Shown here: positions 1-64,000 of the stretch, in pieces
Numbering within the stretch: the stretch's first letter is position 1
How the letters are laid out: each line of letters starts with the position of its first letter
DNA from: an uncultured Candidatus Saccharibacteria bacterium
GTDB lineage: Bacteria > Patescibacteriota > Minisyncoccia > Phycocordibacterales > UBA12088
Direction of reading: 5' to 3'
DNA length: 64,000 bases
Assembly (NCBI GenBank): GCA_964459635.1
Contig: CAYWMQ010000001.1
Span: forward strand, 8,342 to 72,341
The notes under the pieces: generated by a model
Told to the model about the DNA's origin: nothing
The model's input: only the letters and a program-made list of their open reading frames with translations
Databases searched by the model: none
Position numbers and translations under genes: made by a program

Positions 1-156
1 ATCGAGCTCCATCCACTCCTTCTTGATGCCCCGCATCACGCGTACCTGGCGATGCACCCCCGTGGCCTTCATCATAGAAAAGGCACCGACGGCGCGCAGG
101 AGCAGAAGAAGCTTCTGTTGATTCACACCCAGTCTTTCTCGTCTGTTACGATGCAT
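1..156 (-). CDS. hypothetical protein, N-terminal fragment (gene continues past window start)
   Basis: ATG at 156 on the minus strand opens a frame with no stop through position 1. It reads MHRNRRERLGVNQQKLLLLLRAVGAFSMMKATGVHRQVRVMRGIKKEWMELD. It is absent from the ORF track because it runs off the edge. No family recognised. Confidence 0.3.
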   Translation of the reverse strand, partial: MHRNRRERLGVNQQKLLLLLRAVGAFSMMKATGVHRQVRVMRGIKKEWMELD

Positions 157-473
157 GGGAACAGTATACGACACGGGTCGCATACCCAGCAACAGTCTAT
201 GAACGGCCGTTCATAGACTGTTGAGCTGCTTTGAGTGCGGTGGGTAGCATGTGTAGGTTGGGGTGGCTGACGTCGTTTGGGGGAGGTGTGGCGACAATGT
301 GTGTGACGAGAGGGACGAACGACTCGGCGTTTTTTCGGACGGTTTGTGGGGGTGCAGGGAGATGCTTACGCCAGAGCTTGACGTGTAGCGTAAAGTATGA
401 TATGAATGACGCGAACATGTTGTCTAGCACAATTTGCAGCAGGACTGTTCTTAGCAAGACAAAGGAGGACACA

Positions 474-755
474 ATGCTTTCGATGGAAGAAGCGGTTAAA
501 AAAACACGGATTAGCACAGGACGGGCCGAAGAACTCAAGGCCATGGAGGGAGTGGCGGACATGCATATACTCGCCTTATCCGCCGAGGAAGTCTCGAGTA
601 ATGGCGTAACGTTCACACTGCGCACGCCACCTAGTGCCGAGGTGCAGCGCGTGTTCGAAGCAAGGTGCGATGAGAATCATTGGTGGCTGAGCTATCGACC
701 CAACGTGGATGGAACGTTTGTTGTTCACCTCGAAAAGCGACGCGTTCCCTTCTAG
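474..755 (+). CDS. small hypothetical protein (93 aa)
   Basis: This is the internal ATG of track ORF 231..755. It is preceded by the Shine-Dalgarno AAGGAGGA (462-469) 5 nt upstream. The MLSMEEAVKKTRISTGRAEELKAM... part looks protein-like, unlike the upstream Cys/Arg-rich extension. Confidence 0.5.
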   Translation: MLSMEEAVKKTRISTGRAEELKAMEGVADMHILALSAEEVSSNGVTFTLRTPPSAEVQRVFEARCDENHWWLSYRPNVDGTFVVHLEKRRVPF

Positions 756-777
756 AAGGTACAAACAAAGCACAACA

Positions 778-795
778 GGGGGCAGCAATGCCCCC
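778..795 (+). terminator. hairpin GGGGGCA-gcaa-TGCCCCC, 23 nt after the stop of 474..755
   Basis: 7-bp GC stem with a 4-nt loop, followed by TTCTC. The T-tract is weak. Confidence 0.4.
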
Positions 796-860
796 TTCTC
801 GACACTCTGCTCATAGCCTATATGACAACACTAAGTAACATGATACGGTTCTACTTGTGG

Positions 861-889
861 TTGACAAATATATAAGAATATGCTTGAAT
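861..889 (+). promoter_or_regulatory. possible sigma70-like promoter for 1011..1829
   Basis: Perfect -35 TTGACA (861-866), a 17-nt AT-rich spacer, and a weak -10 TTGAAT (884-889). Confidence 0.25.
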
Positions 890-1010
890 TGTACCAGAGC
901 CTCGCGATGAGGCTTCGTTCGTTGTAACTTCCCCAAACTACCCACGGGTAGCGCGGGGACTGCTCTGTACGCAGGGCAGCTAGAGGCGGTACGCCGCCAA
1001 GGAGAGAAAG

Positions 1011-1829
1011 ATGCAGCAGGAAGATGATGGCTCAAATCATTACGCGCGGGGTCATGAGGAATTTGACCCGCGCACTGAGTACGATCAGGGCACCAGTTAT
1101 TTTAGGAGTAGCCCATTGAGCGCAACGTTAAACCTGCTCGTGGGCGATGCTGATCCCTCTACGAGGCGAGACCTGGTCGAGGCTGCCTTCCGCAGGGCCG
1201 CACTCGGCTACAAAGACGGATTCGGGAACGAAGTGCTACCAAACGATTATGCGGCGGAACAGCTGGTGGACGAGCTTCGCGTGACTATGTACCGAGCATT
1301 TCCGCAGTCGAAGGCGCCGGAAGGTTTGTCGCGAGGTGCGAGAATCGCACACGAACAGGCACAGCACGAGGCCGCGAGCCTTGCTGCACTCACCGAGCTC
1401 AGCTCGATAGCGGAAAAGCTGCCGACGACGCGACAGTGGAGGGGGGCCAAAGTTCCCCACCTTCTCTATACGAAGCTGGCACTGGCGCGGGCATACTTTT
1501 GGGGTTGGTGGCGCCTGCAGGATGATACACCACGGAGCAGGGCCGCTTTCAAAGCATTCGAGCGGCTGTACCTCGCACACGTCACGGAATCGCCGGGTAC
1601 AGCGGAGAAGCTGTATCAGGTGCTTGCTGATGTGGTCAAAGCTGCTTGCGAATTCAAAGATCCTGAGGTGGTTCGCGACCTGGACCGATGGATACTCTTC
1701 GCTGAAGCGGCCGCACTGCGGGTGCCTTTCGCACAGGCACGGGCGCGAATCATTGGGCGAGAGGAGGCGGGCAAGGAAGCGCACAAGGAAGCGCTGGCGC
1801 GCAGCGAAATGAAGGGACGAGTGCGGTAG
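1011..1829 (+). CDS. hypothetical protein (272 aa)
   Basis: ORF with the Shine-Dalgarno AAGGAGA (999-1005) 6 nt upstream of the ATG. No recognisable motif. Confidence 0.55.
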   Translation: MQQEDDGSNHYARGHEEFDPRTEYDQGTSYFRSSPLSATLNLLVGDADPSTRRDLVEAAFRRAALGYKDGFGNEVLPNDYAAEQLVDELRVTMYRAFPQSKAPEGLSRGARIAHEQAQHEAASLAALTELSSIAEKLPTTRQWRGAKVPHLLYTKLALARAYFWGWWRLQDDTPRSRAAFKAFERLYLAHVTESPGTAEKLYQVLADVVKAACEFKDPEVVRDLDRWILFAEAAALRVPFAQARARIIGREEAGKEAHKEALARSEMKGRVR

Positions 1830-1864
1830 GTACCGCACCTTAGAGGGGCCCTTACACGGCCCCT
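1820..1864 (+). terminator. two consecutive GC hairpins at the end of 1011..1829
   Basis: GTGCGGTA/TACCGCAC (1820-1837, overlapping the stop) and GAGGGGCC-cttacac-GGCCCCTC (1842-1864). There is no T-tract, so this is a terminator-like structure only. Confidence 0.35.
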
Positions 1865-1939
1865 CACTACTTGACGGAAGAAAGTGTATAGAGTACACTA
1901 ACACATGGAACACGGGCCGTGGCGTGGCCTGCGAAATAG

Positions 1940-1968
1940 TTGACGTATCTAGTAAAATATGTTAAAAT
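1940..1968 (+). promoter_or_regulatory. sigma70-like promoter upstream of nadE
   Basis: TTGACG (1940-1945), a 17-nt spacer, then TAAAAT (1963-1968), in an AT-rich island 50 nt upstream of the nadE start. Confidence 0.45.
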
Positions 1969-2018
1969 AGCGCGATTTGTTCGTTGATAAATAGATGGAA
2001 AAAAAGAGGAGGAATAGC

Positions 2019-3704
2019 ATGACTCTTCGTGTTGCAGCGATGCAGATCAACTGCAGAATGCTTGACTTGAAAGGAAACAGCCGCAAGGTCATCGCGGCCT
2101 ACCGACAGCTTGCGGCATCCGGGGCTCATGTAGTGACAGCCCCTGAGCTCGTGCTGACGGACTACCCTGCGGTGGATTACTACACGAACGCGGCTGTCTT
2201 GCGCGAGCAGGACAAAGCGCTCGAACGTGTGCTCCGCGCTGTCGGCGAGACTGTGCTCGTGCTCACACATGTCACACGTAACCTCGGGACGGGTAAGCCG
2301 CTCTTCAACACTATCGTGGTGATGCAACATGGGCGGATCATTCACCGGCAGCACAAGGCCTGCCTCGCCGATCAAAGCGAGTTTATGGAATGGCGTCAGT
2401 TTGAGCCCAACCCAAGTCGTATTGAGGCGTTCCAGGTGTCCTTTGCCGATGGGGAAACCGCTCGGTGTGCGGTTCTCGCTTGTGAAGATATCTGGGGCGG
2501 TCCGGTGCCCGGCGGGTCCGGTACGATACACACTCGCGAGGCGGTTGAAGAAGTCGCCGCTCTCCGGGTGGAGTATCTCTTCGTCCCCAACGGCTCGCCC
2601 GGCTGGGTGAACAAGCCGCTCCTGCGGGACCGACTGCTGCGGCATGTGGCCACGCGCACCGGTGCGACGGTGGTGTATGCCAACAAGACGGGCGGCACCG
2701 ACAACTTGGTGTTCGACGGGGACAGCAGCATATACGCACCACACGGGTGTGTGGCGCGCGGTCTCCTCTTTGAAGAAGGTGTGGTGACCAATTACTGCTA
2801 TGGTATTGCCGACCCGCTCGCCGTGCCGGTACAGGACAGCATGGAATACTTGTATCGCCTGCTCGTGATGAGTGTGCGGGACTACTACGAGAAGAACCCG
2901 TACTTCACGGGCTTGCTCGTATCTTCCTCGGGCGGCATCGACTCGGCACTCACTGCCGCACTTGGCGTTGAGGCACTGGGTCCCGATCGCATGCGTTTGC
3001 TGATGCAACCCTCTGCTATTTCGTCTGAGCACAGCGTGCAAGACGCCGTCGCCCTCGCTCGCAATCTCGGGGTGGAGCAAAATCATCTCATCTCGATCGA
3101 GCCGGCGATGAATGCGCTCGAGTCAATGCTCGAACCCTACTTCGTGGGGCTACCGCGAGATGTAACGGAAGAGAATGAGCAGGCGCGCATCCGTGGCGTG
3201 GTGGCAATGGCGTTTGCTAATAAGTTCCACCTGCTTCCGCTTGCGACCGGCAACAAGTCGGAGATGTCGGTGGGCTACGCCACACTCTACGGAGATATGT
3301 GCGGAGGCTACGCGGTTCTCAAGGATGTCTACAAGACGACCGTGTTCAAACTCGCGCGCTACGTGAACGAGCGAGCAGGTCACGCGCTCATTCCCGAGCA
3401 CATCCTTACGAAGCCGCCAAGCGCGGAGCTTTCCGAGGGTCAGATGGATACCGACTCGCTGCCTCCGTACGATGTGCTGGACGCGATCCTGCAGAGGGTC
3501 ATTGAAGAGGGTTTGTTCGCGGCGGACATTATCGCCCAAGGCTTCGACGCAGAGACAGTCTGTCGAGTGGAACGGATGGTTACTGCAGCTGAGTTCAAGC
3601 GACGACAGGCTCCTCCGGGGCCGAAGACAACCGCGCGCGGCTTGGTGGCTGATACCGGACGTGTCGTACCCATTACGGTGAACTTCACGCGAATTGACGA
3701 TTGA
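2019..3704 (+). CDS. nadE: glutamine-dependent NAD+ synthetase (N-terminal CN-hydrolase/nitrilase domain plus C-terminal NAD synthetase domain)
   Basis: Start chosen at ATG 2019 (MTLRVAAMQIN, the typical nitrilase-domain N-terminus) with the Shine-Dalgarno GAGGAGG 6 nt upstream; the track start 1995 is an extension. PP-loop SSGGIDSAL at about residue 310. C-terminal motifs FKLARYVNE and KPPSAELSEGQ..DTDSLPPY are typical of NadE. Confidence 0.9.
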   Translation: MTLRVAAMQINCRMLDLKGNSRKVIAAYRQLAASGAHVVTAPELVLTDYPAVDYYTNAAVLREQDKALERVLRAVGETVLVLTHVTRNLGTGKPLFNTIVVMQHGRIIHRQHKACLADQSEFMEWRQFEPNPSRIEAFQVSFADGETARCAVLACEDIWGGPVPGGSGTIHTREAVEEVAALRVEYLFVPNGSPGWVNKPLLRDRLLRHVATRTGATVVYANKTGGTDNLVFDGDSSIYAPHGCVARGLLFEEGVVTNYCYGIADPLAVPVQDSMEYLYRLLVMSVRDYYEKNPYFTGLLVSSSGGIDSALTAALGVEALGPDRMRLLMQPSAISSEHSVQDAVALARNLGVEQNHLISIEPAMNALESMLEPYFVGLPRDVTEENEQARIRGVVAMAFANKFHLLPLATGNKSEMSVGYATLYGDMCGGYAVLKDVYKTTVFKLARYVNERAGHALIPEHILTKPPSAELSEGQMDTDSLPPYDVLDAILQRVIEEGLFAADIIAQGFDAETVCRVERMVTAAEFKRRQAPPGPKTTARGLVADTGRVVPITVNFTRIDD

Positions 3705-3759
3705 TCCGCACGGCAACCCGCCCCGCGCCTTCGGGCGCGGGGCACGGAGGAGACGAACG

Positions 3760-4491
3760 ATGCACCATGTGATGAACATTCAGGGGGTGCCGATCGTGCA
3801 GCCCGAGGACCTGTTCAAGACAGTGTTCCTCTTCGCCGGGCGCTTCCACGTGCCCGGACTGCACCACCGCATACTTGTCGAGATGCTGTCTATGCTCGCG
3901 GCAGACACTGCGGAGAAGACAGGCTACCTCGCCGAAGTGGTGGTGTGGCCCGTAGCGGCGTACGATGAGCGGGACATCTGCATCAGCATCGAGCACCGCA
4001 AACAACTTGTGGCTCGCGCGTTTGCGGATATTCCGCACGTCATGTTTCGCTGGGACGATTTGGAAAACGGAGGGTATGGCTATACGCCGACCGTGGACCA
4101 GTACGACCGCCTTGCGAACGTGCCGGACCAGGAGCTACGCGGCCTGCTGCGACATCGGCTTACCGTGCCTTCGCTCTTGCGCCAGGTGTTCATCGTGGCG
4201 GGAGCGGACAATGTGGCACGTGAGACCGTGCTGTCGTGGGAGCAGGGGGACTGGCTGTTCGACGAAGCTCCGTGGATCATCTTCACGCGGCCCGGACACG
4301 TGCTCACGGATGCTCCGCCACATCGCACGGTCATCGAAGTAGACCTTCCGATGTGCGCCACCGACATCATCGCGAAGATCGAGCGTGGTGAGGAATGGGA
4401 GTCGCTCGTGGCGAATCGACGGGTGGCCGACTACATCAAGCAGCACGGGCTGTACGGATACGGAGGCGCTCCGGTTACGGCGGCTTGGTGA
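3760..4491 (+). CDS. nadD: nicotinate-nucleotide adenylyltransferase (NaMN adenylyltransferase)
   Basis: Start at ATG 3760 with GGAGGAG 9 nt upstream; the track start 3694 overlaps nadE. N-terminal nucleotidyltransferase-like motif FAGRFHVPGLHH. C-terminal CATDIIAKIERGEEWESLVANRRVADYIKQHGLY aligns with the E. coli NadD [34 protein letters not shown]. Confidence 0.75.
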   Translation: MHHVMNIQGVPIVQPEDLFKTVFLFAGRFHVPGLHHRILVEMLSMLAADTAEKTGYLAEVVVWPVAAYDERDICISIEHRKQLVARAFADIPHVMFRWDDLENGGYGYTPTVDQYDRLANVPDQELRGLLRHRLTVPSLLRQVFIVAGADNVARETVLSWEQGDWLFDEAPWIIFTRPGHVLTDAPPHRTVIEVDLPMCATDIIAKIERGEEWESLVANRRVADYIKQHGLYGYGGAPVTAAW

Positions 4492-4561
4492 TGTGCGGCT
4501 TCGGACTTAACTGTGACTCACACATACCCCGCGCGCGTCTGCGCGCGGGGAGGAGGGAGAG

Positions 4562-6175
4562 ATGGAATTGAACACGAATTGGCTGAAGGGTAACAGAAAT
4601 CTGCTGGCCGCGTATCGCAACATGGGCCAGCCGGAAACGTTGCCGTGGGATCACTACGAAGTGAGCATGGCGGACGTGGATGTGGCGGAGGGTCATGATG
4701 ACACGTACATGTCCAAGGCCTTCTTCATCCGAAAAGCGCCTTTTGGTGGCACGTATGCGCTGCTTGGTGGCTTGACCAAAGCGTTGCGAGTCATCAATGA
4801 TTGGCGCTGCGACCCGGTACAGGCGGAGATGCTGCGATATCTGGGCGTGCCTGAACGGTACGTGCAGTACTTGCAGCATCATCAGCGCTTGCGGCTGCGA
4901 ATCTACGCTATGCGGGAGGGCACACCATTCTTCCCCCATGAGCCGGCAATCATCGTCTATGGGCCAAAGCCCGATGTGCGTCTGGTAGAGGGTATTGTGA
5001 GCGAGGCGTGTAACTACGGCTCGCTGTCGCTCACGAAGTGGCATCGCATCGTGCAAGCTGCGCGTCCGGGCCAGGTGCTCGAGTTCTCTCGTCGCAGGGC
5101 TCAGAACAGCGTGCTGGCATCAATCTACGCAGCATGCGCCGGCTGCGCCGCCACGAGTAACACCGCAGTGCTGCAGCACCTTGATATTCCCGTTAAAGGA
5201 ACAATGGGACATGAGGGGCCACAGTCAGTCGGCGACCCACGGGCATGGTTTGATGCCATGTTGCGGGCTAATCCCCGCAACGCGATCGGGCTTGTCGACA
5301 CCATTAGTTGTCTCGACGTCGATTTCCCGGCTTGGCTTGACTGCGTGTATGTGCATCGAGAAGAGGTGAAAGAGCATGCTGCTGTTTGGGGATGGCGCAA
5401 CGACAGTGGGTCCCTGGCAGTGCTCACCATTGAGCAGTATCAGCGATTCAGGCGGCACCCACTTTCGCAGGACCGATGGTTCGTTGAGCGAGCTCGCGTT
5501 GTACAGGGAGGCGGCCTCGACGAATATAAGATCCAGGGAATAACGCGCGATGTATACAGCATGGCGAGGCAGATCGGTCTCGATGGCGATGACCTTGTGA
5601 GTCGCTTCATTTGGGCGGTCGGTGATGCAGGTGGCTCGTGCACCGATCAGCCCATACTTGGCGGTGTGATGAAAATCGGACTCGTCGGCGGCCAGGCAAG
5701 CATAAAGCTTGCCCTTGCGGCAGACGCGTCCGTGAGCGACAAGACGTCCATTCCAGGCTTTGTGCTCTCCGCGAACGTATATGACGCGGGCAACGAGCAT
5801 CAGGGTGTGTTGCTGTACCGGCCCTCGACGGACGCACTCGTTGCCAACGTGGTGGGGTCCGGTACGTGGTGGCCGGAGGATGTGGAAATGTGCGCGATGT
5901 CCAACAGGGCAAAGCGCACGCTCGTGCGCGGGGCTCGTGTTGAGCCGAAACATACGGTCGTCTACGATAGCCTCGTGGGGACGGGGCCGACTGCGTGGCA
6001 AGAAACCACCGTCGACTCTGTGCATACTGCAATCGAAGAGGAGGTGGGTAAGCTCTGGTGGGGAGCTCGGCAGTTGCAGGACCCGACGCCGCCGCGTGTG
6101 TCAGTGACGGAGGATCTGTTCGACTTGCGCCAGCGCATGATCGAAAATTGGCAGATTCTTGAGTCTGCTGCATAG
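4562..6175 (+). CDS. pncB: nicotinate phosphoribosyltransferase family protein
   Basis: Shine-Dalgarno GGAGGAGGGAGA directly upstream. LEFSRRRAQNSV...AACAGCAATSNTAV matches the NAPRTase EFGxRRAQ...TSNVxAG motifs. The protein is 537 aa, somewhat long for the family. Confidence 0.7.
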   Translation: MELNTNWLKGNRNLLAAYRNMGQPETLPWDHYEVSMADVDVAEGHDDTYMSKAFFIRKAPFGGTYALLGGLTKALRVINDWRCDPVQAEMLRYLGVPERYVQYLQHHQRLRLRIYAMREGTPFFPHEPAIIVYGPKPDVRLVEGIVSEACNYGSLSLTKWHRIVQAARPGQVLEFSRRRAQNSVLASIYAACAGCAATSNTAVLQHLDIPVKGTMGHEGPQSVGDPRAWFDAMLRANPRNAIGLVDTISCLDVDFPAWLDCVYVHREEVKEHAAVWGWRNDSGSLAVLTIEQYQRFRRHPLSQDRWFVERARVVQGGGLDEYKIQGITRDVYSMARQIGLDGDDLVSRFIWAVGDAGGSCTDQPILGGVMKIGLVGGQASIKLALAADASVSDKTSIPGFVLSANVYDAGNEHQGVLLYRPSTDALVANVVGSGTWWPEDVEMCAMSNRAKRTLVRGARVEPKHTVVYDSLVGTGPTAWQETTVDSVHTAIEEEVGKLWWGARQLQDPTPPRVSVTEDLFDLRQRMIENWQILESAA

Positions 6176-6212
6176 CAGGCAAGGCAACTGTTCTTTGGCG
6201 CACATGCGCTAC

Positions 6213-6236
6213 GGCCGGAGGGGAAACCTTCCGGCC
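6213..6236 (+). terminator. hairpin GGCCGGA-ggggaaacct-TCCGGCC after the pncB stop
   Basis: 7-bp GC stem about 40 nt after the TAG (6173-6175), followed by TTGACTTTATCG, which also supplies the -35 of the next promoter. Confidence 0.4.
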
Positions 6237-6264
6237 TTGACTTTATCGCTAGAATGTGTATAAT
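6237..6264 (+). promoter_or_regulatory. sigma70-like promoter TTGACT-16-TATAAT
   Basis: TTGACT at 6237-6242 and TATAAT at 6259-6264 with a 16-nt spacer, 63 nt upstream of ATG 6327. Confidence 0.5.
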
Positions 6265-6326
6265 TATAAGGGAGCAGTAGCACATCAAATCCGGTGTGCT
6301 CGCCGTTCCTGTTAATGGAGGATGCA

Positions 6327-6560
6327 ATGCAGATTAAGTTTGACCGCAACATCGGGCTCGCAGAGCTTCTCGATGCCTTGAAAGACAACTCGCACGTCAG
6401 CGGCCGGATCGAGAAAGATGGTGGCGTGGACGCTAGGTTCGAGCAGAATGCGCCGCGGGTACTTTTTACGTTTCGTCGACTGCCGGTCGCGGAGGTGAGA
6501 GCTATGCTAGCCTTTGACTATCCCGCTGCTGAGTGGGTGGTAATCACCGAGATTATCTAA
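6327..6560 (+). CDS. small hypothetical protein (77 aa)
   Basis: ATG 6327 with the Shine-Dalgarno GGAGGA (6317-6322) 4 nt upstream; the track start 6294 is an extension. Reads MQIKFDRNIGLAELLDALKDNSHVSGRIEKDGG... Confidence 0.5.
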   Translation: MQIKFDRNIGLAELLDALKDNSHVSGRIEKDGGVDARFEQNAPRVLFTFRRLPVAEVRAMLAFDYPAAEWVVITEII

Positions 6561-6597
6561 GCACAAGGTCGACCCTCGCCAGAAGACGTTCACACGG

Positions 6598-6622
6598 ACC
6601 CGGTGCTCTATGAGCACCGGGT
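6598..6622 (+). terminator. hairpin ACCCGGTGCTC-tat-GAGCACCGGGT after the small gene
   Basis: Perfect 11-bp stem with a 3-nt loop, 38 nt after the stop. No T-tract. Confidence 0.4.
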
Positions 6623-6673
6623 CTTACTGCGCGTGGTTGCTACACTAGCTTTCGTACTGATGGTTTTGCGTCT

Positions 6674-6708
6674 AACTCTAAACTCTAAACTCAAAACTCT
6701 AAACTTTG
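6674..6708 (+). repeat. heptanucleotide tandem array (AACTCTA)n, about 5 units
   Basis: aactcta aactcta aactcaa aactcta aactttg, 47 nt upstream of the ABC ATPase ATG. A related array actctaa actctac actatcc lies at 36279-36299 upstream of ATG 36316. Confidence 0.6.
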
Positions 6709-6754
6709 CACCTCTTCCTCTCTTCTTCATGAGCTTGTGCTACACTAGGTACCC

Positions 6755-7681
6755 ATGGCTGATGCTGCACTTTCACTACGCGACCTGCGCAAGACGTACG
6801 AAAACGGTACGGAGGCGCTGAAGGGTATCACGCTTGCCGTACCGCGCGGTGAGCTCTTTGCATTGCTCGGGCCGAACGGCGCGGGAAAGTCTACGACCAT
6901 AGGCATCATTACCGGGCTCACCAACAAGACAAGCGGCACAGTGGAAGTCTTCGGCACGTCCATCGACGCCGACCACGACAAGGTGAAGTCGTATATCGGG
7001 CTTGTGCCGCAGGAGATGAACTTCAACATCTTTGAGAAGGTCATAGACATCGTATGCACGCAGGGTGGGTACTACGGGCTCCCGCGCAAGCTTGCCGCAG
7101 AACGCGCGGAAAAGTATCTCACCGCGCTTGGTCTCTGGGATAAGCGCAACGACAAGGGGCGCACGCTCTCGGGCGGCATGAAGCGCAGACTCATGATCGC
7201 GCGCGCACTCGTCCATGAGCCGGAGCTTTTGATATTGGATGAGCCGACGGCGGGTGTGGACGTGGAGCTTCGCCGAGGCATGTACGACTTTCTGCGGCGG
7301 CTCATAGCAGAGGGTAAGACCATCATCCTCACCACGCACTACCTGGAGGAAGCGGAAGAGCTCGCGAAGGGGCTCGCTATCATCAACAACGGCACGATAG
7401 TGGCGGAGGGCACGGTAAAGCAGCTCCTTGCAGGTATGGACGCAGCCACGTACGTGCTCGACGTTGCCGGGCCGGTGCGCGCAGACGCTTTGGGTGTGGT
7501 ACGCGCGTATGCACCTCACGTGCGCGACAGCGATACGCTTGAGCTCACTGCGCGTACTGATGCGACACTGGGTCGTGCAGTCGCCCTGCTTGAGCAGGGT
7601 GGCGTGTCGGTAGTGAGCGTGCGACCCAAGGGGAATAGGCTGGAAGAATTATTCGTCAAGTTGACGAATAATTCAAAGTAA
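6755..7681 (+). CDS. ABC transporter ATP-binding protein
   Basis: Walker A GPNGAGKST, ABC signature LSGGMKRRL and Walker B LLILDEPT. It is adjacent to an ABC-2 permease. Confidence 0.9.
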   Translation: MADAALSLRDLRKTYENGTEALKGITLAVPRGELFALLGPNGAGKSTTIGIITGLTNKTSGTVEVFGTSIDADHDKVKSYIGLVPQEMNFNIFEKVIDIVCTQGGYYGLPRKLAAERAEKYLTALGLWDKRNDKGRTLSGGMKRRLMIARALVHEPELLILDEPTAGVDVELRRGMYDFLRRLIAEGKTIILTTHYLEEAEELAKGLAIINNGTIVAEGTVKQLLAGMDAATYVLDVAGPVRADALGVVRAYAPHVRDSDTLELTARTDATLGRAVALLEQGGVSVVSVRPKGNRLEELFVKLTNNSK

Positions 7682-7791
7682 AAAGTCAAAAGTCAAAATG
7701 CAAAAATCCAAGTCAAAATTCAAAAGCTGCGGCACTCGTACCTCTCACTTTTTACTTGCGCTTTTAACTTCTACCTTTTGAATTTTGACTT
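7681..7791 (+). promoter_or_regulatory. AAAAGTC-type heptamer array and a perfect 17-bp inverted repeat between the ABC ATPase and permease genes
   Basis: aaaagtc aaaagtc aaaatgc aaaaatc ... aaaattc at 7681-7728. AAGTCAAAATTCAAAAG (7710-7726) and its exact reverse complement CTTTTGAATTTTGACTT (7775-7791) are separated by 48 nt. The right arm ends 10 nt before the permease ATG 7802 and covers the alternative TTG start 7778. Confidence 0.5.
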
Positions 7792-7801
7792 ATACGACCT
7801 T

Positions 7802-8572
7802 ATGTCCAACCGTACCTACATCGCCTTCCAAACCATCGTCCGCAAAGAGGTCGTGCGCTTTATGCGCATATGGTCGCAGACGTTGCTGCCCGCCGTTATT
7901 ACCGCCACACTCTACTATGCGATATTTGGCGCTTTTTTGGGCGAGCGTATCGGGCAGGTGGAGGGAGTGTCCTACATCGCATTCATAGTACCCGGGCTTG
8001 TGATGATGGCGGTGATCACCAACAGTTACAGCAACACGGTAAGCAGCTTTTTCGGTTCGAAGTTCCAGAAAAATCTTGAGGAGCTTATGGTGGCACCCGT
8101 GCCGCACTGGGTGGTGATAGCGGGTTACACGGTAGGCGGTGCGTTGCGCGGGCTTCTGACCGGCATACTGTCGCTCGCAGTCGCGCTTTTCTTTACCCGC
8201 TTGCCCGTGGCCCACGCAGGACTCGTGCTCGTGTTTTTCGTGCTCACGGCGGTGCTTTTTTCACTTGCGGGGCTCATCAACGGTGTGTTTGCCAAGGGCT
8301 TTGACAGCATTTCGATATTTCCCACGTTCGTCCTCACGCCGCTCATCTACCTCGGCGGTGTCTTTTACCCCATTTCTGTTCTGCCGCCTTTCTGGCAGTC
8401 GGTATCGCTTGCGAACCCTATTCTGTACCTCATCAACGGCTTTCGGTACGGTTTCCTCGGCGTGGCGGATGTGCCCGTCACTGGGGCGCTTGCAGTCTTG
8501 GTAGGCTTCATCGTTGTGCTTGCGGCGGTGCTGCAGTACCTCTTCGTGAAAGGCTACGGGCTACGCAGTTAA
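7802..8572 (+). CDS. ABC-2 type transporter permease
   Basis: Six predicted TM helices, immediately downstream of the ABC ATPase. ATG 7802 (MSNRTYIAFQ) is preferred over the track's TTG 7778. Confidence 0.8.
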   Translation: MSNRTYIAFQTIVRKEVVRFMRIWSQTLLPAVITATLYYAIFGAFLGERIGQVEGVSYIAFIVPGLVMMAVITNSYSNTVSSFFGSKFQKNLEELMVAPVPHWVVIAGYTVGGALRGLLTGILSLAVALFFTRLPVAHAGLVLVFFVLTAVLFSLAGLINGVFAKGFDSISIFPTFVLTPLIYLGGVFYPISVLPPFWQSVSLANPILYLINGFRYGFLGVADVPVTGALAVLVGFIVVLAAVLQYLFVKGYGLRS

Positions 8573-8588
8573 GCGGGCAACTCAAAAA

Positions 8589-8616
8589 GAGGAGACAATG
8601 CCATGGTTGTCTCCTC
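8589..8616. terminator. bidirectional hairpin GAGGAGACAA-tgccatgg-TTGTCTCCTC
   Basis: Perfect 10-bp stem. The A5 run at 8584-8588 gives a T-tract on the minus strand, so it acts as a terminator for minus gene 8638..8838. It also lies 17 nt after the permease stop. Confidence 0.55.
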
Positions 8617-8637
8617 GTAGGTGCGTGCTTGCATTGC

Positions 8638-8838
8638 TCATTGCATGACCTTGGGCTCTTGGAGTGCCTGATGCTCAAGGGTGAGCAATAGCACTTCTTT
8701 TTCCAATGCCTCCGCAGTGGCAGTATCGCCACATGCTTGAGCTTGAGTCATTTTTGCCAGCAGGAGCTCAGCGCGCGCGGCCAAGTCCATCAGCGCCACT
8801 ACCAAATTTACATCGGTGTCCAAATACAGCATCATCAC
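8638..8838 (-). CDS. small hypothetical protein (66 aa)
   Basis: Shine-Dalgarno GGAGG directly upstream of ATGATG. It has its own promoter and a downstream terminator. The sequence is predominantly helical/coiled-coil-like. Confidence 0.5.
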   Translation of the reverse strand: MMMLYLDTDVNLVVALMDLAARAELLLAKMTQAQACGDTATAEALEKEVLLLTLEHQALQEPKVMQ

Positions 8839-8859
8839 CTCCGTCGCTGCATCTAACTT

Positions 8860-8888
8860 TAGTTAAGCACCCTGAGATAAGAGGTCAA
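8860..8888 (-). promoter_or_regulatory. sigma70-like promoter for 8638..8838 (minus strand: TTGACC-17-TAACTA)
   Basis: Reverse complement of 8883-8888 is TTGACC, and of 8860-8865 is TAACTA, with a 17-nt spacer. Confidence 0.4.
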
Positions 8889-8927
8889 TACGTCCTCGGG
8901 TGCATAAGTGTAAATCCACGCTTGCCC

Positions 8928-8957
8928 TTGACTTACCTGCTCAACAAGGCGTACTAT
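8928..8957 (+). promoter_or_regulatory. sigma70-like promoter TTGACT-18-TACTAT, divergent from the minus-strand promoter
   Basis: TTGACT at 8928-8933 and TACTAT at 8952-8957, 24 nt upstream of ATG 8981. Confidence 0.45.
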
Positions 8958-8980
8958 GTCGGCAGCAACGGAGGACGGAA

Positions 8981-9136
8981 ATGAGAAAAGTTTGTTCCGG
9001 GTTTTTTGAGATGCTCATTCGATGGCTCACGCCGCATATCCCACCAAGGGATGTTAGCAGCGGCTTTGACCGTATACAGGAGCCCGCGGGCGCGTATACG
9101 GGTCCCGTGGTGGTTGGTCGGGGGCGACAGGGATGA
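8981..9136 (+). CDS. very small hypothetical protein (51 aa)
   Basis: Shine-Dalgarno GGAGGA (8970-8975) 5 nt upstream of the ATG. Reads MRKVCSGFFEMLIRWLTPHIPPRDVSSGFDRIQEPAGAYTGPVVVGRGRQG. Confidence 0.4.
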   Translation: MRKVCSGFFEMLIRWLTPHIPPRDVSSGFDRIQEPAGAYTGPVVVGRGRQG

Positions 9137-9294
9137 AGCAATTAGACGAGGCTACCGCCCAGGCGGCGCGGGCTGCCATCGACCATCATCATTCCGAGCA
9201 GGCATCGCCGTGCTGCATGCGCACGTTGGCGGAGGAAGTGTGCGACGCCTTGAGCGAAGCGTTCCGTCAATTGCGTGCCTGGTTCAGCAATTGA
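9133..9294 (+). CDS. very small hypothetical protein (53 aa), ATGA-coupled to the preceding ORF
   Basis: The start overlaps the previous stop (ATGA at 9133-9136). Reads MKQLDEATAQAARAAIDHHHSEQASPCCMRTLAEEVCDALSEAFRQLRAWFSN. Below the track length cutoff. Confidence 0.4.
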   Translation: MKQLDEATAQAARAAIDHHHSEQASPCCMRTLAEEVCDALSEAFRQLRAWFSN

Positions 9295-9302
9295 CGAGAG
9301 CG

Positions 9303-9334
9303 CGGCCGACCCATTGGGTCGGCCGTTTCGTGTT
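9303..9334 (+). terminator. rho-independent terminator CGGCCGACCC-att-GGGTCGGCCG followed by TTTCGTGTT
   Basis: Perfect 10-bp GC stem with a 3-nt loop and a T-rich tail, 8 nt after the stop of 9133..9294. Confidence 0.65.
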
Positions 9335-9848
9335 ATGCCCGAGCGCCCGGGCGTTTATGTTGCTCCTTCCCCACGTAAAATGCGCCTTCGTCGTAGTGCT
9401 CAAGCGTGAGCCAGAGCGCGGAGCATGTTGCTGCCGTGGCGTTCTGATAGAGTACGAGCGGCATGAGTCTCTTGTACTGTCGCAAGCATTCACGTCGCAC
9501 GGCATAGTGTCCCCGCTGTCGACCGCGCACATCCGGAAGTAGCGGTGCCGGAAACACGAAGCTGCAGTACCGCTCGTAGTCTCGTTGCAGCCCGTCCAGT
9601 TCATTTGAGCCCTGCGAAGCCGAGATCATTACCCACGCGTTGTGGAGAAAAGCGGCAAGCGCCTTATATCCTCGTATGTCCCCCGTCCCGTATACATGTC
9701 CTTGATCCACTTCACGAATAAAGCACCAACGCAGCATTTTCAGCATGGTCTGTTGGGCCGGCGTGAGCATGGTGAACGTACTGAGTTCGCGAAGCATGTG
9801 CCCAAAATGGCGGGCATTAAGTGTGCAAGGTGCAGGAGGTGTCTGCAT
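9333..9848 (-). CDS. hypothetical protein (171 aa), downstream of the P-type ATPase on the minus strand
   Basis: An internal ATG of track ORF 9333..9884 is chosen (MQTPPAP...), preceded by GGGAGA 6 nt upstream. No recognisable motif. Confidence 0.4.
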   Translation of the reverse strand: MQTPPAPCTLNARHFGHMLRELSTFTMLTPAQQTMLKMLRWCFIREVDQGHVYGTGDIRGYKALAAFLHNAWVMISASQGSNELDGLQRDYERYCSFVFPAPLLPDVRGRQRGHYAVRRECLRQYKRLMPLVLYQNATAATCSALWLTLEHYDEGAFYVGKEQHKRPGARA

Positions 9849-9909
9849 GCGTGTTCTCCCAAATTCTTGTGTTACTATGCACAATTTGAGCGCGGATGTC
9901 GAATGTCCG

Positions 9910-12483
9910 CTATGATCTACGGTGCTGCGCCAGGACGCTCACGTACCGGTAGTACATGAGCTTCACCGCTTCTGAGCTCACGAAGTACGCAGCGACGACG
10001 CCAAGGATGAGGGCGAGGTGCGGCGCGGTGGGCACACTGAAGCGAAATATGTCGGCAAGGAAGGGCACCAGAGGAACCACAAGCGCCATGAGTGCAGCAG
10101 CGACCGTGAGCAGCATAATAGTGAGCGGCGGGCGCGTGCCGCGGTAAAAGGGCAGGTGCGTGCGAATGCAAAAGAGAAACACGAGTTCCGTAAGTACGCT
10201 CCCGATAAACCAGTTCGTTTGGAGGACCGAAGGATCATAGGCGTGAAAGAGTCCAAAGAGCACAAAGTCGTAGAATGTGCTCACGAGTCCGAGCAGCGTG
10301 GCTATGAGCAAGATGTCGTGCACGTTTTGTGTGCGGGGACGCCGTACCTCTGAAGCGTCCACGGTGTCGAGTGCGACGGCCATCATGGGAAAGTCGGACA
10401 GGAGGTTGAGGAGCAGTATCTGAATGGGGAGCATGGGAAGGAAGGGAAGAAAGAGTGACACAATGGCGACCGCGTAGAAGTTGCCGAAGCTCGATGCCAT
10501 GGTGGCCTTGAGGTATTTGCTTGTGTTCGCACCTGCAATGCGCCCGGCACGTATGCCTTCAACAATGACCCCAAGGCTCTTCTTTAAGAGCACTATGTCC
10601 GCCGCGTCGCGCGCAATGTCGCTTGCACTTTCCACTACCAGTGACACGCTCGCGCGCCGGAGAGCAGGCACATCATTGATGCCCTCGCCCAGAAAGCCCA
10701 CTTGATAGCGCTCCATGAGCAGTGAAACGATATAGTGCTTTTGCTCCGGCGATACGCGCGCAAACACATGCACGGCTTGGGCCGCATCTCGCTGTCTCCC
10801 CGCGTCAAGCGCCATAAACTGCGAGCCGGTGAGCACGTCGCCTTGGTGTTCAATAAGCCCGATCTTTTGGGCGACCGCTGCAGCCACTTCGGGACTGTCG
10901 CCCGTGATGACCTTTACCATAAGTCCGAGATCACGAGCGTTCCGTATCGCTTCGGTGGTACTTGCTTTCACCGGGTCATGAAACGCGAGGTATCCGCCAA
11001 AGTGTAAGTTCTGCGGTTTTTGTGTCGCTCCGGTCGCGTCTTCCGTATCGTCCAGGTACCGTTCAGCGACAGCCAATACCCGCTCACCGCTTTGCCCGGC
11101 GCGCACGCTCCATGCCTGAGCATCCTCATGTGACGCGTCCGGAATGCAGTGCAAAAGTACCGCCTCCGGACTCCCACGCACGACAAGCCTTCTGCGTCCG
11201 GCTTCTTCCGCCACTACCGCGTTAATGCGAAGCGCGGGGTCAAAAGGCGCATGGGCAAGCGTTCGTGCTCGTCCTGCCGCTTCCCGTTCATCGCGTGTTG
11301 CGGCAGCCCAGAGCGCTGCGTCAAATGGTTCCAAGCGTAAGCCGTCCGGGTCGCTTGCCACAAGTCCGAGGTACAGTGCATGCCCTCTGTCTCCGTGCAC
11401 GTCGCCCAGCGTCAAGCGGTTCTCGGTGAGTGTGCCTGTTTTGTCGGTACAAAGGACCTCAATGGAGCCCAGGCGCAGAATAGCCGCGAGCCGGCGTACT
11501 ACCACGTGCCGGCGCGCAAGGTCGCTGGCGGCTCGGGAAAGCGTGAATGTGGTCACCACAGGTAGCGCTTCAGGTATCACGCCCACCGCAAGTGCCACGG
11601 AAAAAAGCAGCAGGTTCGGGATGTCCGCGTCGCTTCCGGAGATGAGTAGATGGAGCAGGAATACAACGCCCAGTGTCGCTATGATGAGGCGGAGGATGAA
11701 CGAACTTACGCCCACCATGCCGCGCTCATAACTGGAGAGAGTATGAGTCTCGTGCGCGAGTTGTGCAAAGTCACCCAGCGCACTTTCTTTGCCTGTGGCC
11801 ACCACGACGCAGAGTGCCGCGCCGCGCAGCACCGTGGTCCCCGCAAAGCAGATGTTTTGTGCGTCCGTGCGCTCAAGGGGAGGGGTATGCATCGTCTCGG
11901 CGCTTTTTTCGCGCGGTACGGACTCTCCCGTGAGAATTGACTCGTCCACGAGTAGCGACTGGCACTCGATAATGCGCACATCTGCCGGTACGCGGTCACC
12001 TGTTTCAAGCCGCACGATGTCACCGGGCACGAGCTCTTCTGCGCCTATGCGGAGCGACACACCATCGCGTACCACGCGCGCCCTGTCGCGCACGTACTGT
12101 TTCAGCATGCGCAGTGTTTGTTCGGAGCGGTACTCCTGCCAAAAGCCGAGCGCGGTATCTATTGTGATAAATGCGACTATGAGTCCCGCATCCATGGGCT
12201 CGCCGAGCAAGTACGCAAGGAGCGCCGACGCAGCCAAGAGGTACGTAAAGGGCGCGTGCAGCTCGGCGGCGAGTATGTGCCAAGCAGAGCGTGTATCGCC
12301 GGGGAGAATGTTCGCACCGCCTTCGTTCGCGAGCGATGCGGCACGTGAGCGCGAGAGGCCGTACTCGTGCGACACGCCGTACTCGCGCAGGAGTGCCTCT
12401 CGGGCGGTGCATGCAACGTGTGCGAGATCCATAGAAAGAGCGTACTTCGAGGGTAGCACGGAAGACGACCGTGCAGGCGGCAT
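9910..12483 (-). CDS. cation-transporting P-type ATPase (P2/P3-type; Mg2+/Ca2+-ATPase-like)
   Basis: 857 aa. Phosphorylation motif CTDKTGTLTEN, the TGES-like segment LTGESVP, hinge motif GEGINDVPALRRA, and about 10 TM helices. Confidence 0.9.
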   Translation of the reverse strand: MPPARSSSVLPSKYALSMDLAHVACTAREALLREYGVSHEYGLSRSRAASLANEGGANILPGDTRSAWHILAAELHAPFTYLLAASALLAYLLGEPMDAGLIVAFITIDTALGFWQEYRSEQTLRMLKQYVRDRARVVRDGVSLRIGAEELVPGDIVRLETGDRVPADVRIIECQSLLVDESILTGESVPREKSAETMHTPPLERTDAQNICFAGTTVLRGAALCVVVATGKESALGDFAQLAHETHTLSSYERGMVGVSSFILRLIIATLGVVFLLHLLISGSDADIPNLLLFSVALAVGVIPEALPVVTTFTLSRAASDLARRHVVVRRLAAILRLGSIEVLCTDKTGTLTENRLTLGDVHGDRGHALYLGLVASDPDGLRLEPFDAALWAAATRDEREAAGRARTLAHAPFDPALRINAVVAEEAGRRRLVVRGSPEAVLLHCIPDASHEDAQAWSVRAGQSGERVLAVAERYLDDTEDATGATQKPQNLHFGGYLAFHDPVKASTTEAIRNARDLGLMVKVITGDSPEVAAAVAQKIGLIEHQGDVLTGSQFMALDAGRQRDAAQAVHVFARVSPEQKHYIVSLLMERYQVGFLGEGINDVPALRRASVSLVVESASDIARDAADIVLLKKSLGVIVEGIRAGRIAGANTSKYLKATMASSFGNFYAVAIVSLFLPFLPMLPIQILLLNLLSDFPMMAVALDTVDASEVRRPRTQNVHDILLIATLLGLVSTFYDFVLFGLFHAYDPSVLQTNWFIGSVLTELVFLFCIRTHLPFYRGTRPPLTIMLLTVAAALMALVVPLVPFLADIFRFSVPTAPHLALILGVVAAYFVSSEAVKLMYYRYVSVLAQHRRS

Positions 12484-12929
12484 AATCCACAGTTCGCGCG
12501 AGATGCGCGACGCGATCTGTCATTGTCGACCATCCCCGACAGCGCACAGCTGTCAGCACGAGATCTGTGGAAAACACAGCATTAACGGCGCGGTGCTTGA
12601 TACAATATATGCATAAAGAAAAATATCCCAGAAAACGGGACTTTTCGTCACGCATGCCGCATCGCCGACACAACAATTTTGACGATGAATATACGCTGGT
12701 ACTTTCACCACGGCAGCGTCCCTCCGCGGGCCTTCTAAAAAGTGGCTTAAAACAAAGCCGAAGTGTGCAGGCGCGAGGGTCGCCTAGGTCTAACGCGCCA
12801 CGCGCAGGGCCGGTGCGACCTTACCCGCCGTCCAGCGCTCAGGTCGAACGAGTGCCGCACCAGATACACGACACGTCACGGGAAGGAGACCTTCGCGCGG
12901 CTTTCGGTATTGACGGCATAGTGGGACGC

Positions 12930-14345
12930 ATGGTCGCACGTATTTTACTGCTTCTTGTGCTGTTTCAGCCTATCTACGTGGCGTTCGGCATGGAGCTCGG
13001 CGATGCAGCAAGCAGTGAGCAGGGAGTAGTGAGCAGTGTCGAAAACGACGCCGAAACCACCAACGAGCAAAGTACTGAGACGAATGCGCAGGATGCTATG
13101 AGCAGTACGGAAAATGCTGCAGATATGGCGAATGTCACTGATGGTGATGGCGCAGACCCGGTAACCACTACGAGTTCGGACAGAGCTGACGCTGGGCCAA
13201 TAGACACCGATGAGTCTGCGACGAATGCGGACGAAGATGCCGCTACGAGCACGGTACCCGATACTCAGTCAGAGATACCTGCCGACGAGGCGAGCAAGGA
13301 AGAGGAAGGGGCGGAAGGCGCTACAAGTACCGATTCAGTGACGAGCGATATAGACGAAAACGCGACCGAGGAGAGCAATGAGGGTACGGAAGCGAGTACG
13401 GAGATTGAAACGCAGACCAACACCGCAAGTAGTAGCGAAGCCTCAGCAACGTCGACAGAGGAAGAAACAATGGAGCCTGTGCTCCCGCCAGCGCCGCTTG
13501 CCCACAGTACCTCATCATACACGTTTGGCGTGGGTGACTGTACGCTCGTAGCAAACGGTGAGTTCTATTGCATCGCTGCGAGCGCCGACCGGGTTGTGAA
13601 TGGCGACCCGCGCGTTTATGCCGAGAAGGACCGTGAGGGTGACAGGGAGATCTACTACTTTGACGGCGTGGAGGTGCATCGCATTACCAACAACGGCTAC
13701 GATGACTTCGCGCCCGTCTTCGACGAGGACACGAAGCGCATCGCGTGGAACGCGATGATACAGGACCGCACACAGGTGATGCTGCACGATATTCAAACGC
13801 AGACCACTCGGCAGGTAACACAGAGCAGTAACACAGCAGGTACACCGCACCTCTTCCACGACTCACTCGTGTGGCAGGAGTGGGTGGACACCAATTGGGA
13901 AGTCTTTCGTGCGGACGCGGATGCGCTCGCGGCGGGGGCTGACGCGTCGGCAGAGCGCCTAACGGACAATGTAGTGCACGATATGTTCCCGCGCGCATAC
14001 GAGGGGCTTATTACATGGCAGCGCGAAAAGGGGCACTCATGGGAGGTGGTAGTGTACGATCTGCGGACACAAAAAGAGCACGCGCTTGAAAAGGAGGAAG
14101 ACACTAAGTACGAAAACCCCCGCTTCGTCCTTTTGTTCGACTCGCGCCATGAAAACGGGGACGTGGAGACGGTGGGCTACGACCTCGACTCGGGTGAAAT
14201 GATGGAGCTCGGCACCAAACCGCGAAGTATCCCCGCACATCCCCAGACGCCGCGCGACGAGACGGAGGATGCACTCCCGAGCGTAAGTCCCATGAATAGC
14301 GTAAAGCCTCTGCGTGATGATGCGGAGGGTACGGATGAGCTATGA
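12930..14345 (+). CDS. secreted acidic protein with a C-terminal PD40/TolB-like beta-propeller repeat region
   Basis: Start chosen at ATG 12930 (MVARILLLLVLFQPIYVAFG, a signal peptide). The track's 12567 extension is Arg-rich and lies over an AT-rich promoter-like island. About 180 aa of the sequence is a D/E/S/T-rich linker. This is followed by REGDREIYYFDGVEVHRITNNGYDDFAPVFDEDTKRIAW-type repeats. The stop overlaps the giant-gene start (ATGA). Confidence 0.55.
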   Translation: MVARILLLLVLFQPIYVAFGMELGDAASSEQGVVSSVENDAETTNEQSTETNAQDAMSSTENAADMANVTDGDGADPVTTTSSDRADAGPIDTDESATNADEDAATSTVPDTQSEIPADEASKEEEGAEGATSTDSVTSDIDENATEESNEGTEASTEIETQTNTASSSEASATSTEEETMEPVLPPAPLAHSTSSYTFGVGDCTLVANGEFYCIAASADRVVNGDPRVYAEKDREGDREIYYFDGVEVHRITNNGYDDFAPVFDEDTKRIAWNAMIQDRTQVMLHDIQTQTTRQVTQSSNTAGTPHLFHDSLVWQEWVDTNWEVFRADADALAAGADASAERLTDNVVHDMFPRAYEGLITWQREKGHSWEVVVYDLRTQKEHALEKEEDTKYENPRFVLLFDSRHENGDVETVGYDLDSGEMMELGTKPRSIPAHPQTPRDETEDALPSVSPMNSVKPLRDDAEGTDEL

Positions 14346-17300
14346 GTATGCGCGAATGGTGGAGCGGCTATGATGTTTTCGGGCACGTAAAGCGTGTGTA
14401 CTTTCTCGTGCGCGGCGTTTTCAACCGATGTGCTCAGGCTCTGCGCGCGCGCATAAGTGCTGTGGGCGCAGCCACTATAGGCAGCACGCTCGTGCTTGTG
14501 GGCATTTTCATTTTTGCGTGGCCGCAGCTTGCGCCCTTCCTTGGCTTAGGTGAAGCGCAAGCGGCGACGTATCGCTTCCAGACAGGGTACTACATGGGTG
14601 ACGGCGGCTCGAAAGCTATCACGGGGCTTGGCTTCACGCCGGACTTGGTCATCATTAAAGCGGACACTGCTGCGGGCACCGGCGCCATCATGAAAACGAG
14701 CGTTATGCCACAGAACTCCGTGGCGTACCTCGGTGTCGCCACTGCAGACGATGTGACGGGGCAGATCCAACTTACGTCGGACGGCTTCGTGGTGACGGGC
14801 GCGCTCACAAACACCGCCGGCGCCCGGCATGTGTACATGGCGTTCGGTGGCTCAGATTGCGGCGCCGGTGGCCAGTTTTGCGTCGGTGCATTTACGGGTG
14901 ATGGTAATGCGAGCCAAGTGGTATCAACGGGTTTTTCTCCGGATCTGGTCTTGGCGAAACCAACAACGGCCGTACTTGCCTCTTGGCGCTCAAGCAGCAT
15001 GGCAGACAATGTAGGTCAGTACTTCGCTGCGGCAGCGGAAGACAACACCGGTACGCTCTTTACGACGCTTGACGGTAATGGCTTTTCGGTTGGTAGTGGC
15101 AATAACACACCTGCCACCACCTACCATTTTGTTGCGTTTAGAGAAGCGAGCGGTTCAATCGACGTTGGTACTTACACAGGAGACGGGCTGGACAATCGTG
15201 CGCTTACCGGTGTTGGCTTCGCGCCAAATTTTGTCTTTTCGAAGCAAACAGGTGCGTCGAGCACGATCTTTAACGTAAGCGAGACCTACGGCGATTACTC
15301 GGGCTTTTTCATTGACGCAGCGAACGCGGCTGATGCGATTCAGTCGCTCGACAGTGACGGTTTTTCCCTCGGTACGAGCGTCACAGCAAATGCCTCAGGT
15401 GTGCCGTACCATTACGTCGCGTTTGGCGGCGCTATTGCACACACTGCGAGCGGCACATTTAAGGCTACGTCAGGCACATACACAGGGAATGGTACCGGGC
15501 AAACCATTGTGGATCTTGCGTTTGAGCCTGACCTGGTGGTGATAGCCGCGAGCGGTACGCAGTATGCCGTGTTTAGGACGCGCGATATGGGTAATGATTC
15601 GACCGCGTTTCTTGCGAACGCGGCGGCTAACTTTGCAGGCGGCATTACGACCTTAGGTACAAACAGTTTTACTCTCGGTAACAGTGCCACCGTGAACGCC
15701 GCCGGGGTCGAGTATGTCTGGACCGCCTACGGCAATGCATGGGATCCGGAGACACACACAGGCGCAGCGGACTTCACGGTGGGCATGTACTATGGCAACG
15801 GTCTTGATAACAGGGACATCACTCGACTGCCGTTTGCTCCGGACTTTGTCGCAGTGAAAAGGAGCGGCGCTACCCAAGGTGTGTGGCGTTCGAGCGAGCA
15901 CAGCGGCGACTTGTCCAGCTTCTTCCATGGCGCTGCGGAGGCGGCAAACAATATCCAAGCGCTCACATCCGATGGCTTTGAGGTGGGTACTGCGGCAAAC
16001 GTAAACACCGCCGCCAATCTCTACCCGTTTTTTGCGTTTGCTACGAGCTCGTCTTTTGCGGTCGGGACATACAGCGGTACGGGTGTGGCGCAGACCGTTG
16101 CGACACCTCTGGCGCCGGCACATGTGTGGGTGAAGCAGACGGGAGCTGTAGCAGGCGTGCTTAAGACAGCGAGCACTACCGGCTCGACTTCTCTCTCCTT
16201 TGCTAACACCGCGCCGCAACAAGACGGCATTGAACAGCTTACCGGCAGCGGCTTTCTCGTAGGGGCAAGCACCACGGTGAACGCGGTTGGCGTCAACAAC
16301 TATCGGTACGCTGCGTGGCGCGATACCGACGTGCGCGGTACCTCTACCTATCGCATGCAGACGGGGTATTTCGTGGGAAACGGAGGCAGTAAGGATATCA
16401 CGGGCCTCGGCTTTACGCCGGACTTGGTCATTGTGAAAGCTGACACAAACGCCGGTACGGGAGCCACGTGGAAGTCAAGCGCAATGCCGCAGCAGGTCAC
16501 CGCACACTTGGGAAGTGCGACGGCGGACAACACGGCGGGTCAGATCACCCTCATTGAGGGCGGTTTTCGGGTAGCAGGCGCAAATACGAGTGCCGCTAAT
16601 ACCAGGTATACATATGTCGCCGTGGGCGGCAGCGACTGCTCTGCAAGCGGCACCTTCTGTGTGGGCAGGTTTACCGGCACAGGGGCGGCGACGCTTTCAC
16701 TCACGACAGGCTTCTCGCCCGAACTCGTGTGGGTGAAACGCTCCACGGCGGTACTGCCCTCTTGGCGCTCGAGCACGATGGCGGTCAATGTGGCAAACTT
16801 TTTCAGCGCAACGGCGGAAGACGCAACCGGGGCCTACTTCACTACGCTCGACGGCAGCGGCTTTACGGTTGGCACCACAAACAATGCAAGTGGAGGCTCG
16901 TATTACTTTGTGGCGTTTTCGGAAGCCGCAGGTGCTGTCGACGTGGGTACGTACACCGGCAACTTGACCGTGGACAGATCAATAGCAGGTGTAGGCTTTT
17001 CTCCCGACTGGGTATTTACCAAACAAACAGGTGCATCGGCCGCTGTCTACAACCAGCGTGAGTCATATGGTGACCACTCAAGCTATTTCGCGGACACCGC
17101 CAACCTCACGGACGCTATACAGGTACTGGAGGCAGACGGCTTCCAGGTGGGTGGTAACAGCACAGCACATGCAAACGGAGTGGTGTACCACTACGCCGCA
17201 CTCGGCGGCGCACTTGCACACGCGGCGAGTGGGACGTTCACCACCCTTTCGGGGTCGTACGTGGGCACCGGCGATGCCGGCCAAGTCACGGGACTGGGTT

Positions 17301-20300
17301 TTGCGCCCGACCTTGTCATCATCAAAGGTGACGTTGCTCAGTCCGGTGTGTTTGCGTCGAAGCTCATGGCGGGAGACTCTACGGCGTACCTCGATCAGGC
17401 CACCGCTAACTTTGCGGGCGGTATCACCGCACTCGGGACGGACGGTTTTTCGATCGGGACAAACGCGAGCGTGAACAGTGATGGGGTAACGTACTACTGG
17501 ACAGCGTACGGCAACGCCTGGAACCCGGAGACGCACCGCGGCGCTGCGGATTTTGCGCTCGGCGCACACTATGGCAACGGCATTGATGGGCGCGATGTCA
17601 CTCGGATACCGTTCAGCCCGGATCTCGTGGCATTGAAGCGCAACGGTGTAACGGGCGGAACGTGGCGTACGAGTGCACATGCCGGAGACGCGTCGAGCTT
17701 TTTTGCGGCCACCGCAGAGGGGGCAAACCGTGTGCAGGCATTGAACGCAGACGGATTTGAGGTTGGTACAAATGCGGAGGCAAACCTTGCAAACAACATC
17801 TACTGGTCGTTTGCGTTTGCCGAATCAGCCACGTTTGCGGTGGGGACCTACAGTGGTACAGGTGTAAGCCAGACCATTACTGTGGGCTTTCAGCCCTACC
17901 ACCTTTGGGTAAAGCATACCGGTGCCACACGCGGAGTTTCGCGTCCGTACGCCCTTGCGGGGGACGGTGCCTTGCCGTTCATTAGTGCCGGACTCGTGAG
18001 CGGCGCGATCTCGGCCTTTGCACCGACGGGTTTTGCCGTTGATGCCGCGGTGGAAACAAACACGAGTGGCGCGAACAACTACCGCTTTGCTGCTTGGAAG
18101 AAGAACGAGCTTGAGCAGACGCACTATCATTGGCGCTATGACGATGGCGACGAGGACGGCGCAAGCTCCGCGACGGGTGGGGCGGAAGATACGGCCCTGT
18201 CGGATGTGCGCGAGGGCTTGCCGTACCGTCTGCGTATCGGTCTTGCCAATATCGCGAGCGTTGCCGCCAGCTCCACAGGCTTTCGTATTGAGTTTGCTGA
18301 AAAAGGAGCAACCTGCGCAGCGGCTACGGGGTGGGCTCGCGTAGGTGATGCCGGTGGCGCATGGGACCTGTATGACTCACCCAACCTCACCCAAGGTGCG
18401 AACACCACCAACATACCGCTGTCCTCGGGCGGCGTGAGCGATGAAAACGACGACTTCATGTCACCGAATGGCGGCATTGCAGACACGGGTGATGAGACGC
18501 CTGCCTATGTGCTCGCGGCGTCCGAATTTGCGGAGCTTGAGTATGCCCTCACACCCACCGTGTACGCGACAAGTGCCGTAACGTACTGTTTCCGTGTGAC
18601 GGCGCAAGGTACCCCGCTCTCTATGTACTTGCAGTACGCTGAAGCGACATTCCGCACACATGTCACCGCCACCACGCTCGGGACACAGGTGAGTGAGGTC
18701 ATCGTGCCATCAAGCTCAGCATACCTGGGTGGGGCATTTGTGCTCACCGATGCGACCACCGACAGTACGCACTCCATTACGGACATTGAAGTGACCGAAA
18801 GCGGCACCGTGGACGCTGCGGCCCACCTCGACAATATCAAGCTCTTTTATGAGTACGACACGAGCGCTCCATACGACTGCGCGAGCGAGTCGTACGGAGG
18901 CAGTGAAGCACAGTACGGTCTTACTGATAGTGACGGCTTTAGCGGCCAAAACGGCACCTCGGCATTTGCCGGGTCTGTCTCCGCAAGTAGTACTCAAGCG
19001 GTGTGTTTGTACCCGGTGTTGGATGTTGTTGCGGGTGCGCTCTCCGGGCAAACAGTTGAGCTCTCGCTCGCGAGCGCAAGCGCCGTTACGGTGGCGGGCG
19101 GAGAAGTGCCGCGCTTTGCCGAGACGCCTCTGCACCTTTCGGGCGACACGACACTTGTAAGCCCGCTCCTTACGGCTACTCACTACCACTGGCGTTCAGA
19201 CGATGGCTCGGAAGCGACAGCGGGGTCCGCCACAGGTGGCATAGAAGATACGCCACTGCTCAACCTTACGAAAGGTGCGGGTCGGCGGCTTCGTATAGGT
19301 GTGTCAAATGAAGGGCTTGCAACATCGAGCGCAACGTCGTTCCGCGTCGAGTATGCGGAACGCAGCGGTACCTGCAGTGCGACCACAAACGGCTGGACCG
19401 ATGTCGGTGCTGTTGGTGGCGCATGGGATATGTATGACAGTGCCAATCTCACCGAAGGCGCCGATACCACCAACATAGCGCTCGCAAGCGGCGGCGTGAC
19501 GGATGAGAACACTACGTTCCTCACCGCAAACGGCGGCGTTCGAGATACCACATCACAAACGGGGGCGCTTTCGCTCGGGCCCGCCGAACATACCGAGCTT
19601 GAGTACTCGCTCGTGGCACTCGCCGGTGCGTCCGATGGTACGAGTTACTGTTTCCGCGTGACGGATGCGGGAACTCCGCTTCCGGCTGCAGCGGCGCATC
19701 CCGAGGTATTGGTTGCTGCCGACGTGCTGGTATCGAGTTTGGGCACGCATGTAACCGCGGTGCGGGCCGGCGCAAGCGATACGTACATCGCGGGTCCATG
19801 GGTGGTGACCGATCAAGGTGGTGGCCGCAACGTGACCGGTGTGCTTCTCAGCGAAACGGGCTCCGTAGATGGTGCGAACAATCTTGCGAATATTCGTCTT
19901 TACTACGATCTTGATACTTCGGCGCCGTACACCTGTGCGAGCGAATCCTATGCGGCCGGTGATAGCCAGTTTGGTGCCACCTCCACTGCGTTCAGTGCCG
20001 CAAACGGTACCACGAGCTTCAGTGGCTCGGTGGGCATTTCCGGGACGGCGACATTGTGTCTCTATGCAGTGCTTGATGTGCGTAGTACTGCAGAGAACGG
20101 AGAAACCATCACGCTCAGCATTGCGAACCCAAGCACCGACGTGGCCGTGTCTTCGGGTACCGTCAATCCGAACGACCGCGTGGCACCTTCCGGCACTACA
20201 ACCATAGAGCGACAGACGGTGACCCAAGAGCATTACCACTTCAGGCGTGATGATGGCGGAGAGGCGGCGGCAAGTTCTGCGACGGGCGGAAGTGAAGATA

Positions 20301-23300
20301 CTCCTCGTACCGGCATGCAGCCCGGCGTGGTGGAACGACTGCGTATAGCACTTGCAAACCAAGGCGGTACCACAACGCTTGCGTCCACGTATCGGCTTGA
20401 GTACGCGGAGAAGGTGGCCACGTGTGCTGCGGTAGGCGCGTGGCAGACGGTGGGGAGCCCCGGTGCGGTATGGAGTCTTGCTGTGTCGGAGGAGCTTACC
20501 GACGGGAGTGACACCACGAACATCGCGGTTGCGACCGGCGGTGTGACCGACGAGCAAAGTACGTTCTTATCGTCAAATAATGGCGTGCATAACGGCCGGG
20601 CTACAAGTGGCGCGCTCGTACTCGACAGCGATGAGTTTGTGGAGTACGAGTACGTGCTTGAGCCCAACGTGGAAGCGGCAGCGGGTGCCTCGTACTGCTT
20701 CCGTGTCGCGCTCGCCTCGGGTGCCGCACTCGACGCGTACGATACGTACCCCGAAGCAACCCTCGCTGCGGAGCGCGACTTTTTCGTGCAGCGCGGCGTT
20801 GTTGATATTGCAAACGGCACATCGACCGTTTCGCTTGTGGCGGGCACACACTACACTGCGCCGCGCGCAAGTACGTCTGCCTTTATACGCATCACGAACG
20901 CCATGTATACCGGGGCGGGTGCGACCGCAGGCGGCGGCAACCAAAACGCGAACAGCGTCACGACCAGTATTCTGAACCCGAGCGACATACTGACCGGTGT
21001 CACCTTCCGACGTGCCGGCGCGGTCAACTCCACGCGCATCTACTGGGAGCTTGTGGAGTACGTAGGGCCTCCCGGCGGGGACAACGAATTCATAGTGCGC
21101 GCACAGGAGCGCGTAGCGTACGGAGCGGCGGACACAAGCGTGTCGCGCAGCGGCGTACCCGGCGTGGCCGACGATGGCCAGGTCGCCGTATTCATCACCG
21201 GCCAAGAAAATCCGGCAGGTACCCTCACCGACTACCATGCAGGCATCTCCACGGCAGCGTGGACCGGTGCGTCGGACACTGCCACGTTCACCCGTGGCGC
21301 AGCAAACGGGTACGCAGCGGCTCTTTCCTTCGCAGTGATTGAGTGGACTGGCGCAAACTGGCGTGTGCAACGTGTTGAGCATACGCATGGGGTGGCGGGA
21401 GCGAATGAGACTGAAGTCATAGTGCCTGTTAATGATACATCGCGCGCGTTCTTGCATACGCAAAAAAGGGTAGGGGTGGGGCAAGTTGACGAGTTTGGCC
21501 ACCAGGTGTGGCTCTCGGGAGTGGGCGATGTCACCTTTTCCATACCCGCCACGGCCGCAAGTCCGGGCACGCATGTGTCTGTCGCATGGGTCATAGAGAA
21601 CACACAGACAAATGGGTCCCCGATGGTGGTGACACGGTCGAATGGCACGCAAGCGGCGGGCGGCGCTGAGCCTTCAACGTACCCTCTCTCCATAGGTACG
21701 ACCATTTCCGCTACCAACAACGCATCCATCTTTATGAACGTGTGGGGTTTGGGCGACACAACGAACCATCCTCGCGCTATTATGGGCGCGGGCATTACCG
21801 GTACCGCATTTTATGAACTTTGGATATCGGATACGGGATCCGGCCGGACGTACCGTACGGAAGTGGTGGACTGGCCGACAGCGGAGCTTTCTTTTGAGCA
21901 GTACTATTACCGCTGGTATGAAGACAACGACGCCCTTGACCCCACCGATGCATGGCCGAGTACGAGCGGTGTGTTGGGGGAAAACACCGCCATCACACTT
22001 ATGGATGAGCCACCCACCGCGGGGGATGTGCTGCGTTTGCGTACGACGGTGCGCGTGCATGGTGCGAGCCTCTCACGGGAGCTGCGCCGCTTTAAGCTAC
22101 AGTACGCCGCACGCACCACGACGTGTGGTGCTGTTGCGAGTTGGTACGACATAGGGGACAGTGCATCCACGACGTCTCTTTGGCGCGGGTATAATGCATC
22201 GCCTGCGGACGGCACCGCTCTTTCGACCGACCCCCCGACAGTGGGCGACCTTAACCTCTCCGTGTCCATCTCGGGCCGTGCCGGCACGTACGAAGAGTCA
22301 AATCCGACCGCCATAAACCCGTACAAAGCATCGATAGGTGAAACCATAGAGTACGACTGGGTGCTTGAGCCGAACAATGCGCCCGACAAGACGACCTACT
22401 GCTTCCGCATGGTCGAGGAAGATGGGACGGAATATCTGGAGTATACGCACTACCCCACGCTTACGACCGCAGGCTTTGAAGTAGCCCAGCACGCATGGCG
22501 TTGGTATGATGACGCGGATGTTGTCACTCCGCTCGTACCACTGGCAGCTACCAACACAGCGCCCTCGAATGTTGCGCTTGATAACGTGTTCAAATTGCGC
22601 GTGCTGCTCAGTGAAGTGGCGGGAAAAGCCGGCACGGGCGTGAAGTACAAACTGCAGTACTCCGAGTACCCTGATTTCAGCGTGGTCGCCGATGTCGCAT
22701 CGGCGGACGCCTGTGCGCCCGGTTCGCGTTTCTGCTACACGGACGGGGGCGGCGCAGATACGGCACAGATACAGGCCGCAGTGCTCTTTGGTGCGGACAG
22801 CTGTTCAGGTGGCGAGGGGCAGGGGTGTGGTACTCACAACGAGCTTCCGTATACCCCGGACATCGTGGGAGAAACGGGCACTACCAGTGTCACAGCTGCA
22901 GGCATGGTCGTGACACTCGCACATACCTATGACGACCCGGTGTTTATTGTCGAGTCTGTAACGGGTGACCCGAGCGGTGGGGCTGCAAACCGCCCCGCAG
23001 CGGCGTTCCTTACCGCTACGTCCACCTCAAGCTTCACGGTACGTGTGGGCGAGCCGGACGATGAGCCCGATACGCATGGTGCCGAGACGGTGGCGTACCT
23101 TGTGATGGAGCGCGGTGCGTACCAGCTACCCGCCGGCCCGCGCGTGGACGCGAACAGCACCACGACCTCCGCGTACCGCGGGAGCGTCGTCGGCGGCAGT
23201 GCGGGCACGTGCACGTTCGTGCAAGCATTTGATTCCGCCCCTGTGCTTGTTGCGGCACTGCAGAGCAACAACAACACAGGGTCGCCCGACTTTCTCACCG

Positions 23301-24415
23301 CCAGTGTTGAAAGTGTTGCCGCGGCGTCATTCGGCTGCGCGATCGATGTGGCCGATGGGGTGGCGGTCGCGCCTTCGCTCCCCGAGACCATTGGCTGGGT
23401 CGCCTTCTCAAGTGGCACCTTTAAGAGCAATGGTGTTCGTGTGGATGCAACCTCCACCAATGCAAGTATTACCGGATGGACGGACACGCCGTGGTATGAG
23501 TATGTCTGGCCGTACGGCACATGGACCAGCGCGCCGGGGCTGCTCGCAAGCAGGCAGACGCGCAACGGCTCCGATGGCGGTTGGGTGCGTTACGGGGCTT
23601 TGACAAGCCAAGGTGTGCGGCTCGCCGTGGATGAAGCGGATGGCGGCAACAGGTCGCACATCGCTGAAAGCGTGGGCATGCTCGGCTTTTCCCGGAGCGG
23701 CACGCTTTACAGGGCCACTACGTCCGCGAGTACGTTCGAGGCGTATGCGAACAAGGAGTTTGAGTTTACGCTGCGTCACCACGATGCGCGGCCCGGCCGG
23801 ACCTACTACTTCCGACTCTATGACGTGGCAGCCGACAGTCCTGTTACCGCAAGTACGACCCAGGAGGGGTACCCCTCACTTCTAACCGAGAGCGGCACAC
23901 TTTCATTTTCGGTGTTCGGCGTGGCTTCCGGTGTGTCTACCGAGGGTGTGACGACAGATATCACCACCACTCCTCTTTCCGTACCGTTCGGGTCGCTGCC
24001 GCTTGGTACACCGAAGACTGCAGCCCAACGGCTCGTGGTGAGTACAAATGCCGGGCAGGGGTACCAGGTGCTCGCGTTCGAGGTTGGCGCGTTTGAGGCC
24101 GGCGTTGGTGCGAGTATTGCGGATGTGACGGGCACCAACGAGGTCCCGCTCGCGTGGAGTACCGCGTGCGATGTGGGTACATCAAGCTGCTACGGCTACC
24201 ACACCGGCGACGATACACTGTCCGGCGGCTCGCTTCGCTTCTTGCCTGACGACACATACGCCGCCCTTACCAACAGCCCGAAGGAGGTGGCATGGAGCAG
24301 TATACCCGTCACGGCGGAGAGTACAGACATTATATATAGAGTGCGTGCGGGGGCGGGCCAAGAGGCTGGTCACTACGAAAGCAAGATCTCGTACGTGGTC
24401 GTGCCGGTGTTTTAG
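14342..24415 (+). CDS. giant repeat-containing surface protein (3357 aa)
   Basis: Single uninterrupted ORF. N-terminal TM anchor AATIGSTLVLVGIFIFAWPQLAPFLGLGEAQA. Two tandem ~590-aa blocks, each built from ~95-aa TGxGFxPDLV..K repeats. Five ~300-aa W-rich modules (HYHWRxDDG...RLRIG...YCFRVT). A C-terminal Gly/Trp-rich lectin-like region. It ends in TAG. Confidence 0.85.
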   Translation: MSMREWWSGYDVFGHVKRVYFLVRGVFNRCAQALRARISAVGAATIGSTLVLVGIFIFAWPQLAPFLGLGEAQAATYRFQTGYYMGDGGSKAITGLGFTPDLVIIKADTAAGTGAIMKTSVMPQNSVAYLGVATADDVTGQIQLTSDGFVVTGALTNTAGARHVYMAFGGSDCGAGGQFCVGAFTGDGNASQVVSTGFSPDLVLAKPTTAVLASWRSSSMADNVGQYFAAAAEDNTGTLFTTLDGNGFSVGSGNNTPATTYHFVAFREASGSIDVGTYTGDGLDNRALTGVGFAPNFVFSKQTGASSTIFNVSETYGDYSGFFIDAANAADAIQSLDSDGFSLGTSVTANASGVPYHYVAFGGAIAHTASGTFKATSGTYTGNGTGQTIVDLAFEPDLVVIAASGTQYAVFRTRDMGNDSTAFLANAAANFAGGITTLGTNSFTLGNSATVNAAGVEYVWTAYGNAWDPETHTGAADFTVGMYYGNGLDNRDITRLPFAPDFVAVKRSGATQGVWRSSEHSGDLSSFFHGAAEAANNIQALTSDGFEVGTAANVNTAANLYPFFAFATSSSFAVGTYSGTGVAQTVATPLAPAHVWVKQTGAVAGVLKTASTTGSTSLSFANTAPQQDGIEQLTGSGFLVGASTTVNAVGVNNYRYAAWRDTDVRGTSTYRMQTGYFVGNGGSKDITGLGFTPDLVIVKADTNAGTGATWKSSAMPQQVTAHLGSATADNTAGQITLIEGGFRVAGANTSAANTRYTYVAVGGSDCSASGTFCVGRFTGTGAATLSLTTGFSPELVWVKRSTAVLPSWRSSTMAVNVANFFSATAEDATGAYFTTLDGSGFTVGTTNNASGGSYYFVAFSEAAGAVDVGTYTGNLTVDRSIAGVGFSPDWVFTKQTGASAAVYNQRESYGDHSSYFADTANLTDAIQVLEADGFQVGGNSTAHANGVVYHYAALGGALAHAASGTFTTLSGSYVGTGDAGQVTGLGFAPDLVIIKGDVAQSGVFASKLMAGDSTAYLDQATANFAGGITALGTDGFSIGTNASVNSDGVTYYWTAYGNAWNPETHRGAADFALGAHYGNGIDGRDVTRIPFSPDLVALKRNGVTGGTWRTSAHAGDASSFFAATAEGANRVQALNADGFEVGTNAEANLANNIYWSFAFAESATFAVGTYSGTGVSQTITVGFQPYHLWVKHTGATRGVSRPYALAGDGALPFISAGLVSGAISAFAPTGFAVDAAVETNTSGANNYRFAAWKKNELEQTHYHWRYDDGDEDGASSATGGAEDTALSDVREGLPYRLRIGLANIASVAASSTGFRIEFAEKGATCAAATGWARVGDAGGAWDLYDSPNLTQGANTTNIPLSSGGVSDENDDFMSPNGGIADTGDETPAYVLAASEFAELEYALTPTVYATSAVTYCFRVTAQGTPLSMYLQYAEATFRTHVTATTLGTQVSEVIVPSSSAYLGGAFVLTDATTDSTHSITDIEVTESGTVDAAAHLDNIKLFYEYDTSAPYDCASESYGGSEAQYGLTDSDGFSGQNGTSAFAGSVSASSTQAVCLYPVLDVVAGALSGQTVELSLASASAVTVAGGEVPRFAETPLHLSGDTTLVSPLLTATHYHWRSDDGSEATAGSATGGIEDTPLLNLTKGAGRRLRIGVSNEGLATSSATSFRVEYAERSGTCSATTNGWTDVGAVGGAWDMYDSANLTEGADTTNIALASGGVTDENTTFLTANGGVRDTTSQTGALSLGPAEHTELEYSLVALAGASDGTSYCFRVTDAGTPLPAAAAHPEVLVAADVLVSSLGTHVTAVRAGASDTYIAGPWVVTDQGGGRNVTGVLLSETGSVDGANNLANIRLYYDLDTSAPYTCASESYAAGDSQFGATSTAFSAANGTTSFSGSVGISGTATLCLYAVLDVRSTAENGETITLSIANPSTDVAVSSGTVNPNDRVAPSGTTTIERQTVTQEHYHFRRDDGGEAAASSATGGSEDTPRTGMQPGVVERLRIALANQGGTTTLASTYRLEYAEKVATCAAVGAWQTVGSPGAVWSLAVSEELTDGSDTTNIAVATGGVTDEQSTFLSSNNGVHNGRATSGALVLDSDEFVEYEYVLEPNVEAAAGASYCFRVALASGAALDAYDTYPEATLAAERDFFVQRGVVDIANGTSTVSLVAGTHYTAPRASTSAFIRITNAMYTGAGATAGGGNQNANSVTTSILNPSDILTGVTFRRAGAVNSTRIYWELVEYVGPPGGDNEFIVRAQERVAYGAADTSVSRSGVPGVADDGQVAVFITGQENPAGTLTDYHAGISTAAWTGASDTATFTRGAANGYAAALSFAVIEWTGANWRVQRVEHTHGVAGANETEVIVPVNDTSRAFLHTQKRVGVGQVDEFGHQVWLSGVGDVTFSIPATAASPGTHVSVAWVIENTQTNGSPMVVTRSNGTQAAGGAEPSTYPLSIGTTISATNNASIFMNVWGLGDTTNHPRAIMGAGITGTAFYELWISDTGSGRTYRTEVVDWPTAELSFEQYYYRWYEDNDALDPTDAWPSTSGVLGENTAITLMDEPPTAGDVLRLRTTVRVHGASLSRELRRFKLQYAARTTTCGAVASWYDIGDSASTTSLWRGYNASPADGTALSTDPPTVGDLNLSVSISGRAGTYEESNPTAINPYKASIGETIEYDWVLEPNNAPDKTTYCFRMVEEDGTEYLEYTHYPTLTTAGFEVAQHAWRWYDDADVVTPLVPLAATNTAPSNVALDNVFKLRVLLSEVAGKAGTGVKYKLQYSEYPDFSVVADVASADACAPGSRFCYTDGGGADTAQIQAAVLFGADSCSGGEGQGCGTHNELPYTPDIVGETGTTSVTAAGMVVTLAHTYDDPVFIVESVTGDPSGGAANRPAAAFLTATSTSSFTVRVGEPDDEPDTHGAETVAYLVMERGAYQLPAGPRVDANSTTTSAYRGSVVGGSAGTCTFVQAFDSAPVLVAALQSNNNTGSPDFLTASVESVAAASFGCAIDVADGVAVAPSLPETIGWVAFSSGTFKSNGVRVDATSTNASITGWTDTPWYEYVWPYGTWTSAPGLLASRQTRNGSDGGWVRYGALTSQGVRLAVDEADGGNRSHIAESVGMLGFSRSGTLYRATTSASTFEAYANKEFEFTLRHHDARPGRTYYFRLYDVAADSPVTASTTQEGYPSLLTESGTLSFSVFGVASGVSTEGVTTDITTTPLSVPFGSLPLGTPKTAAQRLVVSTNAGQGYQVLAFEVGAFEAGVGASIADVTGTNEVPLAWSTACDVGTSSCYGYHTGDDTLSGGSLRFLPDDTYAALTNSPKEVAWSSIPVTAESTDIIYRVRAGAGQEAGHYESKISYVVVPVF
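14564..18111 (+). repeat. intragenic tandem duplication (2 x ~1.77 kb) within the giant gene
   Basis: Residues from ATYRFQTGYYMGDGGSKAITGLGFTPDLVIIKAD... to NNYRYAAWRD are repeated as TSTYRMQTGYFVGNGGSKDITGLGFTPDLVIVKAD... to NNYRFAAWKK, with the same order of sub-repeats. Confidence 0.7.
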
Positions 24416-24474
24416 GGTGTGTATGAGTGCGCGTACACACGTGGCACAGTGGTATACTTGAGGTGCATCTTGCT

Positions 24475-27400
24475 ATGGGAGAGCGTGCCTATATAAAGAC
24501 AGAGGATGACCCGCTCGCCGGAAAGACGGTCCTTCAGCCGTACGTGTCTGAAGAAGTTCTGCGCGCCTTGTCCGAAGAGGAACTCTTGAACCAAGCGAAC
24601 GCTGCGCGTGTCGCCCTTGGGATGGCGCCATTGTCCGACACAGCGGACGCTGTACAAGCTGATCCACAGCGGAAAGAAGTGATAATTTTGGCTCTCGAAC
24701 GAAATCTTGCTAAGTTTCACGAAACTCAGCAAGGAGAGAGCGGCGATGCCGAGTTTGCCTATGTATACGACCCGCGCAATGGCAGAGGTGAATGGCTTTC
24801 GCGGGAGCAAGCATTGCGTGCAGGTTTCACTGAGCGTGCTGCTTCTGCGGACGATGCAGACGCGCTACGCGCACGTGCCGGAGAGTTGCTTGAACAGGCA
24901 AATCTCCTGAGATCTTCGCTGGTGGGAAACCAGAGCAAACAAAAGGCGCGTCTCGACGTTGCGATCGTGCGCCTTCAGGGGCTTTTGGAGGAAAGGCCAT
25001 CCGATATTGCTGCGCTTGAAGAAAGAGTGCGTGATCTTGAGGAGGAGGTAAGGCGGCAAGAACAGCCGGGCGAAAACCCAACTTCAGACGTACAAAACAA
25101 GAATCCTGCTATACGCGTGAATGAAAGGGACGTTGCGGCTTCTGAGGAAAAAGCTGCGGTTGAGCGACAGGAAGCAGAGCTTCGGGACCTATCAAAAAGA
25201 TTTGAAAGATTTGAAGTAGGCACGGTGTCCGGTGATCAAAACTATTCCCGCGACTATGACCGTGCAGAACATCTACTATTTGAGCTGGAAAAACGTCTGG
25301 AAGGCTCTTCAGAGCAGGTACGGCAAAGTGAGATTCGCCATTTAGAGCGTTTGATTGTAAAGCTTGAAAGAATGCAAGCATCAGCAAAGGCCGGACCTGG
25401 AGCTCCAGAGCCTGCGCCCACCCCTGCCCAAGAAGCGGATCCACACACTGCAGAACGCGCGCGAGCACGTGTATACGAAGAAGTGGCGATGGAAATACTC
25501 GCGCGACTACCCGAGGGCAACGATTGGGAGAAAGCGAAAAAAAGGTTCTTTACCGACGATTGGGAACGAATTACGCGCGAAGTGGGAAGCGAGAGTACCA
25601 CACCTGATTTGAAAAGGCTTATTGTGGAGTACGATCATTTGCGCGCATATGAATGGAACTTAAAAGAGCCGTCTTCGGGCGCAGCCCACACAGAGGCTGC
25701 GGAGCCTACCCCCGCTCCCACACCAGAAGCGGATCCTCACGCGAGCGAGCGTGCAGAGGCGCAGCAGCTCGAAGAAGAGGCGCAGCAGCTCATCGCTACG
25801 CTACCTACGGGCTACGACGCTGCAGATCTGAGCAAGCAGGGTGCGGAAAAAAGTTGGGAAGCGCTTGTGCGGAAAAGTGGCAGTCAAGCAAAGACTCCCG
25901 ACCTTACGGTGCTGCGTGACGCGCTGGAAGAGCTGCGCAGACTTGTTGCACATACGCCACCCAAGGCTCCGGAAAGCCCACATGCCGGATTCAAGATAGA
26001 AAAGGGCGGGAAGGCCGAGATCACGCGTCTGGAAAACTATGTTGCTCTGCGACTTGCTGAACTTCCGGTTACCACTGACGAAGAGAGGGCGCACCATGAC
26101 GTACTTATTGCTGAGTGGAAACATCTAAAAGAGCAGTATGGCTCACATGCAGCCAAACCGGAGTACGAGCACTTAAAAGACTTCGTACTCGCTCATTTGA
26201 AGCTGGGCGGGGTCACGACAGAAGCTGAGCTTGATGCCGTGCTCGGCGTCGTGTCGGACAAGAGCGCACTTGGCACCGAGACCGAGGCTGAGCGCATTAC
26301 AGCGCTCGCACAGGAGCGGGAAGAGAATCACCTTCGGACGCGCGAGGCATATGGCGCAGAAATTCGCGAGGCGCGAGAGAGGTACCAAGGCTACCGTAAG
26401 GAGCTTCTTGATGCGGAGGAAGCGTATCTTAATGCGGTTACGGCCCACCGGGAAGGCACCAAGTACTTTAAGGGGCTGCGCAACAGGCTCTTGCGCAACA
26501 CTGAGGGTCAGGAGCAGATCGCTAAGCTTGAAAGAGATATGCGAGCTGCGCAGGTGGAGTTTGAGACAAAGCTTAATGAAATGAAAGCTGAGCGCGCCGA
26601 ACGCCTGGGACTCACGCATCGCTTGCTTGAAATGAGCTACCAACGGCGGTTGGGTGGTGAGAACGATCCCGCCGCCCATCCGGAGCGCCGCAAAGCGCAG
26701 CGCGAGGCGAAATTTGCTGCGCTCCACGAAGCTCTGGTGCTGCGCTCTACTTCTACGATGCTGGAGCTTGCGCAGGGAATCGGCGGCAAGGAGGAGCTTG
26801 ATATCGCGGTGGCAAGCCGCGTGGGTGTGAGGAGGGAAGACTTGAGTGAAGGAACGCGGGATGCGTCCGGCGTGCTCACGCCCGAGGCACAGGTACGCGC
26901 CACCGCGCGCAAAGAGCACTGGGCGGAGCTTGAAAAAGCGGTCGGCGAACGCAAGGACCCCTCCCGCCTCGTGCGTACGTACAAGGCGGGGATGCGGTAT
27001 TACCGGAGCATACCAAAAGAAAAGCAGCTTGCCATACGTATGCTGGGTGGTGGTGCTGTAGGTCTCGTGGTGGGCGGTGGCGCAGGGGCGGCCGCGTACA
27101 TGGCGGCGCGCGCAGGCGCAGGCTTCTTCGGAGGTGCACTTATGGCGGGCGCCGTGTCAAAAAAACTTTTTGGAGCTACCGAGCGGCACATAGCTCGCAG
27201 TAAAAAGGGTATATTGGAGAGCGACACCATGACTCTTGCGGATAAACAGCACGAGTACATGGCCATGCGCAGGAGAGAGCGCAACATGAAGCGGGGCGCA
27301 ATGGCCCTCACAGGCGCAGCGGCATTTGCTGCCGGCGCATCCGCAGGACAGGCGGTAAACGAGGTTGCCATGAGCGGCCTTTCGCTTGAGTCCATCGGAC

Positions 27401-30312
27401 GTGGCGTGGTACACGGTGTGCCACGCACGGTTGAAGCGTGGAACAACAACGCGCACCGTGCATGGGATTATGCTACCGGGGAGACACCCGTCGCGCCCGC
27501 GGGAGCTGCCGGAGCCGCACCTGTGGAAGCGCCTCGCAGTGGAGCGACGCAAGCACCCGAGACACCACCCGACAGTGCGCATGTCGAAGTGCCGCCGGCC
27601 GGTGCGCCGCGCGCTCAGGCGGAGATCACGGGCCAAGGTGCATCAGTACAGGAGTTTGAGCGTATTCGAAAGGAAGGGTACGTCATTACGGAGGAACATG
27701 GCGCTCGCGTGTACACGCATCCGGATGGCATGCGCTACCATGTCTTTGGGAATGGGAACATGTACGCAGAGACCCTGAATGAGTCACCCTCTGCAGGGGA
27801 TGGGCACGCGGGTATCTCAAATTCACCAAAGGTCACTCTGGACAATCTGCCACCGGAGTTACGTGAGCATTTGGTGCGGCTCGTGCGTGTGCAAGTCTCA
27901 GAAGCTATTGAGGCGTACGGCGGCGGCATTGGTGCGGAAGAGCAAAAGCTGGTCCTGGAGGAGCTCGCCAAGGACGGTCTTACCGCGGACGATGCCTCGC
28001 GTGAGGCGGTGATGGAAGCACTGGCGCGAGTAAAAAACGGCATAGGAGACCGCCCGCGTACGTTTGAGCCCGGGCCTTCACGCGGCGCTGCGCCTGTCGC
28101 GCCCGATGAGGTACGTCCACTCGGCACGCGTACGGCGGCGGCGCCCGAAGCGCTGCATACGCGCGCCGCAGCGTCCAGCGTGCAAGAGGCATACGGTGTT
28201 GCGGATACAACAGGGAGCCGGAGCCAGCGCATCCTCAATAATTTGGAAAGCATGCGGCACACCTTTGCAGGTACGGGTTTCAAGGAAGGGGTAGCAACCA
28301 CAGCCTCACTTGACTACATTCTTAAGCAGGTCGAGTTACCTAAGAGTTCCATTTTCCCGCGCGCGAGCTTCCGCGGCGCATGGGGTGCGGTGGCGGACTT
28401 CCCGGCCTCACGAATATTCGACAGCCGGCCGGGCGCAGAGCTCCTGCTGCCCAACAGACAATGGGTCGCTATGAACCCGACCACAGAGGCTATGACCCGC
28501 AACTTCTTCGAGCAGGTGGATCATCGTGTGACCGGCGGTCGCCTCTTGCATAATGCCGACTACCTACGCGGCCGCAGTCTGGGCGATGTCATGCATGACT
28601 TCGAGCGCATACAGAAGGGGCAGGTACGCGTTGAGGACGTTCTGCGCCAGCGGATGGGGCGTGGTGCGGCTGTTGCAGCGGAGGCCGACACACGCGTACG
28701 CGACACCATGCCGCACGAACAGCCTGCAGCTGCGCGCGTACCGGAGGTGCAAGAGTCGCGTTCGGGCTTTGTGCCGGGGGAGCGCACGGCGGCGGCGAGC
28801 GCCACACTCTTGCGCAAGCTTGATGCGCTCGCCGGCCCGGATGTCTCGCATGTACGCGTGGCGGACCTTCTCGCACGTGAGCCGCAGACCCTCAGTGAGC
28901 AGGTGGCGCGCCAGTATGTTGTTGGCTTCCAAAACAATGGCATTACTGCAGATCCGAACCTGTCATTCAAGGAGTACCTCACACGTGCGGTTGACGAGTA
29001 TCTCGAACGCGGTTATTCGCCGCAAGAGCTTGAAATAGCAATGGACTGGCTTGAGGAGGAGTACGGCAAGGCATCGGCTCCGCGTTCGCGAGCAAAGTAT
29101 GCCGTGTATGATGCATCTGAGCCGGTGCCTTTCCGGCGCGCGGGTATTGAGGCTCCAGGCACGGTGAGTCCCGAGGCTATGCGTGCGTCAGAAGCGCTCA
29201 CGGGCCGATTGCGTGCGCTCGGTTCCGTAGAGCTCGGGCGCGACTCCGTGAGCGACGTGTACGCGGGCGACAACAGGGTGAGCGAGCTACTTGGCTCGAA
29301 GCCGCGCAGTGCGGGGGACTACGTGGCACAACGCTTCGTGCAGCAGATGAAGGCGCAAGGCTTTGTCGCAGATGAGCGTTTGCCCTTTGAGCAGTACGCG
29401 CGTGAGGTTATTGACCAGTATCTGAAAAAAGGAGGCACGGAGAACAACATTGCAATGCTTACCGGTATGTTCGAAGACGAAGAACTCGTGCAGCGCGCTC
29501 TTGCGCGCTCCGCGAGCGAGTCGTATCACGAAGCGGATGAAGCGCGCGAAGATGTGGCATACACACGCGAGCGCGGGAGTCGTCGCTCAGGTGGGCAAAC
29601 GTCGCGGACGGGCGTGCGTGGTACGTACCACGGCGAGGCGGGTCCGTTAGAGGCGGATGGTCGTTTTAAGGTGGAGTTTCGCTCGCGTAACCCGCAAGCT
29701 CCGGAACTGCGCATCAGGTCGGGAGGACGTTATTATACACAAGCAGTTGAACGTGTTGAGGCATCTGCTCGGGGTAGTACTCAGTACAAAGGCTGGCTTG
29801 AGTACCCTGGGTCTGCGCTCGAACTTATGAATAGGGACGCGTCCTTTGCCAAGCACGTGTACGACGAACTGCGTGAAGCGGGTTGGGAGGGTCGTACGGG
29901 CAACCGATCGTCATGGAAAGTCTACCAGCTGCCCGATGCTGAAACACTGGCGCACACGTCTCCCCGTGAGCTTCTGGTGAGTGCGGAGGTGCAGGAACTG
30001 GAGGGTATGCGGAAGCAGGCACGTTATCTGGAGCACCACGATAGGGATCTGTACGGCAGATCACGCATTAACATGGGTCGCGATGGTAAGCTTCGCGGCA
30101 GCGGCTCGCTCTTTGAAGAGCGCGAGGGGTCGCGCAACAGAGGCCGGATTGACTCGCATGAGCGACAAGCGCGGCGTGAAACAGACGCTCGCAGTAGGCG
30201 GGAGTTTAGCCGCAAGATGGACAAGATACGCCGCGATACTGACAAGTTGCGGAGCGATCGCAAGACGATGCGCGACATACAGCGCATGAAGCAAGATCAG
30301 CGCAGACATTAA
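24475..30312 (+). CDS. large coiled-coil protein with a central glycine-zipper membrane segment and an Arg-rich C-terminus (1945 aa from this start)
   Basis: ATG 24475 with GAGGTG 9 nt upstream and TATACT at 24453-24458; the track's GTG 24427 would lie upstream of that -10. The N-terminal ~850 aa are E/R/K/A-rich coiled-coil. TM segments GGGAVGLVVGGGAGAAAYMAARAGAGFFGGALMAGAV and AMALTGAAAFAAGASAG. Two ~75-aa internal repeats. The C-terminus reads RRETDARSRREFSRKMDKIRRDTDKLRSDRK. Confidence 0.65.
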   Translation: MGERAYIKTEDDPLAGKTVLQPYVSEEVLRALSEEELLNQANAARVALGMAPLSDTADAVQADPQRKEVIILALERNLAKFHETQQGESGDAEFAYVYDPRNGRGEWLSREQALRAGFTERAASADDADALRARAGELLEQANLLRSSLVGNQSKQKARLDVAIVRLQGLLEERPSDIAALEERVRDLEEEVRRQEQPGENPTSDVQNKNPAIRVNERDVAASEEKAAVERQEAELRDLSKRFERFEVGTVSGDQNYSRDYDRAEHLLFELEKRLEGSSEQVRQSEIRHLERLIVKLERMQASAKAGPGAPEPAPTPAQEADPHTAERARARVYEEVAMEILARLPEGNDWEKAKKRFFTDDWERITREVGSESTTPDLKRLIVEYDHLRAYEWNLKEPSSGAAHTEAAEPTPAPTPEADPHASERAEAQQLEEEAQQLIATLPTGYDAADLSKQGAEKSWEALVRKSGSQAKTPDLTVLRDALEELRRLVAHTPPKAPESPHAGFKIEKGGKAEITRLENYVALRLAELPVTTDEERAHHDVLIAEWKHLKEQYGSHAAKPEYEHLKDFVLAHLKLGGVTTEAELDAVLGVVSDKSALGTETEAERITALAQEREENHLRTREAYGAEIREARERYQGYRKELLDAEEAYLNAVTAHREGTKYFKGLRNRLLRNTEGQEQIAKLERDMRAAQVEFETKLNEMKAERAERLGLTHRLLEMSYQRRLGGENDPAAHPERRKAQREAKFAALHEALVLRSTSTMLELAQGIGGKEELDIAVASRVGVRREDLSEGTRDASGVLTPEAQVRATARKEHWAELEKAVGERKDPSRLVRTYKAGMRYYRSIPKEKQLAIRMLGGGAVGLVVGGGAGAAAYMAARAGAGFFGGALMAGAVSKKLFGATERHIARSKKGILESDTMTLADKQHEYMAMRRRERNMKRGAMALTGAAAFAAGASAGQAVNEVAMSGLSLESIGRGVVHGVPRTVEAWNNNAHRAWDYATGETPVAPAGAAGAAPVEAPRSGATQAPETPPDSAHVEVPPAGAPRAQAEITGQGASVQEFERIRKEGYVITEEHGARVYTHPDGMRYHVFGNGNMYAETLNESPSAGDGHAGISNSPKVTLDNLPPELREHLVRLVRVQVSEAIEAYGGGIGAEEQKLVLEELAKDGLTADDASREAVMEALARVKNGIGDRPRTFEPGPSRGAAPVAPDEVRPLGTRTAAAPEALHTRAAASSVQEAYGVADTTGSRSQRILNNLESMRHTFAGTGFKEGVATTASLDYILKQVELPKSSIFPRASFRGAWGAVADFPASRIFDSRPGAELLLPNRQWVAMNPTTEAMTRNFFEQVDHRVTGGRLLHNADYLRGRSLGDVMHDFERIQKGQVRVEDVLRQRMGRGAAVAAEADTRVRDTMPHEQPAAARVPEVQESRSGFVPGERTAAASATLLRKLDALAGPDVSHVRVADLLAREPQTLSEQVARQYVVGFQNNGITADPNLSFKEYLTRAVDEYLERGYSPQELEIAMDWLEEEYGKASAPRSRAKYAVYDASEPVPFRRAGIEAPGTVSPEAMRASEALTGRLRALGSVELGRDSVSDVYAGDNRVSELLGSKPRSAGDYVAQRFVQQMKAQGFVADERLPFEQYAREVIDQYLKKGGTENNIAMLTGMFEDEELVQRALARSASESYHEADEAREDVAYTRERGSRRSGGQTSRTGVRGTYHGEAGPLEADGRFKVEFRSRNPQAPELRIRSGGRYYTQAVERVEASARGSTQYKGWLEYPGSALELMNRDASFAKHVYDELREAGWEGRTGNRSSWKVYQLPDAETLAHTSPRELLVSAEVQELEGMRKQARYLEHHDRDLYGRSRINMGRDGKLRGSGSLFEEREGSRNRGRIDSHERQARRETDARSRREFSRKMDKIRRDTDKLRSDRKTMRDIQRMKQDQRRH

Positions 30313-30323
30313 CCCCACCGCAC

Positions 30324-30722
30324 ATGAACAACGATGACACACAAGAAGACGCCGTACACCCGCTCTTTGCCGAGCTTGGGCTTGAGGAGATGACACCTGA
30401 GGAGCAAGCGGAGACGCTCACGTCTGTGGGAGAGGTGGTATTTCAGGGCGTGATGCTGCGGGTGATGCGCGTCTTAAGCGAAGAAAAGCAAGACGCGCTG
30501 TCCGCGCTCTTCGACGCGAGCACCGAAGACCCCGACTCCGAGGAAAAGCGTGCTGCGATATACGCGTTTATCACGCACGAGGTGCCACAGTACGACGACC
30601 TGGTCGAGGAGGAGCTTGATGCGCTATACGAGACCTACAGCGGAAATCTTGAGGAACTGAGCGCCATAAGCGAAGCAGTCGGTACTGCGGACGCTGCCGT
30701 ACGCCCGGACGAACAAGTGTAG
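30324..30722 (+). CDS. small acidic hypothetical protein (132 aa)
   Basis: ORF 11 nt after the previous stop. D/E-rich, with no recognisable motif. Confidence 0.45.
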   Translation: MNNDDTQEDAVHPLFAELGLEEMTPEEQAETLTSVGEVVFQGVMLRVMRVLSEEKQDALSALFDASTEDPDSEEKRAAIYAFITHEVPQYDDLVEEELDALYETYSGNLEELSAISEAVGTADAAVRPDEQV

Positions 30723-30830
30723 CTCCGTTGGTACCGTCATCCCATCCGCGCTCATCCGCGTAGTTTCTGCGTCGGATTCGCGTCATCCCGGGCTTGACCA
30801 TGCGCGCCTCTGCCCGCACAATGCCTAGAG

Positions 30831-30898
30831 TTGCGACGCCACACATCGTGCGTGTGTGGGTCGCAATGCCTATTTCGACAGTCAGTTGAAATAGGCAT
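30831..30898 (+). promoter_or_regulatory. two adjacent hairpins in the leader of pepA
   Basis: TTGCGACGCCACACA-tcgtgcg-TGTGTGGGTCGCAA (30831-30866) and ATGCCTATTTCGA-cagtc-AGTTGAAATAGGCAT (30866-30898), ending 13 nt before ATG 30912. Confidence 0.4.
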
Positions 30899-30911
30899 AA
30901 CACTACCCCCT

Positions 30912-32315
30912 ATGAACATCACCACACCCCCCAGCACACGCGCGCTTGAGTCGGGCGTATACACGAGCGTCTCCTTTGTGGAAGACTCGAACATGCATGA
31001 GCTCGTACGCACCGATACAGGTGTCTACCGCATGGAAATGGGCATAAAGGACAGTATGCCCATGACCGCACGCCGCTTTCGCTTGCTCGTGCGTACGCTT
31101 GTACAGCACGCCAAAGGCGACAAGCGCAAGAGACTGGCCGTGTCGCTCGATGAGCTCTTGCGTATAGCGCCCCCCGACATGAGCAGGCTTGAACTTCTGC
31201 GTGCTTTTGCAGAAAATGCACACCTTGCAAACTATGCGTTCGTTGCGTTCAAGGAAAAACCAAAAGAAGGATGGCCTTTTATGGATGAAATAGCGCTTGC
31301 GGGGGCACTTACGGCAGAGGACAAGGCGGTGCTTCGCATAGGGGAGCTCGTGGCGCGCGAAGTAAATGCCGCACGCGACCTGGCGAACACGCCGGGCGGC
31401 GACATGACGCCGGGCATCCTGGCCAAGCGTATTCAAGCGTCCGCGCGTGGGACCGAGGCAACGGTCAAAGTACTTGGGCGCGTACAAATGGAAAAGCTGG
31501 GCATGGGCGCTATTCTTGGCGTAGCGAAGGGTTCAAAGGAAGAGCCAAAGTTCATCATCGTAGAGTACAAGGGCGCAAAAAAGAAGCAGCCAACGGTGCT
31601 TGTGGGAAAGGGTATCACTTTTGACACAGGCGGTCTCAACTTGAAGCCGGGTAACGCCATTTCGGACATGCATCTCGATATGTCCGGCGGCGCGGCGGTC
31701 GCGCACGCGGTCATAGCGGCGGCGCGCCTCAAGCTCCCTGTACATGCCGTGGCGCTCATACCAGCAGCCGAAAATATGCCGTCGGGGGAGAGCTACCGCC
31801 CGGGTGACATACTGCGCTCACTTTCGGGGAAGACCATTGAAGTGTTTGATACGGATGCCGAAGGCCGCATCGTGCTTGCGGACGCGCTCACCTACGCTGC
31901 GCGATATAAGCCTGAGCTCGTGGTCGACGTGGCAACGCTCACGGGAGCGGCTATGGTGGCGCTTGGAACGAAGGCGTCAGCACTTTTTTCGGCAGATGAC
32001 GCGCTCCGTGCGCGCATGCTTGCGCTCGCGGAGTTAAGCGGTGATTATTGCTGGCCACTCCCCATGTGGGAAGAATATAAAGAGCGCGTCAAGGGTAGAT
32101 TCGGCGATGTGGCCAACCTTCCGGAGTCCAACTACCGCTACGGCGGTTCGACCGATGGGGCCATGTTTCTTGCGGAATTTGCGCAGGGCTACCCCTGGGT
32201 CCACATAGACATGGCCCCGCGCATGACGAGCGACAAGAGCGACCAGCTCTCGCCGGGAGCCACCGGCGAGCCTGTGCGGATGTTGGTGCGTTTGCTTGAG
32301 AGCGTCTCCCGCTAG
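30912..32315 (+). CDS. pepA: leucyl aminopeptidase (peptidase M17)
   Basis: M17 signature NTDAEGRL present as FDTDAEGRIVLADALTYA. Lys/Asp metal ligands at VGKGITFDTGG. Start taken at ATG 30912; the track's TTG 30831 extension lies inside the hairpin element. Confidence 0.85.
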   Translation: MNITTPPSTRALESGVYTSVSFVEDSNMHELVRTDTGVYRMEMGIKDSMPMTARRFRLLVRTLVQHAKGDKRKRLAVSLDELLRIAPPDMSRLELLRAFAENAHLANYAFVAFKEKPKEGWPFMDEIALAGALTAEDKAVLRIGELVAREVNAARDLANTPGGDMTPGILAKRIQASARGTEATVKVLGRVQMEKLGMGAILGVAKGSKEEPKFIIVEYKGAKKKQPTVLVGKGITFDTGGLNLKPGNAISDMHLDMSGGAAVAHAVIAAARLKLPVHAVALIPAAENMPSGESYRPGDILRSLSGKTIEVFDTDAEGRIVLADALTYAARYKPELVVDVATLTGAAMVALGTKASALFSADDALRARMLALAELSGDYCWPLPMWEEYKERVKGRFGDVANLPESNYRYGGSTDGAMFLAEFAQGYPWVHIDMAPRMTSDKSDQLSPGATGEPVRMLVRLLESVSR

Positions 32316-32412
32316 TGCGCGTCAATTTGGCGCGCGTACACAGGGTATGGTCTGCTCGCGCTATCCACGGTCTCCGCTAACGTTGCGCTTGTACTTGGGG
32401 TACACTGAAGCT

Positions 32413-33699
32413 ATGCGAGTGGCATTCGCGCGCTTTTTTCCGTACGTCTACGCGGCGTGTATTGTCGTGCTGGCTGCCGCGCCGCTCGTGTGGGCATATG
32501 CACAGGAAGCTTTCGATACCACGGAGCCTGAGCGTCCACCGGCCGCTATAGAAAGCTCGGCGTCATTTGCGGTGACGCCCGTGGTGTCCAACGAGAAAGC
32601 AAAAGCGCGCGACATCATCAAGAAAGAGCTTTTGCTCGAAAATAAGAGTGCCGAGCGCATAGGGCTGCGCGCCAAAGTGGAAAACGTAGACCCTGGCGGC
32701 GGCGCGGTGTCGTTCGTATCGCCGGGTGAAGCGGATCTGGCTCATTCGCTCGCGAACTGGGTGGAAATAACACGCGGCGTCGTAGAGCTTGAGCCCGGTG
32801 AGAGTCGCAAAGTGCCGTACCTCATACATGTGAACGTTGTGGCGGAGCCGGGGACCTACTATGCGCGCATCGCATTTACGGACGGCTCACCTGAGTATGA
32901 GACTGACAAACGACCTGATGGAACCAGCCTTCTTTTGACGGTAGAGGTGGCTGATGACGCACGCGAGCGCCTGCAGCTGGCCGGTTTTGTTGCGTCCCGG
33001 TCGCTTGTGTTCGGCGCCGACGCGGCGTTCACGTACCGCCTTGAAAATGTGGGCAACAGAGACCTGGAGCCGCGCGGCACTATCCGCATATTCAACAGAC
33101 GCGGCGAGGAGGTCGGGTCTGTGCCGCTCAACGCGGACGGCGTGTCGCTCTCGCCCGCGAGCAAGCAGCAGCTCGCCACGGCATGGAACGCGAGCGGCCG
33201 TTTCGGCAAGTACAAGGCATTTTTGGACCTGGAGTATGGCACGGAGCAGCTCGCGAGTGTGCAGGACACCGTCTACTTTTGGGTGTTCCCATGGAAAGAA
33301 ATTCTCGCGTCCATGTTCGGCGTGCTCGTGCTTGCGGTGGTGGGCACCTATGTCATCCACATGCGCACCATGGCGCGGCCGGCGCATGTGTATGCGCCCG
33401 TGTATCCCGAAGCACAGTCTCGCATGTCACCTAAGTCCGTTCTGATGCCGAGCGGTGCTCGCAGCCACGGCGATTTCGCAGATCAGCCTGTGGCTTCTGC
33501 GGCGCCGGTGCGCGCTACGGCTCAGGCTGCACCTGCTCGCGTCGTAGCTCAGCCTATGCCGGCGGCTCCTCCCGCGGTTGTCCTGGCGCGCAAGGAAGCG
33601 GCATCGCCCGGCCCGGTGGTCTCGCTCGCGCCTCGCAGTCGAGGTGGCTCTCATGTAGATGCTCAAGCTCACACCGTTCAACTCAAACCCCGCCGGTAG
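32413..33699 (+). CDS. membrane-anchored surface protein, paralog 1 of 3
   Basis: ATG 32413 gives the signal peptide MRVAFARFFPYVYAACIVVLAAAPLVWAYAQE. A ~300-aa beta-rich ectodomain carries the motif EPGTYYARIAF. A C-terminal TM helix ILASMFGVLVLAVVGTYVIHM is followed by a Pro/Ala-rich cytoplasmic tail. The architecture is reminiscent of DUF916/DUF3324 cell-surface proteins; this is inference only. Confidence 0.55.
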   Translation: MRVAFARFFPYVYAACIVVLAAAPLVWAYAQEAFDTTEPERPPAAIESSASFAVTPVVSNEKAKARDIIKKELLLENKSAERIGLRAKVENVDPGGGAVSFVSPGEADLAHSLANWVEITRGVVELEPGESRKVPYLIHVNVVAEPGTYYARIAFTDGSPEYETDKRPDGTSLLLTVEVADDARERLQLAGFVASRSLVFGADAAFTYRLENVGNRDLEPRGTIRIFNRRGEEVGSVPLNADGVSLSPASKQQLATAWNASGRFGKYKAFLDLEYGTEQLASVQDTVYFWVFPWKEILASMFGVLVLAVVGTYVIHMRTMARPAHVYAPVYPEAQSRMSPKSVLMPSGARSHGDFADQPVASAAPVRATAQAAPARVVAQPMPAAPPAVVLARKEAASPGPVVSLAPRSRGGSHVDAQAHTVQLKPRR

Positions 33700-35092
33700 G
33701 GTGGCGCTACAAAGTGCCTCGCGTGCACCCACAACAGGGGCGCGGTTTTTCTTGCTTCTTATACTTTCTACTTTCTACTTCCTACTTGCTACTTTCTACC
33801 TTCTACTTTCTACTCCCGTCTTTGCCCAAGACGCCCTCACGCTCACCATCACACCGCCCTTGATACAGGTGAACTTGGATCCCGGGCAAACATGGACGAG
33901 CAGCATTCGAGTAGTGAACGGCAACCGCTACGAGGTTACGGTATACGCAGACCCCGTGCCGTTTACGGCAGAAGGTGAGGGTGGCCGCCCGCGCATAGTC
34001 TTGTCGACCAAAGCAGCGGACAATGCCACGGCAAACGGCGTAGCGGCGTGGCTGGACGTGCCGCAGGAACCTATCATCATCGGCCCCGAGCAGACGCACG
34101 AGGTACCGTTCACCATACGCGTGCCGGCAGACGCGCCGCCGGGCGGACATTATGCCGCGGTCCTGATAGGCAACAAGCCGGGTGCGGGCGCGGCGGAAGG
34201 CGGCACGGTCACGGTCTCAAGCTCTATTGCGTCATTGCTCCTGCTCACCGTTTCCGGCAATATCGACGAGCGCGGGCGTATACGCGACTTTGTGACGGAG
34301 CGGCATCTCTACGATAAGCCTGAGGCGCGCTTTTCGCTGCGCTTTGAGAACCAAGGCAATGTGCACATCCAGCCGCAGGGGGATATAGTCATTTACAACC
34401 ACTTCGGTAAAGAGCGCGGGAGAGTCACCCTTGGCCAAGGGGGCAACTTCGGCAATGTGCTTCCCGGAAGTATCCGTCAGTTCAGCTTCGAATGGATCGC
34501 GGACGCGGGAGGCTGGGATATCGGCCGGTACCGCGCAGAGGCAACGTTTGCATATGGTAAAGACAGCAAACGGTTCGCCAGTGCGACAACATACTTCTGG
34601 GTGCTTCCACTTGGGCGTATCGCGCTGCTTGCAGGCGGCTTGGCGCTGTTCATATGGTTTATCGGGTGGAGCTTGCGGCTTTACGTACGCCGAGCGTTGG
34701 CTCTGGAAGCACAGCGTATCGCTAGCACCGATCCTCCGCTTCAAGCCCGTGCGGCAGTGCGCCCCGCGGAGCCCGTTCAGGAGCATGTGGCACCACAGAT
34801 CGTTTCACCACGTACGTACTTGCGGCCTATCGAGCGAGGTATCGTCGATCTGCGCGCCCTCGCGCGTCCCGTTGATTCCGAATCCGGTCCGCAAGCGGGG
34901 CATGTGCTCGTCAGCCGTTTGCACCGCACGCGCGCGTTTCTACGCAGGTACCGTGTCTTTTTCATCTTCCTTGCCGTCGTAGGGGCAGCGCTTCTGATGG
35001 GGCGGACCTTGCTGCGCGATGTGCTCACGTACGAGCGCGCATACGAAGTGGAGGTGCTGGATCCGGAAGCACCGAAGTCAGACGCACCGTAA
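33659..35092 (+). CDS. membrane-anchored surface protein, paralog 2 of 3
   Basis: Phe/Leu-rich signal peptide ...FFLLLILSTFYFLLATFYLLLSTPVFA-QD. The real start is possibly TTG 33752. Motif PPGGHYAAVLI. C-terminal TM LLAGGLALFIWFIGWSL followed by YVRRAL. Its 5' end overlaps the tail of paralog 1 in another frame. Confidence 0.55.
   Translation: MLKLTPFNSNPAGRVALQSASRAPTTGARFFLLLILSTFYFLLATFYLLLSTPVFAQDALTLTITPPLIQVNLDPGQTWTSSIRVVNGNRYEVTVYADPVPFTAEGEGGRPRIVLSTKAADNATANGVAAWLDVPQEPIIIGPEQTHEVPFTIRVPADAPPGGHYAAVLIGNKPGAGAAEGGTVTVSSSIASLLLLTVSGNIDERGRIRDFVTERHLYDKPEARFSLRFENQGNVHIQPQGDIVIYNHFGKERGRVTLGQGGNFGNVLPGSIRQFSFEWIADAGGWDIGRYRAEATFAYGKDSKRFASATTYFWVLPLGRIALLAGGLALFIWFIGWSLRLYVRRALALEAQRIASTDPPLQARAAVRPAEPVQEHVAPQIVSPRTYLRPIERGIVDLRALARPVDSESGPQAGHVLVSRLHRTRAFLRRYRVFFIFLAVVGAALLMGRTLLRDVLTYERAYEVEVLDPEAPKSDAP
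33762..33817 (+). repeat. heptanucleotide tandem repeat (TACTTTC)n, 8 units (4 perfect), inside the signal-peptide coding region of paralog 2
   Basis: tactttc tactttc tacttcc tacttgc tactttc taccttc tactttc tactccc. The unit is 7 nt, so it is not a multiple of 3. Confidence 0.75.
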
Positions 35093-36200
35093 CACGTGCG
35101 TAGCACGTGTTGTGCAAGAGTGCTCCATCCTTTGGGGACGTTGTGGCGTAGACGGCATTGTGCGATGCAGGGGTGATCTCGCGCGGGCAGTGTCACTCGC
35201 TCGCGTACCGCTTCAAGCACAGGGCCTGGGCATAAAAGTGCAGCCGTCAACCATTGAAGAGCGTCTTGATCCGGGCGGCTCGGTGGAGGGTGTGCTCACT
35301 ATCACCAACGAGAGCGATGCTCCACAGGTCTACAAGATAGGTACGCGCGACGTAACAGGCATGGAGCTCTCCGGCAGACCGAACTTTTCGGATAAACCGG
35401 GCGGTGAAGACCCGTATGCTGCGTCTGCGTGGGTACGCCCGCAGAAAGACAGCGTTCCTCTTGCGGCATGGGAGGCGGTAGAGGTGCCGTACCGTATTGA
35501 GGTACCGACTGACGCGAGTCCCGGCGGGTACTTTGCGGCTATCTTCGTGACGCGCGAGGCAGATGGTATTGCCGAGTCGGGAGCGAGTGTTGGCTTTCAC
35601 GTGGCGGCGCTCGTAAACCTACGCGTCAACGGCGAGGTGCGTGAGGACTTGGTGCTGAAGGAGTTTAGTACCGGGCGCGCTGTACATACCGACCTCGAGG
35701 TGGAATTTACCGCTCGCATGGAAAACACCGGCACCGTACATGAGCGGCCCGTGGGTATCATTACCATTGCGGACATGTTCGGCAAAGAAGCGGGGAAGGT
35801 GATGCTTAACGAAAACGAGGGGGCGATACTGCCACGTTCCGAGCGTCTATTTGATACTACGTGGAAGGGAGAGGGCTTCCACGTGGGCCGGTACACGGCA
35901 CTTCTCAGCGTGACATATGGGAATGACGCGAAGCAAACGGTCACACGTTCGACTACGTTTTGGATTGTACCGCTCCGGGACACGGCAGCCTTTGCGGGAG
36001 CTATTGTAGTGGCACTTGCGCTCATCTTGCTTGGTATGCGGGCCTATGTACGCCGGCAGCTTCGCCGTGCGGGCTACGATGCACAGACCGTACGTATCCG
36101 TGAGCAGAGCTCTTTTGCGGCAAAGCTTAGTCGTGTGCTTGTCTGGCTCGCGGCCCTACTCGCACTCATGGTCGTTGCAGTGGTGGTGTTCTTCGCGTAG
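35019..36200 (+). CDS. membrane-anchored surface protein, paralog 3 of 3 (start uncertain)
   Basis: Shares the motif SPGGYFAAIFV and the C-terminal TM AFAGAIVVALALILLGM followed by YVRRQL, plus a second C-terminal TM. No convincing signal peptide lies upstream of the conserved ...PLQAQG position. The track start overlaps paralog 2 by 73 nt. Confidence 0.45.
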   Translation: MCSRTSAHTKWRCWIRKHRSQTHRNTCVARVVQECSILWGRCGVDGIVRCRGDLARAVSLARVPLQAQGLGIKVQPSTIEERLDPGGSVEGVLTITNESDAPQVYKIGTRDVTGMELSGRPNFSDKPGGEDPYAASAWVRPQKDSVPLAAWEAVEVPYRIEVPTDASPGGYFAAIFVTREADGIAESGASVGFHVAALVNLRVNGEVREDLVLKEFSTGRAVHTDLEVEFTARMENTGTVHERPVGIITIADMFGKEAGKVMLNENEGAILPRSERLFDTTWKGEGFHVGRYTALLSVTYGNDAKQTVTRSTTFWIVPLRDTAAFAGAIVVALALILLGMRAYVRRQLRRAGYDAQTVRIREQSSFAAKLSRVLVWLAALLALMVVAVVVFFA

Positions 36201-36315
36201 ACCCCCTGTGCACGTGTGTGTTGCGCGCAGACATCAGCCTTGATACGGTAGAGGTACCGATCGTGCATGTCGCCTTCACACTCTAAACTCTACACTATCC
36301 ACTAAGTACCCAGGT

Positions 36316-36675
36316 ATGCTCTGGCGCTACACGCGACGCGATACAAAAGTCCTGCTGCTTGCAACGCTGCTCACCGTGAGCGGCTACGCGTACCTTTTGG
36401 CGGACAGCTGGAAGCATGAGCTTGTGCAGAGCATGCAGACAGCCCAGGTAGTGGGGGTGTTTGCGTCCGTGGCACCCAACGAAGCGAACACGCGCATGGC
36501 CGCTCTTGACGCGCGCGAGGCGGAATTACAGGCGCGCGAGTCTTTGCTTTTCGAAGAGATAACGCGTCGCGACCGGACCATGCTCGTCATCGTCACAGCG
36601 ATAGGCGCGGTGCTCTTGGTTCTCATTTTGCTTAATTTCTACCTTGACCAAAAGCGGCGGATGTCGCTGGCGTGA
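36316..36675 (+). CDS. small membrane protein (119 aa, 2 TM with a coiled-coil middle)
   Basis: TM segments LLLATLLTVSGYAYLL and MLVIVTAIGAVLLVLILLNFYL. Preceded by the heptamer array at 36279-36299. Confidence 0.45.
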   Translation: MLWRYTRRDTKVLLLATLLTVSGYAYLLADSWKHELVQSMQTAQVVGVFASVAPNEANTRMAALDAREAELQARESLLFEEITRRDRTMLVIVTAIGAVLLVLILLNFYLDQKRRMSLA

Positions 36676-36833
36676 AAACGAAAGGCACCTGCCGATAGCA
36701 GGAAAGTTAAAAGTGCATTACACGCGTTAACGTCGGCGGTCGTCTAACTGGACCTACACGGTCTAAGGCATTTTGGTGGCGTGAAGTCATGGCAAACCGT
36801 CTATGGCTTTCACTCCCGTGTGCTGTTACGTAG

Positions 36834-36861
36834 CGTGTTACGTAGCATGCTACGTAACACG
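36834..36861. promoter_or_regulatory. perfect 28-bp palindrome CGTGTTACGTAGCATGCTACGTAACACG
   Basis: Self-complementary across 28 nt. It has a flanking direct repeat GTTACGTAG (36825-36833 and 36837-36845) and lies in a ~500-bp region with no credible ORF. Confidence 0.5.
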
Positions 36862-36929
36862 CTGTGCGGTAGGTGTTCAGCCGCCCGATTACGCAGCCAA
36901 GCTGTGCGAGTTCTGTTCGGGCGCGCCCC

Positions 36930-36954
36930 ATGTTCGACTTACGAAGTCGAACAT
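36930..36954 (+). other. hairpin ATGTTCGAC-ttacgaa-GTCGAACAT
   Basis: Perfect 9-bp stem with a 7-nt loop in the same non-coding region. It does not form a tRNA cloverleaf. Confidence 0.4.
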
Positions 36955-37049
36955 ACGAGCACACCGACTCAAATGCACCTATAAAATTTCTACTTTTGTG
37001 GACTACGCGCGCTGCTATCTGGCTACTCGGTGTAGTCACGTTTGGATTT

Positions 37050-37094
37050 CCTGCCTGCCGGCAGGCAGGTACATTTTAACTTTTGACTTTTGTT
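37050..37094 (+). terminator. perfect 20-bp GC palindrome CCTGCCTGCCGGCAGGCAGG followed by T-rich heptamers (ttttaac ttttgac ttttgtt)
   Basis: Terminator-like: a GC hairpin followed by TACATTTTAACTTTTGACTTTTGTT. It could end an unannotated transcript from 36676-37050, or act as an operator upstream of the FGE gene. Confidence 0.4.
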
Positions 37095-37178
37095 ACCCTC
37101 CCCCTCCAGGTGGATAAGCTGTTCATGGTGTAGCTCCACTCGCGGTACAATATAGGTACGGATCATATCCGCCCCCGA

Positions 37179-38039
37179 ATGATCCAGTCACTCACACGGA
37201 CCGTTGCGGTCTCTGTGTGCTCCGTTATTTTGACGACGCTTGCAGTGAATGCAACGGACAGCATCAATGTACCCGCCGGTAGCATGCTCGCGGGCGTGTT
37301 TGGGGCGAGTACCTCTGTGGACACCGGTCCGTGTCCCAAAGATATGCGCCTGGTGAAGCAAGCACTCGTTCCCTTTTGTGTAGATGCGTACGAGGCGGCG
37401 GCAGGTGACAGTTGCCCGTATGAGACGCCCCGAAGCGTTGACGAGACGAACAAGAACCTTTCGGGGGCTTCATGTGCACCGGTATCCAAGGCCGGCACCA
37501 CACCATGGCGTTTTGTGGACGTTGTCCAAGCGCAAGCGGCCTGCTCCAGAGCCGGCAAGAGGCTGCTGACTGCAGACGAATGGTACAAAGCCTCACTTGG
37601 AACCCCCGACACGTCGTCAGAGTTTACCGGTGAGCAGTGCAACGTGGCGCGCAACCTCGCCGATGGTGTCGCCCCTACGGGAAGCGCCGCCCGGTGCGTA
37701 TCCGATGCCGGTGCATACGACATGGTGGGCAACGTGTGGGAGTGGGTGGATGGCGCGGTACGTGATGGTGTGTTCGAGGGACGTTCTTTGCCACGGAGCG
37801 GGTACGTGCAGGGCGCGGATACGAGCGGCATAGCGTACGAAACAGCGAGCGGCGCGCAAGCTGCGTTCGGCAGAGACCGCTTCTGGTCGGACAGCATCGG
37901 CACGATGGGGCTGATGCGTGGCGGCTACTTCGACAGCGAAGGTGATGCGGGTGTATTCAGCATATACGCTGCCAGTCCCCCCACCTTTGCCGGGGAGGCG
38001 GTAGGCTTCCGCTGTGCCACTGCACCGAAGAACCCGTAA
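37179..38039 (+). CDS. formylglycine-generating enzyme family protein (FGE-sulfatase / SUMF1 domain), secreted
   Basis: Signal peptide MIQSLTRTVAVSVCSVILTTLAVNA. Hallmark motifs YDMVGNVWEWVDG, RGGYFDSE and a C-terminal GFRCATAP. A possible -10 TACAAT lies at 37146-37151. Confidence 0.8.
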   Translation: MIQSLTRTVAVSVCSVILTTLAVNATDSINVPAGSMLAGVFGASTSVDTGPCPKDMRLVKQALVPFCVDAYEAAAGDSCPYETPRSVDETNKNLSGASCAPVSKAGTTPWRFVDVVQAQAACSRAGKRLLTADEWYKASLGTPDTSSEFTGEQCNVARNLADGVAPTGSAARCVSDAGAYDMVGNVWEWVDGAVRDGVFEGRSLPRSGYVQGADTSGIAYETASGAQAAFGRDRFWSDSIGTMGLMRGGYFDSEGDAGVFSIYAASPPTFAGEAVGFRCATAPKNP

Positions 38040-38124
38040 GTCACATATGGAAGAACGAGAAAGTCCACCCCCTGTAATAGAGGAGCATGCGCAGCGAGAC
38101 GCATCGACCTTGTGTGTACGTAAG

Positions 38125-40020
38125 ATGGCAGGCCGTCACTTTTCGTTGCGCTTAGGCAGTCGACAGCCTTTTTTGTCTTTTGTCTTTTGTCTTTTGTATC
38201 TCGTGCTCCTGTTCTCTTTTCTCTATACGTCGCACTCGGCATTTGCCACAAGCTATCTCTCTCGCATTTCAGACCTTATCTCCACCAGTGCGCCGGGCGC
38301 GGCTGCGAACCACACGCTTCGTTTCACTATAGCTCAAGCGATACCGCCCAACGGTGCCATTGAAGTGCTTTTCAACCGCGGGGGTTTCACTATCCCCGGG
38401 GCACTTAATTTTACCGATGTGGACCTTGGTTTTTCGGCAGTATCCGGGGGCCCCTATACCGAGCGTCCGCTATCTTCCGTGCAGACGGGCGGTACGGACC
38501 GGGTGGTGGTCACAAGCGGTAGCGCGGGCAAGATACGGTTCGACCTCAACACGTCGGTAGGTATTGCGGCAGGCAGCGAGTTGCGCATCAAGATAGGCAC
38601 GAACGCCACGTTCGGTACGGTGGGTGATCAGCGCATTCTGCTCCCTACGGCCACCACATCTCACCCGGTGACTGTGTACACATACGATGCGGCTGATGCC
38701 GAGCTTGACTACGGCGAAACGCGTATAGCGGTAGTGGAGCAAGTGACAGCGGGCCCGGTAGATACCGATGACGTCACGCCGCCCGTGGTGCTTGCGGCAT
38801 ACCCTTCCGGGCTGCTTCAAGTGGGAACGAGGGCTGTACAGATGTGGGTAGTTACCGATGAGCTTACGGCGTGCAGATGGGCGACCTCAAGTATGGCGTA
38901 CGCAAGCATGCCGTACTCTTTCACCTCCACAAGCACATTCGGGCTTGCGTACTGGAATTTTGCCACATACGGCGGACTTGAAGATGATACTGAGTACAAT
39001 GCGTACATCCGCTGCGTTGACTTTCGTTCTAACGAAATAGATCCCGATTACATCCTTTCCTTTACCGTAGGTATTACGCCCGGTAGTGCAAGCTCAACAG
39101 CCACCACGACCGGCACAGGTACCGGCACAGGTACGGGCACATCGACCGGCACATCGACCGGCACCGGTACCGGCACCGGTACCGGAGGAGGACCGTCGGG
39201 TTCCGGCTCGGGCAATGGCCCCAATGGCGGCGATGGGGCAGGGTCGGGCGGGGGTGGGTCCGGGCAGTCGGGCTCCGGTGACAAGCTGCCCCAGGCGGAT
39301 GTGCAGGTGTCGGGATGGGCGTACCCGGGCTCTACGGTAACACTGCTTCGCGACGGGGCGATAGTGGCTACGCAGGCCGCGGGAGGCGGCGGCGAGTTCC
39401 TGCACCTTACGGAAGGTATCGACCGCGGCATATACTCCTTTGCCGTGTATGCGACCGACTCAAAGGGAACACGTAGTGCGACATACGCCACTACGCTCGG
39501 CCTGCGTTCGAATACGCTCAACAAGCTTGCGAACATTATGCTCCCGCCCACCGTCTCGGTCGTGGCCGCTTCCGTAGACCCGGGTAAGCCTGTCGAGGTG
39601 AGCGGTTACTCCGCGCCAAGTGCCAAAGTCACCGCATGGCTGCGGCCCAGGCTTGCGGTGGTATCGGCGGCGGACGTGGTGGCGAGTACCACCGCGCTCG
39701 CGAACGGCATATACACGCTCAGCATTCCGACCACGGGGCTCACACAGGGTACGTACGAGCTCGTTGCGCAAGCTGCTCATGCGAACGGCACCGTGCAGAG
39801 CGACAAGAGCGCGCGGCTTGCCGTAGGACTTGGCGTTCAAGTGACACAAAACACGGGCTGCAAAGACGGCGACCTCAACTGCGACGGCTCAGTGAACCTC
39901 ATAGACTTTTCGATCCTTCTTTTCAACTGGAACACCGCGAGCACCGTTGCAGACATAAACAAAGACGGGACCGTCTCGCTGCCGGACTTCTCGATACTGC
40001 TCTTCAATTGGACGGGGTAG
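38125..40020 (+). CDS. secreted surface protein with a Thr/Gly-rich linker and a C-terminal type-I dockerin
   Basis: ATG 38125 gives MAGRHFSLRLGSRQPFLSFVFCLLYLVLLFSFLYTSHSAFA. Beta-rich domains, then the linker TTGTGTGTGTGTSTGTSTGTGTGTGTGGGPSGSGSGNGPNGGDGAGSGGGGSG, then more Ig-like domains. The final 55 aa, DLNCDGSVNLIDFSILLFNWN and DINKDGTVSLPDFSILLFNWTG, form two dockerin calcium-binding repeats. Confidence 0.7.
   Translation: MAGRHFSLRLGSRQPFLSFVFCLLYLVLLFSFLYTSHSAFATSYLSRISDLISTSAPGAAANHTLRFTIAQAIPPNGAIEVLFNRGGFTIPGALNFTDVDLGFSAVSGGPYTERPLSSVQTGGTDRVVVTSGSAGKIRFDLNTSVGIAAGSELRIKIGTNATFGTVGDQRILLPTATTSHPVTVYTYDAADAELDYGETRIAVVEQVTAGPVDTDDVTPPVVLAAYPSGLLQVGTRAVQMWVVTDELTACRWATSSMAYASMPYSFTSTSTFGLAYWNFATYGGLEDDTEYNAYIRCVDFRSNEIDPDYILSFTVGITPGSASSTATTTGTGTGTGTGTSTGTSTGTGTGTGTGGGPSGSGSGNGPNGGDGAGSGGGGSGQSGSGDKLPQADVQVSGWAYPGSTVTLLRDGAIVATQAAGGGGEFLHLTEGIDRGIYSFAVYATDSKGTRSATYATTLGLRSNTLNKLANIMLPPTVSVVAASVDPGKPVEVSGYSAPSAKVTAWLRPRLAVVSAADVVASTTALANGIYTLSIPTTGLTQGTYELVAQAAHANGTVQSDKSARLAVGLGVQVTQNTGCKDGDLNCDGSVNLIDFSILLFNWNTASTVADINKDGTVSLPDFSILLFNWTG
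38168..38197 (+). repeat. heptanucleotide tandem repeat (CTTTTGT)3 plus a variant unit, inside the signal-peptide coding region of the dockerin protein
   Basis: cttttttgt cttttgt cttttgt cttttgt; rotated, this is (TTTTGTC)n, matching the intergenic TTTTGAC arrays. Covers codons 15-25 of the gene. Confidence 0.75.
39109..39192 (+). repeat. 12-nt tandem repeat (ACCGGCACAGGT-like, 7 units) encoding the TGTG linker
   Basis: accggcacaggt x2, acgggcacatcg, accggcacatcg, accggcaccggt x2, accggaggagga. In-frame microsatellite. Confidence 0.7.
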
Positions 40021-40024
40021 CGTT

Positions 40025-40166
40025 GAAAACTGAAAAACAAGATAACTGAAACAAAAAAAACAACGACATGCGTCTCGGACGATGCGATTGAGGTATCAAG
40101 TTGTGTAGGGGCAGTCGCTTTAAGCTCGCGTTTTTTGTTTTCTCTATCTTTTGTTTTTCAGTTTTC
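40025..40166 (+). promoter_or_regulatory. long inverted repeat of heptamer arrays between the dockerin gene and hsp20
   Basis: GAAAACTGAAAAACAA (40025-40040) and its exact reverse complement TTGTTTTTCAGTTTTC (40151-40166) flank 110 nt that contain an A8 run. The left arm starts 5 nt after the dockerin-gene stop. Confidence 0.45.
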
Positions 40167-40287
40167 TCTTTATCCACACGTTACGCTCGCATATGCACAT
40201 GCGCATGCACGTGTGGTGCTATACTCTGAGTAACAACGCTCCGGGCGACCGGCCATCACGCGTTCTTTAGGATAAGTTCTATCTCCT

Positions 40288-40794
40288 ATGGCTACATTCA
40301 TGGATAAGCTCAAAGGCCGCGGCCTTACCGAAAAGGGCGGAAGTCTCTCCGCCGGCAGTGCCGCCGATCATGCGGGTACTCCCGCGATGGGCCACCAAGA
40401 GGTGGTCCCGAGCCGCGCACTCCAGCTTCCCGTAGACGTGTTCCAATCGGACGACGAGATCATCATATACGCACAGCTTGCCGGTATGGACATGCATACG
40501 CTCGACGTTTCCATAGCGGGAGATAATGACGTGGTGGCCATCCAAGGCACAAGCTTGCGCCCCGAGCATCTCATGCATGATGCGCATGCGGGCAGAAATG
40601 GGGACTATACGCTCGAAGAGTGCCACTGGGGTGATTTTTACCGCCAGATCATCTTGCCCGATGAAATTGATCCGGAGCGTGCGGAAGCCAAAACGAAAGA
40701 CGGCGTGCTTGCGCTACGTCTGCCGCTGGCAGGCAAGGCTGTCAAAGGCCGCAAACTGAACATCGTGCGTGCGGATGAACAGCCGCAGCAATAG
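40288..40794 (+). CDS. Hsp20/alpha-crystallin family small heat-shock protein
   Basis: Alpha-crystallin domain from VDVFQSDDEIIIYAQLAGMDMHTLDVSIAGDNDVVAIQGT to GDFYRQIILPDEIDPERAEAKTKDGVLALRLP. TATACT lies upstream at about 40220. Confidence 0.8.
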   Translation: MATFMDKLKGRGLTEKGGSLSAGSAADHAGTPAMGHQEVVPSRALQLPVDVFQSDDEIIIYAQLAGMDMHTLDVSIAGDNDVVAIQGTSLRPEHLMHDAHAGRNGDYTLEECHWGDFYRQIILPDEIDPERAEAKTKDGVLALRLPLAGKAVKGRKLNIVRADEQPQQ

Positions 40795-40810
40795 CGCACG
40801 AGCTCGCGCT

Positions 40811-42346
40811 ATGCTCGCGTCGAATATACACCGTGTTGTTCATAAAAATGCCGTAGCGCAGGCGTATACCCGCGTCAAAGTTTTTGTGGCGCTTGTTTTT
40901 TTTCCGTTTTTCTTGTTTCTTGTTTCTTGTTTCTTGTTTTCTACCTCCGCCCACGCCGCCTCCTACTCCTTTTCGCCCGCGTCCGGCTCCTACGAGGTCG
41001 GCAAAACGTTCACCGTGTCCGTCATGGTGGACCCGGGCACCGATGCGGTGAACACGGGCGATGGAGCGCTCTCGTATGACACCGCCAAGCTCACCGCAGT
41101 GTCGGTGTCCAAAGAGGGTTCCGTTTTCAATCTTTGGGTGACCGAGCCCGCGCTTAACGCGGGAGCGGGCACGGTGACTTTTGCGGGTGGTGCCACCACG
41201 CCCTTTTCAGGCTCTAAGCGAGTCGTCACGGTTAGCTTCAAAGCGAAGGCGGAGGGCGCCGCCACGGTAAAACTTGATAAGGGTACGCTGCTGGCAGGCG
41301 CCGGTCAGAACGTGCTTGCCGGATCCCTGCCCACCGCTTCTTTCACCATCACTCCCGCTGCCGCCAAGCCGCCGGTGGAGGAAAAGCCGGACACCCCTGC
41401 ACCCGCAAAGCCGGCACGTGCGGTGAATATCCCCGTACCTGATGCTCCTGTTATCAAGAGTTCCACGCACAAAGAAGAGGGCACCTGGTACAACCAGAAC
41501 ACCGTGAAGCTCACGTGGGACCTACCCTACGGTGTGACCGGGCTCAAGAAGCTGTGGAGCGAGAAAGCCGACGCAGAGCCCACCGAAGTGCATGAGCCGC
41601 CCATACCCGACTGGACAAAGGAGAACGTGGCCGACGGTGTGTGGTATTTCCATGCCGCGTATAAGAACAGGGGCGGATGGGGAAGCTCCACCGCGTTCAA
41701 GGTGCAGATAGATACTACGCCACCGAAAGAGTTTACCGTGACGGGCACCGGAGGAGACCTTGCCGCGCAGCTTTCATGGGCTGCTGAGGATGAACTCTCC
41801 GGTGTGGTCGTATACCGCATAGCCGTAGACGACGGCCGGCCGCGGGATGTACAGCCCTCCGAGCTTATAGCCGGCGGATATACGCTCACCAACATAGATC
41901 CTGGCGAGCATAGCATTATCGTGACGGCTGTCGATGCTGCGGGCAACGAGCGGGAAGCTCGCACTAAGGTCACCGCGACAGGTGAGCTCCCTCCCGCAGA
42001 AGGAGCGCAGGAAGTTGAAACATCCGGCTTCGGAGCCATCTACTGGGTATCACTCATCTTCATGGCGCTTCTTGCAGGTGCGGTAACGCTCCTTGTGCTG
42101 GAGCGGCGCAAGCATCATGAGGAGCGCGAGCTCATCAAGCGTGAGGCGATGGAGGCGGGCGACAAGCTCATCAACGTATTCGGCGTGCTGCGCGACGAGA
42201 TAGAAGAGCGCGTGCTTGACCTCTCGCACAAGCCCAACATGACCGACAACGAGCGCGAGATATTGGAAGGCCTTAAAGATGCCCTGGATGTATCCGAAGA
42301 GCTTATCGACAAGGAGATAGAAGACATTCGCAAGCTCCTCAAGTAG
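40811..42346 (+). CDS. membrane-anchored protein with an N-terminal cohesin-like domain, Pro-rich linker, FN3/Ig-like domains, a C-terminal TM and a cytoplasmic coiled-coil tail
   Basis: ATG 40811 gives the signal peptide MLASNIHRVVHKNAVAQAYTRVKVFVALVFFPFFLFLVSCFLFSTSAHA. Cohesin-like beta-sandwich pattern SGSYEVGKTFTVSVMVDPGTDAVNTGDGALSYDTAKLTAVSV...GTVTFAGG...VVTVSFKAKAEGAATVKL. Pro-rich linker EEKPDTPAPAKP. TM AIYWVSLIFMALLAGAVTLLVL. The cohesin assignment comes from pattern recognition only. Confidence 0.55.
   Translation: MLASNIHRVVHKNAVAQAYTRVKVFVALVFFPFFLFLVSCFLFSTSAHAASYSFSPASGSYEVGKTFTVSVMVDPGTDAVNTGDGALSYDTAKLTAVSVSKEGSVFNLWVTEPALNAGAGTVTFAGGATTPFSGSKRVVTVSFKAKAEGAATVKLDKGTLLAGAGQNVLAGSLPTASFTITPAAAKPPVEEKPDTPAPAKPARAVNIPVPDAPVIKSSTHKEEGTWYNQNTVKLTWDLPYGVTGLKKLWSEKADAEPTEVHEPPIPDWTKENVADGVWYFHAAYKNRGGWGSSTAFKVQIDTTPPKEFTVTGTGGDLAAQLSWAAEDELSGVVVYRIAVDDGRPRDVQPSELIAGGYTLTNIDPGEHSIIVTAVDAAGNEREARTKVTATGELPPAEGAQEVETSGFGAIYWVSLIFMALLAGAVTLLVLERRKHHEERELIKREAMEAGDKLINVFGVLRDEIEERVLDLSHKPNMTDNEREILEGLKDALDVSEELIDKEIEDIRKLLK
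40912..40939 (+). repeat. perfect heptanucleotide tandem repeat (CTTGTTT)4, inside the signal-peptide coding region of the cohesin-like protein
   Basis: cttgttt x4 at 40912-40939, with one more unit at 40893-40899. Covers codons about 34-43. Confidence 0.8.
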
Positions 42347-42638
42347 TCTTGCGCCCCTTTTTCAGCTGTTGCATAACGCGACGCATCTCTGTGCGCCGGA
42401 GCGCATCGCGTCACAGTATCGCTTGAGCGTGTGAGGGTGTGCGGTATGCGGGGGGAGACAGCTTGTAGAAAAAGTAAGCCCACAGCGGTGTCTGCGGGCT
42501 TACACACGTACTCTGCGAGCCGTCTCAAGAATAGCGGTTCGGCGCGCAACTGCGCAACATGCGCTATCCACAGAATACGGCTTTGTAGGGCCGCGTATTG
42601 CGCCGTACGAGAGCTTTCTCATGCGATACTGAGAGTAC

Positions 42639-43253
42639 ATGCGGAGCGCGGTATTTAAACATGTACATCGTTTTCCCGCACGTTTGCGTGAGCCGAAAGC
42701 GGCCCTGGCGCTCTTGGGTGCGGCGCTTTTTTTGATGGCCGTGGCTGCCGTATTTGCAACGAGTGAGGAACGTACGATACACATTTTCCCTACGTCCGTT
42801 TCCGATGCCGGGTGGAGCGGTGCTCAGAGGTCGCTTGAGCAAACGCTTTCTCAAAACGCCATTTTTGATGACTTCTCCGCAGAAAATAGCGCGAGCCTTT
42901 ACTTTACGCGTAACGCGAGCCGTTCTTCGGAGGGAGCACCGCATGAGGCCGTGAGCGCCGGCGACAGCACGTCGGGCGGCGACGCTGTTTCGTCCGAGGA
43001 CGCGTCGAACGATACGGAAGCGAGTGAAGTGCAGGGCGATCAGTCGGCTGAGTCTGGGGATCTACTAGACGACGCCGCAGACGCCGAAGGTCAGGTGCAG
43101 GAAGAGACACCCGCACCCGAGCAGGAAGAAGAGGCCACACAAGAAGACACGCCCACGCCACAGGTTTCTGAGGAGCCGGAACCGCTTGCCGACCTAAGCC
43201 CGTATGGGTATGTTCGCGATCTGTTGCGCGCCGCGCGTGGTACCGCCGCATAG
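42639..43253 (+). pseudogene. signal-anchor plus acidic-linker ORF, probably the severed N-terminus of the 6482-aa giant protein
   Basis: 204 aa with the TM ALALLGAALFLMAVAAVFA followed by a D/E/S-rich linker. It ends at TAG 43251-43253 and is in the same frame as the giant ORF 43278. Composition is continuous across the stop: ...AARGTAA*AQTQDEAQVQNIAPVDA.... Confidence 0.45.
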
Positions 43254-43277
43254 GCACAAACACAGGATGAGGCACAG

Positions 43278-46200
43278 GTGCAAAATATCGCGCCGGTCGA
43301 TGCGGTGATCGAAGGTGTCGAGTACGCAGAGCCTGCCCCGGGCGAGACAGCAAGCGGTGCAGAGGTTGCGCCGGAGGCGGAGCGGGGCGCGGATGCGAGT
43401 AGTGCCGAGACACGTGCACGCCAAGCGGACGAGGATGTGCGCGTGTGCACCGTACTGGATATCCCCTGTCACACCATACGCTACGACGGCTTTGATATCG
43501 GCAGCGTACTTGCGGATCACACAGTACGCGAGTACACACTGCGGCTTTCGCTTGGTGCGCGAGTCGAGGGCGAGAGCTTCACCCCGGACAAGCTGCTTGT
43601 GCGGTACATGAGCGCCGGCACATGGCACATTGCGGGAGAAGTGGTGATCGACCGCGAACTGTCCAACTTCGACAGCGGCGGGCACTTCTCATTCCCCTTG
43701 CCGGGGCTCACCGCGTGGGATTCCTTGGCCGACCTTGCTGTGGAGCTTGAGTACGTTCGGCATGGTACTGCAGAGACAGAGTTCTATGTCGACAGCGTGT
43801 GGGTGGATGCGCGGTATGCGGTGGTGGACGAGGGTGAGGAGCTGCAACTGGCACCGAACATCTTACCCGAGCTCGCGGTACTAGAAGACTCGCGGCGGCC
43901 GGACATGCTTCTTGTCGGGGATGAGCGCATTACTCTGCCGAGGACAGACGCCGTGCCGGGCGACGAGCTCGTCATTCGCAGCGACCATGACGTATACGAT
44001 GGCCTCACACGGGTGCGCTCGTACCTGTCCGTTACGAACCACGGAGACACGGAAATGTATGCGGATCTCGTAGTACGTACGGGCCGCCATGCGGAAGTAG
44101 TGGGACTGCGTGAGCGCGTGCGTGCGGTGCCGCAGTCTACGTTGGTGCCCGAGTACAGTGACGTGGCGTATTTGTGTGAAGGTGGGTGGCAGCCGGGTAG
44201 CATGTCGCAGGGTGTAGCCGCGCCATCTGACGTACCGGCAGATACAAACACGACAGACGGGGAAGAAGTGGAGGATGGCACAGCGAGTTCCTCCGTATCG
44301 ATGACGGAAGCGCTTGTGAGCGATGGTACGGGATCCGCCACCCTAGATGACGTCGGCCCGGACGCTTCAGGTGAGACTGCAGACTCGGAGGGCGAACCCT
44401 ATACCTGCGCCGCGACAGGTGAAGAGCGCGTGTGCTCGTCTCTCAATGATGACGAGACGAACTGCATCGCCGAAGAAGAACGCATTTCGACCACTGAAGA
44501 AGTTGCATACCGTGAAGGATGGCAGCCGGTCGGCCTGCGGCCCTACCGTGAGCGCACGAGTTTCTGGCAGCGAGTGCTTCGCAGCGAGGCCACCACTACG
44601 TCGGAGTTGCCCAATGCGGTGGAGGCAGAGGAGCGTGTACGGCTTGCTCCGCGGGAGACGCGCTTTTTCGCGGTGGACGTCGAAGTGGGTGTGCAGCGTG
44701 CGGGTGAGTTTGCTTTTGAGCTTCGCGCGGGCGACACGCATGCCGAGCGGCGCATGTGGTGGCGCAGCGGCTACTCGCGTCGTGTGCCTCTTACCGTTCC
44801 TCGTGTAGAATCCGAAGCGCCCGAGGTGCCACTCCTGTATCGCGTGCGGATAGAGGAGAATGACGTGCCCGGGTTTTTCACCACAGCGCGGTTGGACGGA
44901 GGGGATGTGCGTTTTTATGATGCGGCGCTTCGTCTTGAGTTACCGAGCAAAGTGGTCTCATTTTCATACGTTGAACAGGCGGCAGAGTACTTGGTGGAGC
45001 TTGGAGAAAGCTCGACACAGGCGAGCTCAAGCATCTTTGCATATTACGGTAACGATACGGTGATGGAAGCGTCACGGATGCGCGCCCCCTCGCAAACAGA
45101 TACGCCCATAGAGTACGTCCGTGCGGCGGAGTCCGCTACGGGGGCGCTCGTGTCTGTGACAAGTTTGCGTGACGGCAACACCATGCGTACGGGTGCGGGA
45201 GGTACGGAGGTGACACTCCACGAAGGTGAAGCGCTTGATATGGTGCTGGGAGAGGAGCCGCTCTATGCTCGCGGGCCCCTGCTCATACGCCCGGCCGACA
45301 CCGTGTCCTCAAAGGAAATGCGCGCGTTCGCGCTTACGCTTCCTGCGCATACCTACAGCCTCGCGCAAGGCACGTCGAGCCTCACGTATGTGGTAGAGCG
45401 CTACGCGAGCACAAGCCCCGAGCTGCGCTTTGGAGACGTGGAAGAGCTTCCGGTACCTGCGGTCGGTATTTTTGAGCCGCTCTCCTTTACCGACCAGCTC
45501 TCGCGCATACTGTACTTGCGCTCACTCACGGGCCCCGCGTACCACGACTTCCTTGAAGAGCTGCGCGACTTTGAGCTTGGCGATGAAGTGGTGTTTAAGC
45601 TCCGGTACAAGCCACAGCGGTGGGGTATCACGCGCTTTTTCCGCGGGCTTGTGCGCGACCGCCTCGCCACAGTGGCGGGCGTGCGTCTCCTGTACGGTGG
45701 GGAGGTCCTCACGGACGCGCGTTTTGACGTCTCGTACGGCGCAGAAGGCGAGTGGACCATCAAGCTTACAGAAGCGCCGAGAAGCCTCGTACCGGGCAAG
45801 TACTCCGTCGAGCTCACCATTGACGAAGTGGGCGAACTCTACACCGACACCTTTGATTTTTACTTCGGGGTGCTTGCCGTGAACACGCCGGAAGCCACGT
45901 ACGAGACGGGCAGCGTGGCCGAGTTCCACATGGCCGCGCTCGACGATCGTGGTGACACCATATGCGATGCGGAGCTGCGCTTGCTCATCACACCACCGTC
46001 CGGTCTGGCGGAGGAGATACCGGTAGAGCGCTCCACCACCTGCGGTCCCAACAACGTGACCGATGAGCCCGACTACCGCGCGCTCTATCGTTTGCGGGAG
46101 AGTGGCACGTACGACCTTGTTCTCACGCATGTAAACAGGGAGGGTGAGATAGTGCACCAGGTGCGCGATGCAGTGCACGCGGCCGAGCGCATGCCGTACA

Positions 46201-49200
46201 CGATAGAGCGGGCGGGCGCCACGCGCATCTGGCCGAAAGCGCCTTACACCATGCACCTCACCGTGTCGGCACGCGAGGACTGGAGCGGCACGTTGGTGGA
46301 GGCACTGCCGCGTGACTTCGTAGTGACGGACGCGGGCGGTGGGGAGTCGTCGGTGTGGGGCGGGGCCAAGCGTCTGAGTTGGGAGCTTACACTTGCGGCG
46401 GGTGAGTCGGTCACACTTTCGTACGAGTACGATGCGCCCGATCGCTCGCCGTACCTCTACCTCCTCGGGCCCGCGGAGCTTCGTGTGGGAGAGCAGGCTG
46501 CGTACCGCGAAGCAAAGAGCTGGAAGCTCGCCTCCGACGCGCTCGGGCAGTACACCGAGTCCTACGTCACCTTTACCCCAACGGTAAATGACACGTGGAC
46601 GACCATTGATCTCTCCGGTGCGCCGTACAGCATACCCGCGAACGCCATTCTTGAGATCGCGATCTCAAACGTGGACACAGGTAACGAGGCATACGGCGGT
46701 GTACGCAGCGGTGCCTCGACCACGCTCGACCGCCGTGTACGCATTCATGAGGCCGAGCCGTCAGGATCGGACGTCACCACCATGTTCGTACAAGCCAGTG
46801 CAACGTCAAGCATTCAGTACTACTCCGACGACACCAATGACATACGCTTCACCATTCTTGGCTACTGGACGAGCGGCACGTATACCGAGCGTTGGAGTGT
46901 GTTTGGACCTGCGGCGAACAACTGGACAACAGACTGGAACCTTAACACGTACGGCGTAGCCGACGGCAACGTGGCGGAAATCGTCTTAGTGAACACAGAT
47001 GGTTCAAATGAGTACGCTGCAGGCGTACGCACACTAGGCTCTACACTCACGCGCGAGGTGACCATACACGAGCCTGAACAGGGCGGCGTAGATACCGCTA
47101 CCATGCTTGTACGCGCGAGTACCTCCAACGCGACCATACGGTATCGTAACGCAAACGCTGCAATAGACTTCTACGTGGCAGGCTTCTTTTCGACGTTGCC
47201 CACCGGTCTTGAGTACTATGAGCGGTGGGACGACCTCGGCGGGCCAGCCAGCGCAAACACATGGACCGATCGCAGGCTCGACGACATCACCGTTCCCAAT
47301 TCAGCCATCGCAGATGTTGCGTATGCCAACACTGCTGCAGACGACACCACAGTCACGATCGGTGTGCGTGCCAACGGCTCGTCACTTTCCCGCACCGCCG
47401 AGCTGCACGAGGCTGAGGCGGGTGGCCAGAACCACGCGCGGTCGCACGTCACGGCAGGCAGTGATGCAAGCAGCACCATCGAATACTTCACCGGTAACAC
47501 CGCATACGACTCATTCCGGCTCGCCGGATACTGGGCAGCCGCCAACTATCCGCCCGATGCACCAACGCTCCACGACATACCGTTTGACAATGAAAAAACA
47601 GGGAGCTCGACACCGTACTTCGAGTTCACCGCATCCGACCCCGATGGCTCTAGCGATATCGTCTATCAGGTGCAGTGGGATGATGATGCCGACTTGGATG
47701 CTTCACCTCTGGGTGACCGCTCAAGTGATAATGAAACGGGCTGCTCTCCCAACTGTTTTGCCAATACCGTAAGCGGTGGCGACACCTCGCCTTTTACCGA
47801 GGGGCAGCGGATACGTTTCAGCATACAGAGTGCGCTCACGAGCGGTACCACATACTACTGGCGTGTACGTGCCAAAGACAGCAGCGGTTCGAACATCTAC
47901 TCCGAATGGACAGAGGTGCGTTCTTTCACATACGTGGCCGACACGAATCCGAAAGCGTGGTACCAAACAGCCGATGCGCAGTTTGACGGTGGTACTTTTT
48001 CGGGCGCGGAAACGTACGGTGCCAATTCCGTACGCCTTGCGACCACACCGCCCGTTGGCGCCATGGTGGCGTACGGCGAAGGTACGGTGGCGACACCACG
48101 GTACCAGATATGGAACGGTACCGCGTGGGGCGGAGAGCTCAGTGCGCAGAGCGCTACGGGTAGAATAAGCTGGACCGTACTGCGTGCCGCTCCCACACGG
48201 GATGAATATGTCCTGGTGACGCAAACCGCCACAGGCACCGTATTGGCGCAGGTGTACAACGGCACAAGCGGTACGTGGGGCAATGCACGCGTGATGACGA
48301 GCGCGGCCCCAAGCGCCGATCGTCGCGCGGTTGACGTGGCGTACCGCGGTCTTTCGGGTGAGGCGGTGGTGACGTACTGCGATGGTGATACCGACCCAAG
48401 CACGAACATTTGGAACGGCACGAACTGGTCCGCCACCACCACCCTCGACACGCAGTTCAACAGCGCCTGCAACTGGGTCGCGCTCGCTGCAAGTGACGCG
48501 AGCGATGAAATAGCGGCGGTCGTGCAAGCCGACAGTACGAACACCACCTCCGACTTTGAGGCGCAGATACTGACCGGTACTACGTGGGGCAACAGTTACA
48601 CCGGGGGCAGCAATACGGCGGGTGAAGAATTTCTTGAACGCATGTCGATCGCGTATGAGGAGTCGGGGACGGAAGCGGTGGTCGTCGTAGGCAACGGCGG
48701 CACCGCCAGTTTTGTCAGTGCGGTCTGGAACACTACGGCACAAACATGGACCGCAAACGCAAATCGCGGCACGCAAGACGACTTTGAGTGGTCTGAGTTT
48801 GCTGTGGATGATGGGTCCGACAACCTCGGTCTATGCTACATAGACGAGGACAACCAAGTCCACATCGCCAAGTGGAACGGCACGAGTAACACGTGGGACG
48901 CGTACGATGCCGCGGGTGACCAAATAGACACTGGCGGAAAGGCAAACGGTACAACCGACTACCACGCTCGGCCCGTCACGTGCCGGTACGAAACAACAGC
49001 AGGCCGCGATGGCTATCTCATGGTGCCGTACTCTGATACCACGAACGCGCGGTATCGTGTGTGGAGCACATCACTTACCGTTGAGCAGTCCATCTCGACC
49101 ATAGAGGATTCATGGACCGTGAGCAGTGCGCGCACGGGGGATGGCCTCATTCTCACGCTTTGGCGCGACGATACCAACGACCGCTTCGACTTCTCCTACT

Positions 49201-52200
49201 GGAACGGCAACTCGTGGTCGGCACGTGCCGCGTTGGAGAGCTCAATGGCCGATGATACAGAGCCCTATGCCGAGCCGGCCATGATAGCCGCACAGCGGTT
49301 CCAAGCGTCTGCCGGCTCCATCGTTTCGCCCATCATTGATTTCGACAGTGTGCCCGGGCAAAGCTCCTGGGGCGAACTCCTATGGACCACCACTGAGCCC
49401 TCGGGCACCGACGTTGTCATGCAGGTGTACTACGCCACCACGACCGCGGTCTGCAACGTGCTTGTGCCGGACGCGGCGCTTGCGGGCAACAGCACCGGTT
49501 TTCAAGCCACCTCGAGCCCGCTCAACCTCTCCGGACTTTCGACCTCTACCTACAACATGTTGTGTCTCAAGGCCTCGCTCTCCTCACAGTCAAGCCAGTC
49601 GTCCACCTTGGATGAGTGGACGGTCTCGTGGGTGCGACAGCCGTTCCTTACGCAAACCGCCTACCGCTGGTATGCCAATACAGATGCAAACACACCCACC
49701 GATGTGTGGCCGGTGGGCAGTAACAGTGTGGCGGAGAACGAAGCCATTTCGACCGCCTTCGCACCTAACGTGGGTGATGTATTGCGGCTTCGCTTGGGTA
49801 TGCTTGACTCTAACGTGACGTTGGCCGCAAGTAGTACCGCATTTACCCTGCAGTGGGCCGAAGGTGTGTCATGCAGTGCCAGTATGGACTGGCAGGATGT
49901 TGGTGCGTCCGGTAGTAGCGTCGCATGGCGCGGGTACGATAACGCGTCCGTGTCGGATGGTGCAACGCTCAGTTCGCGTCTTCTCAGCACCACTGACGTG
50001 TCTTTTTCATACGAAGAAGTCAATGACACCGCGACAAACACCAGTGCGCTCGCTCCCACGGAGGAGGCAGAGTTCGACTTTGTGCTGCAGCACAACGCGA
50101 CATCTTCCACCAACTATTGCTTCCGTCTCATCAACGATGATGGTTTGCCCATCAATCAGTATGACCGGTACCCGCAGCTCATAACGAACGCGCCACCCTC
50201 TACGCCGGTGCTCGCAACACCATTTACCTACGAAGCGCTCGCCTCGACCACACCATGGTTTACGTTCGTGGCGGAGGACATAAAAGGTGACGATATCCAC
50301 TACGAGATAGAGATCGACGATGACCCTGCGTTCGGCAGTCCGCTCACACGAAACAGTGCCGATCACTTCAATGAGTTCGTTAACACCGTCACGCCGGCCG
50401 ACAAGAGTCCGTTCACCTCCGGTGAGCAGGTGCGCTTCGTGCCCACTACTGCACTTACCGACAACACAACCTACTGGTGGCGCGTGCACGCACGAGACCC
50501 GTCCGGCAGCAACGACTGGAGTGACTGGTCCGTGGCGTGGAGCTTCACCGCCTCATCGACCGTGAGTATCTCGACATGGTTCCAAACTACGTACGAGCAA
50601 TTTGAGGAAAATGATCATGAGAACACCGAAGCGACCGTGAGTGATGATGTGGCACTCATCCCCTCGAACACACTTGGTACGACGACCGCGCCCGGTATCA
50701 AGTTTGCGTGGAAGACTACCGGCAATGCGTGGGGCTCGCTCTCATGGACCGAGAACGAAACGACAGGCACTTTGCGAACGCGTGTACAGTACAACAACAA
50801 CGGGATCTGGGAGCTCATCCCCGACTCGGTGCTTTCCGGTAACAGCGTGGGATTTGCAGCGGGCCCGGTGTCGCTTTTGGGTCTTGACCCGACACTCTAC
50901 AGCGAGATACGTCCGGTTGCGTACCTGCAAGACGTGAGCGGATCGCCGCGACTCCTGGACTGGACGTTGAGCTGGGGACTCGCGGTAGAACAGCCCACGC
51001 TCACGAGTCCGTTTGACAACGAAAAAGTTGCCACCGTCACTCCAAGCTTCACCTTCCGATCCACCGATCCCCAGGGCAACGACCTTACATACGAGATCCA
51101 GTGGTCCGCGACACCGGACTTCGCGGCATCCACCACGCGCACGTCCGGCACGCATACGGGCTTTACGAACACCGCGAGTTCGACCGATACCTCACCGTTT
51201 CTTGAAGACAACATCATTCGCTTCACGGTGCAGGGTGCGGATGCGCTTACCAATGGGGCCACCTACTGGTGGCGCGTTCGAGCGAAAGACCCCGGCGGTG
51301 GCGACACGTGGAGCGTGTGGAGCCCGATACGCAGCCTCACGGTGGATACGAGTATCACGGTCTCAACATGGTTCCAAACGACCGATGAACAGTTCGATAC
51401 TGATTTTTTGACCGACCTTGAAACCTACGGCTCAGACCAAGTGCGCATTACCTCTACCATTCGTGAGGCGCTCGTGGCATACGCGGAAGGTGTGGTGCAG
51501 ACGCCGCGGTACCGCTTGTGGAACGGCAATGCCTGGGGCACCGAAAAGAGCGCCGCGAACATAGGAGAACGCATCTACTGGATACGCACCGCTGCGGGGC
51601 CCGCGCGCGACGAGTATGCCATGGTGACGGGCGGCCTGTCGGGCGCAGTGAAAGCACAAGTGTACAACGGTACGACCGGCCAGTGGGGCGATCTTGTTGA
51701 TATGAGCACACCGGCCGCAACAAACAGGCGCGGGTTTGATGTGGCGTATGAGTCCGTGTCGGGACGCGCAATGGCCGCGGCATGTCGCGGTGCGGATGCG
51801 GTGTATCGTACATGGGACGGCGCGAGCTGGAGCGCTACGTCCACCATAAACCTGGGTTTCACTCAAAACTGTGAGTGGCTCACACTTGCGAGCGACCCAA
51901 CTTCAAACGAAATTATTTTAGCTGCGCGCGCGAACACCGCGAACACCCCGTACGCGTTTGAAGCGCAGGTATGGAACGGCTCTGCATGGGGCAACAGTAC
52001 TGCGCAGGGCTTGATGGAATCTACGGACGCAGAGAACATCGGCATGGCCGTTGCGTATGAAGAGTCGGGCGATCAGGCGCTTTTTGTGACCAGCAACGGC
52101 ACCAACGCAAACTTCCACTGGCGCACCTGGAACGGCGCGTGGTCGGGCACGAGCTCCACCACGACCGTTGACGATTTGGAGACTCCGAAGATAGCGCAAG

Positions 52201-55200
52201 ATGCGGGCTCCGATGCGCTTGGGCTCTGCTACATCACAAATCTGAACAGCATGTACTACATGCGCTGGGACGGTTCGAAATTTGTGAGTGCACCCACTCA
52301 GTTTTCGGCAGATAGTAACAGCAAGGATGGCGGACATGCATTCGACTGTGCGTACGAAACCACCGCCGGCCGCGATGGGTACCTCATGATGCCGTACACC
52401 GACGGCACGCTTGGCTACTATCGTTTTCATAACACCTCGACCGGCCTTTCTGCTGAAGCGGCTCTGTCGAGTGTAACCGACTCATGGTCGGTCGAAAGCG
52501 TTCGTACGGGCGACGGGCTTATTCTGGCCGTCTTCTGGGACGATGCGAATACGCAGTTTGACTTTTCATACTGGAACGGCACCGCCCCGTGGAGTGCGCG
52601 GCAAACGCTCGAGACAAACGTATCCACCATCGTAAACCCCATAGTTCCCGTGTCGCTCACCCCCCGCCGGTACACCTCATTTACGTCAGGCACCCTCGTC
52701 TCAGACCCCATTCATTTTTCCGACGGTACTGGGCCGCGCTGGGGAGTGGCAAGCTCGACGGATACCACACCGGGCGCCTCAGAGATACGCTACCAGTTTG
52801 AGCACAGCACCGATAATGGAGAAACATGGGCGCTCATACCGGACTCTGCATTGCCCGGCAACTCCGTAGGTACCACCTCAAACACGGTTGATCTCTCCGC
52901 GCTTTCATATACCACGTATGACGTCATACGCTATGTGGCCAACTTCGCCTGCGTCTCGGGTGACTGCCCCATACTGCACGACTGGACGATCGCATGGTCT
53001 GAGGGGCTCAAGGTTTCCGGTACCGCAAAGGGCTACGACGAGAGCACCAACGTGACGAGTGGTACCGTGGCGGTCGCGGTGAATGGTGCTGTGCAGACGG
53101 GTAAGACGGCGAGTATCTCGGGCGGTACATGGCAGATAAACAACGTTACCATGTTCCCGGGCGACACGGTCCATGTGTGGATACAAGGCGCAGCAGACGC
53201 AAACGAGGCGGCAGCGGTCTTTCGGTACGACGGTGTGGGCGACACGACGGGTGTCGAGCTCTTTGAGCGGCACCTCACCATAGGCTCACATGATGCGACC
53301 ACAACAACGAACGCCCACATTGCGCTCTACGACAACAGTGCCTCGGGGAATGAAGACCTGTTCTTTGAGGTCGACAGCGGCAACGACCTCACCGTGTGTT
53401 CGGTCGGAGCGTGCAGCGATGCGGAGCTCTTCGTGGCTCAGGGGTACACGTACCGGCCCGACTCCGCTTCGGGCGGCAACGTTTCCACGCACGATATGGA
53501 GATAGCCGGTACATTGACCGCAGACGGCAACACGCTCACGGTGTCGGGCTCATGGGAAAACCGCGGCATCTTCACCGCAAACAGTTCAAGCGTTATTCTC
53601 CGTGCGACATCCAGCCAAGAAACCTTGAGCTCTGTCGGCGCCACGACGAGCGCGTTCAACATACTGACCTTGGGGCAGACCTCCGGTAATGCCACGTGGA
53701 CGCTCGCAGGACCCCTCGAAGTGGACGGCAACTGCACCCTGTCGTACGGCACACTAAATGGGTCTACATCCGCGCTCTTCCTGGGTGGCAATTTTTCACT
53801 TGCTGCGGGTACGACCTTCCTCAAGAGCACGGGCACCACAACATTTGACGGGACCGGTGTAGCGGTGATTACAGATGCAACTGCGGCAAAGCAAGACTTG
53901 GGCAAGGTAGCTGCAAGCGGTACGAGCAAAACGGTGCGTCTTGGCTCAGCACTAAAGCTTACCGACCTCACTATATACACGGGAAACACGTTCGACGTGT
54001 CGTCAAACAACTACGCGCTTGAGGTACGTGGTGATTTCCGGAACAGCGATTCGTTCTCGGCACGTGCAGGTACCGTCACCATGACGGCAACGACCACGGG
54101 GCGCACACTTGTGCCTGGCAACTCTCCTTTGTATGACCTGACGTTCCAAGGGGTGGGGGGTAACTGGGCGTTTGGACAGCCTCTTGTTACGGTGCAAAAC
54201 AACTTGACCATTGCGACCGGCACCGTCACGCTCGCAACAGGCACGACAACAGTATCGGGAAGTTTGTCTAACAGTGGCACACTTGTGCACAACAACGGTA
54301 CGTTGGAACTCACCGGAAGCGGTTCGAAAACGTTGACGCAGGGCGGCTCACCACTCTACAACCTCACCGTAAACGGTGCAGGCGCGTGGAGCTGGACCGA
54401 GCAAAACGCGACATCCTCCGGATCCACACGTATCCTGAACGGCACGTTGACAATGCCGGCGGAAACGTACGCGGTGGGCAAGTCTTTTGTAAATGCCGGA
54501 GGCACCGTCGCCCCCAATGGCGGCACGCTTCGCTTCACATCGAACGTAGCCGAAACAGTGCAGGCAAACGGTTCTGCACTCTACGGGCTCACGTTTGACG
54601 GCGCGGGAGGGACGTTCGCGTTGGCGGACACCAACCTTGTTGCAAGCGGCACGGTGCGCTTTGTTGCGGGGACGACCACGCTTCCATCGGGTACTATGAC
54701 CGTGTCGGGTTCTTGGGTTACGACGGGCGGCACGTGGAATGCGAATGGTGGCACTGTGCTCTTTAACTCGGCGGCCACGGGACGTACGGTCACTACCGGC
54801 ACCAACAACTTTGCGTCCGTGACCTTTAATAGTGCGGTGGGTGGCTGGAGCATCGACTCGCATGCAACGTCGACCGGTGCATGGTCACTTCTTGCCGCTC
54901 AAAGCTACACGGTCGCGAGCGGCAACACCATGGCTGTAGGTGGGGCGTTTGTCAACAATGTACCGGGTGCCACCACATGGACCGGCTCCACACTCGCACT
55001 CAGCTCCGGCACTTCGTATACGGTAGGGAGCTCAAGTCAAGCGGCGGAAACATACGGCACGCTGCGCATTGGTGCAAATACCGACGTGAAATTCTGGCAG
55101 TCGTCCGCAGCAAGCTATGCGGTCGACAGTACCGGTTCTCTCTACTCTCAGGATCATGCGGCACAGAATGGCGACCTGTATATATGGGGAGAGTACGTGC

Positions 55201-58200
55201 GTACGAGCGGTACCGAGCACTGGAGCTATGCGACAGACTTTGATGGCACCGATATCGGCGGCTCTCCGCGGCAAGTGGACGTGCGCTTTGCCTCCGGTGC
55301 ATCCGCCCAGTTCACCGGTGCGACCTTGTCGCTGCGTGGAGACGCAGCCGCCACCACCACGCTGGCGAATCAAGGCTCGGGCAGCTACAGGCTGCAGCTT
55401 ACGGGAAGTACGTTGTTGGCGGAGTACTTCAGCGTTGCAAATACCGATGCGGATGGACTCGCGCTCATGGCGTCTACCACCGTGAACTACTTGCGTGACG
55501 GCACGTTTACGCTTGACACACAGGGAGGGTCAATGCTCACGCTCGCATCCACCACCATTGACAAAAATCCGCTCTTACAGCCGGACCGCCTTTCTTTTGG
55601 AACGTCCACCGGTATCTCGACAGGGTACAACGTCACCGCCTCCGGTACAGCCTCGTCCTATTGGTGGTTCAAGAACACGAGCGGCAACTATGATGGTGAG
55701 TCATACGACAATGACCCGGTTGCAGGCGCAGGGAGCATACGGTGGGATGACTCGGGCTTTACGATAAACGTGTCCGGCACCGTCTACACGGGAGAAGGTG
55801 CGGGTGTACCCGCGTACTGCAACGGGTCCACACAGGTGCTTCGGCTTGTGGTACAGGGCGTGACGACGTACGACACATCGTGCGCTGCAGGTACGGGCGC
55901 ATTCACATTCTCCGGCGTTACGTACTCGGGCGATGTCACGTTCATGGCGTTTCTCAACGGCACGTCGGGGCGTGGCGCCACCGTCTCACGTACACCGCAA
56001 GGGAACATTGCGGGCTTCGACCTTTACCAGGATCGCGTCATAGTGCGTCACGAGGATACTGCGGCGCTCAGTATAGCGAACATGCTGCTGTATGATGCGG
56101 ACCAAGACCTAGACATTCCGTTCGACGCTGAAGCGGGTTCTCTCACCGTATCTCCGGAGACCGGCCTCCATGTGTGGGCCGCAAAGACGTTCGCACCGAG
56201 CGGCAATGTCACGCTTCAGTCCGGCGGCTCGGGCGCAGTACAGGACGGCACGCTTCGCCTTGCCTCGGGGAGCGTCTTTACCGCGGCGGGATCGGAAAGT
56301 CACAGCATCGGAGGTTCGTGGATAGCGAACACGGGTGCCACCTTTACGGCTGCAAACTCCACGGTAAACTTCACGGCGACCACTACAGGCAAGACCATTG
56401 CACCGAGCGGCAGCTTCCACAACCTCTCCTTTACGGGGTTAAACGGCGGCTGGAGTGTGGCCTCTTCGACGCAGGTGGCGAACAACCTTGCGGTATCAGC
56501 GGGTACCGTAAGCGGCACCGGAAACGTGACGGTGGATCTTGGTGCATTCTCAGGAAACGGGAGCGTCACTATGACGGGTGGTACCGTAACGGTGAACAAG
56601 GGTGGCAATTTCGGCGGTAATAGCACGTGGACGTTCAACAATTTGACGCTTGGCGATGGTACATCGGGCACCACCGCCAAAGTGGGCTCCGGGGATATAG
56701 CCGTAAGCGGCGCACTTACCGTGAGCGCCAATCATATCTTGGAGGCGGGTTCATACACTTGGACGCTTACGGGGAGCGGTGCGGTCTTGTTGGTACCCGG
56801 GACCTTTACCGCACAAACGTCCACCACAACATTTGCGGGCACAGGTGCAATGACGGTCCCGGCGCTCACATACCACAACCTCGTGCTTGCGCCAACCGCG
56901 GCGGGCAGCCCCACGTACACGCTCGCGGCCGGGAGCCTTACGGCCAATACCGTTACCGTAGGGAACGGTACGCACCCGGTGACGGTGCAGGTAAACACAA
57001 ATGATCCGCTCATAACGGTTGCCGGCACCTTCCGTAACCGCACAAACGCAACGTACCAAGCGGCGAGCGCCAATGACCTCATGATCGCAGGCTCGTACAT
57101 AAACGAAGGTACCTTTACGGCAAACGGCGGTGGTGTGGTAATGAACTCCGCAGACACGGGCGAGCTCGTGACGCCGGGTGCATCGTCTTTCCATCACCTG
57201 ACGTTCAACCATGCGAGTGGCGGCTGGACCATTACAGGCAATGCAACGACGACCGGTAATTTCACCCTGACGGCCGCCTCCAACTTTACACAGGCGAGTG
57301 GCAGCACGCTTAGGGTAGAGGGCATTTTCCTTAACAGCGTGGGCGGTGGTGCGACCACGTGGAGCGGCACCACGCTCGCGTTGTACTCCGGTACGAGCTA
57401 CAGCATGAATACCAAGACGACCGAGGGCGACACCTACGGCACGCTGTCGGTAGGCACAAATACCGACGTGGCGATGTGGAACTCTACGTCGTCAAGCTAC
57501 AGCATATCCCCGTCGGGCTCGCTCTATTCACAGGACCACAACAGCGTAGATGGCGCACTCTATATATGGGGCGACTACACGCGCACGAGCGGTACCGAGC
57601 ACTGGAGCTACGCCACCGACTTTGACGGCACCGATATCAGCGGCACGCCGCGCCAAGCGAAGGTGTACCTTGCGGAAGGAGCATCCACCACACTCTCTGC
57701 CGGGACGTGGAATATCCTTGGTACTTCGGGCGCCACCACCACCATTCAAAATCAAGGGAGCGGTGTGTACGGCCTCAAGGTTGCAGGCGGCACCTTTAAT
57801 GCGCAGTACTATCGCGTGCGTAATGTAAATGCGCTCGGTCTCGAGTTTGCGGGCACACCGACCGTGACCTCGCTCTCGGATGGCGACCTGGAGCTTGGCA
57901 TCACAGGCGGCGCGATGCTCACGATACCTGCATCGGTCATTACGACGAACCCCGTCAAGACCTGGTATCGCGTTTCTTTTGCGACCAGCTCCGGTGTTAC
58001 GAGTGGGCGTAACGCAACGAGCTCCGGCACCACCGCAAGTTCGTGGCGCTTTACCCCCGCGCTTGGCAACTACTACGGCGAGGCGTACGATGGCGACCCG
58101 GCGGGCGACCCCGGCTACCTCATATGGGACGACAGTAATGCGCAGGTCTCGATAGGCGGCAATGTGTACAGCAACGAAACAGGTACGGTGTCTGCCTTGT

Positions 58201-61200
58201 GCAACGGCTCAACGCAGGTCGTGCGTATGGTGATACAGGGCGGCAGCCCCCAGTCCACCTCGTGTGCGGCGGGTACCGGGGCATACCTCTTTACGGGAGT
58301 GAGCTACTCGCCCGGCGACGCAATAGTGGTATACCTCGATAACGCGGCAGCTAAAGCCGCAAACGTGACGGTGGACCCTGTCACGTCTATCGCCGATATG
58401 CATTTGTACGAGTCGCGCGTGGTGGTGCGGCACGAAGATACGAACGCGATCACCATAGCGGACCTCGCCGTATATGATAGCGATCAGGACACCGATATTC
58501 CGTTCGATGCGGATACCGGCAGCCCCAACACACTCACGTTGCCTGCAAACCGCAAGCTCATCGTGTGGAACGGCAAGACATTCACTCCCGGCGGCAACGT
58601 GACACTTACTTCGGGGGGTAGCGGTACGGACTATGACGGTACACTTGAGCTCAGGGACAATGCGACGTACGTGTCATCGGCTTCGTCAGCGGAGACCATA
58701 TCAGTGGGCGGGAGTTGGCTTACAGGTGCGAGTGCATCCTTTACCGCGGGTACAAGTACCGTGACCTTCACCGCGACCACGTCCGGCAAGGTGGTCAGTC
58801 CGGATCGGTCCGCGTTCAACAACCTCACCTTTAACGGCTCGGGCGGTGCTTGGACGTTCGCAGACCGCGACGCCACCACGACCCGCAACTTCACGCTTAC
58901 GGCGGGAAGCGTAACGCTTGGTACCTCGACGCTGGCGGTGGGCGGCTCGTTTGTGAACAGCGGCACGCTCTCCGCCGCATCGACGAGCATCAGGTTCAGT
59001 GCGGCGGCTCCCGCCACGGTCACGTTTGGCGGAGCAAGTGTGGGGAGCCTTACCTTTGCAGGTGCCGGGGCACACACCATAACCGATACCAGCGCCACCT
59101 CGACAGGCTCTGTCTCGATCACGGCCGGCACGGTCGCACTGCCCACGAGTGTGTTTGCGGTGGCGAATGGGTTCTCCGCGCAGGGGGGCTCGTTCACACA
59201 CGCGGGCACGTTGCGGCTCTATGGAACACTTGCGGCACAGACGCTGCGTGTGGGTGCTTCCACACTCAGGCACCTTCTTATTGACGGCTCGGGTTCGTGG
59301 GCGTTTGCAGACACCGCGGCCACCACAACAGGGACGACCACAGTGCGTGCGGGGGCCCTGACTGCGCCATCGCAAACCTTTGCCATCGGCGGCAGCTTCA
59401 CGAACAGCGCCACGTATAACAGCAATGGCGGCACCATGCGCTTCTACGCAACCACCACAGGACAAACCATTTCTGTCGGGGGCGCACTGCTGGCGAACGT
59501 CATCATTTCCGGCACGGGAGGTGGGTGGACAGTGGCCACGTCGGCGACTACGACGGGAGCGTTTCGGCTGCAGACGGCAACAGCGTTTGAGATGGCGAGC
59601 AGCACAGCTCTTGAAGTGCAAGGACAATTTGAGAATACCGTGGGAGGCGCGGCCACCAACTGGACTGATTCGCGCTTGTACCTGAACGCCTCAGGGACAA
59701 GTTATGCGGTAAACGGTAAGTCATCGACCGGGGATACGTACGCGTTCTTGACACTCGGCCCGAATACCGACGTCTCCATGTGGAACTCATCCGCCGCCAC
59801 CACGACGGTGCATGCGTCAAGCTCGCTGTACGCAATGGATCACGCGGGTGTCGATGGCTCGCTCTATATTTGGGGCGAGTACGTGCGGAGTGCGGGCGCT
59901 GAGTATTGGAGCTATGCGACGGACTTTGACGGTGCCGCGCTTGGCGGCAGCGCACGTGCCGTTTCAGTGCGCGTTGCCTCAAGCAGTACATTGACGTTTA
60001 CGGGCGGCTCGCTTGATATGGTGGGTAGCACAGGCGCCACCACGTCCGTCGCGGTGATAGGTACGGGTGCGTACAGCATCGTAAAGTCGGGCGGATCGCT
60101 CAACGCACAATACTACTCGTTCCGCAATCTCACGTCTCAAGGTCTCGTACTCAGTAACGCCATTACGGTGACGTCGCTCTCGTATGGAGACTTTGAACTC
60201 TCAACACCAAACGGTGTTCTCCTCCAGGTGGCTTCGAGTACCATTGACCAAAACCCGACCAAGACCATTGTGGGTAATCGCTTTGCGTCCACGTCCGGGA
60301 TTACGGGCACGAACGTGAAGGTGAACGGTACCACCGCGAATTTCTGGGACTTCCAAAGCCACTACGGCGAGATCGACGGTGAATCGTACGACGATGATGG
60401 TGTGGATGCGTGCGGTGCGGTGCGCTGGGATGATAGTACGTGTCTTGAGGTATCTCAGGCGCATTTCCGCTTCAGGAACGATGATGGTGGCGGTGGTGCG
60501 CCGGACAGTGAATGGTACAACGCAGACTGGAGCAAGCGTGTGCGGCTGAACGTGAGAAACCAGAATGGTACGACGCTCACTGACGTACCCGTGCGCATGG
60601 AGCTTCCGTACGACTCCGACATGCAGTCCAACTGGAACGATATCCGGTTCACCGATGCTTCCGGTACCACGTCGCTCCCCTACTTTGTGGAGCGCTACAC
60701 AACGAGCGCCACGGCCACCATTTGGGTCAAGGTGCCGAGTATTCCCGCAAACGGCTATGCATCCCTGTATGCCTACTATGGCAACGCGTTTGCCGCAAAC
60801 GACGAGAGCGGGGCGAATACATTCAGTAGCTTCGATGACTTTGAGGACGACAGCATCTCTGAGTACTCGGGCGATACGGGCGTCTTTGATGTTGTTGCGG
60901 ACTCAGGTGCAGAAGGCAGCTACATCCTCAAGGCTGGTGCGGGATATGAAAACGACCAAACAACGGACGGCATATACCGCACCGGCACCACATTCGGGCA
61001 AGGCAGTACGGTGCGCTTCCTGCAGTACGTAGACGCAACAAAAGACGATGAGCCATGCGCACTTTTTGGCGTGCAGAGTCCCGGCTCCAACAATCAAAAC
61101 TATGCCGTGTGTCTCGACCAGTATCCGAGTGACAGGCTGGTGCTTGCGAAGAATGTATCCTCCAACGATGGCTCCGGCACCGTGCTGGCTTCCTCGTCCA

Positions 61201-62726
61201 TTGCGTGGTCGAGCGCATGGTACACCGTGGAAGTGGATTGGTTTACGAACAACAGCATCTACGTGTCGGTGTACAACAGCTCCGGTTCGCTCGTAGCCAC
61301 CACGACCGCGTCGGACGCAAGCTACGCCTCGGGAGGGATGGGCTTCTCGTTCTGGTACCAGAGCGGTGGTTGGGACTTCTACACGGCACGCCCATACGCG
61401 GCGGTTGAACCGACACTTTCATCTATCGGACTCGAGCAAGGGAAGAGTGGTGCAAGTTGGAAGGCGGCACAGGATGTGTCCGTCACACAAGACCAAGGTT
61501 TGCCGTTCCGAGTGCGTTTCTCCGTTGAGAACTCTGGGCCGACGATATATGGCAAACAGTGGCGCTTGCAGTATGCCGACAAGACCGGGTACGGTACGTG
61601 TAACGCAGTGCCGGAAGTATCGTTCAATGATGTACCGACCGTCTCAAACTGCGGCACGAACGCCATCTGCATGACCACCACTTCACAGTATGCGGACGGC
61701 GATGCGACACAGGAGCTCTTAACATCAACGACGTTCTACCGGTACGCGGGCGGTAAGCTCATCGAGAGTCCGAGCAATCAGACCGCATCATCTAGCTTGG
61801 GGCAGGGAGAGCTCACCGAAGTGGAGTACGCGATAGAGCTTACCCAGAACGCGGTATCGAATGCATACTGTATGCGCGTGTCGGACGGGGGTGTCGAGCT
61901 TGACTCGTATCAAACACTCGCGGAAGTCACCGCGAACTATGGGCCGCAGATCACGAGTTGGAGTCTCAATGGAGATGAGCCCATAGCGCTCACGGAAGGA
62001 CAAACCACATCCGTGCAGGCGACCGGCACCATCACAGATCTTAACGGATTTGAGGACTTGCTGTACGCTACCGGCACCATATATAGAAGTGCGCTTGGGG
62101 CAAACTGTGGTGCCGATCTCAACAATTGCTACCAGCTCTCCTCGCTTTCGTGTCCGCTCGAAAACTGCGATGGCACGTCGTGCGACGTGACGTGTACTGC
62201 CGATATTCAGTACTTTGCCGAGCCGACCGATCCGGGCGCTCCGCACGAGGCGCAGAGCTGGCTTGCCAAGGTCTTTGTGGTGGACCTCACGGGCAACGAG
62301 GCAAGCTCGACAGCGCCCGGCGTTGATATGCTCACGATGCGCGCGGTGTCCGTTACCACCGGTGGCATAGGGTACGGCTCACTCCAGGTCAACTCAGACA
62401 CGGGTTCGTATAACGCCACTTCCACGTTGCGTAACACCGGCAACACGGGGGTGGACATAGATATCGAAGGAGCGGACTTGACTGCGGGCGCAAGTACCAT
62501 CCCCGCTGCAAATCAGAAGTTCGCCACGTCCACCTTTACATACTCCGCGTGCGCCATTTGTACCGCACTCTCCGGCACTGTAAGCGATTACGAGCTTGAT
62601 CTGCCCAAGCCCACCAGTACCTCCACTCCCGTGACCGATGATCTCTACTGGGGCATCTACGTGCCTTCAAACGCTGCCGGCCTGACCCACAACGGGCAAA
62701 ACACATTCTATCCGATTAGTGATTAG
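43278..62726 (+). CDS. giant multi-domain surface protein (6482 aa from the GTG start)
   Basis: Uninterrupted 19.4-kb ORF ending in TAG. DUF2341-like segments at about 44780-45060 (LLYRVRIEENDVPGFFTTARLDGGDVRFYD...IFAYYGND) and 60463-60790 (AHFRFRNDDGG...IRFTDASGTTSLPYFVERY...LYAYYGNAF). A LamG/ConA-like region at about 60800-61400. Three FN3-like modules carrying YWWRVRAKD. Two ~420-aa W/G-rich propeller-like modules. Three ~700-aa beta-helix-like super-repeats. No N-terminal signal peptide after the GTG. Confidence 0.85.
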   Translation: MQNIAPVDAVIEGVEYAEPAPGETASGAEVAPEAERGADASSAETRARQADEDVRVCTVLDIPCHTIRYDGFDIGSVLADHTVREYTLRLSLGARVEGESFTPDKLLVRYMSAGTWHIAGEVVIDRELSNFDSGGHFSFPLPGLTAWDSLADLAVELEYVRHGTAETEFYVDSVWVDARYAVVDEGEELQLAPNILPELAVLEDSRRPDMLLVGDERITLPRTDAVPGDELVIRSDHDVYDGLTRVRSYLSVTNHGDTEMYADLVVRTGRHAEVVGLRERVRAVPQSTLVPEYSDVAYLCEGGWQPGSMSQGVAAPSDVPADTNTTDGEEVEDGTASSSVSMTEALVSDGTGSATLDDVGPDASGETADSEGEPYTCAATGEERVCSSLNDDETNCIAEEERISTTEEVAYREGWQPVGLRPYRERTSFWQRVLRSEATTTSELPNAVEAEERVRLAPRETRFFAVDVEVGVQRAGEFAFELRAGDTHAERRMWWRSGYSRRVPLTVPRVESEAPEVPLLYRVRIEENDVPGFFTTARLDGGDVRFYDAALRLELPSKVVSFSYVEQAAEYLVELGESSTQASSSIFAYYGNDTVMEASRMRAPSQTDTPIEYVRAAESATGALVSVTSLRDGNTMRTGAGGTEVTLHEGEALDMVLGEEPLYARGPLLIRPADTVSSKEMRAFALTLPAHTYSLAQGTSSLTYVVERYASTSPELRFGDVEELPVPAVGIFEPLSFTDQLSRILYLRSLTGPAYHDFLEELRDFELGDEVVFKLRYKPQRWGITRFFRGLVRDRLATVAGVRLLYGGEVLTDARFDVSYGAEGEWTIKLTEAPRSLVPGKYSVELTIDEVGELYTDTFDFYFGVLAVNTPEATYETGSVAEFHMAALDDRGDTICDAELRLLITPPSGLAEEIPVERSTTCGPNNVTDEPDYRALYRLRESGTYDLVLTHVNREGEIVHQVRDAVHAAERMPYTIERAGATRIWPKAPYTMHLTVSAREDWSGTLVEALPRDFVVTDAGGGESSVWGGAKRLSWELTLAAGESVTLSYEYDAPDRSPYLYLLGPAELRVGEQAAYREAKSWKLASDALGQYTESYVTFTPTVNDTWTTIDLSGAPYSIPANAILEIAISNVDTGNEAYGGVRSGASTTLDRRVRIHEAEPSGSDVTTMFVQASATSSIQYYSDDTNDIRFTILGYWTSGTYTERWSVFGPAANNWTTDWNLNTYGVADGNVAEIVLVNTDGSNEYAAGVRTLGSTLTREVTIHEPEQGGVDTATMLVRASTSNATIRYRNANAAIDFYVAGFFSTLPTGLEYYERWDDLGGPASANTWTDRRLDDITVPNSAIADVAYANTAADDTTVTIGVRANGSSLSRTAELHEAEAGGQNHARSHVTAGSDASSTIEYFTGNTAYDSFRLAGYWAAANYPPDAPTLHDIPFDNEKTGSSTPYFEFTASDPDGSSDIVYQVQWDDDADLDASPLGDRSSDNETGCSPNCFANTVSGGDTSPFTEGQRIRFSIQSALTSGTTYYWRVRAKDSSGSNIYSEWTEVRSFTYVADTNPKAWYQTADAQFDGGTFSGAETYGANSVRLATTPPVGAMVAYGEGTVATPRYQIWNGTAWGGELSAQSATGRISWTVLRAAPTRDEYVLVTQTATGTVLAQVYNGTSGTWGNARVMTSAAPSADRRAVDVAYRGLSGEAVVTYCDGDTDPSTNIWNGTNWSATTTLDTQFNSACNWVALAASDASDEIAAVVQADSTNTTSDFEAQILTGTTWGNSYTGGSNTAGEEFLERMSIAYEESGTEAVVVVGNGGTASFVSAVWNTTAQTWTANANRGTQDDFEWSEFAVDDGSDNLGLCYIDEDNQVHIAKWNGTSNTWDAYDAAGDQIDTGGKANGTTDYHARPVTCRYETTAGRDGYLMVPYSDTTNARYRVWSTSLTVEQSISTIEDSWTVSSARTGDGLILTLWRDDTNDRFDFSYWNGNSWSARAALESSMADDTEPYAEPAMIAAQRFQASAGSIVSPIIDFDSVPGQSSWGELLWTTTEPSGTDVVMQVYYATTTAVCNVLVPDAALAGNSTGFQATSSPLNLSGLSTSTYNMLCLKASLSSQSSQSSTLDEWTVSWVRQPFLTQTAYRWYANTDANTPTDVWPVGSNSVAENEAISTAFAPNVGDVLRLRLGMLDSNVTLAASSTAFTLQWAEGVSCSASMDWQDVGASGSSVAWRGYDNASVSDGATLSSRLLSTTDVSFSYEEVNDTATNTSALAPTEEAEFDFVLQHNATSSTNYCFRLINDDGLPINQYDRYPQLITNAPPSTPVLATPFTYEALASTTPWFTFVAEDIKGDDIHYEIEIDDDPAFGSPLTRNSADHFNEFVNTVTPADKSPFTSGEQVRFVPTTALTDNTTYWWRVHARDPSGSNDWSDWSVAWSFTASSTVSISTWFQTTYEQFEENDHENTEATVSDDVALIPSNTLGTTTAPGIKFAWKTTGNAWGSLSWTENETTGTLRTRVQYNNNGIWELIPDSVLSGNSVGFAAGPVSLLGLDPTLYSEIRPVAYLQDVSGSPRLLDWTLSWGLAVEQPTLTSPFDNEKVATVTPSFTFRSTDPQGNDLTYEIQWSATPDFAASTTRTSGTHTGFTNTASSTDTSPFLEDNIIRFTVQGADALTNGATYWWRVRAKDPGGGDTWSVWSPIRSLTVDTSITVSTWFQTTDEQFDTDFLTDLETYGSDQVRITSTIREALVAYAEGVVQTPRYRLWNGNAWGTEKSAANIGERIYWIRTAAGPARDEYAMVTGGLSGAVKAQVYNGTTGQWGDLVDMSTPAATNRRGFDVAYESVSGRAMAAACRGADAVYRTWDGASWSATSTINLGFTQNCEWLTLASDPTSNEIILAARANTANTPYAFEAQVWNGSAWGNSTAQGLMESTDAENIGMAVAYEESGDQALFVTSNGTNANFHWRTWNGAWSGTSSTTTVDDLETPKIAQDAGSDALGLCYITNLNSMYYMRWDGSKFVSAPTQFSADSNSKDGGHAFDCAYETTAGRDGYLMMPYTDGTLGYYRFHNTSTGLSAEAALSSVTDSWSVESVRTGDGLILAVFWDDANTQFDFSYWNGTAPWSARQTLETNVSTIVNPIVPVSLTPRRYTSFTSGTLVSDPIHFSDGTGPRWGVASSTDTTPGASEIRYQFEHSTDNGETWALIPDSALPGNSVGTTSNTVDLSALSYTTYDVIRYVANFACVSGDCPILHDWTIAWSEGLKVSGTAKGYDESTNVTSGTVAVAVNGAVQTGKTASISGGTWQINNVTMFPGDTVHVWIQGAADANEAAAVFRYDGVGDTTGVELFERHLTIGSHDATTTTNAHIALYDNSASGNEDLFFEVDSGNDLTVCSVGACSDAELFVAQGYTYRPDSASGGNVSTHDMEIAGTLTADGNTLTVSGSWENRGIFTANSSSVILRATSSQETLSSVGATTSAFNILTLGQTSGNATWTLAGPLEVDGNCTLSYGTLNGSTSALFLGGNFSLAAGTTFLKSTGTTTFDGTGVAVITDATAAKQDLGKVAASGTSKTVRLGSALKLTDLTIYTGNTFDVSSNNYALEVRGDFRNSDSFSARAGTVTMTATTTGRTLVPGNSPLYDLTFQGVGGNWAFGQPLVTVQNNLTIATGTVTLATGTTTVSGSLSNSGTLVHNNGTLELTGSGSKTLTQGGSPLYNLTVNGAGAWSWTEQNATSSGSTRILNGTLTMPAETYAVGKSFVNAGGTVAPNGGTLRFTSNVAETVQANGSALYGLTFDGAGGTFALADTNLVASGTVRFVAGTTTLPSGTMTVSGSWVTTGGTWNANGGTVLFNSAATGRTVTTGTNNFASVTFNSAVGGWSIDSHATSTGAWSLLAAQSYTVASGNTMAVGGAFVNNVPGATTWTGSTLALSSGTSYTVGSSSQAAETYGTLRIGANTDVKFWQSSAASYAVDSTGSLYSQDHAAQNGDLYIWGEYVRTSGTEHWSYATDFDGTDIGGSPRQVDVRFASGASAQFTGATLSLRGDAAATTTLANQGSGSYRLQLTGSTLLAEYFSVANTDADGLALMASTTVNYLRDGTFTLDTQGGSMLTLASTTIDKNPLLQPDRLSFGTSTGISTGYNVTASGTASSYWWFKNTSGNYDGESYDNDPVAGAGSIRWDDSGFTINVSGTVYTGEGAGVPAYCNGSTQVLRLVVQGVTTYDTSCAAGTGAFTFSGVTYSGDVTFMAFLNGTSGRGATVSRTPQGNIAGFDLYQDRVIVRHEDTAALSIANMLLYDADQDLDIPFDAEAGSLTVSPETGLHVWAAKTFAPSGNVTLQSGGSGAVQDGTLRLASGSVFTAAGSESHSIGGSWIANTGATFTAANSTVNFTATTTGKTIAPSGSFHNLSFTGLNGGWSVASSTQVANNLAVSAGTVSGTGNVTVDLGAFSGNGSVTMTGGTVTVNKGGNFGGNSTWTFNNLTLGDGTSGTTAKVGSGDIAVSGALTVSANHILEAGSYTWTLTGSGAVLLVPGTFTAQTSTTTFAGTGAMTVPALTYHNLVLAPTAAGSPTYTLAAGSLTANTVTVGNGTHPVTVQVNTNDPLITVAGTFRNRTNATYQAASANDLMIAGSYINEGTFTANGGGVVMNSADTGELVTPGASSFHHLTFNHASGGWTITGNATTTGNFTLTAASNFTQASGSTLRVEGIFLNSVGGGATTWSGTTLALYSGTSYSMNTKTTEGDTYGTLSVGTNTDVAMWNSTSSSYSISPSGSLYSQDHNSVDGALYIWGDYTRTSGTEHWSYATDFDGTDISGTPRQAKVYLAEGASTTLSAGTWNILGTSGATTTIQNQGSGVYGLKVAGGTFNAQYYRVRNVNALGLEFAGTPTVTSLSDGDLELGITGGAMLTIPASVITTNPVKTWYRVSFATSSGVTSGRNATSSGTTASSWRFTPALGNYYGEAYDGDPAGDPGYLIWDDSNAQVSIGGNVYSNETGTVSALCNGSTQVVRMVIQGGSPQSTSCAAGTGAYLFTGVSYSPGDAIVVYLDNAAAKAANVTVDPVTSIADMHLYESRVVVRHEDTNAITIADLAVYDSDQDTDIPFDADTGSPNTLTLPANRKLIVWNGKTFTPGGNVTLTSGGSGTDYDGTLELRDNATYVSSASSAETISVGGSWLTGASASFTAGTSTVTFTATTSGKVVSPDRSAFNNLTFNGSGGAWTFADRDATTTRNFTLTAGSVTLGTSTLAVGGSFVNSGTLSAASTSIRFSAAAPATVTFGGASVGSLTFAGAGAHTITDTSATSTGSVSITAGTVALPTSVFAVANGFSAQGGSFTHAGTLRLYGTLAAQTLRVGASTLRHLLIDGSGSWAFADTAATTTGTTTVRAGALTAPSQTFAIGGSFTNSATYNSNGGTMRFYATTTGQTISVGGALLANVIISGTGGGWTVATSATTTGAFRLQTATAFEMASSTALEVQGQFENTVGGAATNWTDSRLYLNASGTSYAVNGKSSTGDTYAFLTLGPNTDVSMWNSSAATTTVHASSSLYAMDHAGVDGSLYIWGEYVRSAGAEYWSYATDFDGAALGGSARAVSVRVASSSTLTFTGGSLDMVGSTGATTSVAVIGTGAYSIVKSGGSLNAQYYSFRNLTSQGLVLSNAITVTSLSYGDFELSTPNGVLLQVASSTIDQNPTKTIVGNRFASTSGITGTNVKVNGTTANFWDFQSHYGEIDGESYDDDGVDACGAVRWDDSTCLEVSQAHFRFRNDDGGGGAPDSEWYNADWSKRVRLNVRNQNGTTLTDVPVRMELPYDSDMQSNWNDIRFTDASGTTSLPYFVERYTTSATATIWVKVPSIPANGYASLYAYYGNAFAANDESGANTFSSFDDFEDDSISEYSGDTGVFDVVADSGAEGSYILKAGAGYENDQTTDGIYRTGTTFGQGSTVRFLQYVDATKDDEPCALFGVQSPGSNNQNYAVCLDQYPSDRLVLAKNVSSNDGSGTVLASSSIAWSSAWYTVEVDWFTNNSIYVSVYNSSGSLVATTTASDASYASGGMGFSFWYQSGGWDFYTARPYAAVEPTLSSIGLEQGKSGASWKAAQDVSVTQDQGLPFRVRFSVENSGPTIYGKQWRLQYADKTGYGTCNAVPEVSFNDVPTVSNCGTNAICMTTTSQYADGDATQELLTSTTFYRYAGGKLIESPSNQTASSSLGQGELTEVEYAIELTQNAVSNAYCMRVSDGGVELDSYQTLAEVTANYGPQITSWSLNGDEPIALTEGQTTSVQATGTITDLNGFEDLLYATGTIYRSALGANCGADLNNCYQLSSLSCPLENCDGTSCDVTCTADIQYFAEPTDPGAPHEAQSWLAKVFVVDLTGNEASSTAPGVDMLTMRAVSVTTGGIGYGSLQVNSDTGSYNATSTLRNTGNTGVDIDIEGADLTAGASTIPAANQKFATSTFTYSACAICTALSGTVSDYELDLPKPTSTSTPVTDDLYWGIYVPSNAAGLTHNGQNTFYPISD
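53400..60430 (+). repeat. three tandem ~2.0-2.3-kb intragenic super-repeats (beta-helix-like)
   Basis: Repeat units at about 53400-55750, 56100-58130 and 58640-60430. They share nucleotide strings such as ACGAGCGGTACCGAGCACTGGAGCTA (55200 and 57586) and protein strings such as YIWGEYVRTSGTEHWSYATDFDGTDIGG, YIWGDYTRTSGTEHWSYATDFDGTDISG and YIWGEYVRSAGAEYWSYATDFDGAALGG. Confidence 0.75.
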
Positions 62727-62784
62727 CTTTTGGCGGAGCGAACATGCACAGGCTCCTCATGCTCATCTAACACACCTTATCTTT

Positions 62785-63468
62785 ATGCGCTTACTCACCA
62801 TTGCTCTCGTACTTTTCGCGCTCGCGGGAGCGGCTGCGTACATGTGGCACTACTATGGCGGCTTCGCAGGTGATGATGCGGGCGCGGTGATGTTCATAAA
62901 TGCGTATGGTGAGTATGCAGACGTGGCGCAGCGCGCCGATGCGCTCACGCATGCACCCACCGTGGAGGAGAACACTTCGCGGAGCGACCTGTATGCTTCG
63001 CTTGCCGCCATGCTCACCGAAGCCCAAGCGGATGATGTGCGCGAAGTGCGGGCACGTGCGGCATTTGCGCAGCTTGATCAGCTCAAGCGGGAGGTTGATG
63101 CGGCGCAAGCGGCGCAAGCGGATCTGCTCGCCGCACAAGAAGCGATGGGAGAAGCTGCGCGGGCGCTCAAGAGTGCGCGTTTGCGCGTGCGGGCGCAAGA
63201 GATCGTGGAAGCTGCCGGTGTGCGCAGTGCGGTATCAGCCAAGATCACCGGTCTGCTTTCGCACGCGAACGATGAGTCATACGCCATCATTACCAGGGTC
63301 CTGGAGGAGAAGGGGGCACTTTCACAGGAGCATATCATTCGTATCAACAGCATTACCACGGCAGCTGAGACGCGCCATGATGAGCTTACAGCTGCGTACG
63401 ATGAACTCGTTCGCGCGGAAGAGCTCATACAAAGCTCGTTTGCCGCCTTTGTAGCGGAGGCGCTGTAG
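62785..63468 (+). CDS. membrane-anchored coiled-coil hypothetical protein (227 aa)
   Basis: ATG 62785 gives MRLLTIALVLFALAGAAAYMWHYYGG (a signal-anchor), followed by an A/E/Q-rich helical region. The track's GTG 62719 would overlap the giant-gene stop. Confidence 0.45.
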   Translation: MRLLTIALVLFALAGAAAYMWHYYGGFAGDDAGAVMFINAYGEYADVAQRADALTHAPTVEENTSRSDLYASLAAMLTEAQADDVREVRARAAFAQLDQLKREVDAAQAAQADLLAAQEAMGEAARALKSARLRVRAQEIVEAAGVRSAVSAKITGLLSHANDESYAIITRVLEEKGALSQEHIIRINSITTAAETRHDELTAAYDELVRAEELIQSSFAAFVAEAL

Positions 63469-63535
63469 ATTCTCCACAGTGTACCTGCCGTGTCGCGCGG
63501 CCCACGTGCTATATATATAGTATAGGTTCACCATC

Positions 63536-64000
63536 ATGACCCGGGCTTCCACAATCTTCGCGGTGTGTACGGGAGGCGCTGCGCTTTTCTTTGCCCTTAC
63601 AGCCCCGCTTACACGGCATATGCGTACGCATGACCATCCGGTGTTGGCAGCGGTATCTGTGGCGCACACCGCAGAGTCGCGCGTAGCACCTTCGCGTACA
63701 CCTGTCCACGTCGGAGTGGTAAGGGACAGGCCCGCCAGTACCGCGCGGTCCGAGGAAGCAGCGGCGGGGCGTGTGCTACAGGTATGCCCGTACGAACCGG
63801 ATGAGAAAGTGTATATAGTACACTTAGCAGAGCAGGATGCGCCACCGCTCAGGGCGGACGGAAGCAGGGCTGAGGCCGAGCGTGTACAAGCACTGCACGT
63901 GCCGCCGGGGGTGTATGATGTTGAAACATACACGCTTCGGTTTGGCTCGACTACCGCTTCCATGCGTCTTGAGCGCTGGTACATGCGCATGTATGCAGCG
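63536..64000 (+). CDS. hypothetical secreted protein, N-terminal part (runs off the window end)
   Basis: ATG 63536 opens a frame with no stop through 64000. It starts MTRASTIFAVCTGGAALFFALTAPLT, a signal-peptide-like N-terminus. The AT-rich sequence TATATATATAGTATAGG lies directly upstream. Absent from the track because it has no in-window stop. Confidence 0.35.
   Translation, partial: MTRASTIFAVCTGGAALFFALTAPLTRHMRTHDHPVLAAVSVAHTAESRVAPSRTPVHVGVVRDRPASTARSEEAAAGRVLQVCPYEPDEKVYIVHLAEQDAPPLRADGSRAEAERVQALHVPPGVYDVETYTLRFGSTTASMRLERWYMRMYAA

Follow-up and report, generated by a model that had tools for sequence, protein, structure and literature searches.

The REP or BIME palindromes that lie between cistrons, for example between malE and malF of E. 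coli, are G + C-rich sequences of about 35 nt, which occur in hundreds of near-identical copies and are linked to RAYT transposases. Quasi-palindrome mutagenesis by a template switch of the Ripley type is a mutational mechanism and not an element. In the opa-type genes of Neisseria, coding repeats of CTCTT pentamers are located in the signal-peptide region. Repeats of 7 bp in direct and inverted orientation are read by the omega repressor of inc18 plasmids and by CtsR, whose operator, (A/G)GTCAAA NAN (A/G)GTCAAA, carries its heptads at a 10-bp period upstream of stress genes.

Heptanucleotide long simple sequence repeats include the STRR heptamers of cyanobacteria and the TAACTGA direct repeats of marine Beggiatoaceae, for which 169 sets of direct repeats and a single indirect set were described (MacGregor, 2015; PMC4679880).

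Here, a contiguous stretch of 64 kb (the window) from an uncultured Patescibacteria-like bacterium was analyzed with respect to the spacer that separates the ATPase and permease genes of an ABC transporter operon. Based on sequence comparison, this spacer is tentatively interpreted, with a probability of about 0.45, as a lineage-specific intercistronic mRNA hairpin, which would have arisen from heptanucleotide repeats and an inverted duplication and which may adjust the expression of the permease gene or uncouple it from that of the ATPase gene, the operon being leaderless and lacking Shine-Dalgarno sequences. All coordinates refer to the window, and features are located on the plus strand unless stated otherwise.

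Repeat structure of the intercistronic spacer

The spacer between the stop codon of the ATPase gene and the ATG of the permease gene comprises 120 nt (7682-7801) and has a G + C content of 35%, compared to about 59% in the 64-kb window. The repeat search confirmed the perfect 17-bp inverted repeat described in the sequence-only reading, with the arms AAGTCAAAATTCAAAAG (7710-7726) and CTTTTGAATTTTGACTT (7775-7791) separated by 48 nt. Both arms can be extended to 44 nt (7683-7726 and 7748-7791) with a complementarity of 70%. The extended left arm begins 2 nt past the TAA stop codon, and 10 nt separate the right arm from the permease ATG. The extent of the element was corrected to the whole 120-nt gap.

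The first half of the spacer is A-rich (AT skew +0.47) and the second half T-rich (AT skew -0.45), the units being of the form A4-5NNN and NNNT4-5, respectively. For the left arm, TRF called a period-7 array at 7675-7726 with 7.6 copies of the unit AAAGTCA and 73% matches, which is supported by the lag-7 autocorrelation (z = 5.0). The T-rich right arm (7748-7791), the last 17 nt of which form the perfect arm, is likewise 7-periodic (z = 3.8), but no array was called there by TRF. Between the arms lies a more G + C-rich, non-repetitive core, CTGCGGCACTCGTACCTCTCA (7727-7747), at the apex of the putative hairpin. Consisting of head-to-tail units in the range of 5-11 nt and being longer than predicted from its composition, the repeat is a heptanucleotide long simple sequence repeat. 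No variation in repeat number was found, as five metagenome contigs of the strain share one and the same spacer sequence; this sample is small and may represent a single population.

For the assessment of the palindrome, a half-preserving null model was used, in which each spacer half was shuffled separately and the dinucleotides as well as the A-rich-left/T-rich-right layout were kept. Among 100 sequences shuffled in this way, the longest perfect inverted repeat had a mean length of 7.9 bp and a maximum of 13 bp, compared to the observed 17 bp. The arm 17-mer, with up to three mismatches, has seven matches in the 64-kb window compared to 0.06 expected. Five of these lie within the element itself and two in other T-rich heptad arrays; outside heptad arrays, no further copy was found in the 64 kb.

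A second locus and the distribution of heptad arrays

In the entire window, the longest two inverted repeats with arms within 250 nt are the ABC spacer and a locus at 40025-40166. At the latter, the inverted repeat noticed from the sequence was borne out: its 37-nt arms (40025-40061 and 40130-40166) are 76% complementary with a perfect outer 16 bp, and they enclose a G + C-rich core of 68 nt. Its predicted RNA fold has -51.1 kcal/mol (z = -4.95; z = -3.8 against the half-preserving null). It starts 5 nt past the stop codon of a dockerin protein (Pfam) and is followed by an Hsp20 gene with its promoter. The two loci share their style but are unrelated in sequence (alignment score z = 0.1). A genome-wide element family, which had been suggested from the pair, is thus not supported, as an inverted-repeat scan of the whole 64-kb window gave only these two loci and the arms have no further copy. 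The 7-20 kb around the operon was also scanned in eight relatives, and no long AT-rich spaced inverted repeat of this kind other than the ABC spacer was found there.

AT-rich period-7 arrays are also located at 6674, 33762, 37074, 38171 and 40909 in unrelated contexts, and in the spacer-carrying relative L091. Their units differ between arrays and species (AAAGTCA, AACTCTA, TACTTTC, TTTTGTC, TTTCTTG). The genome-wide trait is a tendency to AT-rich heptanucleotide tandem arrays, not a repeated element.

In genes for surface proteins, dockerin and cohesin proteins among them, the hydrophobic core of the signal peptide is encoded by the T-rich arrays at 33762-33814, 38171-38197 and 40909-40939. 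Since the unit is not a multiple of three, the gain or loss of one unit would shift the reading frame there; no length variants of the coding arrays were found within their 90% clusters.

A miniature mobile element of the MITE or REP/REPIN type inserted between genes would account for the terminal inverted repeats and the extragenic position directly past a stop codon, and a mobile-looking palindromic insert at the same junction in Coxiellaceae (see below) is in line with it. Such an origin is nevertheless extremely improbable, given that the arms have no second copy in the 64 kb or in the loci of relatives, the second locus is unrelated, flanking direct repeats or a target-site duplication are absent, no match was obtained in phage and plasmid collections, and in five species the spacers appear to be orthologs and not separate insertions. 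The element does not represent a copy from a dispersed mobile family. Rfam 15 gave no match in the window at gathering thresholds and, at a permissive E-value, only sub-threshold chance hairpin matches in 7550-7900.

Operon context

The operon consists of a gene for an ABC transporter ATP-binding protein of 308 aa (6755-7681, stop codon TAA at 7679-7681; PF00005, E = 6e-33) and a gene for an ABC-2 type permease of 256 aa (7802-8572; PF01061, E = 5e-37), the exact protein of which was found on 12 contigs; the strain is present at 100% identity in the SRR136170xx runs. By motif search, an extended -10 promoter-like motif, TGCTACACTAG (6738-6748), was detected, which ends 8 nt before the ATPase ATG, and a second copy is located at 6638-6648. 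A leaderless operon mRNA is implied by this motif. Of the 10 relatives compared, most have the motif TGnTAnAnT 8-9 nt 5′ of the ATPase ATG. No Shine-Dalgarno-like motif (GGAG or AGGA) was found in the 20 nt upstream of the permease gene, and such a motif is absent at this position in every clade species compared.

The last codons of the ATPase gene contain a perfect 14 + 1 + 14 palindrome, GAATTATTCGTCAA G TTGACGAATAATTC (7646-7674, no strand assigned; repeat search). Its right half codes for a C-terminal extension of the ATPase (..LTNNSK), which the relatives do not have.

The terminator scan of 6100-9000 yielded a canonical hairpin terminator 3′ of the permease gene, between convergent genes (8589-8616, no strand assigned), and no match in the spacer. 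By sigma-70 scan, no plus-strand promoter was found in the spacer. With a promoter before the ATPase gene, a terminator after the permease gene and neither in between, the location of the element inside the operon is supported.

These results bear on the proposal that an intra-operon attenuator or terminator reduces transcription of the permease gene compared to that of the ATPase gene. In its favor are the U-rich 3′ arm, the start of the hairpin a few nt past the ATPase stop codon and the terminator-like position of the second locus between a gene end and the next promoter. On the other hand, the spacer lacks a G + C-rich stem followed by a T run: the stem is A-U-rich, spans 17-44 bp and is not followed by a free U tract, whereas canonical G + C-rich hairpin terminators are found elsewhere in the window (6213, 8589 and 37050), and the permease gene has no promoter of its own. 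Attenuation is considered very improbable, and this part of the sequence-only reading was rejected.

Transcription of a leaderless permease mRNA from an internal promoter, or synthesis of a small membrane peptide from the spacer, is likewise extremely unlikely. TAYAC-like hexamers precede the permease ATG by 4-9 nt in the window and in the relatives L175, L088 and L091, but they lack both the TGn extension and the 8-9 nt spacing of the ATPase promoter, and the sigma-70 scan contradicts such a promoter. The ORF at 7698-7781 (MQKSKSKFKSCGTRTSHFLLALLTSTF) codes for 27 aa with a Lys-rich N-terminus and a hydrophobic tail; it is not conserved, its counterparts being a non-hydrophobic 28 aa in L086, 14 aa in L175 and at most 12 aa in L088 and L090, and a type-I-toxin-like peptide was rejected. 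Read-through or bypass producing a fusion protein was rejected as well: the spacer of the window is in frame and stop-free (40 codons), but those of L086, L175, L088 and L090 are not multiples of three, and no matching take-off and landing codons were found.

A DNA-level operator, in which 7-bp repeats in direct and inverted orientation are bound by a protein that regulates the operon or organizes the DNA, would fit the strict 7-bp phasing of A-tracts in both orientations, the conservation of the periodicity across species and the fact that no strand is consistently favored for RNA folding. The AGTCAAA units at 7684, 7691 and 7711 resemble the CtsR half-site (A/G)GTCAAA. They are, however, spaced at 7 bp instead of 10 bp and lie inside an ABC operon instead of upstream of stress genes, about 900 nt downstream of the promoter within the transcription unit and with no candidate regulator gene adjacent. 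Furthermore, the heptad sequence is conserved neither between species nor between arrays of one genome. Operators of the CtsR or omega type were rejected because of this misfit in spacing and sequence, and a DNA-level operator is very improbable.

RNA folding and the permease start

The spacer RNA has a minimum free energy (MFE) of -20 to -21 kcal/mol, with the left perfect arm being part of the MFE stem. Compared to ordinary dinucleotide shuffles, the z-score is -1.6 to -2.7, and compared to half-preserving shuffles it is -1.9, which is of moderate significance only. On thermodynamic grounds, a long stem is expected in the bicistronic RNA.

The stem had been assumed to bury the translation-initiation region of the permease gene. 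The perfect stem covers -27 to -11 relative to the ATG and stops 10 nt short of it, leaving the start codon outside. Opening costs are 1.1 kcal/mol for -3 to +5 and 8.6 kcal/mol for -15 to +12, which is within the range of relatives without a spacer (3-14 kcal/mol). Occlusion of the start codon is thus marginal and the same as in these relatives, and it was discarded as an explanation. In relatives, the distance between the end of the stem and the permease ATG is 8-38 nt. In the MFE folds, 1-28 nt past the ATPase stop codon and about 8-21 nt before the permease start codon remain unpaired.

The better-folding strand differs between species, being the minus strand in the window and the plus strand in L088. 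This counts against an mRNA hairpin as the preferred interpretation, as there is therefore no clear pointer to the mRNA strand.

Spacers in related species

In 76 of 79 distant homologous operons, the arrangement of the ATPase and permease genes ranges from a 34-nt overlap to a 25-nt gap, which shows the spacer to be an insertion. Within the genus-level clade (70-89% protein identity), 7 of 12 species carry a spacer of 99-180 nt at the same junction, namely that of the window, L086, L175, L088/L089 (two strains), L177, L090 and L091. The spacer is dispensable, since the other five clade members are without one. A single long hairpin across the spacer is predicted in six of the seven carriers, the spacer of L091 being without any hairpin (z = 0). 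A metagenome scan for further close relatives gave, among the matches listed, identities of at most 61% throughout. As related species carry a spacer at the same junction, the hairpin is probably real but modest.

The lag-7 periodicity of the left arm is common to the window, L086, L175, L088 and L090 (z = 2.7-5.0). Palindromy exceeds that expected from the A-left/T-right composition in the window, in L088 (z = -5.0) and in L090 (14 bp perfect, shuffle maximum 11), whereas an A-rich half next to a T-rich half is enough to account for the hairpins of L086, L175 and L177.

Four-fold degenerate sites of the permease gene are only 34-47% identical between species and thus near saturation. Nevertheless, similarity between spacers was detected, with local alignment z-scores of 4.2 (window and L086), 3.2 (L086 and L175), 4.2 (L175 and L177), 5.7 (window and L177) and 7.6 (L088 and L177). 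It is located mostly in the arms (19 of 21 positions in the left arms of L088 and L177). The cores are mostly unalignable, with the sole exception of the window and L175 (14 of 17 positions). Among A-rich low-complexity sequences such arm similarity may be partly convergent. Between L088 and L089, strains of one species, all four spacer SNPs are located outside the 66 nt of the arms (p about 0.11), and the non-arm spacer changes at least as fast as synonymous sites. The traces of homology in five spacers suggest that a single old insertion took place and that its arms are somewhat constrained.

A conserved pairing register was not found by RNAalifold on two trios: the covariation term was positive (unfavorable) and the consensus energy weak, with alignments of the low-complexity arms, especially the right ones, being unreliable. 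The conserved spacer at this junction, the hairpins and the surviving arm homology fit an RNA-level element within the operon, which may act, for example, in mRNA stability, processing or coupling.

An independent and different palindromic insert of 164 nt (-69 kcal/mol) is present at the same junction in a member of the Coxiellaceae (L056). As this lineage is unrelated, hairpin-forming inserts are evidently tolerated at this position.

Origin and possible function

The favored intercistronic hairpin could have originated from AT-rich heptanucleotide repeats that grew by slippage and were then subject to inverted duplication (quasi-palindrome formation), so that the left half would be A-rich and 7-periodic and the right half T-rich and complementary to it. 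Transcription from the extended -10 promoter, placed for a leaderless mRNA, would give a bicistronic transcript, in which the two halves would pair to a long A-U-rich stem-loop with most of the spacer looped out. The tight translational coupling of relatives by overlapping stop and start codons would here be replaced by a structured hairpin junction. The hairpin may set the permease-to-ATPase ratio by bringing stop and start near enough for re-initiation, by acting as a 3′ stabilizer of the upstream cistron or by serving as a double-strand processing site, following the logic of REP hairpins between cistrons.

A more elaborate possibility is that the opposed heptad arrays are a dedicated device for the expression of the downstream cistron. 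Terminating 70S ribosomes might be transferred across the hairpin base to the permease start, analogous to ribosome shunting, or a double-strand RNase cut might release a permease mRNA with a short leader. In both cases, an S1- or Csp-type RNA-binding protein could recognize the 7-nt-phased A-tracts. Such a device is improbable; if true, it would be a previously undescribed coupling of cistrons without overlap or Shine-Dalgarno sequence.

Alternatively, the spacer may be a neutral by-product of slippage of AT-rich 7-nt units and of template-switch palindromes, in which the hairpin forms but has no adaptive role and the junction of the two genes is merely a site at which DNA of this type can build up. 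This explanation is somewhat unlikely, yet several results agree with it: period-7 AT-rich arrays occur in unrelated contexts of the genome and in L091, the perfect 14 + 14 palindrome overwrites the ATPase C-terminus, the pairing register is not conserved, composition alone explains three of six hairpins, and the spacer is lost or absent in 5 of 12 clade members and hairpin-less in L091. Between strains, the non-arm spacer also evolves at or above the synonymous rate. Heptanucleotides are the commonest class of long simple sequence repeats in prokaryotes according to Mrazek (2007), as cited in PMC4679880, with polymerase slippage given as their cause. In contrast, homology concentrated in the arms is detectable despite near-saturated synonymous sites, the spacer has been kept in gene-dense genomes over such divergence, and the lack of copy-number variation in the five metagenome assemblies and in the coding arrays makes very active slippage unlikely.

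If the intercistronic hairpin is functional, bacteria of the candidate phyla radiation, which appear to use leaderless mRNAs and stop/start overlap instead of Shine-Dalgarno sites, can re-engineer a translationally coupled gene pair, and simple-sequence repeats would serve as raw material for RNA structure. With its fixed position and rapidly changing sequence, the locus would then be a small natural experiment, in which constraint on structure can be compared to constraint on sequence. If the hairpin is neutral, the locus would point to a strong mutational bias toward heptanucleotide slippage and palindrome formation in a streamlined genome, which also writes signal peptides of surface proteins and may bear on phase variation. 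In both cases, the phenomenon is a local one, and no new class of genetic system is involved.

Comparison with known systems

With the Beggiatoaceae-type repeats, the spacer shares tandem 7-nt units in intergenic DNA, several unit sequences per genome, a sporadic distribution, slippage as the proposed origin and the frequent location just upstream of start codons without a Shine-Dalgarno sequence; here, the T-rich arm stops 10 nt before the permease ATG. It differs in that arrays of opposite polarity face each other and thereby form a hairpin, in its location between two cistrons of an operon at a position conserved across species, and in its host, a high-GC Patescibacteria-like genome. TAACTGA is not the unit of the ABC spacer (AAAGTCA/TTTTGAC), although one exact TAACTGA occurs at the second locus in the 40042-40048 region.

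The resemblance to coding repeats of the Neisseria opa type concerns the sister arrays and not the spacer, which is non-coding: both are T-rich repeats in signal peptides of surface proteins with a unit that is not a multiple of three, but the unit has 7 nt instead of 5 and no copy-number variation was found.

Like a REP or BIME, the element is an imperfect palindrome after the stop codon of the upstream ABC transporter gene, within an operon and with a predicted stem-loop in the mRNA, which by analogy could protect the upstream cistron and alter the product ratio. Unlike these, it is A-T-rich, 110 nt in length, single-copy in 64 kb and evolves in place.

Quasi-palindrome mutagenesis is matched by the perfect 17-bp core within 70%-complementary arms of 44 nt and by the rewritten ATPase C-terminus with its 14 + 14 palindrome, both of which look like corrected imperfect repeats.

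Host and operon structure

The window has a G + C content of about 59%, and the majority of its genes are located on the + strand, with three giant ORFs of 3357 aa (14342-24415, annotated with DUF7483 in the Logan gene calls), 1961 aa (24427-30312) and 6482 aa (43278-62726). Among genomes, the permease was best matched in Candidatus Adlerbacteria and Kaiserbacteria MAGs (56-60% identity), and the organism is therefore regarded as a Patescibacteria-like bacterium of the candidate phyla radiation. The operon comprises an ABC ATPase gene (6755-7681, + strand, Pfam PF00005) and an ABC-2 permease gene (7802-8572, + strand, Pfam PF01061), and the element occupies the whole 120-nt gap between them (7682-7801).

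Upstream of the ATPase gene, an extended -10 motif (TGCTACACT, 6738-6748) ends 8 nt before the ATG. Since TGnTAnAnT recurs 8-9 nt upstream of the ATPase ATG in the majority of 10 relatives (loci listed besides the window: L086, L175, L087, L088, L090, L092, L093 and L176), the operon mRNA is probably leaderless, with a promoter form typical of the lineage. An exact 11-nt direct repeat, TGCTACACTAG, is present at 6638-6648 and 6738-6748, 100 nt apart and flanking an AACTCTA array (6674-6705). The pair may have arisen by duplication of the promoter, or it may be a target-site-like duplication that borders an inserted segment.

No Shine-Dalgarno-like motif was found before the permease in the window genome or in any relative compared. 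A scan of the + strand revealed no promoter or terminator match in the spacer, and the terminator scan placed a canonical hairpin terminator 3′ of the permease (8589-8616). That the spacer contains an internal promoter or encodes a small peptide is considered very improbable, and a function of its hairpin as an attenuator, as proposed by the sequence-only reading, is quite unlikely.

Anatomy of the inverted repeat

The 17-bp inverted repeat is perfect, as originally described: AAGTCAAAATTCAAAAG at 7710-7726 has its exact reverse complement at 7775-7791, with 48 nt in between. It extends imperfectly into 44-nt arms (7683-7726 and 7748-7791) that are 70% complementary. The left arm does lie inside a heptamer array (period 7, unit AAAGTCA, 7.6 copies), and lag-7 autocorrelation is dominant in both arms (left z = 5.0, right z = 3.8). 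In the left arm, 7-nt periodicity was observed in the window and in the relatives L086, L175, L088 and L090 (z = 2.7-5.0) with differing unit sequences; a heptad operator acting at the DNA level is judged improbable.

As an A-rich and a T-rich half pair trivially, a stricter null was used, in which the halves were shuffled separately with dinucleotides kept (100 shuffles for the inverted repeat). The longest perfect inverted repeat was 17 nt, compared to a mean of 7.9 and a maximum of 13 in these half-preserving shuffles. Palindromy beyond composition was thus significant in the window, and also in L088 (z = -5.0), in L090 (14 bp perfect, shuffle maximum 11) and at locus 2, the second inverted repeat of the window (z = -3.8); under the same shuffles it was not significant in L086, L175 and L177. 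Across the 64-kb window, no other inverted repeat within 250 nt exceeds the element and locus 2 in length.

The final codons of the ATPase gene contain a perfect 14+1+14 palindrome (7646-7674), the right half of which specifies a C-terminal extension, LTNNSK, where relatives have LTNS, LTKG or LTSA without extension. It looks as though the gene end was rewritten by palindrome extension, which may be a sign of active template-switch palindrome formation at this site. Loop-less perfect palindromes were also found at 190-223 (17+17 nt, CAACAGTCTATGAACGG/CCGTTCATAGACTGTTG) and at 36832-36863 (16+16 nt, AGCGTGTTACGTAGCA/TGCTACGTAACACGCT), the latter within a 12-nt tandem repeat region.

Insertion and conservation of the spacer

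The identical spacer was present in five Logan metagenome contigs of the same strain. GTDB species genomes supplied 79 distant homologues of the operon for comparison. In 76 of them, the stop codon of the ATPase and the start codon of the permease overlap by up to 34 nt or lie no more than 25 nt apart, most commonly with a 4-nt ATGA overlap, and the 120 nt were therefore inserted between two genes that are normally coupled. Relatives closer to the window, with 66-89% identity over ATPase plus permease, were taken via the protein database. At this same junction, hairpin-bearing spacers were found in L086 (179 nt), L175 (118 nt), L088 and L089 (two strains of one species, 157 nt), L177 (at least 173 nt) and L090 (145 nt), as in the window. 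L091 has a 99-nt spacer without hairpin, and L087, L092, L093, L176 and L094 have no spacer. This presence is patchy on the protein tree: the L088/L175/L177 group has the spacer-less L087 as its sister, and the spacer-less L093 is 89% identical to L091. In each of the relatives' loci (7-20 kb), the ABC-spacer repeat is the sole long AT-rich spaced inverted repeat.

In a Coxiellaceae MAG (L056, 3834-3997), the same junction carries a G + C-rich, MITE- or REP-like palindromic insert of 164 nt (-69 kcal/mol). It is unrelated to the window spacer, and the junction thus tolerates hairpin-forming insertions.

In the permease, four-fold degenerate sites show no more than 34-47% identity between the spacer species and are thus near saturation. 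Despite this, local alignments of spacer pairs, scored against block-shuffled controls, form a chain across species (window-L086, z = 4.2; L086-L175, z = 3.2; L175-L177, z = 4.2; window-L177, z = 5.7; L088-L177, z = 7.6). Separate comparison of left arm, core and right arm placed most of the similarity in the arms: L088 and L177, for instance, match at 19/21 in the left arm, and L086 and L175 are similar in both. The cores were mostly unalignable. L088 and L089 differ by 4 SNPs in 157 nt of spacer, none of which falls within the arms, 66 nt in total (p about 0.11), and by 4 synonymous SNPs in the 1005 nt of adjoining ATPase 3′ end and permease. Taken together, these observations suggest one old insertion with several losses and arms evolving more slowly than neutral sites, although A-rich low-complexity sequences can converge.

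RNA folding and proposed function of the spacer

The predicted fold of 7670-7815 (-21 kcal/mol, z = -1.6) is only moderately unusual in energy; for the spacer alone, z is -2.7, or -1.9 against the half-preserving null. In minimum-free-energy folds, each hairpin-bearing spacer forms a single long stem-loop that starts 1-28 nt past the stop codon and reaches to within about 8-21 nt of the start codon; the arms of the repeat end 8-38 nt upstream of the permease ATG. The claim that the stem buries the permease initiation region holds only weakly, since the start codon is essentially open: 1.1 kcal/mol suffices to open -3..+5, and the 8.6 kcal/mol needed for -15..+12 falls inside the range of relatives without spacer (3-14 kcal/mol).

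In our preferred reading, to which a probability of roughly 45% is assigned, slippage of repeats plus inverted duplication would have generated a quasi-palindromic, SSR-derived spacer whose position and arms are retained across species. Folded within the leaderless bicistronic mRNA, this structured junction would take the place of the stop/start overlap and tune permease expression or differential mRNA stability. The main rival, a spacer of the same origin without function, is considered less probable than this reading and more probable than the other alternatives. RNAalifold on two trios of spacers found no common pairing register and an unfavourable covariation term, and the strand with the more stable fold varies among species.

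Locus 2

An inverted repeat of the same style is real at 40025-40166, and stronger, with 37-nt arms (40025-40061 and 40130-40166), 76% complementarity and -51 kcal/mol (z = -4.95). It is located downstream of a dockerin protein gene and upstream of the promoter that precedes a gene for an Hsp20 small heat-shock protein (40288-40794, Pfam). The proposed genome-wide element family did not hold up: the two loci are alike in style and not in sequence (z = 0.1), neither has other copies within the 64-kb window, and the element has no family match in Rfam and no match in phage and plasmid collections. A dispersed family was rejected for these reasons, and a mobile element has very little probability. 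What the two loci have in common is a mutational style of the whole genome.

Direct repeats TTAAGCTCGC and TTACGCTCGC (40120 and 40181) flank the T-rich arm of locus 2. An inverted repeat, CCACACGT-N25-ACGTGTGG (40175-40215), overlaps the upstream side of the Hsp20 promoter (TGCTATACT, 40217) and may represent a heat-shock operator. Since the Hsp20 gene is flanked by secreted dockerin-bearing (38125-40020) and cohesin-bearing (40811-42346) proteins, the gene content suggests that this Patescibacteria-like genome encodes a surface assembly of the cohesin-dockerin type.

Heptad arrays and known systems

Besides the AACTCTA array, AT-rich period-7 arrays were detected in the window at 33762-33814 (TACTTTC, 7.6 copies), 37074-37092 (TTTTGAC), 38171-38197 (TTTTGTC, 3.9 copies) and 40909-40939 (TTTCTTG, 4.4 copies). 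L091 has three in 14 kb, and 613 kb of distant relatives contain minimal two- to four-copy runs only. At 37050-37092, a G + C-rich hairpin (CCTGCCTGCC/GGCAGGCAGG) is followed by the heptad-periodic T-rich tail TTTTAAC TTTTGAC TTTTG, which looks like a terminator with a heptamer array as U tract.

Three T-rich arrays are located in 5′ coding regions of secreted-looking proteins, namely a 477-aa protein of unknown family (33762-33814), the dockerin protein (38171-38197) and the cohesin protein (40909-40939), and encode the hydrophobic core of signal peptides (...PVFA|QD, ...SAFA|TS and ...SAHA|AS). As 7 is not a multiple of 3, gain or loss of one unit shifts the frame. Neisseria opa genes carry CTCTT repeats within the coding region, and due to this like layout the three genes may be phase-variable; no length variants of the arrays were found in 90% clusters.

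The window arrays match the heptanucleotide long simple sequence repeats (SSRs), which PMC4679880 reports to be commoner in prokaryotes than any other class of long SSR and attributes to polymerase slippage. In Beggiatoaceae and cyanobacteria, heptanucleotide repeats have been observed directly upstream of Shine-Dalgarno-less start codons (PMC4679880). Both component kinds, heptanucleotide SSRs and intercistronic palindromes, are thus already known; less usual is a hairpin of opposed arrays whose position is conserved while its sequence is not, in a lineage of the candidate phyla radiation with probably leaderless transcripts.

Follow-up and report, generated by a model that had tools for sequence, protein, structure and literature searches.

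A probably modular cell-surface locus of Patescibacteria, interpreted as a variant WxL/WxLIP-type surface complex

The four genes described here are part of a wider cell-surface locus common to many ultra-small CPR/Patescibacteria. A variant form of the WxL/WxLIP-type surface complex is the interpretation that suits the locus best and, judged from its sequence, it is probably organised as modules with at least two transcription units rather than as one operon. Taken as a whole, the reading towards which we lean is that of a modular cell-envelope display locus of Patescibacteria (Paceibacteria-type), in which a giant secreted protein is docked to WxLIP-like proteins.

Organisation of the locus

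In the window, the whole 64,000-nt stretch of DNA analysed, four open reading frames lie in the same direction on the plus strand, at 12567/12930-14345 (G1), 14342-24415 (the giant), 24475-30312 (g3) and 30324-30722 (g4). Homologs of all four are kept in other genomes, indicating that they are real genes. An earlier note on this DNA had described them as a probable ~18-kb operon. Its four reading frames and their junctions, an ATGA overlap of 4 nt (14342-14345), a 59-nt spacer (24416-24474) and an 11-nt spacer between g3 and g4, were found as claimed when the sequence was read, but the start assigned to the first gene, the transmembrane (TM) segment of the giant and the coiled coil of g3 did not hold up. 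Upstream, a P-type ATPase gene (9910-12483, minus strand) is separated from G1 by a 170-nt divergent spacer.

A TolB-fold propeller protein is the conserved partner of the giant

The first gene had been taken to begin at Met 12930. The 92 residues preceding this position contain motifs conserved among homologs (YTLVL/HTIVL..R, ARGSP and DLLVRFGIDS..GRMVAR), placing the real start at the ATG at 12654, which gene callers also use. The resulting 563-aa protein (12654..14345, plus strand) starts with a basic, conserved cytoplasmic region of ~92 aa. One TM helix (from ~12930) leads into a stalk of ~170 aa, acidic and of low complexity, which is followed by a TolB-type beta-propeller domain (13482-14342, plus strand). 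The AF2 model of G1 (pLDDT 83) gave TolB as its top Foldseek match (E 7.7e-9), and at the sequence level G1 stayed below threshold for PD40 (15.1 vs 20.9 bits) as well as for TIGR02800 and TIGR04275. A promoter-like site, TTGATA-16-AAAAAT (12597..12624, plus strand), a consensus match only, lies 29 nt before the corrected start.

We found 84 G1 homologs. Of ~40 informative GTDB loci, ~36 have G1 directly 5' of the giant, as do all five loci of an independent sample drawn from the G1 side; wherever gene calls exist, the two are separated by 5-42 nt or overlap slightly. The proposed coupling of a PD40/TolB-like protein to the giant is thus upheld by fold and by gene order, and G1, a membrane-anchored TolB-fold propeller protein, is shown to be a conserved-core partner of the giant.

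The giant itself (3357 aa; 14342..24415, plus strand) opens with a signal-peptide-like N-terminus (residues 1-72). Self-comparison revealed twelve ~100-aa DUF7483/DUF7361 modules arranged as two 593-aa super-repeats (residues 69-1260), then three 352-aa 'HYHWR' repeats (residues 1253-2300); conservation is highest in a core at residues 2517-2836. Pfam DUF7483 matched the protein at 147.7 bits. Giant homologs occur in 54 GTDB loci and have residues ~1250-3357 in common. The N-terminal hydrophobic segment, previously regarded as a TM helix, is followed by an AxA motif conserved in 14 aligned giants (AQA|A in the window), and looks like a cleavable Sec signal peptide, not a permanent TM anchor.

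Downstream genes encode WxLIP-like proteins

Three genes of one family, F1, follow at 32347-36200 on the plus strand. F1a (32347..33699; F1 HMM E 7e-107) carries a signal peptide ahead of a pair of Ig-like domains, with a TM helix and a tail rich in Pro and Ala behind them. F1b (477 aa; 33659..35092; E 3e-135) matched Pfam WxLIP_PGBD at E 0.035, and F1c (362 aa; 35112..36200; E 2e-98) is the first row of the F1 alignment (A3) behind the Pfam, PDB-profile and hhalign comparisons. The family is present at 48/54 loci, mostly directly 3' of the giant. Pfam WxLIP_PGBD matched 37 of its 62 members (best E 9.6e-10), the F1 profile matched PDB EfmWxLIP1 at E 3.3e-5, and hhalign against genuine Firmicute WxLIPs returned 97.1% probability with E 5.8e-11 over 274 columns spanning signal peptide, PGBD, HBD and TM. 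Taken singly, the window's own F1 proteins matched WxLIP_PGBD at E 0.035 or not at all, and the WxLIP link therefore rests on the family profiles. These profile comparisons establish homology between the F1 family and the WxL-interacting proteins of Firmicutes.

The earlier note had proposed that the four genes encode a dedicated export, anchoring or stalk apparatus. A domain search of the four proteins found no export-machinery domain, with no ATPase, channel or secretin-like domain among them, and the F1 genes, which lie outside the interval flagged at the time, are the likeliest anchor candidates for the giant. A 119-aa protein with two TM helices (36316..36675, plus strand) is a possible cluster member by position and topology only, with no BLAST link; small proteins of 125-163 aa follow the F1 genes in L014, L025, L032, L036 and L055, the one in L014 having the same two-TM layout. 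F1a also has a possible alternative start (ATG 32413, 6 nt after a GGTACACT box).

The C-terminal domain of the giant is a candidate docking domain

The last ~238 aa of the giant (residues 3120-3357; 23699..24412, plus strand; ending ...VVPVF) form a candidate docking domain. This domain is C-terminal in every case and is also found on secreted proteins of ~370-430 aa in related clusters. It is predicted to adopt a pilin-like Ig fold, in a model of moderate confidence (pLDDT 63.7) with TM-scores normalised to the query of 0.3-0.4. In sequence terms no WxL domain can be detected in it: Pfam WxL matched 0/59 members of the domain family, and hhalign against WxL gave E 0.034, which is background given that unrelated beta-sandwich controls gave 0.03-0.05. 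No WxL structure was among the fold matches of the model.

Such a domain could instead serve donor-strand-exchange polymerisation, the giant and its small paralogs building a pilus- or TasA-like fibre, with F1 proteins acting as chaperones or platforms and not as static anchors. The small proteins carrying the same C-terminal domain in many related clusters would fit this scheme. However, the window has no small paralog; no N-terminal donor strand was identified, the model is of the moderate confidence given above, and F1 is homologous to WxLIP and did not match any pilus chaperone significantly. We consider polymerisation unlikely.

The g3-g4 pair is probably a separate module

The g3 translation (1945 aa; 24475..30312, plus strand) has no signal peptide. 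It contains a Gly/Ala-rich region (~27028-27426, plus strand), weakly hydrophobic (Kyte-Doolittle 1.2-1.5) and conserved among homologs, and self-comparison resolved its flanks into charged helical repeat modules of ~70-95 aa with Pro/Gly linkers between them. The hydrophobic segment reported earlier is present, but the ~850 aa of coiled coil said to flank it found no support in a crude heptad-periodicity test, where the 28 residues flagged out of 1945 did not exceed what shuffled sequences gave. A search of 1.84 billion protein representatives returned six g3 matches; positional equivalents show weak collinear homology, with a common YYxK[IL]P motif and a Gly-rich segment. The acidic g4 protein (132 aa, net charge -28; 30324..30722, plus strand) is DUF5663-like, at 19.7 bits against a Pfam threshold of 23.7. 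Its homologs follow g3 in L007, L009, L012, L013, L067, L069 and L070, that is, in every genome with visible downstream sequence. By these comparisons, g3 and g4 form a pair that evolves fast and occurs in one lineage only.

The proposed four-gene synteny holds within the window's subclade, where the order G1-giant-g3-g4 is kept in L007, L009, L012, L013, L067 and L069 (L008 is truncated) amid differing flanking neighbours, but g3 and g4 are missing from ~40 genomes that retain G1-giant-F1. In L070, the pair comes after a large LamG-type protein that is non-homologous to the giant. Every g3 homolog with readable context lies directly 3' of a very large secreted protein.

The 59-nt spacer before g3 is not featureless. 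RNA folding placed a 9-bp hairpin straight after the giant's stop codon (24417..24440, plus strand), without a U-tract, and an extended −10-like box, TGGTATACT (24450..24458, plus strand), lies 16 nt before the g3 ATG. Hairpins or long inverted repeats are also found 3' of the giant's stop in L007, L009 and L012, the relatives examined for this feature. An equivalent box (TGGTATAGT, GGTACACT or GATATAAT) occurs in L007, L008, L009, L012, L013, L067, L069 and L070, such that the box stands 8-17 nt before the g3 ATG in 9/9 genomes, window included; across the window the pattern is not enriched (6 matches vs 4.3 expected). The box is a probable internal promoter with a very short leader. In L009, L012 and L013 the giant-to-g3 gap is at least 330 nt. 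The promoters and terminators are called from sequence motifs only, and transcription may read through from G1-giant into g3-g4.

At the other end, the 190-nt spacer between g4 and an M17 aminopeptidase gene (30912-32315) holds two tandem 13-14-bp hairpins (30832..30898, plus strand; fold z-score -5.3; no Rfam match), which probably close the g3-g4 unit, give the peptidase gene a structured 5' leader, or both. A consensus scan placed a promoter-like TTGACC-17-CACAAT at 30794-30822 (plus strand).

These data bear on the model of the earlier note, in which one operon encodes an export, anchoring or stalk apparatus and the glycine zipper of g3 pairs with the N-terminal TM of the giant. Tight spacing and shared direction speak for it, as do the G1-giant-g3-g4 order in every giant-family genome with g3 and the variable genes flanking that order. 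Set against these are the conserved box before g3 and the hairpin after the giant's stop, the long gaps in three relatives, the ~40 genomes lacking the pair, the LamG-type context in L070, the negative search for export domains, the signal-peptide-like N-terminus of the giant and the non-canonical heptad pattern of g3. We regard this model as quite improbable.

It is conceivable, though doubtful, that g3-g4 is functionally unrelated to the giant, an independently transcribed, fast-evolving pair kept only by descent in a narrow clade at a permissive insertion spot. The pair comes with a promoter-like box of its own, stands apart from the giant family in L070 and shares the spot with unrelated inserts (M17 peptidase, aminotransferase, 6-TM protein); M17 is syntenic in several of these genomes, so synteny by descent does persist there. 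What argues against this is the constant position of g3 homologs, wherever context was readable, directly after a very large secreted protein, while the upstream neighbourhoods were reshuffled.

Proposed mechanism

In the modular display locus that we favour, module 1 is the conserved pair of G1 and the giant. G1 is bitopic: its basic N-terminus lies in the cytoplasm, its stalk is acidic and disordered, and its TolB-fold beta-propeller is placed outside. The ATGA overlap couples its translation to that of the giant, a Sec-secreted chain of beta-sandwich modules 3357 aa long. Module 2, likewise conserved, consists of the three WxLIP-like paralogs, in each of which a signal peptide and a pair of Ig-like domains are joined to a TM anchor at the C-terminus. 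After cleavage of its signal peptide, the mature giant would be retained at the envelope via its pilin-like Ig domain. By beta-strand complementation, the mode proposed for the WxL-WxLIP pair in Firmicutes, this domain may dock to the WxLIP-like proteins anchored in the membrane. Its variable N-terminal modules would then face outward as an adhesin or host-contact fibre, and the G1 propeller could act as a dedicated extracytoplasmic partner, either holdase or co-receptor. The lineage-specific module 3, g3-g4, would have a separate promoter and would be an insertion that parts the giant from the WxLIP genes. In it, g3 is most likely a cytoplasm-facing membrane scaffold held by its Gly/Ala-rich hairpin, and g4 its small acidic partner. 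Against this reading as a whole speak the C-terminal domain, which is not recognisable as WxL and whose model is of moderate quality, the imbalance in the window of one protein bearing that domain to three WxLIP-like genes, the weak single matches of the window's F1 proteins to WxLIP_PGBD, and locus L071, where a G1-giant pair has no adjoining F1.

Comparison with known systems

With its predicted Ig-like fold, the C-terminal domain of the giant recalls donor-strand-exchange subunits (chaperone-usher pilins, TasA and the TLP-1 pond-water fibrils; PMC11494351, PMC9674648). It differs from them in ending a 3357-aa protein, sequence identity is <17%, and neither a donor strand nor a polymer was evident; confidence in the model is moderate.

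G1 resembles TolB of Tol-Pal in the fold of its C-terminal propeller, its best Foldseek matches all being TolB (E ~1e-8), with a weak local match to TIGR02800. Nevertheless, it reaches 26 bits where the equivalog cutoff is 343, the weak matches are confined to the propeller region, and outside this region G1 has an acidic stalk and a TM anchor. Its annotated neighbours showed no Tol-Pal domains.

Giant surface proteins have reportedly been described in CPR/DPANN and other episymbionts, and the likeness lies in very large secreted repeat proteins of reduced-genome, host-dependent microbes. The searchable literature held no link of Patescibacteria with WxL/WxLIP and no mention of DUF7483, DUF5663 or DUF7361; the propeller partner, the WxLIP-like partners and the common C-terminal domain thus seem undescribed in it.

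The closest parallel is with the WxL/WxLIP (Csc) cell-surface clusters of Bacillota (Siezen 2006, PMC1534035; Hassan & Williamson 2022/2023, PMC9772566, PMC10599100), for which EfmWxLIP1 structures are available (PDB 9i1y/9i25). These clusters have a "large WxL / small WxL / WxLIP" layout (PMC10599100), with a large WxL partner of ~500-1000 aa in those analysed (PMC9772566), and docking by strand complementation has been proposed for the Firmicute pair in the WxL/WxLIP literature. The CPR locus differs in its C-terminal domain, not a detectable WxL and with Y-x-V at the W-x-L positions, in a large partner of 2000-3400 aa, in an obligatory upstream beta-propeller protein and in the long cytoplasmic tails or LytR_C additions of the F1 proteins; the window contains no LPXTG protein or sortase motif. 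It also has one candidate partner with three WxLIP-like genes, whereas the published criterion asks for at least two WxL and one or more WxLIP, and so falls outside it. In both systems nonetheless, a protein that combines a signal peptide and a pair of Ig-like domains with a membrane-anchoring TM at its C-terminus is encoded beside a large secreted protein of several domains, the partner domain of which invariably lies at the C-terminus, and related CPR clusters add a small protein bearing the same C-terminal domain, mirroring the large/small WxL layout.

The G1-giant pair is the core of the locus

The earlier note had read the interval 12930-30722 as an ~18-kb operon of four genes, forming an export, anchoring or stalk apparatus for a giant protein. 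The four ORFs are, as described, co-directional on the + strand of the window (GC ~59%): gene 1, hereafter G1 (ORF translation of 12567/12930-14345), the giant (14342-24415, 3357 aa), g3 (24475-30312, 1945 aa) and g4 (30324-30722, 132 aa), joined by an ATGA overlap (14342-14345) and by spacers of 59 and 11 nt. Metagenome contigs from independent assemblies carry the same four genes with identical gene calls and, since all four have homologs elsewhere, none of them is a spurious ORF.

N-terminal alignment of homologs places the true start of G1 not at 12930 but at ATG 12654, giving a product of 563 aa; the conserved motifs HTIVL..R, ARGSP and DLLVRFGIDS..GRMVAR map upstream of ATG 12930. With this start, G1 is therefore an N-in membrane protein, which begins with a conserved basic segment in the cytoplasm (~92 aa), crosses the membrane by one TM helix and continues through an acidic low-complexity stalk (~170 aa) into a globular C-terminal domain (~280 aa). 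The AF2 model of the latter has a pLDDT of 83, and its top 20 Foldseek matches are all TolB (E 8e-9 to 4e-6). The description of G1 as PD40-like holds for the fold, a beta-propeller; in sequence, the PD40 match is sub-threshold (15.1 vs 20.9 bits), as is a TIGR04275 match. G1 is not a TolB ortholog: TIGR02800 gave 26 bits against a cutoff of 343, over the propeller part only, and whereas TolB has an N-terminal TolB domain, the N-terminus of G1 consists of the TM anchor and the acidic stalk. No Tol-Pal domains were found among the annotated neighbours of G1.

One genome per GTDB species was scanned with the C-terminal region of the giant as query, and ORFs were called and clustered in the resulting 54 loci (numbered below with the prefix L). 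Almost all are labelled Patescibacteria or member groups (Kaiser-, Yanofsky-, Azam-, Lloyd-, Falkowbacteria, "Parcubacteria", Paceibacteria). The one exception, L044 (JBLHGD010000004.1), is titled 'Candidatus Azotimanducaceae bacterium' and has the same cluster of G1, giant and F1, the downstream membrane-protein family described below; this contig is likely mis-binned or mislabelled. G1 lies directly 5' of the giant in ~36 of the ~40 loci that include the start of the giant and, when sampled from the G1 side, five of five G1 homologs are followed by a giant of 1821-3345 aa after a gap of 5-42 nt. This adjacency, observed from both query sides, makes the G1-giant pair the invariant core and bears out the proposed coupling of the two genes. 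Two tandem giants were seen in L018 (2065 and 2060 aa) and in L015 (at least 1476 and 2066 aa, the first being cut by the locus edge), which indicates duplication of the cargo gene inside one cluster; in L018, one G1 precedes them and F1 genes follow.

The giant has a probable signal peptide and an invariably C-terminal domain

The hydrophobic N-terminal segment of the giant, previously taken for a TM segment, precedes AQA↓A, and a corresponding AxA stands after the h-region in 14 of 14 giants aligned. The motif points to a cleavable signal peptide, which on these alignments appears more likely than a permanent anchor. A TM-anchored giant pairing with a glycine zipper in g3 was rejected as the leading model on account of the same cleavage-type motif.

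Beta-rich modules make up the giant as a chain, whose repeats were sought by protein self-comparison in chunks. Twelve DUF7483/DUF7361 units of ~100 aa each, arranged as two 593-aa super-repeats, occupy residues 69-1260 and are followed by three "HYHWR" repeats of 352 aa each (1253-2300), a conserved core (2517-2836) and a C-terminal domain of ~238 aa (3120-3357) ending in VVPVF. Pfam DUF7483 (PF24299) matches six stretches within residues ~75-1260, with 147.7 bits against a threshold of 27. This array is an add-on present in the closest relatives of the window only, residues ~1250-3357 being the core common to homologs.

The C-terminal domain, a proposed docking domain, is invariably C-terminal and nearly always ends in P-x-[FY]. 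It also occurs in secreted proteins of ~370-430 aa in related clusters, with a second, small protein of this kind in, for example, L005, L012, L014, L025, L036, L055 and L067. Searching 59 copies of the domain against Pfam gave no match, with WxL absent from the hits at E<=1. Alignment by hhalign to 11 genuine WxL domains gave E 0.034, and unrelated beta-sandwich controls gave 0.03-0.05. As the score equals that of the controls, we claim no homology to WxL, and membership by motif resemblance was dropped. At a relaxed threshold only, G-Y-Q-V aligns collinearly with G-W-x-L, and A..Y...I.Y.V..P with A..Y...L.W.L...P; we treat this apparent Y-x-V/W-x-L resemblance as a lead only. The AF2 model of the domain, of moderate quality (pLDDT 63.7) and built from a shallow 15-sequence alignment, resembles donor-strand-complemented fibre subunits, namely self-complemented FimA (E 7e-5) and TasA. 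In donor-strand-exchange pilins, an incomplete Ig fold is filled by a strand of another subunit, leading to polymerisation. An incomplete Ig fold taking a partner strand would fit the docking predicted for WxL-WxLIP pairs.

F1 proteins are WxLIP-like and proposed membrane anchors

Members of the F1 family (330-590 aa) have a signal peptide and a C-terminal TM, and are found in 48 of the 54 loci, usually directly 3' of the giant. Pfam WxLIP_PGBD (PF06030, formerly DUF916) is present in 37 of 62 members (best E 9.6e-10), and the F1 profile matches the PDB entries of EfmWxLIP1 (9i25, 9i1y) with E 3.3e-5. With reference WxL clusters (Enterococcus, Lactococcus, Listeria and Lactiplantibacillus plasmids), hhalign of the F1 profile against five genuine Firmicute WxLIPs gave a probability of 97.1% (E 5.8e-11, 274 columns), and the aligned columns span the whole architecture, from the signal peptide through PGBD (DUF916) and HBD (DUF3324) to the C-terminal TM helix. 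The window's own paralogs, F1a (32347-33699), F1b (33659-35092) and F1c (35112-36200), individually give weak WxLIP matches. All three lie outside 12930-30722; the best candidates for the anchoring components, which had been placed within that interval, are thus probably encoded outside it.

A 119-aa protein with two TM helices is encoded after the F1 genes (36316-36675). Proteins of 125-163 aa occupy this position in L014, L025, L032, L036 and L055, one in L014 having the same two-TM layout, and the 119-aa protein is possibly an extra conserved component of the cluster.

The g3-g4 pair is a lineage-restricted module

A word-index search with full-length g3 returned g3 alone, the candidates probably being swamped by low-complexity words, and HMMER, run exhaustively over 1.84 billion representatives, retrieved six proteins. 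g3 is a narrow, fast-evolving family; the proteins encoded at its position behind the giant in L007, L008, L009, L012 and L013 show weak, collinear homology. We did not recover the ~850 aa of coiled coil ascribed to it: a heptad test, being a crude a/d-position count with an uncalibrated predictor, flagged 28 of 1945 residues (shuffle mean 5, maximum 40). The flanks consist of charged repeat modules, three of ~95 aa and two of ~70 aa, with Pro/Gly-rich linkers between them. As for the suggested glycine-zipper membrane segment, the central Gly/Ala-rich region is real and conserved but weakly hydrophobic; a YYxK[IL]P motif is conserved alongside it in g3 homologs.

A small acidic DUF5663-like gene lies 3' of every g3 homolog with downstream sequence visible. 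The window's g4 scores 19.7 bits against DUF5663 (PF18908, threshold 23.7) and homologs in the same position have a lower score or none; the homolog in L070 has a precomputed DUF5663 hit, unmarked. The order giant-g3-g4 is kept in L067 and L069. In L070 (1-6166), the pair comes after a LamG-type large protein that does not belong to the giant family, which makes g3-g4 a separate module associated with more than one kind of large surface protein. Synteny of all four genes is maintained within the window's subclade; ~40 genomes with G1-giant-F1 have no g3-g4. The slot between giant and F1 also holds unrelated inserts (M17 aminopeptidase, aminotransferase, 6-TM protein).

The four genes probably do not form a single operon

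The G1-giant junction leaves no room for a promoter, and its 4-nt overlap implies translational coupling. A hairpin (24417-24440) follows the giant's stop, as do hairpins or long inverted repeats in L007, L009 and L012. An extended −10-like box, TGGTATACT, lies at 24450-24458, 16 nt 5' of the g3 ATG, and all eight other genomes have an equivalent box (TGGTATAGT, GGTACACT or GATATAAT) 8-17 nt before it. The box is thus kept in nine of nine genomes, in spacers that are otherwise unalignable and reach at least 330 nt in L009, L012 and L013. Given this box and the hairpin, the proposed single operon is probably wrong.

Downstream, the g4-M17 spacer (190 nt, 30723-30911) contains two tandem 13-14-bp hairpins (z = -5.3), with a promoter-like site just 5' of them (30794-30822) and no Rfam match, and a GGTACACT box lies at 32399-32406, 6 nt before a candidate F1a start (32413). 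A promoter/terminator consensus scan of the window gave counts near those of shuffled sequence, and tRNA and Rfam scans of the window were empty. The layout that appears most likely from the sequence is G1-giant / g3-g4 / M17 / F1a-c, and read-through between these units may occur. The −10-like boxes (GGTAYAST or TATAAT) stand only 6-17 nt from the g3 and candidate F1a start codons (window; L007-L013, L067-L070), a proximity that suggests leaderless or very-short-leader mRNAs.

A second giant lies downstream

The region 42639-62726 contains a second giant ORF (43278-62726, 6482 aa), and 24 nt 5' of it a gene for a 204-aa protein with an N-terminal TM, an acidic low-complexity stalk and no propeller; it looks like a counterpart of G1 that lacks this domain. 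One ~190-aa module is common to both giants (39.8% identity); the second has no C-terminal docking domain. Between them (37179-42346) are genes for an FGE-sulfatase-like protein, for proteins with a dockerin domain (38014-40020) and a cohesin domain (40769-42346), and for an HSP20 protein. Cohesin and dockerin genes resembling these are found upstream of G1 in the Kaiserbacteria-type loci L005 and L072, and such a pair, in the surface island of a CPR bacterium, may serve as a second attachment system.

Discussion

The best-supported reading is that this is an envelope display locus. The giant would be secreted and its C-terminal Ig-like domain held on the WxLIP-like membrane anchors; a dedicated propeller partner would accompany it, and this lineage would have added a further module, g3-g4, with a promoter of its own. 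Among the Pfam, TIGR, Rfam, homolog and structure searches described here, no result pointed to a phage or defence origin.

A life in attachment to host cells is assumed for CPR/Patescibacteria, whose giant proteins usually go unannotated. The locus offers a conserved parts list, comprising a propeller protein as partner, a giant whose fixed C-terminal domain is proposed to dock, and WxLIP-like membrane anchors, which recurs in at least 54 species-level genomes. Its tie to the experimentally studied Firmicute WxL/WxLIP complex suggests a concrete, testable anchoring mechanism, and WxLIP biology would reach beyond the Gram-positive lactic-acid bacteria and Listeria in which it has been described so far. 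In the searchable literature we found no paper tying Patescibacteria to WxL/WxLIP and no mention of DUF7483, DUF5663 or DUF7361.

A broader reading, to which we give tentative and rather doubtful credence, is that Patescibacteria and Bacillota share an ancient strand-complementation system, with WxLIPs anchored in the membrane that hold surface proteins through a C-terminal Ig-like domain. The Paceibacteria version would display host-contact fibres of 2000-3400 aa with a divergent Y-x-V form of the WxL domain, a TolB-fold propeller as obligatory co-factor and, in a single lineage, g3 and the DUF5663-like g4 as a scaffold pair of the cytoplasmic membrane. If true, this would be the first defined, testable attachment apparatus for such episymbionts.

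WxL domains are C-terminal and carry two Trp-x-Leu motifs, and an LPXTG protein and a sortase are common in their clusters without being obligatory. No protein of the present cluster has an LPXTG-type C-terminus and the TLxTC sortase motif is absent across the window, where two LPxTG-like pattern matches belong to an ABC-2 permease and an HSP20 protein. In Firmicutes, the genes next to those of WxLIPs encode two WxL proteins, a "large" one, in which the WxL domain is C-terminal, and a "small" one, and in AlphaFold predictions the WxL sandwich is completed by a strand of the WxLIP (PMC10599100). The large/small layout is mirrored by the giant and the ~370-430-aa proteins with the same C-terminal domain, and the signal peptide, PGBD, HBD and TM by which WxLIPs are recognised are all present in the F1 family. 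Where the Firmicute clusters were defined by one or more WxLIPs and two or more WxL proteins no further than four genes apart (PMC10599100), the window differs in having three WxLIP-like genes and only one protein with a candidate partner domain. We rate the locus as a variant of the WxL/WxLIP kind, in which homologous WxLIP anchors are combined with a partner domain not recognisable as WxL, a cargo of giant size and a propeller as co-factor.

Follow-up and report, generated by a model that had tools for sequence, protein, structure and literature searches.

An interrupted seven-nucleotide array that encodes a predicted signal-peptide core in a Patescibacteria surface-protein gene: probably a slippage-born microsatellite, now stable, and not a fast on/off switch

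Patescibacteria are tiny, mostly uncultured episymbionts that rely on surface proteins, and little is known about how these proteins are regulated and diversified. When a tandem repeat with a unit of seven nucleotides is found near the 5′ end of such a surface-protein gene, the question arises whether it is a phase-variation switch, in which gain or loss of units moves the mature protein in and out of frame, or a piece of coding sequence with a different history. The repeat considered here belongs to the gene g2 of an uncultured environmental Patescibacteria bacterium and lies in a stretch of 64,000 nucleotides, which was analysed as a whole and is called the window below. The first-pass annotation had read it as (TACTTTC)8 at positions 33762–33817, within the signal-peptide coding region of “surface paralog 2”, and had proposed a contingency locus of the classic design.

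A period-7 array does occupy exactly these coordinates, but it is not composed of eight identical units. The units are, in order, TACTTTC, TACTTTC, TACTTCC, TACTTGC, TACTTTC, TACCTTC, TACTTTC and TACTCCC. That is to say, four of the eight are exact TACTTTC, and the other four carry one or two substitutions each, only T→C or T→G, so that five substitutions in total interrupt the array. Because half of the units are substituted, the longest perfect period-7 run (33762–33780) is only 19 nt, or 2.7 units. When TRF was run on the window, it reported an array at 33762–33814 with period 7, 7.6 copies, 89% matches and a score of 85. Under a criterion of at least 17 matches out of 21 at lag 7, six regions were found in the real window, versus none in 30 dinucleotide-preserving shuffles of it, and the lag scan of the real sequence found no array of period 4, 5, 8, 10, 11, 13 or 16 in the window. 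At the peptide level, the unit substitutions give one synonymous change, S→A, F→L and F→P, the last of which is located at the boundary between the h-region and the c-region; these effects fit selection on the peptide and not on the purity of the repeat.

The host gene is indeed one of a set of surface paralogs, as had been annotated: blastp shows g1, g2 and g3 to be related to one another (E 1e-22 to 1e-44), and 11 of the 39 aligned g2 homologues match PF06030, the WxL-interacting-protein peptidoglycan-binding domain (best E 1.6e-6). For g2 itself there was no Pfam match, and no relative of the protein was found in PDB by sequence. A search of 5.8 billion proteins yielded 480 g2 homologues, and all of those with a name come from metagenome-assembled genomes of Paceibacteria, Parcubacteria and Minisyncoccia. 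The position of the array in the signal peptide was confirmed as well, the array corresponding to codons 35–53 of the open reading frame, starting 102 nt into the CDS and forming the hydrophobic core ahead of the cleavage region (the coordinates of all features are collected in Table 1). By inspection, the N-terminus of g2 has the features expected of a Sec-type (signal peptidase I) signal peptide, namely a basic n-region, an h-region of some 10–20 hydrophobic residues and, ahead of a conserved mature N-terminus, small residues at −1 and −3. Its n-region is long and contains R14, R22 and R29; the h-region, F30 to L50, is mostly encoded by the array, as residues 35–53 of g2 are ILSTFYFLLATFYLLLSTP, and is followed by P53; and cleavage is predicted before Q57, with V-F-A at −3 to −1, i.e., VFA↓QDALTLTITPPL.

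The assignment to the h-region is supported by the homologues. In 120 of the 120 listed, a mature start of the form A-x-A↓Q/E...TPPLFQ, which aligns with QDALTLTITPPL of g2, comes right after one hydrophobic segment, and in g2 the array is the sole hydrophobic stretch ahead of the conserved cleavage region. Since the conserved mature N-terminus directly follows a single hydrophobic segment, the array is taken as the h-region of a Sec-type signal peptide. From its ATG onwards, g2 shares 41 nt with the end of g1, an overlap that also exists in the ortholog L004; the N-terminal motif of g2 is common to many homologues and, together with the overlap, supports the start at 33659. That the array might precede the true start, as part of a promoter or a 5′-UTR, was ruled out by the sole hydrophobic segment, the conserved ATG with its overlap and the N-terminal motif. 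At the array site no known RNA family (Rfam), promoter or terminator was found.

Table 1. Positions of g2, its paralogs and the period-7 arrays, counted from the first letter of the window.
Feature	Position	Strand	Remarks
Upstream paralog g1, 450 aa as called	32347–33699	+	Signal peptide non-repetitive, 59% GC
g2 CDS, 477 aa, WxLIP-like surface protein with C-terminal membrane anchor	33659–35092	+	ATG start
Predicted Sec-type signal peptide of g2, 56 aa	33659–33826	+	By inspection; homologue alignment
Imperfect heptanucleotide array of g2, 8 units	33762–33817	+	Encodes ILSTFYFLLATFYLLLSTP, reading from 33761
Downstream paralog g3, 362 aa as called, GTG start	35112–36200	+	Homology to g1/g2
Intergenic (AACTCTA)x4.6, ~50 nt upstream of ABC-transporter ATPase gene	6674–6705		Stops in all frames, both strands
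Imperfect (AAAGTCA)x7.6, between ABC ATPase gene and next ORF, directly after palindrome	7675–7726		TRF
Short (TTTTGAC)x2.7, upstream of FGE-sulfatase-like gene, directly after GC-rich palindrome	37074–37092		TRF
Perfect (TTTTGTC)x3.9, signal-peptide h-region of dockerin-domain protein (ATG 38125 to 40020)	38171–38197	+	TRF, lag-7
Perfect (TTTCTTG)x4.4, signal-peptide h-region of cohesin-domain protein (ATG 40811 to 42346)	40909–40939	+	TRF, lag-7

The codon usage of the array is unusual for its genome. In the window's own genes, CTA makes up 2% of Leu codons, TCT 8% of Ser codons and ACT 8% of Thr codons, and yet the g2 array contains two CTA, two TCT and three ACT codons; its GC content is 38%, versus 59% in the non-repetitive signal peptide of g1. 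An array built of the genome's rarest codons at such a GC content reflects the history of the repeat and not codon preference. When a 7-nt unit is read in triplets, all three frames are traversed every 21 nt, and thus the same stop-free hydrophobic heptad, YFLLSTF, results in every frame. A heptad of this kind, obtained directly from a T-rich 7-nt unit, would be a workable h-region.

In addition to g2, the window holds other period-7 arrays, two in signal-peptide DNA (38171 and 40909) and three in intergenic DNA (6674, 7675 and 37074), among which the array at 40909 is the purest. The units at 7675 and 37074 are reverse complements of each other, and one further period-7 array, at 13011, is located in polar coding sequence. 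The survey was extended to 1.30 Mb of sequence, consisting of 80 GTDB loci plus others, all from Patescibacteria and with 41–61% GC. In the non-redundant TRF spectrum of this set, period 7 (n = 25) and period 14 (n = 15) lead, and periods 8, 10, 11 and 13 are represented by 2, 6, 10 and 3 arrays, respectively. In 72 nt of signal-peptide DNA from 60 g2-family genes, strong runs of period 7 were found in 10 genes and of period 14 in 6; all other non-triplet periods from 2 to 16 gave zero strong runs there, and triplet periods were absent from the signal-peptide DNA of the family. The C-terminal membrane anchors of the 60 genes gave zero for periods 7 and 14, though they are more T-rich (39% versus 34%). 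Taking the window and the 1.3 Mb of relatives together, non-triplet arrays are almost all of period 7 or 14 and are sited in signal-peptide or intergenic DNA. The cohesin family, which is unrelated to g2, likewise has signal-peptide cores of the LSTFY(F/L)LL type. The best-supported conclusion is that the g2 array belongs to a lineage-wide, apparently undescribed tendency, by which the 5′ ends of secreted-protein genes are built of T-rich 7-nt arrays; the literature search on phase variation or such repeats in the Patescibacteria radiation returned nothing relevant. Neutral tolerance alone does not predict the preference for periods 7 and 14 over triplet periods in signal-peptide coding sequence.

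Orthologs show how the array has changed over longer times. At the position of the g2 array, L004 (61% amino acid identity to g2) has a perfect (TACTTTC)x3.9, L005 (54% identity) has five imperfect TACTTTC units, and in L006 (43% identity) the heptamer is a different one, likewise T-rich, with about ten units; all of the arrays are in frame. Non-repetitive sequence in related strains, which had been named beforehand as evidence against a switch, was not what appeared: the orthologs retain TACTTTC, with 8, 3.9 and 5 copies in g2, L004 and L005, respectively. Copy numbers that differ while unit and site are common to the three indicate that slippage has acted over evolutionary time. Moreover, TACTTTC with its rare codons has been kept in three lineages at 54–61% identity, which points either to continuing turnover by slippage or to selection acting on the nucleotide sequence.

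On the timescale of strains, the picture is one of constancy. Twelve contigs, which come from an NCBI assembly and no fewer than three sequencing runs, encode the exact g2 protein, and g1 is also present on 12, with the same size distribution; one contig matches the window identically over 13.2 kb, and when 15 billion proteins are clustered at 90% identity, g2 is alone in its cluster. Over 2,719 nt, strain L089, from another run, differs by 57 substitutions and a single indel (97.9% nucleotide identity), and its 40909 array is unchanged. The array-encoded peptide is unchanged within each of the pairs P0129/P0224 and P0146/P0227, and the arrays are identical within each of the pairs L122/L200 (95% flank identity) and L101/L108. 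In the six close-relative comparisons, including those at 2% and 5% divergence, no change of array length was found at the level of assembled consensus, at which minority length variants in reads would not show. Each of the 14 array-bearing homologues of the g2 family has an ATG ahead of the array and a basic n-region, and in each the frame is kept.

The consequences of unit gain and loss were simulated for g2. With one unit less or two units more, the mature domain is left without any start codon, and with three units more or less the frame is kept. With one unit more or two units less, a GTG located upstream and followed by a plausible basic n-region comes into frame, so that a clear OFF state results in just one of the two shifted phases. 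The frameshift design proposed in the first-pass annotation is right in that the unit is not divisible by three and that −1 or +2 units lose the start, but it is less clear for the second phase, for which an alternative start is available.

Tracts of TACTTTC also occur elsewhere. In metagenome contigs, (TACTTTC)x3 was found at no fewer than 120 loci, on contigs of 26–71% GC. Among the matches listed, perfect copy numbers were 3 (70 arrays), 4 (35 arrays), 5 to 10 (4, 4, 4, 3, 2 and 2 arrays, respectively), 13 (one array) and 17 (one array). The 20 listed arrays in clear signal-peptide contexts all have 3 or 4 perfect units, and 14 of them have exactly four, giving LLSTFYFLLS; this restriction, compared with up to 17 units elsewhere, is what one would expect if the h-region limited the length. 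A mobile cassette, in which the array would travel with flanking sequence, was ruled out, for the 20 signal-peptide contexts have unrelated flanks and only the array in common. TACTTTC as a sequence-specific motif was likewise ruled out: viral contigs gave 13 matches, against 12, 11 and 44 for composition-matched heptamers, and the units differ between genes. Units that vary widely from gene to gene, together with a TACTTTC no commoner than the controls, make a sequence-specific binding factor unlikely. The lineage of the window is absent from the JGI metagenome contigs, where an exact-flank search for unit-count variants ended without a match.

In lower-GC relatives, the T-rich array often has a partner. 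Just upstream of it lies an A-rich heptamer array that is approximately its reverse complement, and the basic, polar n-region is in many cases encoded by this arm. The resulting long predicted hairpins across the translation start have fold z values of −4.9 (L006), −5.3 (L024), −5.8 (L035), −6.8 (L031), −2.9 (L018) and −2.4 (L019). For the g2 array, no complementary or inverted arm was found within 400 nt, and the arrays of the window fold no better than shuffles (z −1.6 for g2, −0.06 and +1.1 for the other two signal-peptide arrays). The relatives also point to rapid turnover of whole signal peptides. In the protein pairs P0068/P0121, P0141/P0225 and P0150/P0241 (at least 90% identity), unrelated signal peptides are placed on near-identical mature domains. 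The DNA of P0068 and P0121 is 98.7% identical over 1,323 nt from the cleavage region and unrelated on both sides, and one copy has 8-nt arrays and the other 7-nt arrays. For L087/L088, replacement of a 5′ module and transfer of the gene core between genomic contexts are equally good explanations; similarity also stops at the stop codon.

How, then, did the array arise, and what does it do now? That the array is low-complexity sequence arising by chance from the abundance of Phe and Leu in any signal peptide is scarcely credible. Signal-peptide cores are generally T-rich at second codon positions, but none of the shuffles gave a lag-7 region against the six real ones; the TRF score of 85, the even more T-rich C-terminal anchors without any period-7 signal and the orthologs with an identical unit also speak against it. 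A working contingency locus, in which slipped-strand mispairing would switch g2 off (−1/+2) or to the alternative start (+1/−2) and thereby create surface heterogeneity in an episymbiont, is a more serious candidate, and it is judged unlikely. Such switching is mechanically possible, to which extent the first-pass reading stands: the surface protein is one of three clustered paralogs and has a non-triplet unit near the start of its CDS, and the simulated frames behave as needed. At the same signal-peptide position, the window has purer arrays in two further genes for surface proteins, copy number varies among orthologs, TACTTTC tracts elsewhere reach 17 pure copies among the matches listed, and period 7 in place of triplet periods in signal peptides is the pattern to be expected if frameshift potential were selected. 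Against this, the tract is interrupted. A working cut-off for hypermutable tracts is at least five identical units, for units of 4–5 nt or longer (PMC6321876), and documented heptanucleotide switches have 6–38 copies (PMC2651432, PMC12721329); g2, with its 2.7 uninterrupted units, is below the cut-off, and no pure array in the window exceeds 4.4. The absence of length changes in the close relatives points the same way, and so do the in-frame homologues (14/14), compared with N. gonorrhoeae opa, where isolates have on average 1.7 copies in frame, fewer than the 3.4 that a one-in-three chance would give (PMC13183285). In addition, intergenic arrays share the period-7 bias with no reading frame at stake.

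An element acting at the nucleotide level is distinctly unlikely for g2. According to this explanation, the pyrimidine-rich tract of rare codons would slow early elongation, aid membrane targeting of the transcript or form one arm of a hairpin like that of hmw in H. influenzae. The use of the genome's rarest codons, the retention of TACTTTC across deep divergence and the long start-region hairpins formed by complementary arrays in L006, L024, L035 and L031 are in its favour, and in hmw a heptameric repeat, a hairpin and RNase III are in fact joined (PMC12721329). In g2, by comparison, there is no complementary arm within reach (400 nt), folding no better than that of shuffles and no Rfam family, and the GC-rich, non-repetitive signal peptide of g1 means that export in this organism does not generally depend on rare codons. 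A wider proposal concerns the group as a whole and is put forward tentatively, being possible but doubtful: Paceibacteria might use T-rich non-triplet arrays (7-nt, occasionally 8-nt) as a general evolvable 5′ module of secreted and surface genes, often paired in low-GC members with A-rich n-region arms in a hairpin that covers the start codon, and serving as a frame adaptor by which signal peptides are created, resized or swapped, maybe with low-rate switching between on and off or between levels.

On balance, the g2 array is probably a coding microsatellite born by slippage that became the core of a signal peptide and is now degenerate and stable on strain timescales, not a fast on/off switch. 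The data show directly the anatomy and the coding role of the array, the unit common to the orthologs at differing copy number, the constancy among close relatives and the lineage-wide pattern; that slippage generated the array and that it mutates little today are inferred. In the course of events envisaged, replication slippage in the ancestry of g2 would have created the array and altered its length; in a genome of 59% GC, T→C and T→G substitutions would later have interrupted it while the peptide stayed hydrophobic; and among strains and within populations the array would now be as stable as any ordinary coding sequence, its copy number shifting only on the timescale of species, by net in-frame steps. 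Two observations count against this explanation: the common unit with rare codons in three lineages at 54–61% identity means that the tract is not simply a relic, and periods 7 and 14 dominate signal peptides, from which triplet periods are absent despite the tolerance expected in a CDS.

If the lineage-wide pattern is true, signal peptides made of 7-base repeats, some of them in hairpins with a complementary array upstream, would offer a concrete handle on the evolution of surface proteins in Patescibacteria, and possibly on their regulation, as well as a simple route by which signal peptides could emerge de novo out of repeats. If the 5′ array module is true, it would be a contingency or regulatory system new for the candidate phyla radiation. 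The g2 tract, degenerate and apparently stable, is at the same time a caution that a non-triplet repeat early in a gene is insufficient to call phase variation.

Among known systems, the opa genes of Neisseria, with their CTCTT repeats, are close to g2 in arrangement: in both, a pyrimidine-rich non-triplet repeat encodes a hydrophobic part of the signal peptide in a surface family of several paralogs, and gain or loss of units would shift the frame of the mature protein. However, the opa unit is 5 nt and the g2 unit 7 nt, and the g2 tract is short and interrupted; most opa copies are out of frame, whereas array-bearing g2 homologues are all in frame and no length polymorphism was found among close relatives at consensus level; and the host of opa is a mucosal pathogen, that of g2 an uncultured environmental bacterium. 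In the adhesin genes hmw1A/hmw2A of H. influenzae, (5′-ATCTTTC)n is located in the 5′-UTR with 11–38 copies (PMC2651432, PMC12721329), and it pairs with a purine-rich arm as a hairpin that is cut by RNase III and tunes the level of expression (PMC12721329). ATCTTTC and TACTTTC are T/C-rich heptamers that differ only at the first two bases, both at the 5′ end of a gene, and the hmw hairpin resembles the pairs of A-rich and T-rich arrays in the lower-GC relatives of g2. Unlike the hmw repeat, the g2 array is translated, its eight units are degenerate and the window offers it no complementary arm; being translated, with no inverted partner within 400 nt and a z of only −1.6, it does not qualify as a 5′-UTR hairpin of the hmw type. 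With ordinary coding microsatellites and low-complexity signal peptides, the g2 array shares an origin by slippage, tolerance in a weakly constrained hydrophobic segment and a length bounded by the h-region; such microsatellites are usually triplet, whereas in the lineage of g2 period 7 dominates, in coding and intergenic DNA alike.

Tandem repeats with a period not divisible by 3 were counted in 84 sources with a total of 1.30 Mb (the window, the g2 orthologs and homologs L004–L006, and the 80 GTDB loci L007–L086). Period 7 (25 arrays) and period 14 (15 arrays) were dominant, compared with 2 to 10 arrays for each of the periods 8, 10, 11, 13 and 16. Within the window, perfect T-rich heptamer arrays lie in the signal-peptide cores of two further proteins (see the table), and the array of the cohesin-domain gene showed no change in L089, a strain that is 2.1% diverged at this locus. 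There are also three intergenic period-7 arrays. In two of them, those at 7675 and 37074, the array is immediately preceded by a palindrome; the unit at 37074 (TTTTGAC) is the reverse complement of the unit at 7675 (AAAGTCA), 29 kb away. The repeat in the dockerin-domain gene at 39107–39185 is an ordinary triplet-period coding repeat.

The TACTTTC unit itself is widespread: (TACTTTC)n tracts are common across metagenome contigs of 26–71% GC (at least 120 loci, L090–L209), and among the matches listed they extend to 17 copies when perfect and to 38 units when degenerate. Most of the listed loci (about 100 of 120) lie outside recognisable signal-peptide contexts, and many of the tracts are located at contig ends.

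Both g1 and g2 have a hydrophobic signal-peptide core, unlike g3, in whose N-terminal part (window 35112–35220, VQECSILWGRCGVDGIVRCRGDLARAVSLARVPLQAQG) no convincing core was found, alternative frames included. In many members of the family the core is preceded by a common N-terminal motif, MLYNSHHVA or MLFSYHHVAK, and the g2 version is MLKLTPFNSNPAGRVA (window 33659–33700). The 41-nt overlap of g2 with its upstream paralog g1 is common to the window and L004, suggesting that the two genes are translationally coupled.

In lower-GC relatives, an A-rich heptamer array lies upstream, the T-rich array of the signal peptide is complementary to it, and the two are predicted to form long hairpins over the start codon (z of fold energy against shuffles, −2.4 to −6.8). 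The A-rich arm of the hairpin often encodes the basic n-region.

Coordinates of repeat arrays, predicted hairpins and giant ORFs
Feature	Location	Detail
Giant ORF	window 14342–24415	3357 aa
Giant ORF	window 24427–30312	1961 aa
Giant ORF	window 43278–62726	6482 aa
(TTTTGTC)x3.9, perfect	window 38171–38197	signal-peptide core, dockerin-domain protein
(TTTCTTG)x4.4, perfect	window 40909–40939	signal-peptide core, cohesin-domain protein
Tandem repeat in frame, periods of 12 and 36 nt, ACCGGCACAGGT x6.4	window 39107–39185	within dockerin-domain gene
Intergenic period-7 arrays	window 6674–6705, 7675–7726, 37074–37092	between genes or upstream of them
Predicted start-codon hairpins, lower-GC relatives	L006 9985–10135; L024 4625–4740; L031 5650–5800; L035 9885–10070; L018 9895–10010; L019 9860–9995	

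As for the surroundings, the first giant ORF contains DUF7483 according to Logan gene calls, and the gene order FGE-sulfatase-like, dockerin, HSP20, cohesin is the same in the window and L006. All three Logan contigs fetched (L001, L002 and L003) end at about 36861 of the window, beside a 12-nt tandem repeat (TGTTACGTAGCA x2.8; region about 36824–36863), and this common end point suggests an assembly break caused by the repeat or by polymorphism.

Near-identical genes can carry unrelated signal peptides. From the cleavage region of the signal peptide to 16 nt short of the stop codon, the loci L087 (1–1870) and L088 (1–1730) are 98.7% identical in DNA, and there is no relation between their signal peptides, nor between their upstream or downstream regions. 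The arrays of L087 are 8-nt (CTGTTCTA), and complementary A-rich 8-mers lie upstream; those of L088 are 7-nt, with the unit ATTCTCC. The same pattern recurs in two protein pairs, P0141/P0225 and P0150/P0241.
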